Assembly: GCA_976551045.1 (NCBI GenBank)
Contig: CDPCPM010000776.1
Location: 248,001 to 312,000, forward strand
Length of the DNA: 64,000 bases
Source: Glaucostegus cemiculus
Lineage: Eukaryota
Direction of reading: 5' to 3'
Part shown: piece by piece, positions 1-64,000 of the stretch
Layout of the letters: each line of letters opens with the position of its first letter
How positions within the stretch are numbered: the stretch's first letter is position 1
Made by a program: the position numbers and the translations under genes
Notes under the pieces: generated by a model
What the model saw: only the letters and a program-made list of their open reading frames with translations
Told to the model about the DNA's origin: nothing
Databases searched by the model: none

Positions 1-1819
1 GGCTTTGGGGAATATTGGCAGTACTCGGATTAATTTAAGGAACATTACAGGGTTGTGGGCAGAGAGTACAGCAATAGGATTAGTTTGGGATTGGTACAGG
101 ACTTTGGGAGTGTGTAGGGTTTTGGGATTAATTTTGGGAATGATACAAGCAATGAAAAGAGCAGTGGTCCCAGTATGGCACGGAAACGTCTATCTAGGAA
201 GATCAGGATATTGGGATTATTTTGGGATTATTATGGGGGTAGGGGGAGAGCATGGGGCAGTGGAATGAAATTTAAGGGCTAGAGAGAGAGGGCAGTAACA
301 TTTGATTTGTATTGTTCTAGCCCTCTCTCATGCAGTGAACCTATGTAGTTCTAACTTTATAGATGTATTGCTCATATCTATGTTAATTTGTCATGTTATT
401 GATGGACAGTTGAAATACTTGTGTCAGTCTGATATATTTTTCCTGTAAATCTTTCAGAATGTTTTCTGAATTTACTTCTGAACTCCCCATACAGGGCTGT
501 GAGTTTCAGCACTTTGTCTAGTATTTCACTTGTGACAAGAGTCCAGCAAAGAACCAATCCTCACATCCACAGTTAGAGGGACTTTCATGTCTGCAGTGGT
601 GCTGGATTAATGGATGTCAAAATCCAGTCCATGTAAGCCATACCTGAGGGTCAGTGTCAGTACTGCCAAAGGCCAAGCTGTGAAATGCAATGCTGTCACC
701 AATCCCTGGCTAAGTGTCTAATACTAGCTATTATTGTATGTGCATTCCCATGAGGATGCCCTTGTTAGTCCCAACAGCTCTGTGATGCAAATTGGTGAAA
801 TGAAATGCACACCTTAGCAAACAAAGCCAACCTTTCTCTGATTCAATAACCTAAGAGAATTCAGCTGTTGGGAACCTGTTATAGGGCAATCATGTAACAC
901 ACAGCACAGATAAATTTTGCTTTATATCAACCAAGAGGACTCTGCAAGTGGACATGAAGAAAGAGAGGGTGGAGCGAGAGAGGGAAAAATGGAAAGTGCA
1001 GCAGTAAGAACATGGAGAAAGTTCTGGAGTCTGGAGTATCACAATCCCAGGGACCTCAAGAGATGAGGAGGAGGTCTCATTTGTGCACCACCAGGATTTC
1101 TTAGATTCGCTACTTCCAATAAATTACATACTCTACACAGTATAAACACAGAACACTGCTATCTCAAACTGAGGGAACTAAAGCCAAAAGAATCTCAACA
1201 ATTTAGAGTGCTACAGAACCAGATGAGCTGTAAATAATGCCAGATGCAAACACTTTCTCTAACTGGTCACTTTGATTTTTCTCATTGCATTAGCGCTTCA
1301 TAAAATGAATTTTGTTAAAATTTGCATTATGTTAATATGAGCTTACTCACTTTATGTAAGAGCTATTGTTCTGTAATATTAATAAATAGTTCTCAAATCC
1401 ATTTCTACCCTGTTCTCATGTTTCAGTTTTGTTTCACTTCAGTGAGGGTGGGCATAACTCCACTGGAGTGAGTTCAACTGCTCAGATTATTCAATCAAAA
1501 AAAAAATTAGCCAATTGCTTCTATCATGAGGGCAATGGACCAACAAAAGTCCAACATTCAGAGGCTTGAACATTTTCAATAGCATTCCATTGCTCAGTGT
1601 GGGGATATTTATTTAGCAGATAAATGAAGCTTGATTCATTGAAGTTACAATGGGCTGATATTAGTAGGTAAGGCATCTAATACTTTTTGAGTGGAAATAT
1701 TGACAGGAAGGAGTATTTAGTCCTGCTCCTTTTGATATACTGCCAAGAAAGTTAGTCCATATTGTCCCATGAGCCCCTTTGTTCAGCATTCTCAGACCAG
1801 CTAGTTTTAATTATGATGG

Positions 1820-1980
1820 AATCTGGAGGAACAAACAATCTACTGGAGGATCTAGCATGTTGAGCAACGTCTGTGAGAGGAAAGGAATTGTCGACCCAAA
1901 ATGTCTATAATTCCTTTCCTTCCCACAGATGCTGTTTAACCCATTGAGTTCCTCCGGTAGATTCTTTGTTGCTCTAGTTT
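1820..1980. mobile_element. Short imperfect palindromic element (Penelope-terminus-derived, MITE-like)
   Basis: Left arm agaacaaacaatctactggagga...gtctgtgagaggaaaggaatt is the approximate reverse complement of right arm aattcctttccttcccacagatg...tcctccggtagattctttgttgctct. Confidence 0.65.
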
Positions 1981-2225
1981 TAGTTAACGTTTTGCTGTCC
2001 TGACTCGCACTGCCCTTTGTCACCAACCCCAATTCCTGCAAAACACTGACACCCCATACCCCACCCACTGATCCATTTCCCCCATTGTCCCAATAGCCGC
2101 AGTCCCAGAACCTCTGAACCTTTCAATAACCAATTTCCTGAAAATCTGACTTCCCTGATTGCCCTGACCCCAGTCCTCAAATCTCTCTGGCCAGGACCCC
2201 TATTGCTCTGAGCCCTCAAAATCCT

Positions 2226-2420
2226 ATAAGACCATAAGATATAGAAGCAGAATTAGGCCATTCAGCCCATCGAGTCTGCTCCGCCATTCAATCACGGCTT
2301 ATTTGTTTCTTCTTAGCCCCATTCTCCCGCCCTCTCCCCATAACCTTTAACCCCATTACGAATCAAGAACCTGTCAATTTCTGCCTTAAATACACCCAAT
2401 GACTTGGCCTCCACAGTCCT
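2226..2420 (-). mobile_element. CR1-type LINE 3' end fragment
   Basis: ataagaccataaga tail followed by the recurrent 3'UTR motif aggccattcagccc...ctccgccattcaat, also seen at about 7660, 15345 and 42880. Confidence 0.65.
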
Positions 2421-2475
2421 GCATGGATGCCAATGGAGTCTCAGATCTCTAACTTCTTCTCAGGCTTCTTCAGAA

Positions 2476-3604
2476 GATCAGAGGTCGAGGTATCCAGGGG
2501 AGGTTGGCTGTGTGGATAAGAAATTGGCTTTCCTGTAGAAGGCAGAGGGTTATGGTGGAGGGAGTGCCCTCGGATTGGAGGGCTGTGACTAGTGGAGTCC
2601 CGCAGGGATCGGTTCTGGGGCCTCTACTCTTTGTTATATTCATAGATGATTTAGATGAAGGAGTGGAGGGATGGGTTGGTAAGTTTGCAGATGACACCAA
2701 GATCGGTGGTGTGGTAGATAGTGTGGAGGACTGTAGGAGCTTACAGGGGGATATTGATAGGATGCAGAACTGGGCTGACAGGTGGCAGATGGAGTTTAAT
2801 CTGGAGAAGTGTGAGGTGGTGCACTTTGGGAGGACAAACTCCAGGACAGAGTATAAGGTAAATGGCAAGGTTCTTGGCAGTGTAGAGGAGCAGAGGGATC
2901 TGGGGGTTCATATCCACAGTTCACTCAAAGTTGCCTCGCAGGTGGATAGGGCTGTTAAGAAGGCTTATGGGATGTTGGCTTTTATAAATAAAGGGATTGA
3001 GTTCAAGAGCAGAGAGGTGATGATGCTGCTTTACAAAACTCTAGTTAGGCCGCACTTGGAATATTGTGTTCAGTTCTGGTCGCTGCATTATAGGAAGGAT
3101 GTGGAGGCGTTGGAGAGGGTGCAGAGGCGATTTACCAGGATGATGCCTGGATTGGAGGGTATGGAATATAGAGGGAGGCTGAAGGTGCTAGGGCTCTACT
3201 CATTAGAGAGGAGGAGGATGAGAGGGGACTTGATAGAGGTGTTTAAGATATTGAGAGGAATAGATAGAGTTAATAGTCAGCGCCTCTTTCCCAGAGCGCA
3301 GATGCTCAAGACGAGAGGGCATGCCTTTAAGATAATTGGTGGAAAGTATAGGGGAGATGTCAGAGGGAAGTTTTTCACCCAGAGAGTGGTTGGTGCATGG
3401 AATGCACTGCCTGGGGTGGTAGTGGAGGCAGATACGTTGGACAGGTTTAAGAGATTGTTAGATAAGCACATGGAAGAATGTGGAATAGTAGGATATGAGG
3501 GTGGAAAGAGTTAGTTTGGGAGATGTTTGTAGGATGGCACAGCTTGATGGGCCGAAGGGCCTGTTCTGTGCTGTATTGTTCTATGTTCTATGTTCTATGT
3601 TCTA
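2476..3604 (+). mobile_element. 5'-truncated young CR1-clade LINE (RT C-terminal half intact)
   Basis: 336-aa ORF 2504-3514 with GVPQGSVLGPLLF, KFADDTK, LVRPHLEYCVQFW, followed by a short 3'UTR and a (TTCTATG)n tail at about 3579-3604. Confidence 0.95.
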
Positions 3605-4049
3605 ACCGTTCGTATCTCCCACAGGGCATTGATCAAACACCCCTGAGCTCTGAGCTTCCACTGCAGAACCGACTTCTCCCCCCAACCGCACCACCAGCCT
3701 CAGGGCTTGACTGGGCATCCAGTGCAACACATCCACCCATCCTCCCTAGGCCCAGACTAGGGCTCTGACTGCCTGCTACCCTCTCCCCAACTTGTTTTGC
3801 ACCCCTTATATAGAGCACTACCTGCAGCAGTCTACAGTTTCCAGGCCCAGGTTTTTTTTTGGTTGATGGATAAATGGTCATGACATCAGGGAGATCTCAC
3901 CTGTTCTTCTTCAAGTAGTGAAATGGGATGTTTTACAGCCACCTGAGCGAGGAGGTATGGTCTCTGTTTACGCTGCATAGAAAAGGCTGCAGCCTGGAAA
4001 TTCATCCTGACCAGTGCCACTAAACTGACATGATCACACTGGAAAGGGG

Positions 4050-4495
4050 CGTTGAGAAGATTCACGGGGATGCTACCCAGGATGGAACATTTCACTTGTG
4101 ACAAGAGGCAGTGCCTGCTTTTCTGGGAGCAGAGGCTGAGGTTAGAGGTGTACAGCATTATGAGAGGCATGGGTAGGATGGATGGTAAGAAACCTTTCCC
4201 CATGGCAGAGGTGTCCAACATCAGAGGGCATTCAGTGGAAGAGATTTGGAGGAGACCTGGGGGAATTTTTTCACCCAGAGGGTGGTTGCAATTTGGAACG
4301 CACTACCTGAGAAGGTGGTGAAGTCAGGTAGTCTCACAACACTTAAGGAGCATTTAGACAAGCACTTGAATCGCTGAAGGATAATAGACTTTGGACCAAG
4401 TGCTGGCAAAAGGGATTAATAAAGATAGGTACTTCAACGACAGCATAGATATGATGTGCCATAGGACCTGTTTCTGTGTTGTGTGATTCTATTAT
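4050..4495 (+). mobile_element. Degraded CR1 LINE 3' fragment
   Basis: RRFTGMLPRME...LRLEVYSIMRG and FFTQRVVAIWNALPEKVV match the end of the 2504-3514 ORF; the 3'UTR motif follows. Confidence 0.85.
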
Positions 4496-5813
4496 TCATT
4501 GATAATGTCAATGCATTATGCTTTGACTCTGGAATTTAGTTTTACTTACCTGAAGGATTGCATTATAGTGTTAGCAGGTATGTCTATATTATATGTTCAG
4601 TACACCCAGGATAAATCTCTAGCCGGATCTCCGACAGTGTAGTACCCTCTCAGTACTGGATTGGGATGCTCATCCAGACTTTGTGCTCAGGTCCCTGGAA
4701 TGTAACATGAATGCAGAGCCTTCCAGCTCACTGATGATACTGCCTTCTCGGAGATGAGCGACAGTCAGGAGGAATATTATTTTTAACTTTAATGCATGAC
4801 ACTCAAGTGATCATTTCTGAGAACCAGCCTGTACGATGGCCAGAGTGAAGGAAACGTGCACAAAGAGATAAGATGTTCTTGTGGTATGACCAAACAAGAA
4901 GATAGTCTTTCCTTTCAGCTGGAGAAAGAATACTTGCTTCATTCACTGCGAGGATCAAGGTACTTTCTTAATTTAATTAACAACAAAATTTAATTTTAAA
5001 ACTGATATGAAATTAGCAATTTGTTCAATTGATTTTAGATTTGGGGGCATTTGAAATTTTGGGCAAAAGATATAAGGAGGACAGGAGTGGATATGTTTTT
5101 ATATGATCTGAAGCTCATTGCCTGCAAAGATAATGATGAAAATAATTAAGCAGGGTTTCCATGGTGGGATTGTATGGGAAAAAGGAAAAAGAATGTTCTA
5201 ATTCACATGAAAGAATAATAATCTTAGAAGGTTTGAATTCCTGTTTATATTTTAATTATTTTTGATAGTTGTTTTTAGGTATTAATGCAGAGACTCAATT
5301 CAAAATGTAAAAATCCCTTCTCCTTGGTGAAAATAAATAGTGAAAATGTGACTCAAAAGAATAACTACCTGAATTGCCCTGCAGATATTGGTGAGGGTTA
5401 TGGTCAGGTATAAGCTGCTGTGTTAACATATACCACATAACCGATCTTTGAACAGTAGGGACAAATGGGTTCCTGACTCCCCTGCGAGGGCAGAAATGTA
5501 ATGAAGGGAATAGAGAGAGAAGGGAAAGAAACAGTTAAACTCTGTCTTCGGCTACGAGGCTTATTTAAAAAAAACATATTTTCAGTTATGCCCCTTTAGT
5601 GGTCCAACATAAAAACCTTACAGGATCCGGGATTTGAGTGATAAACGTCATCTCAATGACCTCTGATGTTTATGCAAGCTGTGAATGTAGTTGAAAAAAC
5701 ATTATTGTTTAAATATCTAGTTGCAGGTCAATTATTCCTTATTCAGTCAGAATTTTGCCTGGGCTGCCACGCAGATTCTACTCAGAAAGAGCTTGGAAGA
5801 AAAGTGCAACAAA

Positions 5814-5904
5814 ATGAATTGTAACATATTGCTACAGGCTGTTCTACTAACTTTATGCATCACCTGGAGCAGGCAAGCAGCTAACCGTTCCCTAGAATAT
5901 GATG
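5814..5904 (+). CDS. F2RL3: PAR-family receptor gene A, coding exon 1 (signal peptide)
   Basis: aaaATG at 5814 encodes MNCNILLQAVLLTLCITWSRQAANRSLEYD, a hydrophobic signal-like peptide. It ends G|GTAAGT (donor 5905), phase 1, and joins the 17561 acceptor in frame as G+AT=Asp. The short-exon-1/large-exon-2 layout is typical of PAR genes. Symbol is tentative (PAR4-like versus PAR3-like). Confidence 0.85.
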
Positions 5905-6244
5905 GTAAGTATTTTTTCTTTTAATGTAACTCTATCCCTGTCTAAACATGAAGAATGTTCTACCAGAAATTATGCCGCTGGTTTCTGATACTTTGTACAT
6001 GTTGGGATGTCTGAGATGAATAACCATATGGGTCTTCGTTCTGGGTAACTCACACAGTAGCAACTTGTCAGGAGGCATCAACCCAACCAAAGGGCATCTT
6101 AGAATGATCTACACAATAGGAGAAGAAGAAAAATGATTGTACGTTTTTGGGATAATAGAGACAAACCTGGGTGGGAGAAGGGGGAGAAGGCAGAAGGTGC
6201 TTCTGGAGGATGAAGCACTTCTGGATAGTGTGTACCTGGAGGGT

Positions 6245-6707
6245 GCAGTACATCTGGACAGTGCTGTGTGTGTGGTGGGTGCATTAAGTCAGGACTGTGC
6301 TGTGTGTGTAGTGGGTGTAGTACATCTGGACTGTGCTGTGTGTGTGGTGGGTGCATTAAGTCAGGACTGTGCTGTGTGTGTAGTGGGTGTAGTACATCTG
6401 GACTGTGCTGTGTGTGTAGTGGGTGTAGTACATCTGGACTGTGCTGTGTGTGTAGTGGGTGTAGTACATCTGGACTGTGCTGTGTGTGTAGTGGGTGTAG
6501 TACATCTGGACAGTGCTGTGTGTGTGGTGGGTGCATTAAGTCAGGACTGTGCTGTGTGTGTAGTGGGTGTAGTACATCTGGACTGTGCTGTGTGTGTAGT
6601 GGGTGTAGTACATCTGGACAGTGCTGTGTGTGTGGTGGGTGCATTAAGTCAGGACTGTGCTGTGTGTGTAGTGGGTGTAGTACATCTGGACTGTGCTGTG
6701 TGTGTGG
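6245..6707. repeat. 36-bp minisatellite, about 13 copies, two interspersed unit variants
   Basis: Unit ggactgtgctgtgtgtgtagtgggtgtagtacatct alternates with variant ...gtggtgggtgcattaagtca; lies in intron 1 of gene A. Confidence 0.95.
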
Positions 6708-7061
6708 ACAGTGTGGTGTGTCTGGAAGGTTCAGTGTGGCTGGATGGTGCCGAGTATTTGGAGTGCAGAATGTGTCAGGAGGACATGCTGTGCCTGTTTT
6801 ACTAAATTAATTTCGGGGATAAAGGTATCATTTTCAGGGTCAGTTTTTATTGTCACAGAGGTGGGGGTGAGTTGCCTGCTTGGACCATTGTGGTGAATGT
6901 GCTCCCACAGACATGTTGAGTCAGGAGTTCCAAGATTTAGACCAGTACCAATACCAGCTAATGCTGGCAGTAACTTACAGGCACTAACACTGACTGGCTA
7001 CAGCAATGACTGGTATGTAATAATCACTAATTGTTCCTCATACTGATCGATATTAGCACTA

Positions 7062-7475
7062 ACTGTATACAGTAAGTGGCAGGACCCTTAGGAGGATTTA
7101 TGCACAGAGGGATCTGGGGGTGCAAACCCACAGCTCCCTGAAAGTGGCAACTCAAGTAGATAGGGTGGGGAAGGTGTACGACTTACTTGCCTTCATTGGT
7201 TGGGGTGCTGAATGTAAAAGTTGGGAAGTCATGTTGTAACTTGATTAGGTCACATTTGGAGTATGTGTGCAGTTCTGGTCACCACCTTGCAGGAAAGATG
7301 TAGGGGTTTTGGAAAGAGTGCAGAAGAGGTTCACTAGGATGTGGTTTAGAAAGTATTAACTCGGGGGTGGAGGGACTTGGATTATTTCCTCTGGAGTGCC
7401 GGAGGATGAGGGGCAACCCGACAGAAGTATATAAAATGACTTGAGGCATGGAAAGGGTAGAGAGTGAGGGTCTTT
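7062..7475 (+). mobile_element. Degraded CR1 LINE fragment
   Basis: cagagggatctgggggtgc...ctgaaagtggcaactcaagtagataggg...tgtgcagttctggtcacc...agagtgcagaagaggttcac parallels 2890-3140. Confidence 0.8.
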
Positions 7476-7659
7476 TCCTTGCTTGTTGTTTTTGTGTGTA
7501 CACACAATGGAAATTCTATCTGCATGTTTTGTTTCTTGGAGGAAAGATGAGAACAATGTCAGATGGCATCAGAACAAATGGTGCCTCATTGCCAGTACTT
7601 GCTGGACTGCCTGATGCGATCCTGTTAGTACGTGGCTATACGGGTTGGTTTTTGGGGTC

Positions 7660-8740
7660 ATAAGACTATAAGACCATAGGACATAGGGATATAAGCAGGC
7701 CGATCAACCCCTTGAGCTTGATCTGCCATTCAGTAGGGTCATAGGTGATCTGACATTCTCCATCCACTTTCCTGCCCTCTCCCCATAATGCATGAATCCC
7801 TTACAATTAGAAATCTAATTCAGCCTGGGATATACCTAAGGAATCTATCCCTACGGCTCTGTGGCAAAGGAGTTCCAAAACCATTTGAGAGAATTTTTTT
7901 TCCCTCCTCCCAGTTTTCTAAGTGTGCCCTCTTATAGAATCATAGGGTCATACCGCATGGAAACAGGCCATTCGGCCCAACTTCTCCACACTGGCCAGTG
8001 GACACCCTTCCATATTAACCCTATCCCCCAGCCCTTGGTCCATAGTTCAACATGCCTAAGCAATTCAAGTGCTCATCTAGGCACTTAACTGCTGTCAGTG
8101 ACCCAGCTTCAACCAGTCTCCCCAGCAGTGCATTCCAGGTGCTTACCACTCTCTGGGTGAAGAGGTTCCCTTCAGGTCCCTCTGACTCTATTCCTGCTCA
8201 TTCTAAACATATGCCCTCTAGTTTTATTTTCCTCTGATATGAGGAAACGTTTCTGCAGTCTACCCTATCTATACCCCTCATAATTTTAAAATATTTTAAT
8301 CATGTCTCCTCTTGAACTTTTAAATCAATCTCCCTCATGGGACCTTGCCATGTAAGTTACATCTACTACCCTGCTCTCATTGAAACACTTTGTTGCCTCT
8401 TTGAAGAATTCAATCAAATAGGTCAGACAGGAGAAAGCTGCCCCTGCCTTTCCAAGTGGTCATTAATCCTCTCCCTCCGATCTTTGTCAGCCCTCTGATG
8501 TTAAGCTCATGAGTCTATTATTACCAGACTTTTCCTTGCCGCCTTTCTTGAAAATGGACACACTGTTTACTGTCCTCCAGCCTTCTGGTACCTCACTTGT
8601 GTTCAGCATAGATTTAACAATTTCAGATAGAGCCCACCCAATCCCTTTCCTTGCCTCCCACAGCAGCCTGGGATAATCCTGGCCAATCCCAGGAATTTAA
8701 CCACATGTAAACCTACCAAGGCATCAAGTACCTCCTCCTC
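7660..8740 (-). mobile_element. Cluster of antisense CR1 fragments
   Basis: Two antisense 3' tails (about 7660 and 7935) and WNAL/TQRVV-type motif gcattccaggtgcttaccactctctgggtgaaga; more degraded ORF2 sequence continues to about 8740. Confidence 0.7.
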
Positions 8741-8779
8741 ATTTTTTAAAATTTATTATAAGTTTTTTCCTTCTAATTT

Positions 8780-9032
8780 AATTTTTAATTTAATTTTTAT
8801 TTAGAGCATGGTAACAGGCCCTTTCGGCCCTCCGAGTCTACGCCGCCCATTTTTAACCCCCAAATTAACCTATCCGTACATCTTTCAGAACGTGGGAGGA
8901 AACCGGAGTACCCAGAGGAAACCCACGCAGACACGGGAAAACGTACAAACTCCTTACAGTCAGCGATGGGAATCGAACCCCGATCGCTGGCGCTGTAACA
9001 GCGTCGTGCTAACCGCTACGCTATTGTGCCGC
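8780..9032 (-). mobile_element. tRNA-derived SINE (V-SINE/HE1-like)
   Basis: Reverse strand begins gcggcacaaTAGCGTAGCGG (A box)...GGTTCGATTCC (B box), then core tgcgtgggtttcctctgggtactccggtttcctcccac and an A-rich end; CpG-rich, so probably young. Confidence 0.9.
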
Positions 9033-9039
9033 TATCGTT

Positions 9040-9880
9040 CTGGTTCTGGACTGTCCCGTGAGAGGAAGCATCCTCCCAGCATTTACCTTTTCTAACCTCT
9101 TAAGGATTGAAGTTTCAATAAAACTCTCTCTCATTCATCTAGGTTTCAATGAGTAGCATCCCAATCTGTTCAACCTTTTGTCAAAGGACAATCTCTCCAC
9201 ACCCCGATCAGCCTGGTGAACCTTCTTTGAACCTCATCCAACAAAATAATATAACTTTCTTAAAGATGACTAACACTTTTCACAGTACTCTAAATGTGGT
9301 GCTTTGTACATTTGCAATAAGACTTTTCTATTTTTATACTCTTGAAGTAAGAGCGTGAATTTCAAAAACCTTCCCTAAAACCTGCTGTACATGAGCGCTG
9401 GTTTTCTGTGACTTGACTTGCAAGGGGTCTCAACCCCTTTCAGCTGCAGCTTTCTGCTGTTCTCTTAATTTTAAACAATGCTCTGTTCTTTTGTTCTTCT
9501 GTCCAAAGTGAACAACTTCACACTTTCACACCTTATACTCCACTTGTCAATTTTTTGCCCATTCACTTGGACTATCAATATCTCTGTAAACTCTTTGTAT
9601 CCTTCTTGCAACTTGCCTTCCTAACTATTTCTGTACCTTCTGCAAATGTGGCTACCGTACATGTGCTTCCTTCCTCTAAACCATTAATATGTAAACAGTT
9701 ACGGTCCCGATACTGATCCCGTGGTATTCCACTGATTACAGTTTGTCAGGCTGAAAATGGCCCCCTTATCCGTACCCACCACTTTCTGCCCGTTAGTCCA
9801 TGCTGATATATTATCTCCAGGACCATGTGCTCTTATTTTGTGACCTAATCTTTTGTGAGGCACCTTGGATTTGGAAAACA
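9040..9880 (-). mobile_element. Degraded CR1 LINE RT fragment
   Basis: Reverse strand retains HKRLGHKIRAHG and GIPRGSVSGP-like (GVPQGSVLGP) remnants. Confidence 0.7.
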
Positions 9881-10093
9881 ATAAGTTCTTGAGTTCCTGT
9901 TGAATCAGCCTGGTCCTTTGTAAAGAAGACTGCTGATGTTCAGGACTTAATTTATAAACTGGTACATTCATCTAAAATTACACTATACATGCTGATGTGG
10001 CCTTGCAAAGATTGCTCAGCTGGGTGAGTGCTGTGTTCAGGCTGGCTTGGGATTCTGGATGGATCCACCCATTTCTACACAAAGTCTCACCAG

Positions 10094-10400
10094 GTATTGG
10101 TATTGGTATTGGTTTATTATTGTCACTTGTACCGAGGTACAGTGAAAAACTTGTCTTACAAATTGATCACACAGGTCAATTCATTACACAGCACAGTTAC
10201 ATTGAGTTAGTACAAAGTGCATTGATGTAGTACAGGTAAAAACAGCAACAGTACAGAGTAAAGTGTCACAGCTACAGAGAAAGTGCAGTGCAATAAGGCG
10301 CAAGGTCAAAATAAGGTAGATTGTGAGGTTATAGTCCATCTCATTGTATAAGGGAACCATTCAATAGCTTTATCACAGTGGGGTAGAAGCTGTCCTTAGT
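10094..10400 (-). mobile_element. Rex1/Babar-type LINE 3' end
   Basis: (ggtatt)3 tail plus sequence that is the reverse complement of the 29690-29995 3'UTR. Confidence 0.85.
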
Positions 10401-10924
10401 TCAGTGCCATATGTTTTGACAGTATTTTCAGCAAACATTTGTTGTATTGTCAAATGACAGCTTGTACCATGGGCTGTATTCTGCTACTAATAAATATGGC
10501 CTCATTGTTTCTCCTTCCAATGCTGCTGCAATGATTTCCGGTGGGAGAGTCCCATGGAAAGAAGGTGGCTCCTCTCAAAACATCCTTGAAGGTTTTACAG
10601 AAATAAAATACTTTTTTATGCACACTCTCTCTAATAAAAGCTCAATTTTCCAACAGGTGCCAGACTTGAGGTTATCTAACTACGCTGGTTAATCAAGAGT
10701 TAGTTCAGCCAATCCCTCAGCACTGCCCTTCCATTGCTTCCTTGACACTGCCCCTCCATTAGCCCAGCTTCTCCCTCCACCCTACCCCTCTGTCAGTCAG
10801 GCTGCTCCCTCCGCCCTGGCTGTGTGTTGGCCCAGTCACCGACCCTCCATCAGCCTGGCTGCTCCCTTGGTACTGCCTATTTGTCAGCTCAGGAACTCCC
10901 TCCATGCAGCCAGTTACTACAGTG

Positions 10925-11510
10925 TGTCGGACTGCAAAATACCAGATACCAAAACCTTTACTGTATTATAACTTGCACCTCCCAAACCTACCACTACTGC
11001 CTCCACAGAGGACAAAGGCAGCAGGTAGAGAGAAATACCAGCCCCTGCAGATTCCCCTCCCTGTCACACACCAAACCATCTCAGAAATAAATCACTGCTC
11101 CTTCATTGTCGCTGAGGCTAACAACTGGAGCTCCCTCTCTAGCAGCACAGTGGGAGCACAAAATGTCTGCAGCAGTACAAGAGGGTGGCTCACCAAGGAA
11201 GAGGAAACACAGAACGCTGAAAGAACTCAGTAGATCAAGCAGCGCCCGTAGAGGCAAAAAGACATGTTGGGTCAAGTCCCTGCATCAGGACTGAGATGAC
11301 TAATGCAGGTCTTGACCCAAAATGTCGGGTTACATATATTTTCTCCACAGATGCTGCCTGACCTACTGAGCTCTTCCAGCTTTCTGTTTTTTGTTCTAGA
11401 TTCCAATATTTGCAGTGTCTTTTGTCTTTCCTTTCAAGGAGGATTTGGATGGGCAATAAATGCAGGCATTGCCAGCACCGCCCTTAGCCTAAACAATAAA
11501 TAAAAAAAAC
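10925..11510 (+). mobile_element. Old LINE 3' end interrupted by a palindromic element (about 11205-11420)
   Basis: ggctcacca...ggatgggcaataaatgcaggcattgccagc 3' motif, also at 54585(-) and 61230, is split by an inverted-repeat element. Confidence 0.65.
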
Positions 11511-13289
11511 CTTGTGCACAGCCAGATTCTGCATAATAACCGTAATTTGCCTTAATGATCATAGCACAAATATTGACCAGGTTACCAGGGAGAATGCCCT
11601 TTCTCTTACTCAGATAGTGTCCTGTTTATCATCTCATCTTGGTCCCAATACGCACATCTGTCAGTTGTGGGGCGGAGTGCTTTTTTTAAAGCAGCTAGTG
11701 CTTTGCAATTAGAACCACTGTTGAGTCTGAATTGAATCAAGATTCCAGAAAATTGATGAAAATCCCAGTGTGGGGCAAGGACAGTTGGGGTGAGACTCTA
11801 TGTTAAAATATCTTAGTCACAAACAACAAGCTTGGATTACCATAAATGAGCGCATGGGACAATCTTGGTTAACAGCTCTTACAGGAAACTACAGTGCAGA
11901 CTTCTCACTTCCTGCAATTCTAATGGAAATGTAAATTTTCCATAATATTTCTGAGTCATCAAGGGGAAAATTCCCACTTCTTTGTCCCTGCCAGACTGGA
12001 AGTAAACACACTGAAAAATTGTTCACCATTTTTCATGATATGTAAACATATTTGACAATTATTCTTTACAAAAAGAATGCAGTGTAATATTCTCATATGC
12101 TAATTACATCACAACGTGACCAGAAAAGATATGTCATCCTCTAGCCCCGACACTCACTGTTTCTAATTCTGTTTAGTTTCTATATGACAATGTAGAATGC
12201 TTAGAATTAAATATTTTTCAGTATCTTTCTGCCAGAATCAATATCAAACGTTCCCAGAGCAGGAAGTGAATGAGTTAGATACAGAGGAAGCTGCCTCGCC
12301 ACTGTCGCATCAAATGGCCCTGGGGCAGCTGCACTGCAGAGTGAGGGAGGCTCTGGAACTGAGCAAAGTTAAAGAGAGATTGTGCACAGAAGAGGGAGAG
12401 GTGGAGTAGAAGAACACCTTTCTGCACAGTATAAGGTTGGGGGAAAGGAAGAGTGTTGGGGGGAGAGTGAAGAGACTTAACACCAGAGGGGTGGGGTTGC
12501 CAGATGCTGTAGGGAAGCTTGAATTCTGTTTTTTTAATCCATTTCAACATCTGGAAACTTCTGCCCCACTCCTGTTGTTGGCCCAGTGCCTGAGTGAAAA
12601 AAAAATTATCGTTAAACCTTGAACTTTGGCCTAAGCAATTTTCCGTTGACCTAGATGAAAATGCAAACCTTATGACCCATTTTAGGAGATTTATTTGGCT
12701 TCAGTGAGGCCAGTGTGGGCCCCACAGACTCTGCCACTGGTGGGATAGGAAGTATAGGACAGATGGCTGCTGTTGCCCACCCTATTTGTCGCTATTGTGT
12801 TCTCAGGACCCTGCATGAAAGCTAGAACAGGAAATCTTTGTTCTCTTCAGTGACTCCACCAGCCCTTCATTTTATGACATGGTTCCCGTCCATCAAGTCC
12901 TCCTTCACTCTTACCTCCCATTTCACAGGGTTAATCAGACAGTAAACATTCCTATGCCAAATGCTCTTATCTAATTGTATTTGTACTAATGTGCAGTTTG
13001 AACAGCCAACATGGAACAATTGACTTCACTTCCTTTTGTCAAGCATCTCATCAACATTGTGGTTTGGTTATATTTGCAACATTTTAATAGTGCAGAGTAT
13101 GTATTTAAAACTGCAGCTTATACAATTAACACTTTGCACACAGTAGTTTAAATCATGCTGCACAAACCTGATTAACCTGATTAGAATAAGGATATCATCA
13201 TTCTATATTTCAGGTGGGTGCCTGTAGTTATTATGTTTCACATCCTACCTCCCCACAAACCTGTTATCTAAGAAATACACCTGACAATA

Positions 13290-13980
13290 ACAGGATGTTG
13301 CATTCTTTTCTGGGAGACTTTGAGCACTTCCTTGAACCTTTTCCCCTATCCCTCTGGTAATCTCTTCCAATTACGAAGCTCGGAATACAGCGTCTGTTTC
13401 AGGAACAACATAGCCTTCTGAGTGCAATTACGTTGTTGAGGCTGGGACTATTGCCGGGAGAGGTGCTGACATTGGTTCACATCCTCCGTGGATTTGGAAG
13501 ATTTTGTGGAGGCAGACTTGGTGGTATCCTTGAGGTCCTTGCTCTCAATAGTTCATATCCCAGAAGAATAAAAGAGCTTTGTACCTGATTTGAGGTCTTC
13601 CTCTTCAAGTACTCTTTTCCTCAGGTGTCCATAAGCTGTGCTGGTGTACTGAAGGTAATGATGAATTGCATCATTGATGTCTGCCTTCTCTGACTCCCGT
13701 GGTCAACATTTTCAATATCTTGTCATAGACCTTATTTGTCAGTAGGGGCAGCTTAGTAGGACCACCTTTGTTTTGTGGCTGTTGAGTGTACGACTCAACC
13801 TCTCATCTACCTCAGTGAATGAATTAATGATTTGGAGATTGGCCTCCAAATGTTCATCTATGCAAGCCTCACCCATGTTCTCCAGCTTGACTGCTGAGAT
13901 TGAAGTGTTGTTGGTTCTGGAGTATAGATTCAACATTTTCTCAGTATTCCTTCAGGTTAGCTTCACTTCAGGAGCAAGAC
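13290..13980 (-). mobile_element. Degraded RTE-clade LINE fragment
   Basis: Reverse strand KRFKEVLKVS and LNSHKTKVV motifs; homologous to 20140-21500. Confidence 0.7.
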
Positions 13981-14450
13981 TCTGGCAAGAAGGACTGAAT
14001 AAAATGCCAGGCCAGTGACACAGTCTAGTTTGACACCACTTTGCACTGAGATCACCAGTCTGTGCTGAGACAAGGACTGTTCACCACTTTCATACATCAC
14101 AAAGCAAACATAGGATGAGTGGCAATGGAGGTGGTGGCTGAGGGGAAATTTCTCTACAACCAGTGAGGTGGTGGTGCCTTAGTGCCCCCTACTGAATCTC
14201 TCCTCATCCCCACTGGAACTTCATTGCCAAGGCCAAGAATTGTCCCAGAAGTGAGCTGCTGGATGTCGAAGGCCGGTCAGAGCTGGTTGTTGCTTGTGGG
14301 ATCTGTCTGTGCCACTCACAAAAAAGATGAGGAAGTGCATGGGAGTGACTCCAGCTGATTTGTGTCAGTCCAGTGCACACCTACAGGCTGCTGAGGGAGC
14401 AGAGAGTGATGAAAGGCTCCACTCCCTCCCCATAAGAAAGCAGCAGGTTT

Positions 14451-14616
14451 CAAAGTATGACATGGAGGTAACTACAGCTAGCCTCAACATCAAAGTATGA
14501 CATGGATGTAACTACAGTTAGCCTCAACATCAAAGTATGACATGGAGGTAACTACAGCTAGCCTCAACATCAAAGTATGACATGGAAGTAACTACAGCTT
14601 AGCCTCAACATCAAAG
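14451..14616. repeat. 40-bp tandem repeat x4
   Basis: caaagtatgacatggaggtaactacagctagcctcaacat starting at 14451, 14491, 14531 and 14571. Confidence 0.95.
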
Positions 14617-15344
14617 GTAACAGGGGCACTGGTGTGAATTTAACAATCTCTCATATCTTGGAGAAGGAAGACGTGGGGCGAGCTTTCTCCAGGAAACCCA
14701 TAACATTTTGGGTGGTGAAGTTATGTGGCTTCTGAGTTAGAAAGAGGGTGTTGACATGAATCACCTCAGCTCTGTTTTTGGTGGCAACTGTGTTCAGTCA
14801 GAGATCTTGGGGTCAAGAGGCTTTTGCTGAATATTTGTTCCACCTGGTCATTTTTCTGCACCTTGTGAATGTGTACATCCCAGGTAGAGTGCATAGCAAG
14901 GCACTTGTCTTAAACAAGTGTCTTCTCTCAGGCTCTATCAGGGAGGATTTCAACTATCCCCTCAAGGTGCAAGGTCATTGTGGAACCCAGTGCTGTCAGT
15001 GGAGAAGTTGAGGGAACAAGTCAATTAATTTTTCTTGGTCAACATCTGGTGAAGATTTCCTTCCCAACTCCAGAGCCTTTACTTGGAGATCTAAAGGAGG
15101 AGGATTCCCAAACTGCCACCTCTAAGCTTCTCAGGCTTACATCTCCAGTGTCTGAGTGACCCCATAAAGCTGGTGCCCTGTGGCTGGGTACTGGCACTTC
15201 AACAACTGACTGCTGGAGGATGAACCATTCCAGGACTTGTTCTGTCATGGGCACACTGGAGAAGGTAGTGGGGTCCTCCCCTCTTTGGGACTATGATAGG
15301 CAGGACTCACAACCTTCTTCTGTCAAGGTCTATACGGTGTTTGA

Positions 15345-16575
15345 CCATAGATTCATACAGACTAGGAGCAAGAGTATGGCATTTGGCTCCTGCAACATGC
15401 TTCACTATTCAGCAACATAGCTGACCTGACTGTAACCTTAATTCCGATCTACCTGTGGTCACTTATCACCCACTTGCTTATCAATATTCTATCTACCTCC
15501 AATATTTTAAAATATTTGAGGACTCTGCTTCCACTGTCTTTTGAAGAAATGAGTTCTAAAGACATGTAATGCTCAGAGATAATTCACCTCTTCTTTATCT
15601 TAAATGTGTGATCTCTTATTCTTAACTATAATCCCTGGTTCCGGATTCTCCCACAAGGAAGAAACATCCTCTCCTCAGCCAGCCCTTTAAGACGCTTCAG
15701 GATTTTACACGTTTCAATCATTGTGTAATGTTCTGGTTGCACCATTACAGGAAGGATGCGGAGGTTTTGGAAAAGGTACAGAAGAAATTCACCAGGATGC
15801 TGCCTGGATTAGAGGGTTTGAACTATAAGGAGAGGTCGGATAAACTTGGGTTGTTTTCTCTGGAGCATCAGAGGCTGAGAGAAGACCTGATAGAAGTTTA
15901 TAAAGTTATGAGAGGCGTAGATAGGGTAGACAGTCAGAATCTTTCTGCCAGGGTAGAAATGTCAAGTACTAGAGGACGTCCATTTAAAGCGAGAGGGAGA
16001 ATTATTAAAGGAGATGTACAGGCAAGTTTTTTACACAGGTGGTGTTAGGCGCCTGGAACAGACTGCTGGGGTAGCGGTGAAAGCAGATACAATGGCGGCA
16101 TTTAAGAGGCTGTTAGATGGACAAATGAATATGGATCATGTGCAGGCAAAAGAGATTTAGTTGAATTCAGTATTGTGTTTGGTGCAGACATTGTGGGCCG
16201 AAGGGCCTTTTCGTGCGCGTACTGTTCTATGGTCTACGTTCTGTGTTCTATATCCTAAGTCCCCACTCACTCTTCTAAACTCCAGACATTACAAGCCTGG
16301 TCAGTGCAACCTATCATTTTAAGACAACTACCTCATTCAAGATAAACCTTCTCAACCTGCTTCCAATGCATTAACATCCTTACTTAAATAAGGAGACCAG
16401 TACTGTACACAATACTCCAGATGTGGTTTGACTGATGCTCTATATAACTGAAGCATAGCCTCCCTACTTTTGTGATAAATTGCCTTTGCAATAAACAGTA
16501 ATATTTTGTTAGTTTTTTCCAATTATTTACTGTATTGGCACACAAGCCTTTTGTGACTCATACACAATCTGGGAT
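15345..16575 (-). mobile_element. Antisense CR1 fragment hosting a nested sense CR1 (15721-16250)
   Basis: Host reads ...gtttcaatca | (t)aagtccccactcactcttctaaactcc across the insert. Insert encodes FWLHHYRKDAEVLEKVQKKFTRMLPGLEG and ends with a ttctatg-like tail. Confidence 0.8.
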
Positions 16576-16789
16576 CGAGTACCTTGAGCAGGAGACACTC
16601 AACTTGGAGTCATGTTTCAGTCAAACTGAAAAGTACCTGACTTTGTGGCAGATATACAGAGAGAAGAAGGATGCACTGGGGGACTTGAATTCATAGTTGT
16701 TCCAAAACCCATGTGTGAGCTTGTGGTTCCAGATCCTGCATAACTTGGACTGTGCCTCGCGCTTAGCCTAGCGTCTGTATTTCCTTATG

Positions 16790-17115
16790 ATGTAGAAGGA
16801 GCCCATTCAAACTGTAGAGCCTGTGTTGGCTCACAGGGCAATCCCAGAAACCTCACTCCCCCATTTATTTCCTCGCCTGTCCTTTCTCTCACACTTGGCC
16901 ATTGGTTCCAACGGCCCCCTCTCACCCTGGTTCACCTACACTAGGAGCAGCTAGTTCATCTAACAACAGTTTTGGGGATATCTGAGGAAACCAGAGCACC
17001 TGGAGGAAACCCATACAGTTAGGAGAGGGAATTTCACACGGGTGGCATCAGAGGTCAGAATCAAACCTGTGTCACTTAAGCTTTAAAGCAGCGACACTAC
17101 CTGCAGCACACCATA
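16790..17115 (-). mobile_element. Degraded tRNA-derived SINE
   Basis: gaggaaaccagagcacctggaggaaacccat core; degenerate tRNA head at about 17050-17115. Confidence 0.65.
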
Positions 17116-17560
17116 TCGCCCTGCTTGATAAATGTTGGTGATCTATAAACAGCTCTTGGAGTTGTTGGCCAATGATGGATCCTCTGTCACAGATCTAGAT
17201 GGGCAAGTGGCTTGGTTTTCACTTATTATGGGGCTCAGTTTCTCCACCTTTCTCCAGCAGGGATGTATGGCGAGCAAAGATGGAAGAAAGAAATTTTCGT
17301 CTGTACATGAACCTGACCTGAAATGACCTGAAACCTTGACACTGTTTCTTTCCCCACAGATGCTGCCTGATCTTCTGAGTACTACCAGCATTTGGGATTT
17401 TATCTCAGATCTCTAACATCTGCAGCTTATTGCTTGGAGGTGTAATTTATTATTGCCTTAAGAAAGAGCATGGACCAAACCTGTGTGCATGGGGTTGCAA
17501 TATAGTTAGAAATACAATAACAATCAATTCCTCTCTTATTTTCTTTGTTTTCTTCTTTAG

Positions 17561-18675
17561 ATTACAGTGATCATCCTTCACAAGGCAAAATTATAAGGGG
17601 TTCAGTACCAAGCGTGGGTGACATCTTGAAAACATTTAAGGGCACTCAGCAAAAAGTGAATGGCTCCAATGAGACTTTATATATCGTGGGGAAGACAGCC
17701 AGAAATCACCTCACTGGTCCCACCACCACAGCTACCATCCCAGCTCTGTATATCTTAGTCTTCGCCATTGGGCTCCCAGCCAATGGACTGGGTCTCTGGA
17801 TAATGGCAACAAAAATCAGGAAATTACCTTCCACCATCTTCTTGATCAACTTAGCAACCGCAGACCTCCTCCTGATCCTCATCCTGCCTTTCAAGATCTC
17901 CTACCACCTTCTGGGCAACAACTGGCTCTTCGGCGAAGCTCTGTGTCGGACGATGACCGCCTTCTTCTATGGGAACATGTACTGCTCCATCCTGCTCCTC
18001 ACCGTCATCAGCATCGACAGATACTTTGCCCTGGTGTACCCTTTCACCTCTCGACAGTTCAGGGACAACACGTTTGCCGTTAGCGTCTGCTCGGTGATTT
18101 GGGTAATCGCTGCACTCTTGGTCCTGCCGTTTCTCTTCGAGGAGCAGTTGCTCAGAATCGACAACCTAAACATTACCACCTGTCACGATGTGTTGCCAGA
18201 GGCTAGTCAGACTGGGTACTTCTTCTACTACTTTGTGTGTTTGGTTATCATGGGTTTCTTAATCCCATGCTGTATCACCATATTCTGTTATGGATCTGTT
18301 ATCAAAACTTTAATAGTTAATGAAAAGAGTTATATACGTGCTGCAATAGTCACTTTTCTGATTCTGCTGGTGTATGTTGGGTGCTTTGCTCCCAGCAATA
18401 TCATCCTTATAATTCACCACGCCGAGTACCACCTTACAAATGACAGTGATCTCTATATTTATTACATGGTCTGCCTGGTTCTCAGTAGTTCCAGCAGCTG
18501 CATTGACCCTTTCATTTACTATTACATTTCTGATGAGTTTCGGGTCAGAGTAAAGCATGTTATTTGCTGCAAGGACCAACGTGCAATGCTGTCTGGTAGG
18601 ACCACCCAAGAACTCTTACGCACTAACACCTATTCCTCGCAGTCCAGGGCTGGAACGTCAGTGAGAAATATCTGA
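17561..18675 (+). CDS. F2RL3: Protease-activated receptor gene A, exon 2 (7TM; PAR4-like with PAR3-like features); full protein 401 aa
   Basis: Polypyrimidine tract plus TTAG acceptor ending at 17560. Class A GPCR motifs GLPANG, NLATADL, DRY, CFAPSN, DPFIY; PAR-diagnostic ECL2 NITTCHDVLPE. ICL1 ATKIRKLPST and DPFIYYYISDEFR resemble PAR4 as I recall it; TM6/ECL3 CFAPSNIILIIHHA resembles PAR3. Family call is firm, orthology is not. Confidence 0.93.
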
Positions 18676-18920
18676 TTCTGTGCAGGACCTGGAAAGATTT
18701 CAAAGGCACAGATTGTAAAATACCTTCAGGACTGACCGGCTCACAGAATGGTTTCAGCATCAAATCAACAATAGAATTGAAAATGAATCAAATTCTGTTG
18801 GTTCAGATTAATTTAGGAGATTATGTTTTTCTCAAATGTCACCTACTTGGAATTTTGAAAACCAGAATTTGTGTTTCTTTCAGTATTGTTACAATTGTCA
18901 GGCAGGAAGAAGAGCTTCTC

Positions 18921-19052
18921 CTCCAGACCACAGTTCCCTCCAGACCACAGTTCCCTCCAGACCACAGCTCCCTCCAGACCACAGTTCCCTCCAGACCACA
19001 GCTCCCTCCAGAGCACAGCTCCCTCCAGAGCACAGCTCCCACCAGACCGCAG
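18921..19052. repeat. 17-bp tandem repeat, about 7.5 copies, downstream of the gene A stop
   Basis: Unit ctccagaccacag(t/c)tcc. Confidence 0.95.
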
Positions 19053-19054
19053 AT

Positions 19055-19230
19055 CCCTACTGCCATGTTTACCTGCACTGCACTTTCCCTGTAGCTGCAA
19101 CACTGTATTCTGCATTCTGTGTTCTTTTTTATCTCCTCTCTAAGGTTATGTGTGGCATAATCTGACTGGATGGCATGCACACAAAAGCTTTTCACTATAT
19201 CTCAGTACATGTGACAATAATAAACCACTA
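19055..19230 (+). mobile_element. Rex1-type LINE 3'UTR remnant containing AATAAA (19219-19224)
   Basis: tgcactgcactttccctgtagctg...ttttcactatatctcagtacatgtgacaataataaacca matches the 29780-29985 3'UTR. Confidence 0.75.
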
Positions 19231-19289
19231 CCATGTCTTACTCTGCTCCTATCTCAGATCAGTTCTTGGTCCATTATCATCAACTTGTG

Positions 19290-20030
19290 TCCTCTGGTTC
19301 TGGATGACAGTGAGAAGTTTCTCATGGTCTACCCTATCTATGGCTCTTATACTTTGCATACTTAAATCAAGTCCCCCCAACCCCCAGCCTCCTCCACTCC
19401 TAGGAAAACAAGCCCAGCTTATCCAGTCTCTTCTCAAAGCAGAAACACACAATCCCAGGAAACATCATGGTGAATCTCCTCTGCACCCTCTCAAGAGTAA
19501 TCACGTATTTCTAGTAGTGCAGCAATGAGAATTGCTCAAAATACTCTAGCCCTGGCCTAAGCAACATTTCATATAGTTGTGTGATAGTCTCCCTGCTCTT
19601 ATATTCAAAGCCTTTGCTAAGAAGACAACTTGCTTTCATGACCATCTTATCTACCTGTCCTGCTACCTTCAGGGGACCCTTGGACTTGTACCCCAAAGTC
19701 CCTCTGTTCCTCAGTACCTCATAGGGCCCTACTATTCATTATATAGGTTCTAGCCTCATTAGTCCTCCAGAAATGCCTCATATATATCAGAATTCAATTC
19801 TGTCTGCCATTGTTCAGCCAATCCTAGCAACTCATCAACATTATTAAGTAGCCTAAAAACTACCATCCTCACTATCAGCTCCACCACTAATCTTAGAGTC
19901 ATCGGAGAAGTTATTAATTGTACCTCTTACATTCAGATCCAAATAATTAATGTAAATAACAAACAGAATGGGCTCCCTCACCATTCCCTGTAGTACATCA
20001 CTGGTCGCAGGCTTCCACATATAAACCCCA
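19290..20030 (-). mobile_element. Degraded CR1 LINE fragment
   Basis: Reverse-strand remnants LFVIYINYLD...NNFSDDSKISG and LKVAGQVDKMV...GFEYKSRE...LRPGLEY. Confidence 0.85.
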
Positions 20031-20139
20031 AAGCAGCAGCCAATCCCCATACTTAATAATATTTGACAATTTGAAGTGTATTAAAACTTGTGTAAAAATG
20101 TAAATGCTGTATCTGGCACAAACCTGTACAACAAATAAA

Positions 20140-21500
20140 GACAAATCATATAGATGCCTTGAGTGAGCGCATGATTGAGCAATGAAAATCTTCTTCTTAG
20201 GCAGCCTCTTGTACAGGTGGGGCAACTGCTGGCTGACAGGAGGGGCAGTTGGGTAGTTTGAGACTATGCACTCCTTCAGTCACTTATTCAGGGCCCCCAT
20301 GTGTTCCTGATGTTGGTCTTGAGTTTCTCAACATCTTCCTGAATCTCTTCTCCATTTTGAGCAGTCATGTATCCGAGGTTCTCAGAAGACAGTGTGGATG
20401 TTATATTTCTTCAAGGAATCTTTGAGAACATCCTTGGATCTTTTCCTTTGTCCACCTGTGAAACTGTTCCATGACAGAGTTTGGAATCAAGGGTTTTAAG
20501 AGTCTGGTGTTGGGCAAGTGAATGAGATGGCCAGCCCAATGTAGCCAACTGAGCATTAGAACAAGAGCCTCAATACTGGGATTGTTGGCAGGGAGAGGAC
20601 ACTGATACTGCTTTGCTCATCCTTCCAGTGAATTTGGAGGATAGTGTGGTTACACATTGGTGGTATTTTTGCACTGTCTTTAGATGCATGCTATAGATAG
20701 TCCAGATCTTAGAAACCTACAGGAGGGCAGGGTAAACCATGGTAAACCATGAGTTTTGTGCTAGGTCTGAGATCTTGATCTTCAAATATTCTCTTACTAA
20801 ATGAACACTAGCATTTGCTCTTGCATAGAACTTGGTGGTGAATTTCATAACCAATGTCTACCTTAATCAAGATGTTGCTCCTGAGAAATGGGAAGAGATC
20901 CATGTTTTCCAGGGGCTCATTGTGAACCTTTATTGTTGAAGAGTGTTGTGATGTAGCAGGAGCAGGATGACAGAGGACCTTCACCTTGTAAATGTTGATT
21001 GTAAAGCCCGTCCTCTTGTATACTTCAGTGAAAGTGTTGACCATGACTAAGAGCTTGGACACCAAATGGTTACAAATGCAAGTGATGTCTACGTATTGCG
21101 GCTCGATTACTGAGATACGGGCAACCTTGGCTCAGGAGAGTAAGCCAACATAGGTTGAACAGATTCCCATTGGTTCTGAAGGTAGCTTCATTCCAGGGGG
21201 ATGTTGTTGAAGGTGAGATGCAACATTTTGTTGAAAAAGACTGAGACAAATGTTGGGTCAATGATCCAGCCTTGTTTAACACCAATCTTCATTCAGAATG
21301 GTAGACCCATTGGTTAATATCATGGTTGGCATGCTGTTGTAAAGCAAGCATAAGATGCAGATGCATTTCTATGGGCATAATATAAGTATGATATTATAAG
21401 CGTGCTCCATAATAACTCTCCATGGATCATGTCAAAGGCCAAAAAATAGCCACATTGAACAGCTGGTGCTGCTCCTTGCATTTTTACTTGGAGCTGTCAC
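20140..21500 (-). mobile_element. Degraded RTE-clade LINE
   Basis: FRTNGNLFNL, GFTINIYKVKVLCHP, LENMDLFPFLRS and WLHWAGHL-like remnants of RTE ORF2. Confidence 0.8.
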
Positions 21501-21589
21501 CCAGAGAAGCAAGTGAGGGCAGTGGGAAGGGCAGATAGGGTCAGTGGGGAGGGGAACCAGTGAGAAGAGTGTGTGAGTGATGGGCAGAT

Positions 21590-22400
21590 GGAATGGATGG
21601 AGGAGGGCAAAGAAACAGGGTGATGGGGGTTGGGGTGAGTGTAGGGAGAACTGGGAGGGCAGAGAAAAGGGACTGAGGTGGGGGGGGGCAGTTTACCTGA
21701 GTTTGGAGAATTCAATGTTCATGTCATCGGGTTGTAGACTGCCCAGGCAGAATATGAGGGGCTGTTCCTCTAGTTTGCATTATCTTCACCCTGGCAGTGT
21801 AGGATGTTGAGGACAGACATGTCAGTGTGGGAATGGGGAGAGGAATTAAAATGGCTGGTAACTGGGAGATCCAGACGGCCACTGCAGACAGAGTGCAAGT
21901 GCTTGGTGAAGCGGTCACCCAGTCTGCATCTGGTCTCACCGATGCAGAGGAGGCCACACCGGGAGCACCGGGTGCAATAAATAAGGCCAGAGGACGTGGA
22001 AGTGAATATCCGTTTCACCTGGAAGGGATGCTTAGGGCCCTAGATGGTGGTGAGGGAGGAGATGTAGGGACAGGTGTTACATCTCCTATGGTTACAGAGG
22101 AAAATGCCCGGGGAGGGGGGTTGGAGGGTGGGGATGGATGAGCAGACCATGGAGTCAACCAAGCAGTGACCCCTGCGGAGAGTGGGAAAGGATGGGGAGG
22201 GAAAGATGTGGCTGGTGGTGGGATCACATTGTAGCTGGTGAAGAATGATGTGCTGGATGTGTAGGCTGGTGGGGTGAGGTGGTAGGAACTCTATCCCTGC
22301 TCTGTCTGGGGGTGGGGTGGGGTAAGGGCAGGTTCAGGAAATAGAGCAGATGCTGGTGAGGGCTCCATTAATGACAGTGGAGGGAGGGGGAACCTGGAGT
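21590..22400 (-). mobile_element. Penelope-like element fragment (GIY-YIG endonuclease)
   Basis: FTSTSSGLIYCTRCSRCGLLCIGETRCRLGDRFTKHL...PVTSHFNS, i.e. the LIY-CxxC-YIGET-R signature. Confidence 0.88.
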
Positions 22401-23129
22401 GGGGGGGGGTCTCAGCTCAAGAACAGATGTGACAGAGACAGAGAAATTTCCTTTTGCTCAGGGAGCTCCTGTTATACACTAGGTACTCATTATCCACTGA
22501 CACTATCCCAGACCTACAAACTCACAAGACCTTGTAAGAATGTTGGTAAACATTGCAGAATCCCCTCCTGTGGCATCCGCTGACAAATAGTGAAATATCA
22601 ACAGCTGGAGCCAGGCTCAGGAGCGGAAACAGCTGGGAATGTAGAATGAGTGTAGATCAGAAGCCAGGATCCAAGGGGTGGGCTGAGTGTGTGGTTGGAG
22701 CCAGGCTTGGGGTCAGGGTTGGAAACACCAGGATTTTGGTTTAGGGGTAGGTTTGAGCCAGCACCAGGGACTGTTTACGTGTCTCAACTTGTGCAGATAC
22801 TCACTCATGTTATGGAAAGCTTCTGTTGAAAGTTCCTTGTAACTTACTCCCACTTTTTTCTCTCTCTCCACATCCTCTTTATTACATAACCCAAAACTTA
22901 CCTGACAATTTGATTGATGCAACTTTCCCTGTGGATTGTACCATCTCCATTCTGCTCCCCTGCGACAAGATTCTATGTGATCCAATGTCCAAATAGCACG
23001 ACAAGGTGCTTTGATTGGGAAAGAAGTTTGAGTTTATTAACAGTCCAGAAGTTGTAGGGGTTTTTTTTCTCCTGATCTTTACACTTGCAAAGCCTGTCAA
23101 GGACGCTCCGAGCTGACAGCACAAAATAG

Positions 23130-23970
23130 TTGTGATGAGGATATTGAATCAACTATGGAATGTAGGTAGGTTGAGTGAGTGGGAGAAGACTTGGCAAATG
23201 GAGTTTATTATGAGAAAGTATGAAATCAAGTACTACTGTGAGAAGAATCAAAAGGCAGATTATTATCTAAATGGAAAAAGATTGCAATGTCTATAGAGAG
23301 ATTTATGTGTTTTTCTGCATGAATCACAAAGCATTGGCAGGCAGGTGTAGCAAGTAGGAAAGCAAATGACACATTGGCTTTTCTTGCAAAAGAGAGTGTA
23401 GAAATTGAGAAGTATTGGCACAATTGTATGTGACGTTGGTGAGGAAGGTCACATCTAGTTCTGTGCACAGTTTTGCTCTACTTATTTAAGAAAGGATATA
23501 TTGACATTGGAGGCAGTCCAAAGGAGATTCACCAGGCTAATTCCTGAGGTGAGAGGGTTGTCCTATCAAGGACAGCTAAAGAAGGTGGATCTTTATTCTT
23601 TGAAGTTTAGAAGAATGAGAGGTGATCTTATTGAAGATCTATGATCTTTAGGGGGCATGATAGTGTAGATGTTCAGGTGTTTCCACTGGTTGAAGCATCT
23701 TGAATGAGGGGATATACTTACAGGATAAGGGGATTGTAATTTAAAACTGAGGTGTGCAGGAATTTCACCTTGCAGAAGATGGTGTTATTTTCCCCTGAGG
23801 GTTGTGGAGACTGGGTCATTGGAGGCATTTAAAGAGGAGGTCAGACACTTTTTAGAAAGACTGGGGAAAGGAGAAGTGACCTGGGGCAGAGCAGCCATGA
23901 TGGTATTAAACGGCAGGGCAGGCTTGAGGATCCTGGTGATCTCCTCTTGCTCCCATTTTCCTGTGTTCTT
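23130..23970 (+). mobile_element. Degraded CR1 LINE fragment
   Basis: tggcaaatggagttt (WQMEF), LEAVQRRFTRLIP, RRMRGDLIE and a 3' tail. Confidence 0.85.
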
Positions 23971-24454
23971 ATACAGCCATTCCAGAGCTACCTTGGTATT
24001 TATATGATGACTTATGACTTGAGTGACATTGTTGCATAGCTGGGGTCCACAAGAAAATCTCTTGATCCTATAAACAAATACTTCACAGATTACACTCCGT
24101 TTGAAAAGTTCAGCAATGACGCTGGGTTTCCCATAGCAGCATGAGACGAAATTTAGTCAATATTTGGTCAACTTTGGCTCATCGTAAGATATGCATTCTT
24201 GCTGAAGCCATAATTACATGGCTAAAAGTGTCACCACTGCATGGAAACCGGGGGAAGGCATTTTTCAAATGTTTTACTCGAAGACATCAACTTTTAAAAA
24301 CTGGGAGGAGTGACTTTTTGGGAGGAGAGGGGAATGGGAGCAGAAGTGTGGGAACCTGTCAACCAATGTAGACTGGAAGCCACATTAGAGGAAAGAGGAA
24401 GGCACCTTAAAGGTATTAGTGTGGTAAATCTCGTCATCAGGACAAATATAACAG

Positions 24455-24810
24455 GGCAGCACAGCAATGCAGCTGGTAGAGCCACTGCCTCACAACACCA
24501 GAGACCGGGGTTCAATCCCAGTCTTGGGTGGTGTCTGCACATTCTCCCTGAGACCAGGTTGGTGTCCTCTGGTTGCTCCAGTTTCCTCCTACATTCCAAA
24601 GGAATGTGGGTTGGTAGACGCTTCAGTAAATTGACTTTAGTGCGTAGGTGAGTGGTAGAATTGGGGGGTGGGGGATAGGGAGAGGAGAAGGGGTAGTTGT
24701 CGAGAATTTGGGAAGAATCAAAAAATAGGATTAATGCAGGATTGATGTAAGTGGGTGCCTTATAGTCAGCACAAACGCAAGGGGCGGAGGGACCTATTTG
24801 TGTGATGTAT
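24455..24810 (+). mobile_element. tRNA-derived SINE
   Basis: ggcagcacagcaatgcagctggtagagccactgcctcaca...gggttcaatccc head, V-type core and a CR1-like tail. Confidence 0.75.
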
Positions 24811-25779
24811 CCCTTTGTGCCTTTCTGCTCCTAACACTATAGGAAGGATGTACTTGCACTGAAGACAATGCAGAGGAGATTCACCATCTGTGGTGTCCTT
24901 ACACAACGAATCTCTCAAATCTTGTCCAGTCCTGCTAAATTGGGTATCTAAACATGATGATAATATTGGGATTATCCCTCCTGCTAGAAACCCCTCTGTA
25001 GTCTCCTGTGGCACTGATGACTTTCAGTTTGACCTCTGTTTTCCAGCTGAAGTTTAAGCAGCAATCTGCAGAGATCTGGCAATGCTTTCTTGCTTTCTAC
25101 CCAGTGCCCTGAATGCTTTTTTAATTATTAGCTTCCAAGGATTTGCAAATACATACCCCAAGTGTCGAGACCCTAGTACTGCATCAGTACATATTGTCTC
25201 TCCATGCTTCTCCCTCAAAATGTATCACCTCACATGAATCTATATCAGTTCCATCTGCCACGTGTCAGACAGTTTTACCAATCCATGTGTCTTCAGGTCT
25301 TCACTATTATTGTGGAATTATGTGTTATCAGTAAAATTGTAAATGTTTTTCCTACACCAAGAAGTCTATCATTTATATATAACAAGATAACCCATGTTCC
25401 CTGTACCCACTCCTTGAGGATTCTGTATTTCTGTCCATTTGGAGAGTCATTACCTGTTCACCCCTACTGCCTGCCCACTAGCATTTGGAAACTCTCTGGA
25501 AAGGGTTCTCATCCTCCGTGGGTGTATGGTAACAATGGGAAACCCTCTCATTGCCTTCTGATTCTCCCCACTCTCGTAGGAAGGTAACTAGGCAACAGCG
25601 GCACATCTGGGCAGAACGCAGCAAGGCACCGTAAATAGTTGTTTCTCAGACTGAAGGATGGAGGGCTGTAGTTCCCCAAGGGGCAGTGCTGGCGACACTG
25701 CATTTTGTTTTGATATGTAACTTGGACTTTGGAACAGAGATTTAGAGAAGATTTGACAGAAGTGTACGTGATTGTAACA

Positions 25780-27637
25780 ACACTTGAATTTTCGTTATTC
25801 TCTATTTTAGGAGCTTCACTCCCTTTTGCACTTACCAAATTAAGTAAATATATGACTAACCCAATCATTAAACATACATTACAAATATGGTTTCAATTTC
25901 ATAAATTCTTTGGATTGACTAAATTTGTTTTGTCAAATCCTATACAATCTAATTTTTTTTTCAACCATCTAGACTAGATACAGCTTTTTCTTTATGGAAA
26001 AGGAAGGGAATAGTATGCTTTCGTGATCTATTCATTGGTAACTGTTTTGCATCTTTTGAACAGCTGTCTAATAAATATAATTTACCTAGATCACATTTTT
26101 TTCGATATTTGCAGATTAGAAAAATTTTTAAAAGCTACTACACCCTCCTTTCCATTTCTTTATAAAGACAAAATCATTGATAAAATTTTAGGTTTTAATC
26201 CTCATCAGAAGGGCTTGACAGCGATAATTTATGATTTAATTATGAAAATACGAGCAGATTCACTGGACAAAATTAAAAATGATTGGGAAAGTGAACTCCA
26301 GATTTCTATATCTATAGAGACTTGAAGAAAATTCTTCATTTAGTTAATACATCCTCAATGTGTGCCAGACACTCATTCATACAGTTTAAAGTTGTGCACA
26401 GGGCCTATATGTCCAAAGATAAGCTAGCTCGTTTTTATGATCGTATAAACCCTATATGTGACAGATGTAAATCGAACGTAGCTTCTTTGTCGCATATGTT
26501 CTGGTCCTGTCCTTATTTGGAAAAATATTGCAAAGACATTTTTAATATTATTTCAGATGTATTGAAAATCGATTTACAACCTCACCCTGTTACTGCAATT
26601 TTTGGATTACCATGGATAAAGTTTGGCCATTTACCTGCTTCTGCTAATCGTATGATTGCTTTTGTTACATTGATGGCCAAACGAGCCATTCTGCTTAAAT
26701 GGAAGGATCCAATACCCCCCACTACCTTTCAATGGTTCTCTCAAACTATATCATGTCTTAATTTGGAAAAAATTAGGAGTGGTACTGTTGATTCTTCGCT
26801 TAAATTTGAAGATATTTGGAGTCCATTTATTCAATACTTTCATATGATGTAGTTTCTCCTTCTATAACTTTTTTTTTAAATTTAGAGAAACGGAGCTGAT
26901 GACATTATATTGTTCTATTTCTATTGAAAATTTTAGCCCAGTTTTTTTTTTCCTTGTTTTGTTTTTTTTGGGGTTTTTTTTAATTCATTTTCGGTTTAAT
27001 TTACTCTATATTATTATGATTTTTTAAAATTGATTTGGGGGCTTTTTTTGTTTTTTTTTCTAATTATATAACAAATCTTTTTCTTTTCTATCTTTTACAT
27101 TACACTTATGAACCGAGAGATTGTTGGAACTATTTCTTTTATATATATCATACTTTATTGCTTTTCTTTATGATTACCTACGATTGTTACTTGATATTTC
27201 TATAATACATGTGTAAACATTGTTGTTATCAGAATCAGAATCAGAATCAGTTTTATTGTCACAACCACATACATACAAAGTATGCAGAGGAGCGATATAC
27301 CGTCCTCCTCAGGTGCTCGTCCCATACAAAAAAATGACATAACAACCAACAGAGACACATACACACTTGGCAGAATACATAGTATAGATCATTACACCTT
27401 AAAAGCTAAGGGGATTGAACTTAAATTCAGGATCGATTTATCGATTTTCACTTACACATATACATGTGCAAAAGACATCAAAGACAATAAAGGACACCTG
27501 GACAAAAACATCAAAACATTAACAGCCCCCCTGCCTCACCCCGCACCGACGACCACCTCCAACCCCCCCAGTCCTACATATCTTATATATCTTAACCTGT
27601 ATTGATTTGTTATCAATAAAAAAAATTGAAAAAGAAC
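25780..27637 (+). mobile_element. 5'-truncated L1/Tx1-clade LINE with 21-bp TSD
   Basis: AT-rich frameshifted ORF2 C-terminus with zinc knuckle CDRCKSNVASLSHMFWSC, T-rich 3'UTR, AATAAA and A-rich tail. Flanked by gaagtgtacgtgat(t/c)gt(a/g)aca at 25759-25779 and 27638-27658. Confidence 0.9.
27232..27606 (-). mobile_element. Rex1-type LINE 3'UTR inserted antisense in the L1 3'UTR
   Basis: (gaatca)n tail; last roughly 150 bp match 36510-36670; flanked by ttgttatca at 27223-27231 and 27607-27615. Confidence 0.85.
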
Positions 27638-28029
27638 GAAGTGTACGTGATCGTGACAGGTTTAGACAAGGTAGACAGAGAGAACCTGTTTCCTGTATAA
27701 GGACTAGATCAACACAGATTTAAGATTTTGTGAAAGAGATACCAGGGAGAAAGAATGTGATGGAAACAAAATGAACCTGTTGGGCTACAGGAACAGAGTA
27801 AGGGAATGGGACTGAATGGGTTGATCTAAGAGCAACAATAGGCTGAGAGGTCAAGTAATCTGCCTTTCCACGGTTGAGTCTATTACCACCTGGTTATGGC
27901 ATCCAGTGTCCAACGCCCCATAGCAACAGCCTATAATGTGACTTGGACATTGCACCTCAGCTTCAGGAAATATCATTTCACATGCCATAACTAATATCGA
28001 CAGTGAAAGTACAGTGGGAAACACAGTGG

Positions 28030-28205
28030 CTCCCACTTTACTTGCTGCTGTTAATGCTGCTGCCTCGTGGCTCCAGGGATCTCTGTTCAACTCTGTCGGT
28101 ACGGAGTTTGCACATTCTCCCTGTAACTGTACGAGTTTCTCCAGGTGCTCTGGTTTCCTCCCACATCCCCAAGATGTGCTGGTCAGTCAATTGGCTGCCA
28201 TAAGT
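28030..28205 (+). mobile_element. Truncated tRNA-derived SINE
   Basis: gctgctgcctcgtggctccaggg...ggagtttgcacattctccc...ggtgctctggtttcctcccacatcccc. Confidence 0.7.
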
Positions 28206-28209
28206 TAGC

Positions 28210-29995
28210 CCTTGGTGTTCCCAAACAGGAAACCATGGATGAACCGGGAGATCCACTCCATACTGAAGAGAGGACTGCTGCACACAGATCTGGTGATCCG
28301 GATCTGTACAAGAAATCGAGGTATGACCTTCGGAAAGCTATAAGGGATGCCTAGAGGCAATACCGACTCAAAATAGAGTCCTTGACCGGCTGCCAGTTAT
28401 GACAGGGCTTACATGCCATAACAGGCTACAAGACGAAGTTGGGCTGCATAGCTAACAGCAGCGCATCCCTTCCTGGTGAACTTAACGCATTCTATGCGCG
28501 GTTTGAACAGAAGGGAAGTGGATTGTCACCATCCACCCTGACCGCCTCAAATGCAGTTGAACCTGTGATCATCGCTGAGGACGTAAGATCAGTCTTCCGG
28601 AGAGTGAACACGAGGAAAGCACCTGGCCCAGATGGTGTCCCTGGCCGTGTGCTCAGATCTTGTGGTGATCAGCTGGCTTAAGTATTTGTGGACATATTTT
28701 ACCTCTCCCTGCTTCAATCTCAGGTTCCCACCTGTTTTAAGAAGACCACTATCATCTGGACAGTAAGGACACCTGTGTTAGACTTTTGTTTATTGACTAC
28801 AGCTCTGCCTTCAATACAATAATCTCAAGCAAACTTGTCACCAAACTCCGAGACCTGGGACTCAACAGCTCCCTCTGTAACTGGATCCTTGACTTTCTAA
28901 CTAACAGACCGCAGTCAGTGAGGATAGGCAGCAATACCTCCGGCACAATTATTCTCAACACTGGTGTCCCACAAGGCTGCATCCTCAGCCCTCTACTCTA
29001 CTCCCTATACACTCATGACTGTGTGGACAGATTCTGCTCTAATTCCATCTACAAGTTTGCAGATGATACCACCATTGTAGGCCGTATCTCAAACAGCGAT
29101 GAGTTGAAGTACAGGAAAGAGATAGAGGGCTTAGTGGAATGGTGTCATGACAACAACCTTTTCCTCAATGTCAACAGAACAAAAGAGCTGGTCATTGACT
29201 TCAGGAAAGGGGGTGGTGTACATGCACCTGTCTACATCAATGGTGCTGAGGTTGGGAGGGTTGACAGCTTCAAGTTCCTGGGCGTGAACATCACAAACAG
29301 CCTGTCCTGGTCAAATCACATAGATCCCACAGTCAAGAAAGCTCACCAGTGCCTCTAATTCCTCAGGAGGCTAAAGAAATTTGGTTTGTCCCCTTTGACT
29401 CTCACCAGCTTTTACCGATGCACCGTAGAAAGCACCCTATCTGGATTATCACAGCTTGGTACGGCATCTGCCCCCGCCAGGACCATAAGAAACTGCAGAG
29501 AGTTGTGGACACAGCCCAGTGCATCACGGACGCCAACCTCCCCTCCTTGGACTTTACCTCTCGCTGTCTTGGTGAAGCAGTCAGCATAATCAAAGACCTC
29601 ACCCACCCGGGACATTCTATCTTCTTTCCCCTTCCATCAGGTAGAAGATACAGGAGTCTGAGGGCACGTACCACCAGATTTAAGGACAGCATCTACACCA
29701 CTGTGATAAGACTATTGAACAGTTCCCTTATACAATGAGATGGATTATGACCTCACGATCTACCTTGTTGTGGCCTTGCACCTTATTGCACTGCACTTTC
29801 TCTGTAGCTGTGACACTGTACTCTTGCTGTTTTTACCTGTACTACATCAATGCACTCTGTACTACCTCAATGTACTCTGTACTAACCCAATGTCACAGCA
29901 CTGTATAATGAATTGACCTGTACGATCAGTATGCAAGACGTTTTTCACTGTACCTCGTACAAGTGCCAATAATAAACCAATACCAATACCAATAA
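28210..29995 (+). mobile_element. Rex1/Babar-clade LINE, degenerate with internal deletion
   Basis: [52 protein letters not shown]; stops and frameshifts; (aatacc)n tail. Confidence 0.93.
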
Positions 29996-30295
29996 TGGCA
30001 AAAAGAATCAAAGGGAATTTGATGGCCATGTGTAAGAGAAAATAAGTTGAAGGGGTACAAGAAAATGAGAAATGAAATTGTTGAGAACACTTACAGAAAC
30101 AGAAGCAGAGTCAACGTTTCAGATCAGAGATCTTTCATCAAATCTGGGAAAAACAGTGAGAAAAACAGGTCATTCTTAACTTGCAGAGAGGGTGGGGAAA
30201 GGGTGGGTGAGGCAAAGGAACTAAGGCAAGGCCAGGGATTCCAGGGTGATCCCACTGTTCTTGGGTTCAGGTTGACAGATTAATGAAGGTGGGGG

Positions 30296-30297
<2 letters not shown>

Positions 30298-30341
<44 letters not shown>
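30298..30341. repeat. (GA)n microsatellite
   Basis: About 20 GA units. Confidence 0.95.
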
Positions 30342-30344
<3 letters not shown>

Positions 30345-32059
30345 TGGGGGGGCAGGCATTTCTCCTGAAACATTAACTCTGTTTCTTTACTCTGTTGAGT
30401 ATTTACAGGAGCTTCTGTTTTTATGGGGGTAGTTTTATCAGCAGTACCTGACATTATGTGAATTTTTCAGTATACCTTGAGGAATCAGTAAATACTGGCT
30501 TCACTTGTCATACTTAGACAGAAACACTTCAGTAAAAGTTTCTCTGCATGCAACAGGATAAACTCCAGACACATGGCTCTTTCAGAACCGATCACAGTAG
30601 GAAGGTTTAGCCAGCCTCCTTCAACCTCAAGATTCATGAGCTGCCAAGATATATGCCATATATAGGTGTGGAACATTGAAGAGGCTGGGGAAAGAGAGCG
30701 GAAGAGAGAAAGGGATCTCCCTCCACCAGTGGCAGGGAAAAGAATAGGAGTGGCAGGTGGAGGAGAAAGAGAGATCGGGTAAAGGGCTGGAAAACGGGAT
30801 GAAGCTCCCTCCATGGATACGCTTCCTAGCAACAGAGACTCTTTGTCAAGTTCTATGGTTGAGTGGGCAGTTCATGCTGGGAATCCTAATGTTCAGCACC
30901 GCTACATAAATGCAGGACTAACAGGCAGAATGGGCACACAGCTAAATGAATACTCAAAGTGCACATTCCTGTCCAAATTAGGATGTTGATTGACATAATG
31001 GCAGCTACATTACTGTGAATACCAAGGGATAACTGCTTTGTGTTACCTGCACACATTTTGTACATTTTTTCCTCTAATCTTGTTATTAATCTTTATTCCA
31101 CTTCTGTTCTGCTCTCTGATGATATGCACTTTACCTTCACCTTGTGACCTGCAGACACAGCCCTCATAGTAAATTGTCTCTGACACATCTCTGATTCATA
31201 TCATCTGTTGTTTTTTTTTAGTTAGGCTTGCTCTGGATTGTGAAATAATATAGTATGGCATCTCTTTTCCGGAGATGTCTGTCAGCAGATTCTGGCTGGA
31301 AATACTGCAGGTTTCCTGAATCACTATTCTTGAGATAATTTAAAGGGTTACATTTTTTCCTGAGGTTGTGGATTATACACACAGAATTTCAGGCTGTCCT
31401 GCCCAACAGGAAAAGAGAAGCATGTAATGCAGAATGTGAGAAAAGTACTTTCCATGTTCTCTTCCTGAGCTGGAATGTAATTGTTTACAGGATGTAAATT
31501 TATTTCATTTACCATCAGCGAGACCTTTGCTAAACTCAGTAAGATGAGTTTATTCACAGTGACCCAGGTCTAAGTGAGAACACAGACCATCCCAGAGTTT
31601 CCTTTACTTGGTTTTGCAATATCTGTACCAAGGTGAGTTTTATTATCCATCCAAATTGCGCTGGAGAAGACGATGAGGATAATCTTCCTCTTGAACTTCT
31701 TTAGTAATTCATTCACCAGGAGTGGATGTCACTGATGATGTTGGCATTCATTATCCACCCCTGATTGTTACAGAATGAAGGGAGCAGTTAAGGCTGAACC
31801 ACAGTGGTGAGCCTGGAGTCACATATGACCCAGATTTCTTCCCTGAAAGGCATTGGTAAATCAATAGCAATAAAACTAAACCAATAAAAGTATCAGTATT
31901 TTTACAATAATGCGGTAGTTTCATGGTAATCATTACTGAGACTGGATTTTGCTTTAATTCCATATTTATTGAACAATCGGAATCTATATTCCCTATCTGA
32001 ACTCATGTCTCTGGATCAATGGTCCAGTACTCTTGTTATCCAGTAACCTGATCACTGTA

Positions 32060-32615
32060 CTGAGTGGGCAAAGATCTGGCAACGGAGTATAATGTGGGAA
32101 AATGTGAGATTCTCCATTTTGGCAGGGAAAGGTAAAGCACATTAATGAGAGATTGTAGAGCTCTGAGACCCAAAGGGTTGTGTGTATCCTAGTGCATCAT
32201 TCACAAAGGATTCATGTGCCGGTACAGCAAGTAATTAGGAAAGTTAGCAGAATGTTGTCAGTTGGAATTTAGGAAAGTGAGACATAAGGATCCTGACGGG
32301 CCCTGATGGGGTGGATGCAGAGAGGGTGTTTCCTCTTGTGGGAGAATCTCTGCACTGGGGGGGGGGGGGGGTCACCATTTAAAATTTAAGTCTGAGATGA
32401 GGTGATTTCTTTTCTCTCAGGTTGTGATGAGTCCTCAGAACTCTCTTCTTCAACAGAAGGTGGAAGCACAGTCTTTGGATATCCTTAAGACAGTGGTAGA
32501 TGAGGAAAGGAGTGAAAGTTTCTCACATGTAGACAGGAATACAGAGTTGAGGTTACAAGAGATCAACCATGATCTTATTAAATAAAGAGCTGGCTTGAGG
32601 GCCAAGTGGTTGGCA
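32060..32615 (+). mobile_element. Degraded CR1 LINE fragment containing a poly-G run
   Basis: tggcaacggagtataatgtgggaaaatgtgag (WQMEYNVGKCE-like) and 3'UTR remnants; G run at about 32357-32371. Confidence 0.7.
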
Positions 32616-33064
32616 AGTACAATGTATAACAGGGTAAGGGTGCTCCCAGAAGGCCACTGAACTGTAGCTTCAAAGATGTGAGCACTCAGTGCCTCAGTTA
32701 GTTTATTTCTACAAATTGTTTGAAACAAAGAAGTTGCAAGTGGTTTGCATTTTGAGATGATGTGGAGGCAAACCATGAAGTGCTGGTGTTCTGCTGTCTG
32801 CTGCCCTTGTCCTTCTGGGTGGTGGAAACCCACGGTTTGGGAGGTGTCGCTGAAGCAGCCTTGGTGAGTGACTGCAGCTGCAGCATTCTGGAACTCAGCA
32901 TCCAAGGACCACCACTGGTTCCCTCTGGGCCAGGTCTGACTTCAGCAAATGGAATGTATTTTTTTCCCTTTTGTATCAATTCTTCTTTAACGACAAGAAC
33001 TTTACTTTCACTTAAAGTAATTACACTAAACTCAAGGAGATAAGAATTCTTACAGAAATGAAAA

Positions 33065-34590
33065 AAAGGCAAATGCTGGAAACATTCAGCAAGTCAGGCA
33101 GCATGTGTACAGAGACAAACAGAGTTAAAGTTTCAGGTCAATGGTATTTCATCAGAATTGGAAAAGGGCAAGGGAAGGAGGATGGGGAATGGAGGAGCGA
33201 GTGGAGGCAACAAAGGGAATATCAGAACAGATAGGATGGAGCCGGAGAACCTGGGAGAATGGTATGGATTCCTTACAGGAAGCAGAGTGGGAGGAGACAT
33301 AGTGGAGATAGCTGTCGGAGTTGTTGGGGGTTGGATTATAATGAATATCGGTTGCTAACCAGTAGTCTGAGATAGAGAAGTCAAGAGAGAGTCAATATGG
33401 GCCACGTAAACGTGAGAGCAGTGTGGAAATTGGCAGCAAGGGTAATCAAATGTTATATCTGAGTGCAGGAAGCAGCACAATACAGGAATTAATATTTTGA
33501 GAAGGGAGGTGGGGTAGGAGAATAAGTAGGGTCAAAGTAGCAACAGTTCCAAGTATCTCACAGAGACAAGGACAGTTTGGGCCCTTGCAATTTCCCATCG
33601 TTACACCTGTAATTTGGAGAAGTGGGTGAAGTTAAGGGAGACGTTGTTCAAGAACAAGCTTATTCAGGCAAAGGAAGGTGCTAGTGGAAGGCCTGTTAGT
33701 CCTCTGCTCAAGTAAGAAGTGAAAGACCCTCATTCCCGTTCTGGAGTGGGATAGAACTGTGCAGGGATTAGACATCCGTGGTGGAGATGCACCATCTGGG
33801 AGCAGGAAAGTGGTAACTGTCAGTGGTAGAGAACATCAGAGGTTCACAGATGTAAGTGGGATGGACTGGACAAAAAGAGAAAGAACTGAGTGAGGGCAGG
33901 AAGAAATAAGCTCTGTGGGGCAAAAGAAGGTGAAACAATGGAGGAAAGATGGGTATACTGGGACTGTGCTAGTGGGGAGGAAAGAGAAGCAGGTTGTGCA
34001 GGGTTTACAGACTCAGAGGTAATGGAGGATCGCTTAGAGGACTGACATCAGTGACTGTCTGGGAGACAATGGCCAAACCTTCAGCACTGAGGCTATGGTC
34101 CAGAGGGAGATATGAAGAGGTGTCTAAGAGCTGACATTCAGACTCTGTGAGGTGGAGGTCAGTTTGCCAAATAACAAGAGCACCTTCCTTGATTAGTTCT
34201 TAGTACACGGGTTACTTCAGGTTAGGGGTCAGAGTGAATAAGGACAGTGGAAACACTCAGACAGTCAATTTAGCATTGGAAGTTAGCCATGAATAGACCT
34301 AGTGGGAGAAATGGGATGGAAGGAAAGGTTCTGCTGGATTGAGAATTCTGGACAGAAGGTCTACAGTCTGGGATGGAAACTCCTGGCTAAAGGACTGTGC
34401 GTAGACATGAGGGCTCAACTTCATTAAGGTGAGGATGTGGGTGGGGGGAGAGGTGCGGTGACAATGGGGCCTCTGCTGAGTGATCGTTCAGGATCAGAGA
34501 GCTCAGGTCAGAAGGGGTAATGAAAACACAGCAGACCGCAGGCAACAATGGGGTCAGAGGAAAGAGATTTCCAGCATCTGCAGTTCTTTG
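33065..34590 (-). mobile_element. Highly degraded Penelope-like element with terminal motif
   Basis: Reverse strand LNNVSLNFTHF-LQITGVTMGNCKGP parallels FLQIKGVAMGTG of the 46900-49750 copy; terminal motif at 33065-33157 and its inverse at about 34560-34590. Confidence 0.7.
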
Positions 34591-34689
34591 CTTATTGAAG
34601 CATCTTTACAGTCTGCTTTGTTTACTGTTCTCAGAGAGCTACCTACTTTGCACCTTTTGAACATAAGAATGTAAGAAATAGGAGCAAGA

Positions 34690-34880
34690 ATAAGATAAGA
34701 TCTTTATTAGTCGCATGTGCATCAAAACACACAGTGAAATGCATCTTTTGTGTAGAGTGTTCTAGGGGCAGCCCACAGGTGTCGCCACGCTTCTGGTGCC
34801 AACACAGCATGCCCACAACTTCCTAACCCGTCCGTCTTTGGAATGTGGGAGGAAACTGGTCACCCGGAGGAAACCCACGC
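34690..34880 (-). mobile_element. SINE 3' half (V core plus Rex1-like tail)
   Basis: Reverse complement of 57320-57505; (ataag)n tail. Confidence 0.85.
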
Positions 34881-35120
34881 ACTCTCGACTCCATGGCCAG
34901 GTGACATATCCTCATTGTACCTATCTTGCAGAGCTCTCTAAGAATTTAGCGTTTTGTACCTTTGATTTCTTTTGTCTTCAGTTTTACCAGAGGTTATTGG
35001 CATCATGCTTGGTATAACATAAAGGCAGTCACTCACACCTTAGCATTGAAGTCCAGTTCTGCGTGTGTGTCTGGACAAACACTATAATGAAGTTTGTAGC
35101 TATATGATCATGCAGAGGGC

Positions 35121-36670
35121 AAACTGCCACCATCATACCTGTTCCTAAGAAGTCTCCTCCAATGTGTCTGAATGACTACCGTCCCATAGCTCTAACACCG
35201 ATTGTCATGAAATACTTTGAGAAGCTAGTTATGAAGCACATTAGAGCCATCCTCCCCCCATCCTTGGATCCTCATCAGTATGCTTATCGGGCAAACAGGT
35301 CCACCGTTGATGCAGTCTCCTCTGCCGTGCACTCTGCACTATATCACTTAGAGAAGAAGGACTCATACTGCCGACTGCTATTCATCGACTTCAGCTCCGC
35401 TTTCAATACCATCATCCCGCAACAGCTAATCAGGAAGTTGAGCGCTCTGGGCATTAACTCTCCTCTCTGCAACTGGATACAGGACTTTCTAACTTGCAGG
35501 CCACAGTCAGTCAAAATTGGTGAAGACACCTCAAGCACCATCACACTGAGCACTGGCTCCCCTCAGGGGTGTGTGCTCAGTCCGCTCCTGTTCACCTTGT
35601 TGACCCACGACTGTGAGGCCAGATTCAGCTCCAACCGCATTGTTAAATTTGCCGATGACACGACAGTGGTGGGTCTTGTCACGAATGACGATGAGTCGGA
35701 CTACAGAGAGGAGGTGAAACAACTAGCCGTGTGGTGCTATGACAACAACCTCTCCTTGAATGTGGATAAAACCAAGGAGATGATAGTGGATTTTAGGAGG
35801 GGTCACCGTGTGCACGCCCCGCTGACCATCAACGGGTCTGCTGTGGAACAAGTACGCAGCACCAAGTTCCTGGGGGTGCACATCACCAACGACCTGACCT
35901 GGTCCACTAACATTATGGCCCTCACGAAGAAAGCTCAGAAACGCCTCTACTTCCTGCGGAGACTGAGGAAAGCGAACCCCCATCCCTCCGTCATGAAAAC
36001 CTTCTATAGGGGGACCATTGAGAACATCCTAACCCAATGTATCACTGCTTGGTTTGGAAGCTGCTCAGCTGCTGGGCGGAAGTCCCTCCAGAAGATAGTT
36101 TGGGCTGCGGAGTGGATCATGGGTGTCTCGCTTCCATCCCTCGCAGACATATACAAAGACCGTTGTGTGAGGAAGACCAAAAGCATAATGGCCGACCCTT
36201 CTCACCCCTCCCACCACCTCTTCACAATTTTGCCATCAGGGAGGAGGCTTAAATGTATCAGGGCAAGAACGACCAGGCTGAACAATAGCTTCTTTCCGCA
36301 AGCCATCAGAACTGCAAACTCTCTCATCCCTCCATAGTTTGTTAACACTAAGAGATGCTAGGTGTACAGAAATGCACCAGCACTTTAAATGCCCGACACC
36401 AGCCCCTTCACTTTAATAACTATTTATTTATTTACCGGCCATTTTTAATTTAATCTGCGTATTAATTTAATTTTAACTTCCGTAGCTTTTAATGTTTAAT
36501 GTTTTGTAATGTTTATTCTGTCAAGTCTGTATGTGTGTCTCTGTTGGTTGTTATGTTATTTTATGGGACGAGCACCTGAGGAGGACGGTATCTCGCTCCT
36601 ATGCATATTATGTATGTATATGGTTGTGACAATAAAACTGATTCTGATTCTGATTCTGATTCTGATTCTG
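35121..36670 (+). mobile_element. Young 5'-truncated Rex1/Babar-clade LINE with uninterrupted RT ORF
   Basis: 391-aa ORF 35162-36337: [53 protein letters not shown]...SFFPQAIR; 3'UTR ends in (ATTCTG)5. Confidence 0.96.
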
Positions 36671-39049
36671 AAGCTAGTGTGGTGTGTCAAGGTCACCAGT
36701 GAAGAGCCTGTGTTGGAGGGGTGAGGTGAGGTGGGGTGGGGTGGGTTACAGGACTTCCCAGGCAGTGCTCAGCTGAAAACAGCTACAACTTGCCAAGGGA
36801 TTTTGATGAAAAGGATCATTATTGAGCAGCAGGAAACAATTGCCAAACCTTCTGAATGCACTGCACAAACTCATGGAGGTAGGAGGAGCCCATCTCAAAT
36901 TATTCTGGAACAGGCTTGTTCCCATGGGAGAAGAGCATGCATCTACATGATGCCTAAACAAGGCAATGGAATGACTAAACCCAGGTCTTCCCTGGTATCC
37001 AGAGCTTGAACACTTGCCTTAATAAGAAGGAGTGCTACCCCAGCCTTGGCATTTCAATGCCCCACTCATCTGCAGCAAAGTTTTCACCAGCAAAGTGGCA
37101 ACAGGGACGTGTGACTGGGCCCTGAGAGGGTTAATGGAAAGGTTGCAGAGAGGATGGTGCTCTCCTCCCAATCAATAAAGATTCCACGCCAGATCTGCTC
37201 CCTCAGCCAGTAGCCAACACTCTAACACCCCAATGGCCAGGTCTGTATCTGGAGCAGTTCACAGGTTTCCAAAACCAGGACCAAGAGCAACTCACCAGTC
37301 AGACCAAGGATGGGAGCAGCTTCCCCTACCTAAAGTCATAGGGCTTGCTAGTCATGGAAACAATTGATGGTTATTCAGTGTTAAGATGTTGGATGCCTTA
37401 CACATTTTATGCAGTTACGTCTTGCTTATTTGCTTACGTGTTTCCCGTGTTACCCCCTTCTGGCTACTGGTTGGCAGGTGACTTTGGGAGTTGTCCAGTA
37501 ATGAACGGGAAGAGCTGAACTGATGGTGACCATTTGGAGTCAACAAAAGAAGTGCTTGGACGTTTGCAGGGTTACTTGGTCTTAGTGTCAGTGGGAGGAT
37601 CAAAAGTGCCTTTGGCGTGTGGTACTGCATGATCTAAGTGGAACTTTGCACTAATGGGGGCACCCCAGGAAGCAGAGTGCACCCACATTGTCCTCAACTC
37701 CTCGTCTGCCTCCTCCTCTGAAGAGAGCTCGTGTCTGGAGGAGCTTTTTGAGGAGAAATGAAACTTAAAATATCAACAACAAGCACTGAAGCCCTTAAAA
37801 ATTCTCCTTTTATTGCAGCATTGGTTGCTCTGGAATAAATTAACAAAGTCATATGTTCAAACTAAAGCCGGCTTCGAGAACATCATTTATAATCTGGACA
37901 TTTTTACAGCTTAATAACTACTTTTAAAAAACAGAGATTTCAGTATGTCTCAATGAAATTAAAACTATACAGATGAAATGCAGCATTATAGCATTCTGAC
38001 TGTTAAATTTGATAGTAATCATTAAAAGAGAAACAGCTAATTAAAATTACAAGCAAAGAAACTTTCCACAAAAAATGATCAATATTTTAAGCTCACAAGT
38101 GAAATCCAGCATCCTGGTTCTGTTTCAGTGTGATTCTGTGTACATGATATATCTTAAAGCAAATACCGAAAGAAAAAATGCAAATGGCTGTATTAGTCCA
38201 CTATCATTCTTTGTTTCTGGCCTACAATATTTGAATATTGATGCAGTTAAATTCTAAAGCAAATTAATCCCATACAACAACAAAATACAAATAACTTCAC
38301 TGGCTCTGCTGATACTGCCACAAAGAATTTTATGACATTTTACAGTTTAGAAATAGGTCAAACAACCCAAAAGGTTTCTGCTGGTATATGTGTTCCATCC
38401 ATCTCACTGGATCATCAGCATATTCAAACCAGTTTCCAAGTAATTTTTAGTGTCAATTCCGACTGGTGGATATAGATAGGAAACTGACCAACATAGATAG
38501 CAAACTGACCTCGAATTTCCCACTCCTTATTTTTTGGTTAAATTCAGGAGTTTTTTGTTGGTGTTTGGCATGTTCAAGTATTTTCAGCTATTAAAAACAT
38601 TTCACTCTGGTCTATTTAAATGAAATTAATTGGAAATTGGTAATAATAACAATTACAGATTAATTCAGTCTTTACCTTAATTATTCATTTGACAATATTT
38701 TCATTGTCTTCACATAAAAAGGGATTGTACTAGCTTCTCTAAGTATGCATAAGAGTAAAGACTAGCAAGAGCAAATGAGCGTTAGAGACAGGAGGGTTTG
38801 TAATTGGGAATAAAGAATGGTAGAGGAAATAATTTATACTTTGTGTCTTTCTTCACAGAAGAAGAGGAATAAACTAATACTTTATGCCCATCTTCACAAA
38901 AAACCTGCCAGCAACACTAGAGAATCAAGACACAAGAGATTGTAGATGCTGGAATCAGGAGCAACAAGCAGTCTGCTGGAGGAACTCAGCAGACTGAGCA
39001 GCATCTGTTGGAGAGAGGAATTGTTTGCATTAAATGGAGGGTAATATAA

Positions 39050-40030
39050 TGAAAATCTGAGAATTGCTTAACAGATATAAAGCATATGAGTAGGAAGAGC
39101 TGGTCGTCTTCAGGCTGGCAGGATGGAATCAGTGCTTAGACACCAGCTACTCACAATCAGTATCAGCAATTTAGATGAGGGGACCAAATGTCACGTTTCC
39201 AAGTTTATTGATGATTCCAAATTAGATGGATTTATGAGTAGGGACCAGGATGTAAAGACACTTCCAGAGGATACAGTCAAGATAAGTGAGAGGGTGGGGT
39301 CATAGTAGATAGAATTAAGAGGTAAAAAAAATGGGGGTTATCTATTTCAGTTAACAAAGCAGAAAAAACAAAGTTTTTTTAAAATGGTGGCAATTCGGAA
39401 CAGTTGATGTTCAAGGTGACCTAGCTGTCATTGTACACGACTAATGTGAGGTTGCAGCAAATGATTAGGAAGGCAAACCTTGGCTTTATTACAAGAGGAT
39501 TTGATTGCAAGAATAAGGATATCTTACTGCAATTATTCAGGGCCAAGGTGGGATTGCAGCTGGAAAATTGTCTCTTTGTCATAGAGGGAGCATGACAAAA
39601 ACTCACCAGACTGATTCCTGGATGTATTTGTTCGTACGGGGAGAGACTGAGTAGATAAACTTATATTCTCCAGAGTTTAGAAAAGTGGGATCTCAGTGAA
39701 ACTTCAAAATTTACAGGGATCAACAGGATGGATGCAGAGAGAAAGTTTCTGCTGGCTGAGGAATCATAATATTATGTAAGAGGCAAAGAGAAATTTCTTC
39801 AATCACAGGGTGATGAATTTCTGAAATTCCTTACCACAGAGGGCTTTGGAGGTTCAGTCACTGAGTTCATTCAAAACAGAGACTGAATATTAAGGGAATA
39901 ATGAGCATGAGGTTAGTGCCAGATTCCTTGAAACAGATTATTGTCTTCATTTGATCTTGATGAATGATGGAACAAGCTCAAAGGCCCAGATGGCCTTCTC
40001 CTACACCTAATTCTTATGTTCTTTCTATGA
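39050..40030 (+). mobile_element. Degraded CR1 LINE fragment
   Basis: ISNLDEGTKCHVSKFIDDSKLDG and a downstream 3' tail ttcttatgttc. Confidence 0.8.
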
Positions 40031-40325
40031 ACATCATTACCCTTCCCATTGGGCATACTACAGAGAAATGGGATCGGTCAGCAATCTGTGTGAGCATTGT
40101 CATAGTCCCAGGTGGCAGTCTTAAAGTTAAGTGAATGAAGATGTGAATTCTTCATGATTGACATTTATCCCTGACATGGGGTTTTATTTGTGGAAATAAA
40201 TAAAATCAGATTTTCCCAGTTGGCCTTCATTATGTTTGCTTTTTCAGTTTTATTCCCGCCATACTACACCCCCATAAATTCAATCCCTCATGAATTTGTC
40301 ACAGGAAATTCCCAGCTGCAAGCTC

Positions 40326-40331
40326 TTTATT
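40326..40331 (-). promoter_or_regulatory. Candidate polyadenylation signal of gene B
   Basis: First AATAAA seen on the minus strand after the gene B stop; further copies at about 40249-40254 and 40183-40188. Confidence 0.4.
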
Positions 40332-40768
40332 GTACACCAAGCTCCTCTGCTAAAGGTTAGCAATCTACTTAACCTCAGTTTGATAACATCCTGTTCTGAT
40401 TCTTGCTCAACTATATGCTTCAGATTGGGAAAACTGAGTTACCCAGATTTTCTTTCCTTAAACAAAGATAAAGATTATAACTTTCGTATAAGTAACTGGC
40501 AGAACAACATGGGAAAGTAGGAAACTGTTCATCCAGTATGTGGTGGTCTGGAACTTACTGGTTAGAGGCTGAGAGAGGCCAAGGTTTTCTGCGCATTTAA
40601 CAAGCAACCATATGACTTCATGGCTATTGAGCCAGATCTGGACTGTGGGATCTGGCTGAATTGCTCTTTGGTTGGGACAGACACAATATGCCAAATTGTT
40701 GCCTCATGAGCTGTGGTTCTTTACAATACAATGATTGAGGTCTCATCTTCCTGACCTGAGTCACTCAG

Positions 40769-41796
40769 CTACTCACTGCACATATTTGTTGAGGAACTTC
40801 GGGAGGAAAGCAATCGAGACAACTCCAATGTAATGGATGACTGCAAAGATCGATTCTTGGTTCCAGCTTTACGGAAACAGATTATTGCCTTTACTTTGGT
40901 CCTCCATTCATCAGAAATGAAGTAGTAAATAAAAGGGTCAATGCAATTATTAAAACTGCTGAGGGGCAAGAAGAACATGTAATAGATGTGGAGTTCAGGG
41001 ATCCATTGGTGCAGTAGCAGTATTATATTATTGGGACTGAAACACACAAGATACATAAACAAAGTTAAAACAGTGACCTTTATAGCTTTTTTATACTCTG
41101 TCTTGCTAAAGAGTAAAGTTCTGATTACATTACAATAACAAAATACAGTAATTAAGCATGGAATTATAAACCCTAGTATTACAACAGCCTGCCAGTAATA
41201 GAAATAAATATGTTCTCTATTCTTTAGATACACATCATGGCAGGTGATGATATCTAGGTCATTGATATAAAAGGACTGTTGCACAAGGAAGAAAGGGAGA
41301 ACAAAGAGAACAACCATCACCCAAATTGCAGTACAAACAGTAACAGCAAACTTATTGTCTCTGAAGCGTCTGGAGTAAAATGGATGGACCAGAGCAAAGT
41401 ATCTGTCGATGCTGATGAAGGTGAGGAGCAGGATGGAGCAGTACATGTTCCCATAGAAGAAGGCGGTCATCGTCCGACACAGAGCTTCGCCGAAGAGCCA
41501 GTTGTTGCCCAGAAGGTGGTAGGAGATCTTGAAAGGCAGCATCAGGATCAGGAGGAGGTCTGCTACAGCCAGGTTGATCAGGCATATGGTGGAAGGTTTC
41601 TTGTTTTTTGCGGCCATTATCCAAAGTGCCAGTGCATTGGCTGGGAACCCAATAACAAACACGAGGATGTAAAGGGCAGGACTCATAACTGTGGTGATGG
41701 AACTTGTCTGTTGATATTTGGCCCATTTAGATAAATCAACTGAACTCGAGTTATTCTTCATTTGTCCTGCCAATCCTCCTGCGAATGGTACTAAAC
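40769..41796 (-). CDS. Protease-activated receptor-like gene B, main exon (7TM), convergent paralog of gene A
   Basis: Open frame of over 334 aa with GFPANA, NLAVADL, DRY, ITCHDV, CFSPNN, DPFIY. Acceptor ctcctcacatctttAG at 41798-41797 gives a phase-1 exon starting xGT-TTA-GTA-CCA-TTC (x-L-V-P-F-A-G-G-L-A-G-Q-M-K-N-N-S-S-S). Confidence 0.92.
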
Positions 41797-42599
41797 CTAA
41801 AGATGTGAGGAGATAGTTTTATTCTTTGTGTTTTTATAGTTTGTTTTCATCTTGAGTATGAAGAGAAGCAATTTGGTCCTGCCCAACAAATGAGCATTCC
41901 TTACATCAGACCAGGTTACTATTGTTTCATCAATACATATTGTCTAAAGTTCTTCAAATAGTAACTGTCGAAAACATGCTAGGACCTGACCCAGCCATGG
42001 AGCAGAGTAGGATTATTTGCATGTTTACACTCCCTTTCCTGACTACCTAATCCAATCAAGTCTTGAGTCACTAAATGGAATCCAAAGATAAAATGACTTC
42101 ATACTATCTCTCTCTGTATTTGCATCCTCTATGATTAGTAGTTTTTGAATAGACCACTAACCTCTGGGTAATAATTAACATCATTACCTGTCAAAAGCAA
42201 GGAATATTGATCTTCAGCCCCTTCCTTAGATTATTCTCTACAATTTAATTATACCCACAATAATTCTATACATATTGGATCAAAACTTTGCAAAGTAATT
42301 CACGCATTAAACACATTTGAAGTGTAACAATATTGTTCAGTGTGCATATCTGCTAGTTAAGTAGTAGGTATGGAATAACTGATTACTTAATCTGATCATT
42401 TGGTTTTGGTTGGGCTCAGTCCTGTAATGCTATAATATCTTTGACAGGATTCTAACCGGAACAGGAAGACAAGACCTGAGCTATTGCTTCACCTTTAAAA
42501 TGCAGGACATGAGTGAGACTGTGTATATTATAAGAGGTCAGTCAACAGTGAGGGTGTGTATTATAGGAATCAAAATAAACTAGCACATGCAAAGTAAAA

Positions 42600-42720
42600 A
42601 TAGAAAATGCTGAAAACACTCAGCACTGATGAAAGGTCTTCAACGTGATACATTAATTCAATTCCCTTTTTACAGATGCTTCCCAACCTGCCAATGTTTC
42701 TTGCATTTTCTGTTTTTATT
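42600..42720. mobile_element. Short palindromic Penelope-terminus element with CTGATGA core
   Basis: agaaaatgctgaaaacactcagca...gcattttctgttttt arms; CTGATGA at 42626-42632. Confidence 0.65.
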
Positions 42721-42879
42721 ACACTGCAGTCCAACCAAAAATTTAAGTGGCACTGACTTTTAAAAATTATTGAGTAAGAAGCCAGATTGGCCTGATCCAT
42801 GCCAGAACGACAGTCTTCCAACCCAAAAAGCAGCTCAAATATTAGCCAAGCTAAGGACCAGAACACTGCTCTAGATGGC

Positions 42880-43620
42880 ATAAGAACAGCAAAAATGGGA
42901 GCAGGTGGAAGCTATTTAGCACGTCAAGCCTACCACGCCATTCAATTAGGTCAGGGCTGATCTTCAGGCTCAGCACCATTCTCCTGTGCTACCCCATATC
43001 CCATGATACCTATTTTCCAATCTCTGCTTTGATCCTAAATAGTTTACCCCTTAATGTGAAACTGTGATCCCAAGTTCTAGACACTACAGTGGGGGCAATA
43101 TTCTCCCCACATCCACAGTGTCAAGCCTTCTAGGAATGTTGTCTGTCTCATTCTTCTAAACTCTAAAGAATAAAGACATAATCTGGTCACTTTCTCCTCG
43201 TGTTCCACCTGCCATCCCAAGAACAAGTCTGGGTGAATCTTCATTGTTCTTCCTCTGTGGCAAGTATATTGCTTACCTTTTTAACGTAAGGCAAACAAAA
43301 TTGTATACAATACTTCAGGTGTGGTCCACCAAGGCCATATGTAGTTGTCGTAAGACAGCTTTACTCTTTTACCCAAAATCATATGGTGAAGTCCAACATA
43401 CTATTTCTCAATTGTTTGCAGCACAGATATATTCGTACCTTGAGTACAGACACCCAAATCCCAAGTCCCTCCGATCATAACATTTCCCAATAGCGCCACT
43501 ATTTTATAAAATACTCAGCATTTCTATTCTCTTCACTGAAGTGGATAAGCTCACATTTTTCCATATTGTTCCCCACTCACTTAACTTGTCTAAACCTCTT
43601 TGAAGCCTCTTTGCACCCTA
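42880..43620 (-). mobile_element. Degraded CR1 LINE 3' fragment
   Basis: cataagaa tail, gccattcaatt motif, aaattgtatacaatacttcaggtgtggtc (RPHLKYCIQF on the reverse strand). Confidence 0.75.
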
Positions 43621-46600
43621 CCCCCTATTCCCATTCCCATTTCTTTCTCCAACACACACTTTAATTTGTCGCCATTTAAAAAAGCTACCGTCTCTTGAGC
43701 TAAAAGTGTATGTGTACAGGTTTTCCCAGTCATTTTTGTAATTTGCTGGTTTGGTTTGCATAACTCGTTGTATCTTTCAAATTAATGTTGTTTGCAATTT
43801 TAGATATACAGCTAGCTTCAAACTGATCCTTGGTTCTAGACTTCCCAGCCAAGATAAATATCATTGCATCGACCCTATCAAGTCCCATATGAATTATGTA
43901 TGTTTTCTCTTAAGAAGGTGGTGGTGCAGTAATGTAGGGCTTAGACCATAACCAATAGGCTTGCTGGGAAGAGTTCTGAGGGAAGCTGAGTTAATCAGAT
44001 TGCTGCATGTCTGGAGTTGCATATCGACTGGGTAGGATAAGGATGGAAGACTTTCTTCCCTGAAGGATGTGACAGTGATTCAGGCAGGTATTTATAGAAA
44101 TCTGATGGCCACCATGTGGTCTATAGCTCTTTTTTTTCCCCAAGAAAAAAAGCTAAGGAACTTCCTGATACTAAAGAGGAATGAAATCTTTGGAATTCAG
44201 TACTCGAGAATGCTGTGGAGACTCAGTCAGTGAGGGTATTCAAGATAGAGATCAGTAGATTTTTGGATCCAAAGGAGTCAAGTGATATGGGACTCATGCA
44301 CAAACACCCTTACTGAATGGCAGAGTAGGCATAAAGGCCAAACGGATTACTCTTCTTCTGTTTCTTATATTCTAATGGACAATAAATACTGGCCTTGTTA
44401 GTGTTGTCCACACCCTGAAAAATGAATCAAAGAACATCTCTCTTCCTGATGTTTTCAATCAGAAATCTACAGCCCACCTGGGATCTGGGAGAAGATTTCA
44501 AGGGAGTTGTTAAATCCCTCGGGCATTTAAAGACATTAAGTCAGACTTTCAAACATTTGCAAGCCAACAGGACAGAGATTATTGAAGCCTGTGGACCATG
44601 TTCAGGGAGATGTATCGGTCACTCAGTTGGTCGTGAGTCATAGGTGGACCTGACCTGATTGAAGAGCAAGCTGGAAGTGTGGTGCTTGAATCACCCGCAG
44701 CCCAACACTGTTGGATATCTTCAGCCTGAGAAATACGAAGCCTACAGACAATGTTTACCTTTTTGACTGAAACTGCCCGTTACTAAAGAGTCATGAAATA
44801 CATAACTCCACTGATTAAAAGCTTGTAGATCACTGAGTGATGCAGAAAAATGCTAATGCTAAAGCAAAAGCAAATGACGTACAATGACCAGAACTGACAA
44901 TATCGTGTTCCATAGATGTAGAAGTATGTGGAGAGAAATAACAGAAGGTACAGATCTGCAGTTATTGATCAGCTGCATGATAATGGCCTAGACCATTTAT
45001 CATATCTGTGGGAAAGGGCAGGTTTGGGATTGGGGACTAGTGGTCATTGCCTTAGTCAAGGCCAGCAAGTTTGAGGTGCATAACCAGCAGGCTGGAGAAG
45101 GCGAAGGTTTCGGCTTATAGGTTTAGAGGCCCATTCAGGGCCTTGCAGTGAGAGGGCAGAAGGCTAGTGTGTGGAGACAGTAATCAGCCAGGCAAAGACT
45201 AGCACCTTGTTGGAGGAGTGTGGTGTTTTAACATGGTGCTTCTGACTCATTGACATATTTGCCTATGAAGATACCAAAGGGGAGGTTAGCAGATCTAGAC
45301 AACCTGAAAATGCTGGGTCTATAGCACAATCCAAATTTTATTTTCAATTGTACAAGCCTGAACTAAACAGCACTAATTACTTGGCACTGAACTTGTTGAG
45401 GTTCCAAAAGAATGTTTATACCAGATTATTTTGCAGGCGTAACAGTACAAAATGGAAGAATTTGTTTTTTTTCAGTCCAGTGAGAAAAGATTAATACATT
45501 CCAAAGGAAACTGCAAGTCTGGGCAGTTCTATTGATGGAACACTGAACAAGTTTGAGCTCTTCCTTCCGAGAAAGAACAGTTGATATAATCAAACCATAA
45601 TTGGCAGCAAACATTTCAGGCCACCTCACAAGATTTACTATTTATTGTCCAGAACTCATGACAGAAAAATCTATTGCATACTTCTGGGTTGTAAGCTGTG
45701 AAGTGAGGATATTTAAACTGGACTTGTCATTCTCTGTCCCTGTGCTATCAGAACATTCATTTATTGTCATCAAACACCTCTCCCAGAGCCAATTCAAGGA
45801 AGAATTATTGAATCCACTTAGATGAATGCTCCAAATAATTCAACAAATATAAGTCTGTAGCTCTGAAAAGCCAATTTATTTTAGTTTATGCAAAAAATTG
45901 TTCAGTGAATAGTTTGAAAATGACATCATTGAAAGTTTGAAAATGACAGTGGGAATAAACATTCATGGTGATATTCTGTGTGCTTGTCAAAGATAACAAT
46001 ATGCATTGACAAAATGGTTACTTAATTAGAAACACAAGAATGATAATGAATATATGTTTAACTGTATGATGTTTATATAATTAGAGAATTGTGTTAGATT
46101 ATGGGGAGAGTAACTCTGTCTTTAACAGATTTGGTGAAAAACCAAAGCACAGATCAGATCTCTAAACAGTCTGACTGGAGAGCGCTCATTGTGACCCTGC
46201 CCCAGTTGCTGAGGTAGTTCCCATAAGAGTTCTACTCAGGGCACTCTGTCAGTGCAGACGTTGGAAATCCATGTTGACCTGGGTTTGATCCTCACTTCAG
46301 CTGCTGTAGAGTTTAGAAGTTTCCTTTTGGACCAAGTGAATTCCCTCCGGGGTGAGTCATCGACATAGAGTCAGACAGCAGGGAAACAGGCCCTTCAGCC
46401 CTCCAAGTCCACGTCAACCATCGAACCAATTTACACTAATCCTACATGAATCCCATGTTTTATGTTCTCCACATTCCTATCAACTGCTCCCAAATTCTAT
46501 CATTCAGTGGCCAATTAACCATCAACCTGCTCCAAGTCTCAAGTAGGTTGTCTCTCTCTCCCTCTTTGTTTGTTAGAAGACCTCTAGCTTACAGCCTGTG

Positions 46601-46899
46601 AGATTGGCTGCCTGTTACTCTGACAAGGCCCTTTCCCATCAGCTGTGCTTCCACCATTGCCATCCCAGCCAGCACGGCAGTGGGTGTCCCCATTACCTCT
46701 GGCATCCCAAAGGTGGTCAGTGCACGTTACCCCTAGTGTGGGGGTGACCGGGAAATCAGGGGGGAGCATGTGAGAGAGAATAGGTTACAGAGAAATAAAT
46801 GGGGGGATGGGACTGATGAGACTGTTCTGAGAGCTGGCAAGGAATTGATGGGCTGAATTACCTCATGTGTCAAAAGGAAGTATGAAATATCAAGTATGA

Positions 46900-49750
46900 G
46901 AAATAAAAGCAGAAAATACTTGACACACTGAGCAGGTCAGGCACCATCTGTGGAAAGAAGAACCCACACTACTGAAATTACTGACGGTCTTTCTAAATTA
47001 CCTGTCAAGTTTTTGCTGTTGCAGCAATGACTTGCCTCAAAAAAAACTAGGTTAGGTATACAACTGGAAGAGCTCAGTGGGCCAGTCTCCAACAGTGAAA
47101 GCAAAGGGATGGTTGATGATTGTGTCAAGATCCTTGTGACAGAGTATAGTGGGAGGATGGCCGGTATATAGAAATGAGAGGGAAGGGTGAGGCAGAGGCT
47201 GGTAGGTGATCGGTGGAACCAGATATGGGAGGGGTGGTGAGCCGATGGGACCAGGTTGGGGAGGGTAATGAGTCTCCATAAGGAGGGGAAGAAAGGATGG
47301 AAAAGGCGAACAAAGACCATGGGTGGATTGATGGGAGTGGGAAAGGAAGACAGGGGCTATGGGTTACCTAAAATTGGAAAATTCAATGTTCATACCATTG
47401 GGGTGTAGGCTACCCAAGTGGAATATGAGCTGTCGTTCTAGTTTGCATTTGGCCTCACTGTGGCAGTGGAGAAGGCCGAGGGCAAACAGTCGGTGTGGGA
47501 ATGGGAAGGGGTCTTAAAGTAACACCCAACTGGAAGCTCAAGATGTCCATTGCAGAAAAGAGTGCAGGTGCCCTGCAAAGCAGTCACCTAGTCTATGCTG
47601 GGTTTCACCAGCCAAGACCACATTGCCAGCACCAAGTGCAAAAGACCAGGTTGGAAGAGGTGTATGTGAATCAGTCTCACCTGGGAGGGGGGGTTTAGGT
47701 CCCTGGATGGTGGTGAAGGAGAAGATATAGGGACAAGTGTAGCACCTCCCTCGGGGAAAGTGCCAAAGGACAGGGAGGGGTGGGTGGGAAGGGAGTCACG
47801 GAAAGAGTGGTTCCTGCGAAAAAGGAAGAGGGAAAGATGTGACCGATGGTAGGAACTCATTGGAACTAGTGGAAATGGCGAAGGATGATACGCTGGATGT
47901 TGAGGCTAATTGAGTGGAAGGTGAGGACCAAGCGAACTCTGTCTTTGTCCTTCCTGGGGATGGGTGTTGGATGAGAGCAGATGTGCAGGAAACAGAGGAA
48001 ATGTGTGCGAGGTCTCTACCAAATGCAACAGAGGGGAAGGCACGTTTCTGACAGGAGAAGGGCATTTCAGAAGTCTCAGCAGTGGAGAGCCTCATCTTGA
48101 GGACAGATGTGGCAGAGACAGAGTAACTGAGAGAAAGGGATGACATTGTCACAAGAGACTGGGTGGGAGGAGGTGTGGTTGAGGTAGCTATGGGAGTCTG
48201 TGGGTTTGGAGTAGATTTTGGTGGATAATTTAACTCCTGGGGTGGAGACAGAGAGATCCAGAAAAGGAAGAGAAGTTTCAGAAATAGATCAGGTGCACTT
48301 GAGAACAGGGTGCAGGTTGCTGGCTATGTGATGAAATTAACAAGTTCTGCACAAGTGCAGGAAGCCGTACCGATGCAGTCATCAATGCAGTGGAGGAAGG
48401 TGCCAGAGTAGGTTTGGAACCAGCAAAAAGACAGGCATTGCTGTGGGCGATGCCTGTGCCCATGGCTACACCTTTGATTTGTAGAAAGTGGAGTAGCAGT
48501 TGTTGAGGGTAAGAACAAATTCTATCAAGCAGATGAAAGTGAGAGTGGAAGGGAACTGGTTGGGTCTTTGTTCCAGAAAGAAGCAGAGGGCTCGAAGATC
48601 TTCGTGAGGGGGGATGGAAGTGTACAAAGGCTAAAAGGATGAGGTGGTTTGAAGCAGGGAACTGGGTTAGTGAAATGGTGGAGGACGTGGGAAGTGTCCT
48701 GTGTGGACATGGGAAAGGACTGGATGAGAGGAGACAACATAGAGTCAAGCTGCGAGGAGCTAGGTTCGGTGGGGCAAGAGCAGGCAGAAACAATGGGTCT
48801 ACCAGGGCATCCCATTCGTGGATCTTAGGTATGAGTTGGAAGCAGGCAGTGTGCAGCTGGGGCACGATCAGGTTGGAAGCCGCAGAGGGGAGATCTGATG
48901 GGGTGACATCTGTTACGGTCCAGGAGATTGTGGTCTGGTGTTTGTTCGTGGGGTCATGCTCCAGGGGGAGGCGTGAGGAAGTGTCCAAGAGCTGCCGTCC
49001 AGCCAGAGGTCAGTGCACCAGACCACGGCGGCACCGCCCTTGTCTGCAGGTTCGATGACGAGTTCAGGGTGGGTCTGAAGTGAGTGGAGAGCTGCACATT
49101 CGTAGTGGGTGAGGTTGGAGCGGGTGCGGAGAGTGGAGAATTCAAGGCGGTCATTGTCACATTGGCAATTGGAAATAAAAATGTCAAGGGAGGACAAAAG
49201 GCTTGGGTGGGCTGGGGGGTGGAGTCCAGGTGAAAGGGAAGTGCTGGAGATGGGAGAAATGATTATCATGAGGATTCCTTGCTGAAGCAATAGGAATAGA
49301 GGCAGAGGAAGAAGAACTCAGCATTGTGTTGGGCTCAGAGTTCATTGTGGTGTGGGTGCAAGGGAACAAAGGTGAGGCCTCTGCCGAGGACAGGCAGCTC
49401 AGCGTCTGAGAGGGGCAGGTCAGGGGGATGGTGAAGACACAGCAGAGGTTGGAGCTGGGGTGAGGCGTGGGGTCAGAGGAGGGTAATGGAAGAGAGTGTT
49501 CAGGGGGTAACAATGGAGGCGAGGAAGGTCAGACAAGAGAGGGGAGGGAGAAGGGTCCAGTGTAGTTTTGCGGCTGGGTGTCTGTCGGGGGAAGGGTGGT
49601 GGGAACGATGGGGGGAAAATGAAGGAGATCTGGTGGAGAGTTGGAAGTCTGGAGCTGGCCAAGAAAGTGAGGGTCCCCTGTGAAGTGTCGGCTTGTGCTC
49701 CCAGGCTGTGAAAGCCACAATAAGCAATGTATTTTCCACCTGATCACAGA
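46900..49750 (-). mobile_element. Near full-length degraded Penelope-like retroelement (RT plus GIY-YIG)
   Basis: LVIEPADKGGAAVVW, LIPKIHE, PGRPIVSACSCPTE, FLQIKGVAMGTG, LHCIDDCIG (YIDD-like); 47370-47900 is homologous to the GIY-YIG fragment at 21690-22260; terminal motif at 46900-46960. Confidence 0.9.
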
Positions 49751-50034
49751 ACTCTTATGGAACAAAGGACGTGATTGGCCCATCGCACCTTGACTGGCTC
49801 CTGGTAGAGCCGCCTTCTCTGTCCCATTTGCCCATTCTTTCTCCATGGCCCTACATGTTTTCCCCTAGAGTTCCTGTCTAATTGCCTCTTGAAGAGGCAG
49901 ACTGAGTGGTTCCACCAGCCCTGCAGGCAAAGAACTTCAGATGACAGCTACTCTGTTAAAAAAAATGACTTCCTCACAATCACCTTAATTTAAAGCCTTG
50001 AAATTCATCCCATTGATAGTGCATTGTGCCACGT

Positions 50035-51880
50035 AAGAGCATACAAAACCCAAGCAAGTGTTAACCATTCAGTCCCTTGTGTTTGCTTCCCCATTTAATG
50101 AGCTAAATCTGATCTTTTACTTCAGCACCATTTTGTTGCTCTAACCCATATCCCTCAAAAACTAAAAATCTATCAGTCTTTGTCTGGAAAGTATTCTGTG
50201 ATTGAGCACCCATTGCTCTCTTGAGCAGAGAATTCCAAAGATACACTACCCTCTGGGTGAAGAAATTTCTTCTCACCTCTGATTACTTATTTTGAGACAG
50301 TAACCCCAGATTCTAGATACTCAAGCCGGGGGAATTAACTATCCCGTTAGGACTCATTAGAATTTTCTATATTTCAATGAGATCACCTCACATGTTTCTA
50401 AACTCAAGAGCTTAGGCACAGGCCCAGTCTGTTTGGTCTCTTATAGGTTAATTTCAGGAATCAATCTATTGAACCTTTGCCACACTCTCTCAATCACATA
50501 TATATCCTGTCTCAGGTAAGGAGACCGGACCTGTACACAATACTCCAGTTGTGAATTCACCAGCACTCGCTATAACTGCAGTAAGGTGTCTTTATTAATG
50601 CACTCAAATTATCACGTAATCAAGGCCTGCATATTGTTTGCCTTTCAAATTGCTTCCTGTTGTTAGCTTTGGTGACTTGTGTACAAGGACACCCAAGTAC
50701 CTCTGAACACCAATACATTTGCACATATTCAATCTACCATGTCCTCACCCATTTCACTTGACCAGTCTATGTCACCCTGAAGCATTCTCCCCACATCCCA
50801 CACCCAGCTTTGTATCATCCTCAGACTTGGATATATTACACCTTGTTCTCTCCATTGATCGATACAGATTGTGAACATGTGAATGCTGCAGCATCCCACC
50901 AGTAACAGCCTCCCACCCTGAAAATGACCTGACGACCTGACTCTTTCTGTTAATCAGTCCTTGGTCTATGCCAGCACTACCCCCAATCTCATGTGCTCCA
51001 AGTTTGTTTAATAACATCACTTGTTACATCTTATCAAAGGCCTTCTGAAAGTCCTAATACTCCACATTTGTTTCTTCTCTCTATCTATTCTAGTTGTGAC
51101 TGCAAACAGCTCTGACATGGTTTCCCTTTCATTAGTTCATGTTGACTCTGTCCAATTCTATAAGTTTCCTCTCACTTCTTCTTTAATAACTCTAGCAATT
51201 TTCCTACAGGTGGCATTATGCTACCTGATTGCTTTAACTCTTTTCTTAAATGGTGGGGTTAGATCTGCTGTTTCCAATCTGTGGGAAACATTTTAAAAGC
51301 AAAGGAATTCTGGAAGGTGACAGCCACTACATTCACCATCTTGATAGCCCTCTTTCAAAACCTTACATCGGGTCCTGAGGATTTATTTGCTTTCAGTTCC
51401 ATTAATTTCTCTGATATTATTTTTTAATTAATGTCCATTTCTTTCGTCTTCTCATTCATTCTGGGTCTGCTGTTCTCCCAGTTCTGGAAGATTTTTTGTG
51501 TCTTCCTCCATGGGGACATACGCAAAATATTTGTTTTCTGTTGTTTTCTTATTTCTTAAAATAACTTCTCCTTCTAAGATGTAGGGGACCAAGTTATTTT
51601 TCTGTTAATCTTTTCCTCTTTACATACTGTATCTATAGAAGTTTTCAGAATCTGCTTTTTGTGTTTCTCGCTAGGTTACTCTCTTACTCTACTATCCCTG
51701 TCCTTATAGATTTCCAGATCCTCCTCTGCTGAATTCCGAAATTTTCCCAGTCCTCAGATCTAAGTCAGTCCTCAGTCCTCTTTGGCAACCATATAACCCT
51801 ATTGTCTAATCTCATACTATTTTAAACTCCCATTGTTAGGCTTCTTCCAGCTCGGTTTTTATACCTTAAAGGGACATACA
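50035..51880 (-). mobile_element. Long degraded CR1 LINE
   Basis: Tail at about 50035; aatttcttcacccagagggtagt on the reverse strand; NISKSEDDTKLG; LLNKLGAHEIG. Confidence 0.8.
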
Positions 51881-51884
51881 TTTT

Positions 51885-52207
51885 CACGCAGCCCCCAAGC
51901 ATTGAACAGGTTCCGTTTTTACAGACACCTTTAAGTCGATTTTATCCATGAGTTGGAAAACACACAAAAATCACTCTAAAAGGTAACCATACCTTCACCG
52001 TATTGTAATAAATGGCATCAAAAACACATAAGGCTGATGAGAAAGAAGAATTACTAAAAGTGGAGAGAGAGAAGAAACTAGTTCTGCTGTCCATAGGAAC
52101 AAACATACGTACATACATCGGACATTTGAATGTAATATATTATGGGAGCTCATTCATATGTGTGGGTGCCCATAAATTGGGCATTTTTAACCCGGTGATG
52201 GCCTGTA
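51885..52207. mobile_element. Tigger/pogo-like non-autonomous DNA transposon remnant
   Basis: Degenerate inverted ends gcagcccccaagcattgaac...taagtcgattt and cataaattgggcatttttaacccggtgatggcctg-TA resemble Tigger-type TIRs as I recall them. Confidence 0.55.
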
Positions 52208-52355
52208 TTGTAAACAATGCATCAATTTTTGTAAACTATTGGCCATCGCTTGTGATACATATTAATAAAGTTTCCCAACCTGCCTTAGTTTATGCCTTAT
52301 AATCTTTATAGTTGCTTTATTAGCGTTACAGTATAGTGGCAGCTGTATTTTACAA

Positions 52356-52399
52356 TCTGCTTTGTACTTTGCAACTCCAGTTGCAAAGTACAAAGCAGA
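52356..52399. repeat. Perfect palindrome, 21-bp arms, 2-nt spacer
   Basis: tctgctttgtactttgcaact-cc-agttgcaaagtacaaagcaga. Confidence 0.95.
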
Positions 52400-52594
52400 G
52401 TGACTACAATATGGTACTTAAGCACTGCTCATTGAAATTCCATCTCCCTTAATCTTCTCCAGCAACCTTCTGTGCGTTATCTTTTCAAACCTGATATTCA
52501 CAGTATTGGAATAATGTCTTCAGATCTGTGGGATCATAGTTCCTTTGTACAATAGTGTGAAACTGGCAATAATGATTCAACAGTAGGCTTGATC

Positions 52595-53180
52595 CACCCC
52601 ATTTGTGCCAACAACAGAGGTGTCATCAGCAAATTTGTAGATAGCCACACAGTCATAGCTATAAAGGGAGTAAAAATACAGTCTGAGGGAATGTTAAGGT
52701 TTATAAAGTTGGTTCAAGAATCTGATGGCAGTGGGGAAGAAGCTGTTGTTGAACCTTGAGGTGTGGGTCTTCAGGCTCCTGTACCTCCTGCCTGATGGCA
52801 GCGTCAAGAAGAGGGCACGGCCCAAATGGTAGGGGTCCCGGAGATGGAAGACCCACATCTCCTCTTGTAGATGTTCTTGACGGTGGGGAGACCTGTACCT
52901 GGGAGCCCACCACTCTGTAGCCTCTTGCATTCCTGCACATTGGAGTTTCCATACTGGTACATGATATAACCAGTCAGAATCCTTTCCACTGTACATGAGG
53001 TTTGTCAGAGTCTTTGATGACATGCTGAATCTCCTAAGAAAGTAGAGGTGCTGATGCGCCTTCTCTGTAGTGGGTCCAGGATAGGTCCTCTGAGATGCTG
53101 ACACCCAGGAACTCGAAGCTGCTCACCCTTTCCCCTGCAGACTGGTGCGTGTTCGCCTGACTTCCCCTTCCTAAAGTCCC
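52595..53180 (-). mobile_element. Rex1-type LINE fragments
   Basis: KAHQHLYFLRR, LPSGRRYRSLKTHTSRFNNSFFPTAIRFLN; a separate YKFADDTSVVG piece at about 52600-52645. Confidence 0.85.
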
Positions 53181-53903
53181 ACCAACCTCTGGATAAAAAA
53201 TAACTTCCTCATCTCCCCCCCTTACTTCTTCTACCAACTACTTTAAATCTGTCCTCTTGTCTTTTAATCCCTATGCCAGGAGAAATCAGTCCTTCCTATT
53301 TAGTGTTTCTAGGACCTTCATAACTTTATACACTAGCATGAAGTCTCGCCCAGCACCTATGTTCCAAAGAAAATAATCTTGACCTATCCAGTCTTATATT
53401 GACAATTTACAATGCTAGCAATAAATCCAACGATCTTTCTACTCTCCCGCAGTGCAATCGCATCTTTCCCCTGTTGTAATGTGGCGATGGAACTGTAATC
53501 CATACTCAAGCTGCAGTCAAACTAATGCATACTTCACTAAAATAAGAAAACGCTTTAACCGCTTTATTGATTTCCCACTTATTTTATATTCGCTTTCTTG
53601 TTGCACTCTCCCAAACACACTATCTTGCACACCTTTGGATTTAAACATCATTTGCCACTTTCCTGAGCTACTGACCAGACCATCTCTGCCTACCCATTGG
53701 ACTTTTCCTCTCTTTGCTTCAGATTTGCAGAACCTCCAGTTTTTGTTTACTCTCAAATGGAACGATAACCTTTTATCTATTGTACTGTACATTTACAGGA
53801 AATTTATCCAACTTATTAATTAATGAGTTAACAACCTGGCAATTAATTATTCCCTTTTTTCCTGTACCTCCTCCATAAACTATAAATCCATAAATGGAAA
53901 TAA

Positions 53904-54074
53904 ATGCACTGAGACATGCTTAAGCTGCACAGTACTATGCAGATAATCTTCCCCTATGCTAGGTGTACAGTGAATCTTATCAGAATAATATATGCACTGA
54001 GACATGCTTAAGCTGCACAGTACTATGCAGATAATCTTCCCCTATGCTAGGTGTACAGTGAATCTTATCAGAAT
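53904..54074. repeat. Exact 83-bp direct duplication
   Basis: atgcactgagacatgc...cttatcagaat at 53904-53986 and 53992-54074. Confidence 0.95.
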
Positions 54075-54168
54075 TAAGATATATAAAGTTTACATCCACA
54101 GAATTAATTGTTCACCTTAGTGAAGTGTATTTTAAACATTCCCAAATACAAAGCCAAGTGTCACTTAC

Positions 54169-54172
54169 TCAT
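54169..54172 (-). CDS. Putative first coding exon of gene B (ATG A only)
   Basis: Minus strand reads gcagcATGA|GTAAGT: A at -3, consensus donor at 54168-54163, phase 1 matching the 41796 acceptor, in-frame TAG 27 nt upstream, in non-repetitive sequence. Intron would be 12.4 kb versus 11.7 kb in gene A. No transcript evidence. Confidence 0.45.
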
Positions 54173-54924
54173 GCTGCAGAATGGAGTGAGTAATGTCTAA
54201 ATCCACGCTAGTCTCCTCCAACAAAATGATTCTCAGGGAGAAAGCTTGCACAGATAGCTTTCAAGTTTTGCTAGGTTTAGGGTGTTACCAGGAACAAGGG
54301 AGGAGCTATGATCTGTCGGAGCTACAATATGAATAAGGTCCTATCACTTTGCATAGGAACAGGAATAATCTTCAGCTTTGCTGTGCCGAGTGCAGACTGA
54401 CTAGGAGTTACTGATTTACAAGACACATCTCCCTAAATTTAGCAGTAGCAAATGTAAAAAATAATCTATATTCAATTTCCAAACATTTAACTTTGACTAC
54501 AGGTAAAATTAATAATATTAGAAATTACCTCATATTCTGACTGAAAACTCTTTTCACTAATTTTTCAGGATATGGGCAGTATTCATTGCCCATCTCTACT
54601 CCCCCATGAGGAGGCAGTGGTGAGCCACTTTCTTGAACCATTGGAAGCCCTCTGATGAAGATTATCCTGCAGTGTCAGGGAGGGAGTTACAGCATTTAGA
54701 TCCAGCAATGATGAAGCAATGGTGATGTATTTCCAAGTCAGAATGATGTGCAGTTCGGAGGACAAATACCTTGCCCCTGCTGCTCTCACCATCCCGGTGG
54801 TAGAGGTCATGGCTTTGCAGTTCACACTATGTTTGCATTTTACTTCATTGATTCAGTGCTTTCCTCCTCCAGGCAGCAGGCCATAATTCAGTAAGCAATT
54901 GACCTAATAATAGAAAAGGCTGGA

Positions 54925-55078
54925 AAGGCAGCACAGTGGTGCAGTCGGTAGAGCTACTGCCTCACAGCTCCAATGACCCAGGTTCGATCCTGACCTCCGG
55001 TGCGGTCTGTGTGGAGTTCGCTCATTCTCCCACTAACTGTGTGGGTTTCCCTCAGGTGCTCCAGTTTCTTCCCACCTC
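54925..55078 (+). mobile_element. tRNA-derived SINE 5' half
   Basis: ggcagcacagTGGTGCAGTCGG...GGTTCGATCC A/B boxes and V core, abutting a CR1 fragment at about 55090-55230. Confidence 0.85.
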
Positions 55079-57212
55079 AAGGTAGATACGAGACATAGAT
55101 AGGGTAGGTAGTCATTTTCCCCATGGTAGGGGTAGCAAAACAAGAGGGCATAGTTTTAAGGTGAAAGGAAGATGTTAAAGGGGAGTGAGGGAAAATTTTT
55201 ACATAGCAGATGGTTGATACCTGGAACTAATAAAGAATTAATGCACCTTGCCTGGCACAAAACCCAGACAACTTTCAGGAATAGACTTATATGGCCATAG
55301 ATATAAGGGAAGATTTAGGCCAGTCAGCCTACTCCGCTAGTGGCAGATAAATGGAAAATAACATGACTACAACTAATGTAACAGGCAATCATTAACACCA
55401 AAAAGAGATTAGCAGCATCCTCCTGATATTCACTAATGCTGACCGACTATCAACATCCTGCCATACAGAGAGGGGATGGGAAACCACCACTGGCCAGTTA
55501 AATAACTAGACAAGCCTTGTAAGTACTAGGACTATAAAAACCAGTACAAGTTGGGGTATTTTGTGCCTTGTTCACTCACTATCCATTCTCCAAGGTATTT
55601 CAAACACCTCCAAAGCAGAAGTCAAGAGTGTGACAGAACAGTCTCTTGATGAGTGCAACTGCAACATCACACAACACCTCAACAACGTCCAGCAGCCCTT
55701 CACCCCCGGCTCTGTATTATCTACAAGATGTAATTTACCATGGCCTCGGTGACACTGACTACCAAACCTACCACCTTTAAAACTCTGTTCGAGGCACATG
55801 GCATATCACAATCCTCTCCCAGTGGCCTGCATCCTGACTTGGGAATATGTCGATCTCCTTTTTTTGCTGTTGAATCTAACTCCTGGAAGTCGCTATAACA
55901 CTGTAGGAGCACTGACACCATGTGGGCTCCAAACTCCAAGGGGAAGAAGGTGACTCACTCCAAGACAAAAAAAGGTATAGGCAACAACTGTTCAACTTTC
56001 ACACACAACCCATCAATGAATAAATTAAAAGGCAGTCCACATTAACTGTGAGGTATCAAGGGAACGGCAGTATTTCAAGCTAAAGAGGACTAACTCTATC
56101 CAAAGTAGGAAGTCACAAAGTGTTTTAAAAACCATGAGGAAATGGAATTCCAGTTTTACCTTCTTTTTCATCCAATTCTCTTTTACAGAACCTATTCATG
56201 ATGTAGAGATATTAGTGGGTTGATTCCTGAAATCAATAGTGCAATGGAGCATAAATAGGGGTCTGTGATATATAGTCATAAAGAGACAGAGCTATTCACA
56301 AGTACTGGTAATACATTTATACATTACACAGAACTTTCATAACCGGAGTTACAATTGTTTCGCCCATGTACGTGTTCGTATGTGTGCAGCTAAAATGAAT
56401 GGATACTTCCTGGAGACATCAAAAATTTCAAACAAAATTGCAGGCAAACGTTCAGTTTATTAATAGGAGGTTCATATTCTGTTGAGAATTTATCAACCCA
56501 AGACATTAACTCTGTTTCTCTCTCACACACATGCTGACCCGATGAGTATTTCCAGCATCTTCAGGTTTTGTTTCAAATATCAAGATCTCCAGTTTTTTTG
56601 CTTTTTTGATTATCCAGACTGAGGAATTTTCCAGTGGAGAGAATCTTTACCAGGATCCAAGCACCCATTCTGGGAAATGTAACTCAATATCAGAAAGCCA
56701 GTTCTGTTTTTATGCATAGTCGTTTTTATGGGAATTCATCAAAAGATGTACTGTGATGAGAATGGTTATGTAATTTAACAGGGAACAAAAGAAAGCAAAT
56801 GCAGCAACTCTGGAGATAAGATATTACATCTCACTTGTCACATTAGTCTGCCAGCAACTATCCAATGGACAGAATATTTCTTCCCATTGACTACTGACAG
56901 TGCAGATGTACAGGTTGGGATAGAGGCATCAAATGTTCTTACATGCTGAAGGTCCATTAACCTATGGCTTGAAGCCAGGCCCTAGATTAATTTGCTTTTA
57001 GTCAGCAGCCTGTGACTCAGAGCAGCTGGAGCCATGAGACAAGAGTGATGCCACAGTTGTTTCCAATGATTGTAAGTGAGGTGCCAAGTGAGAACATGTT
57101 CCCACTGTTGCTGATAACATCGCAGAAAGCGACTGGCAACAGCACAGCTGTTGTGCACAACAAGAGCTCATAAACTATAGGCAATAATGATCTGGTGGTC
57201 CAGTTCCCGTTA

Positions 57213-57505
57213 AGGGCCGGCACGGTAGCATAGCAGTTAGAGTAACGCTATTACAGCACCAGTGACCCAGGTTCAATTCCGGCCGCTGTCTGTTAGGAGT
57301 TTGTACGTTCTCCCTGTGTCTGTGTGGGTTTCCTCCGGGTGCTCCTGTTTCCTCCCACATTCCAAGGATGTACGGGTTAGGAAGTTGTGGGCGTGCTATA
57401 TGTTGGCATTGGAAGCATGGCGACACATGCAGGCTGACCCCAGAACATGCTACGCAAAAGGTACACTTCACCATCTGTTTCAATAATAAAAATCTTAATC
57501 TTAAG
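57213..57505 (+). mobile_element. Full-length tRNA-derived SINE with Rex1-like tail
   Basis: ggcacggTAGCATAGCAG...GGTTCAATTCC, V core, ending aataataaaaatcttaatctta. Confidence 0.9.
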
Positions 57506-57529
57506 TGATGGATGGATCACTATCAGCCC

Positions 57530-58290
57530 CCGAAGTCCTAGGGAAAACCTACTGCTTTTCCTCAAAGCAGTGGGCAAGGGGTCCTTTCCATCCACCTGGG
57601 AGGGCAAACAGGACCCTTGTTAATGTCTCATCTGCAAGATCTGCACTGCATTATTCCTTCTATACTGGCAGTGAGCCCTCTCTAACTGTGTGGTGCTTCC
57701 TTGGTACTGCCCCACTGGAAATAAGGCAACCTTCCTTACTGCCCTTCCTACCATAGTTTTCCCTCATTTACCACCCCCCACCCCCCGACAGTGGGGTGCT
57801 CCCTCTGTGATGTCCCACTGACAGTGCAGTGCCCCCTCAGAACTGCCTTCTCAGAGTGCGACACTTCCCCAGTCCTCCACTGGTGATCGTGCGGTGCTCC
57901 CTCAGTGATTCCCTGAGACAGTGCAACATACCCCATTACTATCCCTCTCTGAGTGCAGAGCTTTGTCAGTACTGCCCCTTGAGTGGCATAAATTGCTCTC
58001 ATTAATGTACCCTGAGGGGACAGTGCTCCCTCATTACTGCCCTAAGACAGTGGTAGTGCACCCCTCATTACTGCTCCTCTGACAGCGTGGTAGTCCGTCA
58101 GTAATGCCCCTGTGTCAGTGCAATGCTGCCTCAGTCAGGAAGCACTGACGATGGGGCAGTCCATTAATAGTGCCCCTCTTACAGCACAGCACACGCTCAG
58201 CACTGCCCCACACACAGGGCGTAGCTCTCCACCAGCAGAGTTTGTCTGACAGTGTGGCTTTCACTCAGTCCTGCAGCTCTGACAATGTTA
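57530..58290. repeat. Deu-domain SINE remnant followed by a degenerate array of its ctgacagtgcag...ccctcagtactgc motif
   Basis: 57550-57645 resembles the Deu domain (ccacctgggagggcaaacagg...taatgtctcatctg); diverged ~33-bp units follow. Confidence 0.65.
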
Positions 58291-58466
58291 TAAGACATAA
58301 CATCTCTTTATTAGTCACATGTACATCGAAACACACAGTGAAATGCATCTTTGTTGTGTAGTATTTTGGGGGCAGCCACATGTGTCGCCACGTTTCTCGC
58401 ACCAACATAACATGCCCACAGCTTCCTAACCCATACATCTTTGGAATGTGGGAGGAAACCAGAGCA
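58290..58466 (-). mobile_element. SINE 3' half splitting the tandem array
   Basis: Nearly the same as 34690-34860. Confidence 0.85.
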
Positions 58467-58846
58467 TCCCTCAGTACTGCCCCTCTGACAGTGCAGTGTT
58501 CCCTCAGTACTGCCCCTCTGACTGTGCAGTGTTCCCTCAGTACTGCCCTCTGACAGTGCAGTGTTCCCTCAGTACTGCCCCTCTGACAGTGCAGTGTTCC
58601 CTCAGTACTGCCCCTCTGACAGTGCAGTGTTCCCTCAGTACTGCCCCTCTGACTGTGCAGTGTTCCCTCAGTACTGTCCTCTGACAGTGCAGTGTTCCCT
58701 CAGTACTGCCCCTCTGACAGTGCAGTGTTCCCTCAGTACTGACCCTCTGACAGTGCAGTGTTCTCTCAGTACTGCCCCTCTGACTGTGCAGTGTTCTCTC
58801 AGTACTGACCCTCTACAGTGCAATGTTCCCTCTGTACTGTCCCTCA
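58467..58846. repeat. Homogeneous 32/33-bp minisatellite, about 11 copies
   Basis: Unit ccctcagtactgcccctctgacagtgcagtgtt. Confidence 0.95.
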
Positions 58847-60579
58847 GTTGTACCATGAGTAATGCATTCAAAATAGTGTCTCATTTCCTTTGATTCCAAG
58901 ATTGTTTTATTTCAAAATATACTTTATTCATAAAAGAATGCAAAAGCATATAATAGAGAACAAACAGGTCAACATTGTCATAACAAGTCATCTTATTCCA
59001 GTTACTTAGTGCAGCATCATGTAGAGCCAGATGCCAAAATATTGGGATTTCTGAATAGCTGGGTTTCAGATTATCAGACTATAGTTTAACTAAGTATTGA
59101 AACGAAACTCTGTAGACAAAACTTAACTTTTTTTTATGTCCGTGCTGTTGTGAGTAGCTCTGTATAAACACCAGCCCAGTTGGCTAAAGGCTGACTCTCC
59201 ACTGTAGATCTGTTTCTCACAGCCCACAGCCTGCATTACGAGCTTTCTATGGCCTTGGTTCTCATAAAAAATAACATGAACTTTTCAACCAATTGTTGGG
59301 ATATATCAGAAACAGCACAACGTTCATCTGTTCACCCATCCAGCCCTGTTTTCCCAGGCACAGCCAATCACTCCTCCTGTACTTTTTTTGCCATACAGAT
59401 CAGTCTTTTTATAGTTCCTGTGTAATTAGGTAGTTGAACAGGCTGCTCCCACATGAATAGGCTGCACTCACAGTGAATTATAGCAGCGTCATATTCAGAA
59501 GCTTCTATTCACTTGTCAACTATTAAGATTTTCTCTACATTCTGTAGAAGAACTGTTTACAGCAAAGTCTGCTCCAAAAAACATCAGATGGTCTGGGCTG
59601 AGTTACACCAGAAAACCTCTGGAATGTCAAGTTCTGAACTCATGTGCAGGCTGGCCCAGAGCGCTTCATAGAGCTGTTATAAAACCCAGCATGACAAACA
59701 TTGCCTGCCTCACAAAATAACAACATCCTTTTTATATATAATATGTGGGTCTGTGGTGCCCTCTATCACTTAAGAGTGCTTAGCCCATTTCAAGTCATGA
59801 AATCTTCTTGGCCTAAAAATTTATTGGCATCTTTAACTGGCCAAGAAAAGGTTCAGCATGATTTTAAATGAGGCCCACACCATCAGTTACTACTGTCTGC
59901 CTGTAGCAAGGAGGGATATGGAGAATTGTGAGCCCAGCTGAACCCAGGAGGAGGTTTTTGGTAATGTAATTTGTAGAACAATGTGCAAGATCAGGAAATG
60001 CATCACAAGATCAGGGCAAATGGATGGGCAAGATGTCATGGGAGAGGAGGCAATCAGCTCAGTGTTTTGAGGAAGGATTGCTCAAGGGGAGCAGATACTG
60101 TATGGTTAACAATAAAGATGAGATGGGACCCAGCTGAGAGAGTGAGGATCTGCTCCAGGAGGCCCTCTTTAATAAGCACTGGGAATTTCCTATGGCAGGG
60201 TCCCTTGGAACAATGGGACCTAAGTGTGTTGCGTGGAAAGTGACATCATATGTGCCTAACTGGCGTGGAAATCGTGGACTTGCCCAAAGGGTGATTTGTG
60301 GTAAAAGTGCCTGGTCACCTCTCCAGTGGTACAATCGTAATCCAGAGCTGCTCACAATCATGTTCCACTCCATACATAAGTGATTTTCCGAAGCGTAATA
60401 CTGAACCAAAGGTGCCCCTAGACCCTGATGTGGAATACATTTCCTTTAATAGTTCAGCACTTTAAAATTGTAAGTGGGAATTGTGGGGAAACATCTTAAA
60501 GGGATCAACTTTGAGCACAAACTGAACCATACCAAAAATCAAATACTAGTCACAAGAGCAGGCCAGAGACCATATGTTC

Positions 60580-61315
60580 TGGGGTAATTGCTCACCTCCT
60601 TTTTCCCAAAGATATTAACTGTCTACAAGGTGCAAATCAGAAATATTTTGGAATTTTCTCCACTCAGGAAGCTTGGCATCATCTCGGGCAAATTAATGGT
60701 TCTGACTGGAAACCTATCCTCCACACTAAACACTCACCTTCTTCATCACAAGTGCACTGTGGTTGCAGTGTGTACCATCTGCAAAATGCACTTCAGTTAA
60801 TGCCTTGGCTACTCCACAGCATGTCCCAAACCCAAGACTTCTACGATCTGGAAGAATAACTGAAAGAGGGGAATGACATCATTACCAATAAAAACAGAGA
60901 AGGCTGGAAACATTCAGACAGTTTCTGTGGAGATAGAGAGACAGAGTTAATGTTCCTCTGAAGGGCATTTGAGCTGAAATGTTAACTCTGTTCTTCTTTC
61001 CACAGATGCTGCCTGACCAGCTGAGTGCTTTCAGGGTTTTCTGGTTTTTATCTCAAATTTCCGGCATCTGCACCTTTTTTGTGTACAGTCACCTCCAGGT
61101 TATCCTCCAACACACATCCTGACTTGGAAAATGTAACTTTGCCTTTATCACACTGGGCCTAAATCCTGGGACTCTGCCCAAAATAACCGGGAGTGCCTTC
61201 ACCAGAACTACTGCCACGTTGTAAAAGGGTGGCTCACCACCACTTTCTCACCCCCAAGGATGGACAATAAATGGTGGCCATGGCAGCAGTGTCTGCACCC
61301 TGTAAGTGAGTTTAA
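60580..61315 (+). mobile_element. Old LINE 3' end interrupted by a palindromic element (about 60888-61080)
   Basis: ILTVYKVQIRNILEFSPL remnant and ggctcaccaccactttctca...ggacaataaatg 3' end; insert has arms aaaaacagagaaggctggaaacattcag / ctgagtgctttcagggttttctggttttt. Confidence 0.7.
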
Positions 61316-63019
61316 AAGATGTTTGTCTACAGTCAGAAAACTACTGGCACTGAGTCTAATTTGAGTTCACAATTTGTTTACATTCTGCTAGAGGGATTCA
61401 AAGTAGCATGTATCAAGCATGATATATGTGAACTAATGTTCCATCCACCACTTTTATGTTGTAACATCTGTCCCAGAAGTAAGAAACATCTCCTCCAGTT
61501 ATGTAATCAGTCTCCAGCTTGCTCTTTGGAGTCCACAATGCTCTCATAATAATAATATTAATTTCTAACTCAGTTTGAACTTACATAGTTTTTACTCCAA
61601 GACCCCAGTGCAGTGATGTTCTTTGGGGACAGTTTTGGAACCACTTCTGTTTGCACTAATGATCCAGACTAAACATAGGGGGCATCATTTCAAAGTTTGT
61701 GCAGGTCATAGAAGAATTCCGTGAACGATGAGAAACAGAGTAATGGAAAGGGACTGGAAAAGTGGACAGATAAAGCTAAATGCAGAGACTGGTCTTGCCC
61801 AGCTGAGGTATAGTGGACAAGTTTGGGCGATACATTTTATGAGATTTGAAGAAATGTTCAAAATATTGTATAGCTTTGATAATGTAAATAAGCAAAAAAA
61901 TTGCTTCCACTGGCAAAAGGATGGAAAAATAGAAATATAGATTTAAGGTGGTTGGCAAAAGAACCAGAGACAACAGAGATTACCCGACAGTGTTCATTGG
62001 GATGCCTAGCTAAAGTCATGGCCCACCTGGTGTAATGCAAGAGTGGGTCTCAGCAACTTTCAGACAATCAGTATGTTCAGAAGGCAACAACTGCCACTCC
62101 TCCTTGGGACAGAGGAGGTTGTGAGGGGATGAAATGAAGGTATTTAAAATTGTGAAGAATATAGACAGAGTAGATGGAGAGAAACTGTTCCTATTGGCTG
62201 GAGGGTCAAAACCCAGGGGAGATGGAATGAATGTGTTGGCAACCAACACATTCAACAACCAAAAGAAGCCTGAAGAATCTGAGAAAGGAAAAAGAGACAG
62301 AGCTCCTCGAGGTAGGTCCATCCCAGCCTTACCTTAACGCCTTGATCAGCTTAAGATGATGACCACGCCTGCAAGTTGCCTCACTGTAAATTAGCCACCT
62401 TGTTCATCCTATCTGGTGTAGGTGCAATGACTGTTTTATATTCTGATGTTTATGACTTCCTCTGAACCAATAAACCATGCTGTTCTTCAGCACTATCGGG
62501 TAATCTGCACACAGCATCCTTGGACAATAGCTCCTCTAGGCCAGATATAAAAGCTCTAGAGAGGGTGCAGAAGAGACTTACCAAAATAGCTGCAAGAAGA
62601 AGGGACTTTAGCCACGTGGCTGGAGTGCAGGAATGGGGGTTAGACAAGAGGATCTTGCGAGGGGATCCGATGAAGGTATTTAAAATCACAAAAGGTATAG
62701 GGGAAGCAGACAGAAACTGTCCACATTGATGAAGAGATCAGGACTGAGGGGATTTAGAACGAAGAGGGCAAAAACACCAAAAGACCAGAAAACGCACACA
62801 TTAATTGATGCAATATTTATTCCATTGCCAGGCAGTAAACACAAAAGGGGATCTAAAAATGTTCTTTTGGCATTACGAGAAGAGAGGTGGGTCCAATCAC
62901 AGACTGAAAAGGAAATTCCTCCTGGAGGCAGGGCCATGGCTATGGCACCAAGCGAGCTCCCGACATCAGCCTGTCCCATGGAAGGAGAGATGAGCCTCAG
63001 CCCGGTAATGAAAATTTTA

Positions 63020-63142
63020 AAACTGCAGATGTCAGAGATCTGAAATCAAACCAGAAAATGCAGGAACATTCAGCAGGTAGGGTAGAATCTGTGGAGAGAG
63101 AAACAGGTGAATGTTCCAAGACTGAGACCCTTCATCAGGACT
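63020..63142 (-). mobile_element. Penelope-terminus half-element with hammerhead-like core
   Basis: ctgcagatg...aaaatgcaggaacattcagcagg...atctgtggagagag; reverse strand CTGATGA-14 nt-GGAAC at 63138-63113. Confidence 0.7.
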
Positions 63143-64000
63143 TTATAATCTCAAACGCAAGCCTCAGGCTGTGACACTTTGTCCCATCACCTCAGACCCC
63201 CATTTTAGCCCTTGATTAATCTATCCAAGGAAGCCACTGCTATATCTAGTACCTGCCCCATTTCCAGTGGCTAGATGGCAGACTGAGATTCTTCAGTGCT
63301 TAAGGGCACTATCGATGCTATTACATGCAGATTTTCCATATGACCTTTTGACCATGTTTGATGTTTTATACTCACTATCCTCCAGTAGTACTTGAGCTTG
63401 AAGATGTCACAACTGACAATCCCCAAACACAGCACTAGCAGAACTTGTACTGCAGCCAAAACATGAGAAACAATTCTGATCTATAGCTGGATATTAATAT
63501 TCTTTCAGCATTTCCATATTTGGGGCCACCATGGTTCTGCTTTTATGCTTATCTTTCTTGTCCTGATGTGTCCTAATTTCTTTTCTTGAACTAGTGGTAT
63601 TTCTTGATTAGCTCTGTAATTTCCTTCTGCTGCACTGTATGTTCTGGAAGATGAGGAATGAGTACATGCAAGGGTATATTTCACTATTCCATTGGTTGCA
63701 TCATATGTCCTACTGTCTAGTCTAAGTATAAACACCCTTCCCCTCTTGTGATGAGTAATGTGTAGTAAAGCAGAAATTAGTCTCTTATCTTTTGTGTCAT
63801 TCCACCATTTTAAAGTTGGGTTCCTCTTGTGATGATGCAGTATTCCCAGCTCCCCTATAGCCAGCATGGATCAGTCTAATACGGATAGACAGATCTCTGC
63901 CAGATACACTAGTCTAGTTGTAGCCTCTGCATCTGTCATCGGGTATGAGCAGTTTGTCCCCGGCCCTGTCTGACTGCCCTCTATCAGAGAAACTCCCTTC

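What the first reader, a model, noticed from the sequence alone, without database searches (positions are those of the whole stretch)
17860..41563. Sharply bounded gene-conversion tract between two inverted PAR paralogs
Seen: 17884-18003(+) and 41539-41420(-) are identical over 120 bp (40 codons, every synonymous site). The wider 17860-18035 versus 41563-41388 tract has only 4 mismatches in 176 bp. Just outside it synonymous sites diverge heavily (cct ttc acc tct cga cag ttc agg gac aac versus cca ttt tac tcc aga cgc ttc aga gac aat), and ECL2, ECL3 and both termini differ with indels. The tract covers TM2-ECL1-TM3-DRY and is visibly richer in third-position G/C and CpG than the rest of gene B. 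Inference: recent or recurrent ectopic, probably GC-biased, gene conversion homogenises this module while the ligand-facing loops diverge. Purifying selection alone would not preserve synonymous identity.
Basis: partly seen in the sequence, partly recalled or inferred. Interest (0 to 1): 0.85.

Follow-up and report, generated by a model that had tools for sequence, protein, structure and literature searches.

The report
Shark receptor genes swapping one segment
Two old neighbouring protease-sensing receptor genes of a sawfish-like ray have kept copying one short inner stretch onto each other, as their counterparts in sharks also do, while the parts that read the signal stayed different: a new, long-lived case of a known process.

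Summary
Observation confirmed: 120 bp identical, 4 mismatches in 176 bp; 0 of 37 degenerate codons differ, against 45-54% in the flanks. Genes A (+) and B (-) are PAR-family GPCRs nearest Pristis pectinata proteins (97%, 93%), in an elasmobranch cluster of PAR4-like paralogs. The flank tree gives A, B and C clades (support 98-100), each holding sharks and rays, so the duplication predates their split (about 306 Ma). In the TM2-ECL1-TM3-DRY-ICL2 segment paralogs group by species: 72 residues are identical between A and B in 3 of 6 sharks, fixed-topology tests reject orthology (p 3e-9; sharks only 1e-6), and TM1 and TM7 reject species grouping. One freer test did not reject (p 0.11). Verdict: recurrent, regional ectopic gene conversion, confined to the most conserved segment and sparing the ligand pocket. 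GC bias is plausible (GC3 0.84 vs 0.37-0.44) but untested; direction and recency are open; no DNA from other species was available. Same kind as CCR2/CCR5, protocadherins, oxytocin/vasopressin; no report found for PARs.

The parts
5814..5904 (+). Gene A exon 1 (start codon, signal-peptide-like N-terminus), GT donor at 5905
   Evidence: tblastn of P0001 residues 1-30, 90% identity; with exon 2 gives an open 401-aa frame, same length as P0001
17561..18675 (+). Gene A exon 2: putative cleavage site K|TFKG (K at 17629-17631), 7TM body, stop
   Evidence: ORF, acceptor AG ends 17560, Pfam 7tm_1 4e-52, 97% to P. pectinata P0001
40769..41796 (-). Gene B 7TM exon (candidate acceptor AG ends 41797; first in-frame ATG 41761); tail-to-tail with A, about 22 kb between the stop codons
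   Evidence: ORF, Pfam 7tm_1 6.5e-48, 93% to P. pectinata P0052
17884..18003 (+). Core conversion tract in A (end of TM2, ECL1, TM3), 120 bp identical to B
41420..41539 (-). Core conversion tract in B
17827..18090 (+). Wider zone exchanged between paralogs across elasmobranchs (TM2 to ICL2/start of TM4), in A coordinates
   Evidence: quartet site patterns and within-species identical runs; 14 of 18 species-private A=B residues and 0 of 30 paralog-diagnostic columns fall here
41333..41596 (-). Same wider zone in B (ungapped offset from A)
17824..17826 (+). ICL1 Leu codon present in all A and absent in all B orthologs; A-B identical runs start just after it in 3 sharks, so it marks the 5' border
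17827..18240 (+). GC3- and CpG-rich patch of gene A, longer than the tract shared with B
   Evidence: GC3 0.68-0.84 vs 0.44; CpG o/e 0.74, third of 318 400-bp windows, window mean 0.23

Best explanation
Recurrent non-allelic gene conversion among linked PAR4-like paralogs (A, B and the C group) of elasmobranchs. Purifying selection keeps TM2-ECL1-TM3-DRY-ICL2 similar enough for a paralog to serve as repair template; each conversion resets synonymous differences and so keeps the segment convertible (a feedback loop). Outside it the paralogs have diverged too far, carry indels (ICL1, ECL3), and hold the paralog-specific ligand-pocket residues, which selection would protect. The inverted orientation of A and B lets non-crossover exchange happen without deleting DNA. 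Repeated conversion has probably raised GC3 through GC-biased repair. Shown: identity, old age of the paralogs, switch of genealogy inside the segment, repeated independent homogenisation. Inferred: the repair mechanism, the role of selection at the borders, the GC bias, the donor, and whether the latest event postdates the split from P. pectinata.
For: Synonymous identity far beyond chance. Flank tree: A, B, C each one clade, support 99/100/98, 2 changes of paralog label, each with sharks and batoids; tract tree: 16 changes, 4 sets of identical rows spanning paralog groups. Within-species A-B tract identity exceeds A vs other-species B in 8 of 10 species (1 tie, 1 lower), while downstream A-B is about 0.5 vs orthologs 0.59-0.80. 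Identical A-B runs at the same place: 74 aa Heterodontus, 84 Mustelus, 92 Stegostoma, 51 Heptranchias. The more distant linked paralog F shows no within-species excess. In single-copy tetrapod PAR4 this segment is the most conserved block (0.79; TM7 0.77; others 0.57-0.70). Theory and precedents: PMC3924837, PMC2880985, PMC1852091 (passages).
Against: treekit AU test of 'all 15 A rows form a clade' in the tract was not significant (p 0.111; identical rows were left free). Batoid-heavy four-species test on the 72-column tract was inconclusive (p 0.31; core alone rejected orthology). Skate and Mobula A-B pairs show no within-species excess; there B resembles C instead. The 72-column tract was chosen after seeing the alignment; species trees in the fixed tests are from my own knowledge. 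All cross-species evidence is protein-level; GC bias was not polarised. TM7 is about as conserved as the tract in PAR4 yet not exchanged between A and B, so constraint alone does not fix the position.
Confidence: 0.9

Rival explanations
1. Assembly or polishing artefact: reads from one paralog overwrote the other.
For: Perfect identity over about a short-read length; reads not available here.
Against: The same segment is homogenised with species-private residues in independently assembled genomes; P. pectinata A and B share the A-type residues yet differ at 2 core residues, so they are not a copy; cross-mapping needs near-identity to begin with, which itself needs conversion after about 300 My. 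At most it could turn a nearly identical tract into an identical one.
Confidence: 0.04
2. Purifying selection on protein plus shared codon bias or nucleotide-level constraint, without exchange (the reading PMC2656470 gave for elephant-shark vasotocin/oxytocin exon 2).
For: The segment is the most conserved block of PAR4; GC3 is high in both genes.
Against: Independent codon choice at GC3 up to 0.95 gives about 1e-10; the segment differs between species while matching between paralogs (14 of 18 private shared residues), which constraint does not produce.
Confidence: 0.03
3. Conversion is real but GC-neutral; B simply received pieces of a GC/CpG-rich (possibly unmethylated) exon patch of A.
For: A's GC3/CpG-rich patch extends about 200 bp beyond the shared tract, B's does not; CpG o/e 0.74 vs 0.23 window mean.
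Against: A also exchanges longer tracts with C paralogs in sharks (125 aa to 18198 in Chiloscyllium), which could explain the longer patch by biased conversion; GC3 peaks (0.87-0.93) in the core of both genes.
Confidence: 0.3
4. A single old conversion in the sawfish lineage, with no exchange since the split from P. pectinata; slow rates keep the copies identical.
For: P. pectinata B already carries the A-type residues; its two core differences are at CpG positions of the window sequence and may be its own mutations; in the core the two topologies tie, and over the 72-column tract window/P. pectinata orthology is preferred.
Against: With assumed dN/dS 0.1-0.3, the chance of no synonymous difference in about 30 sites is 0.001-0.28 (rough, rests on an assumed ratio). 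It does not explain the other species.
Confidence: 0.35

Closest known systems
CCR2/CCR5 (and CCR1/CCR3) gene conversion in mammals
   Same: Linked class A GPCR paralogs; repeated independent conversion in many lineages, mainly of transmembrane regions (PMC2880985 passages; PMC8877049 first third).
   Different: Here at least three paralog classes, an inverted pair, one fixed segment used again and again in sharks and rays over about 300 My, ligand pocket excluded; in bats the CCR tracts were extensive and included extracellular domains.
Clustered protocadherins (regional homogenisation of EC4-EC6)
   Same: Regional, lineage-specific conversion among cluster paralogs with raised GC3 (PMC1852091 passages).
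   Different: Tandem same-strand arrays of many genes and tracts over 1 kb; here 120-280 bp inside a single GPCR exon.
Oxytocin/vasopressin exon 2 of eutherians
   Same: Tail-to-tail inverted pair with a short (197 bp) identical central coding stretch ascribed to conversion (PMC2656470 passages).
   Different: Hormone precursor; tract follows an exon and enters the intron, whereas this one lies within one exon; for elephant shark that paper argued against conversion.
Chicken FFAR2 paralogs
   Same: GPCR cluster under extensive conversion (PMC4453067 abstract).
   Different: Young copies 87-99% identical over the whole gene, ligand residues homogenised; here old copies about 50% identical outside the tract.
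PAR4 (F2RL3) and the PAR family
   Same: 7TM body, two-exon layout in A, ECL2 TTCHD motif, basic residue before a tethered-ligand-like stretch; nearest non-chondrichthyan hits are nearly all named PAR4.
   Different: Up to six linked paralogs per elasmobranch; the family survey PMC4771116 has no shark or conversion mention (0 occurrences) and reports expansions only in teleosts.

Membership tests
Non-allelic (ectopic) gene conversion tract | Local identity between paralogs at synonymous sites beyond chance and beyond codon bias | tested here: met
   0 of 37 vs 45-54% in flanks; 0 of 200,000 shuffles
Non-allelic (ectopic) gene conversion tract | Paralogs older than the tract (flanks follow orthology) | tested here: met
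   flank tree; AU on flank blocks
Non-allelic (ectopic) gene conversion tract | Tract groups paralogs by species | tested here: met
   (protein level); and the batoid 72-column test not significant
Non-allelic (ectopic) gene conversion tract | Same result on DNA of other species; both tracts confirmed by reads | not testable with these tools
   no eukaryotic DNA or read collection available
Non-allelic (ectopic) gene conversion tract | Non-reciprocal transfer with identifiable donor | tested here: inconclusive
   B of sawfish is A-like, B of 4 other batoids C-like, but most shark B are A-like: parsimony ties
GC-biased gene conversion | Raised GC3 in the converted segment | tested here: met
   0.84 vs 0.37-0.44, Fisher p 2e-8 (B), 3e-5 (A)
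GC-biased gene conversion | Excess AT-to-GC fixations at polarised sites or segregation bias | not testable with these tools
   needs outgroup DNA or polymorphism
Protease-activated receptors | Rhodopsin-type 7TM closest to PAR1-4 | tested here: met
   Pfam 7tm_1; top 8 PDB matches are PAR4/PAR2/PAR1 for both genes
Protease-activated receptors | Signal peptide and basic cleavage site followed by a tethered ligand | tested here: inconclusive
   A: exon 1 found, K|TFKG aligned with K/R in 15 of 15 A rows, resembling PAR3 K|TFRGAP (PMC4771116 passage); B: no exon 1 or aligned site found in window
Protease-activated receptors | Activation by proteolysis | not testable with these tools
   needs a cell assay
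PAR4 (F2RL3) orthology group | Clade with tetrapod PAR4 against PAR1-3, and conserved synteny | tested here: inconclusive
   best hits point to PAR4, but PDB scores are near ties with PAR2, no PAR1-3 were in my trees, and no neighbour gene was found in the window

The most novel reading that the evidence does not exclude
The segment is a germline recombination hotspot that has stayed in place for over 300 My because elasmobranchs place breaks at CpG-rich, unmethylated DNA rather than by fast-evolving PRDM9 (elephant-shark PRDM9 is partial, slowly evolving and not seen in testis RNA; PMC5519329 passages), and selection favours a species-matched TM2-TM3-ICL2 core shared by all cluster receptors (dimer or G-protein interface) while the ligand pockets diverge: a modular receptor cluster with a co-evolving constant core and variable pockets.
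Probability: 0.12. Interest if true: 0.72.

Novelty: new member of a known kind. Interest (0 to 1): 0.45.

Why it matters
It is a clean, unusually old example of regional concerted evolution with built-in controls (orthologous flanks, a non-participating paralog F, many species), suited to measuring GC-biased conversion and the identity threshold for ectopic conversion in slowly evolving genomes. It also exposes an apparently undescribed elasmobranch cluster of up to six PAR4-like receptors with distinct tethered-ligand sequences, mislabelled PAR2/3/4-like in databases; trees of these genes must leave out TM2-ICL2. The mechanism itself is known.

Tried and rejected
One search used a wrong frame for gene A and was redone; one search crashed and was redone. 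Polarity of GC differences between A and B in the shoulders gave no usable signal without an outgroup. A third paralog or other host gene in the window: none by tblastn or Pfam scan of 142 of 169 stop-to-stop frames of 75 aa or more (27 left out: tandem-repeat frames or frames overlapping ORFs already identified); only 2 GPCRs and 4 retroelement frames hit; short exons would be missed. Other long exact repeats: no direct 40-mers over 1 kb apart; 82 inverted 40-mers, of which 81 are accounted for by the 120-bp tract. My recalled idea that TM2 residues K131/H135 line the tethered-ligand pocket was not supported by the passages read and was dropped. Rows dropped: two truncated A isoform models (P0042, P0049) from downstream analyses; unnamed P0048, P0105, P0121 and Callorhinchus rows from trees and tests; only 3 of 13 F rows used as outgroup. 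No structure or complex prediction was run: it would not bear on the question.
Full report
Observation. The two stretches are as described: 120 of 120 bases identical, 4 mismatches in 176. They lie in two convergent 7TM reading frames, A at 17521-18675(+) and B at 41818-40769(-), which align at 72% over 860 bases. Among codons with the same degenerate residue, 0 of 37 differ in the core against 10 of 22 (TM1), 13 of 24 (TM4-ECL2) and 25 of 56 (TM5-7); the shoulders give 5 of 16 and 8 of 19. The run of 44 identical codons was reached in 0 of 200,000 shuffles, and shared GC-rich codon bias cannot produce it (about 1e-10 even at GC3 0.95). GC3 is 0.84 in the core against 0.37-0.44 downstream; in A, but not B, the GC3/CpG-rich patch continues to about 18240.

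What the genes are. A is 97% identical to Pristis pectinata P0001 and B 93% to P0052, so the window is from a sawfish-like ray. A has exon 1 at 5814-5904 and an open 401-residue frame. Both hit Pfam 7tm_1 and PAR structures first. Database names (PAR2-, 3-, 4-like) are inconsistent; non-chondrichthyan best hits are nearly all PAR4, so I call them PAR4-like without having tested this on a tree with PAR1-3. Six P. pectinata paralogs share one longest-contig value and three Mustelus paralogs share a 332-kb contig, a hint of one cluster, not a map. No further paralog lies in the window.

Age. With the tract left out (195 columns, 58 rows), A (13 rows), B (12) and C (30) are each one clade with support 99, 100 and 98, and each holds sharks and batoids. 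The duplication therefore predates the shark-ray split, dated at 306 Ma (PMC3692497, abstract).

The tract switches genealogy. On 72 columns (17830-18045) the paralog label needs 16 changes instead of 2, with identical rows across paralog groups; the tree is poorly resolved. Within-species A-B identity is 1.00 in Heterodontus, Mustelus and Stegostoma, 0.99 Heptranchias, 0.97 Carcharodon, 0.90 Scyliorhinus torazame, 0.93 window, 0.90 P. pectinata, 0.86 Mobula, 0.83 Amblyraja: above the cross-species A-B mean in 8 of 10, tie in 1, below in 1. Quartet patterns over 35 species pairs (not independent) favour species grouping from 17821 to about 18090 and orthology elsewhere. 14 of 18 species-private residues shared by A and B, and 0 of 30 paralog-diagnostic columns, fall in 17827-18090, 31% of the region. 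Against: the one-clade test for 15 A rows gave p 0.111 and a four-species batoid-heavy test on the tract p 0.31. The species trees are from my own knowledge and the 72-column span was chosen after viewing the alignment. C paralogs take part too (A-C, B-C, C-C within-species excess), the more distant F does not. In four other batoids B carries C-type residues, in the window and P. pectinata A-type ones; since most shark B are A-type, parsimony does not fix the donor.

Mechanism. Best reading: repeated non-crossover repair using a linked paralog as template, sustained where purifying selection keeps identity high (this is the most conserved block in single-copy tetrapod PAR4; principle in PMC3924837, passages), bounded 5' by the ICL1 indel and 3' by divergence in TM4. 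The excluded parts are those forming the tethered-ligand pocket in PAR1/PAR2 (PMC12033368, passages), and A and B differ there consistently, including a six-residue ECL3 deletion in all B rows that cover it; selection against conversion there is inferred, not shown. GC bias fits the composition, as in protocadherins (PMC1852091, passages), but copying from a GC-rich donor fits as well. Whether conversion recurred after the split from P. pectinata is open: rough probabilities of zero differences without it are 0.001-0.28 under assumed dN/dS. An assembly artefact is unlikely given the repeat of the pattern in independent genomes, though reads were not seen.

Known cases and novelty. The process matches CCR2/CCR5 (PMC2880985 passages; PMC8877049 first of three parts), protocadherins, oxytocin/vasopressin (PMC2656470 passages) and chicken FFAR2 (PMC4453067 abstract). 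Five searches of the open library (listings only) showed no paper on an elasmobranch PAR cluster or conversion among PARs; the PAR family survey has no mention of sharks or conversion (PMC4771116, passages) and the whale shark paper mentions PARs once in passing (PMC8455134). Subscription journals and supplements were not searched. PRDM9 context comes from PMC5519329 (passages) and concerns elephant and whale shark only.

Verdict. Real, correctly interpreted, wider than first seen; a new member of a known kind. Interest 0.45.

Noticed in passing
window 40769-41796 (-), gene B and its orthologs: B lacks a detected signal-peptide exon or aligned basic cleavage site, has a 6-residue shorter ECL3 and, in 9 of 13 rows, His where PAR2 has the TM7 tyrosine 7.32; it may be a PAR-like receptor not activated by cleavage, or its exon 1 is simply unannotated.
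   Followed up: partly
window 17629-17649 (+): Gene A's putative tethered ligand (K|TFKG) resembles that of PAR3 although the body is nearest PAR4; the paralog classes have different ligand-like stretches (C: R|S-hydrophobic, F: R|KFPI/RFPI).
   Followed up: partly
P0010/P0023 and P0027/P0080 (Stegostoma): Different paralog bodies are annotated with the same signal-peptide N-terminus and as isoforms of one gene: shared first exon with alternative second exons, or an annotation merge.
   Followed up: no
P0014/P0057, P0018/P0024, P0023/P0027: A second exchange zone at TM6-TM7 between other paralog pairs: identical runs of 41, 52 and 68 residues.
   Followed up: no
P0042, P0049 (Mobula, Hypanus gene A models): Isoform models that skip from ECL2 to the C-tail (window 18210 to about 18550), losing TM5-7 in two related rays.
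   Followed up: no
window 17950 (B) and 17959 (A): The two core residues that differ in P. pectinata sit at CpG positions of the window sequence, consistent with methyl-C decay.
   Followed up: partly
window 2453-3514, 26295-26852, 28741-29358, 35108-36337: LINE-type reverse transcriptase frames (Pfam RVT_1, zf-RVT) in A's intron and between A and B.
   Followed up: no
window 6241-6705, 18920-19058, 58467-58845, 14450-14616, 53899-54082: Minisatellites with periods 36, 17, 33, 40 and 88; the 17-bp array lies 245 bp after A's stop.
   Followed up: no
window 8601-9200: Highest CpG o/e of the window (0.82-0.95) inside A's intron, overlapping a dispersed repeat.
   Followed up: no
P0020, P0035, P0134 (Callorhinchus): Chimaera paralogs show no identical run over 8 residues, so homogenisation appears absent or long ended in holocephalans.
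   Followed up: partly
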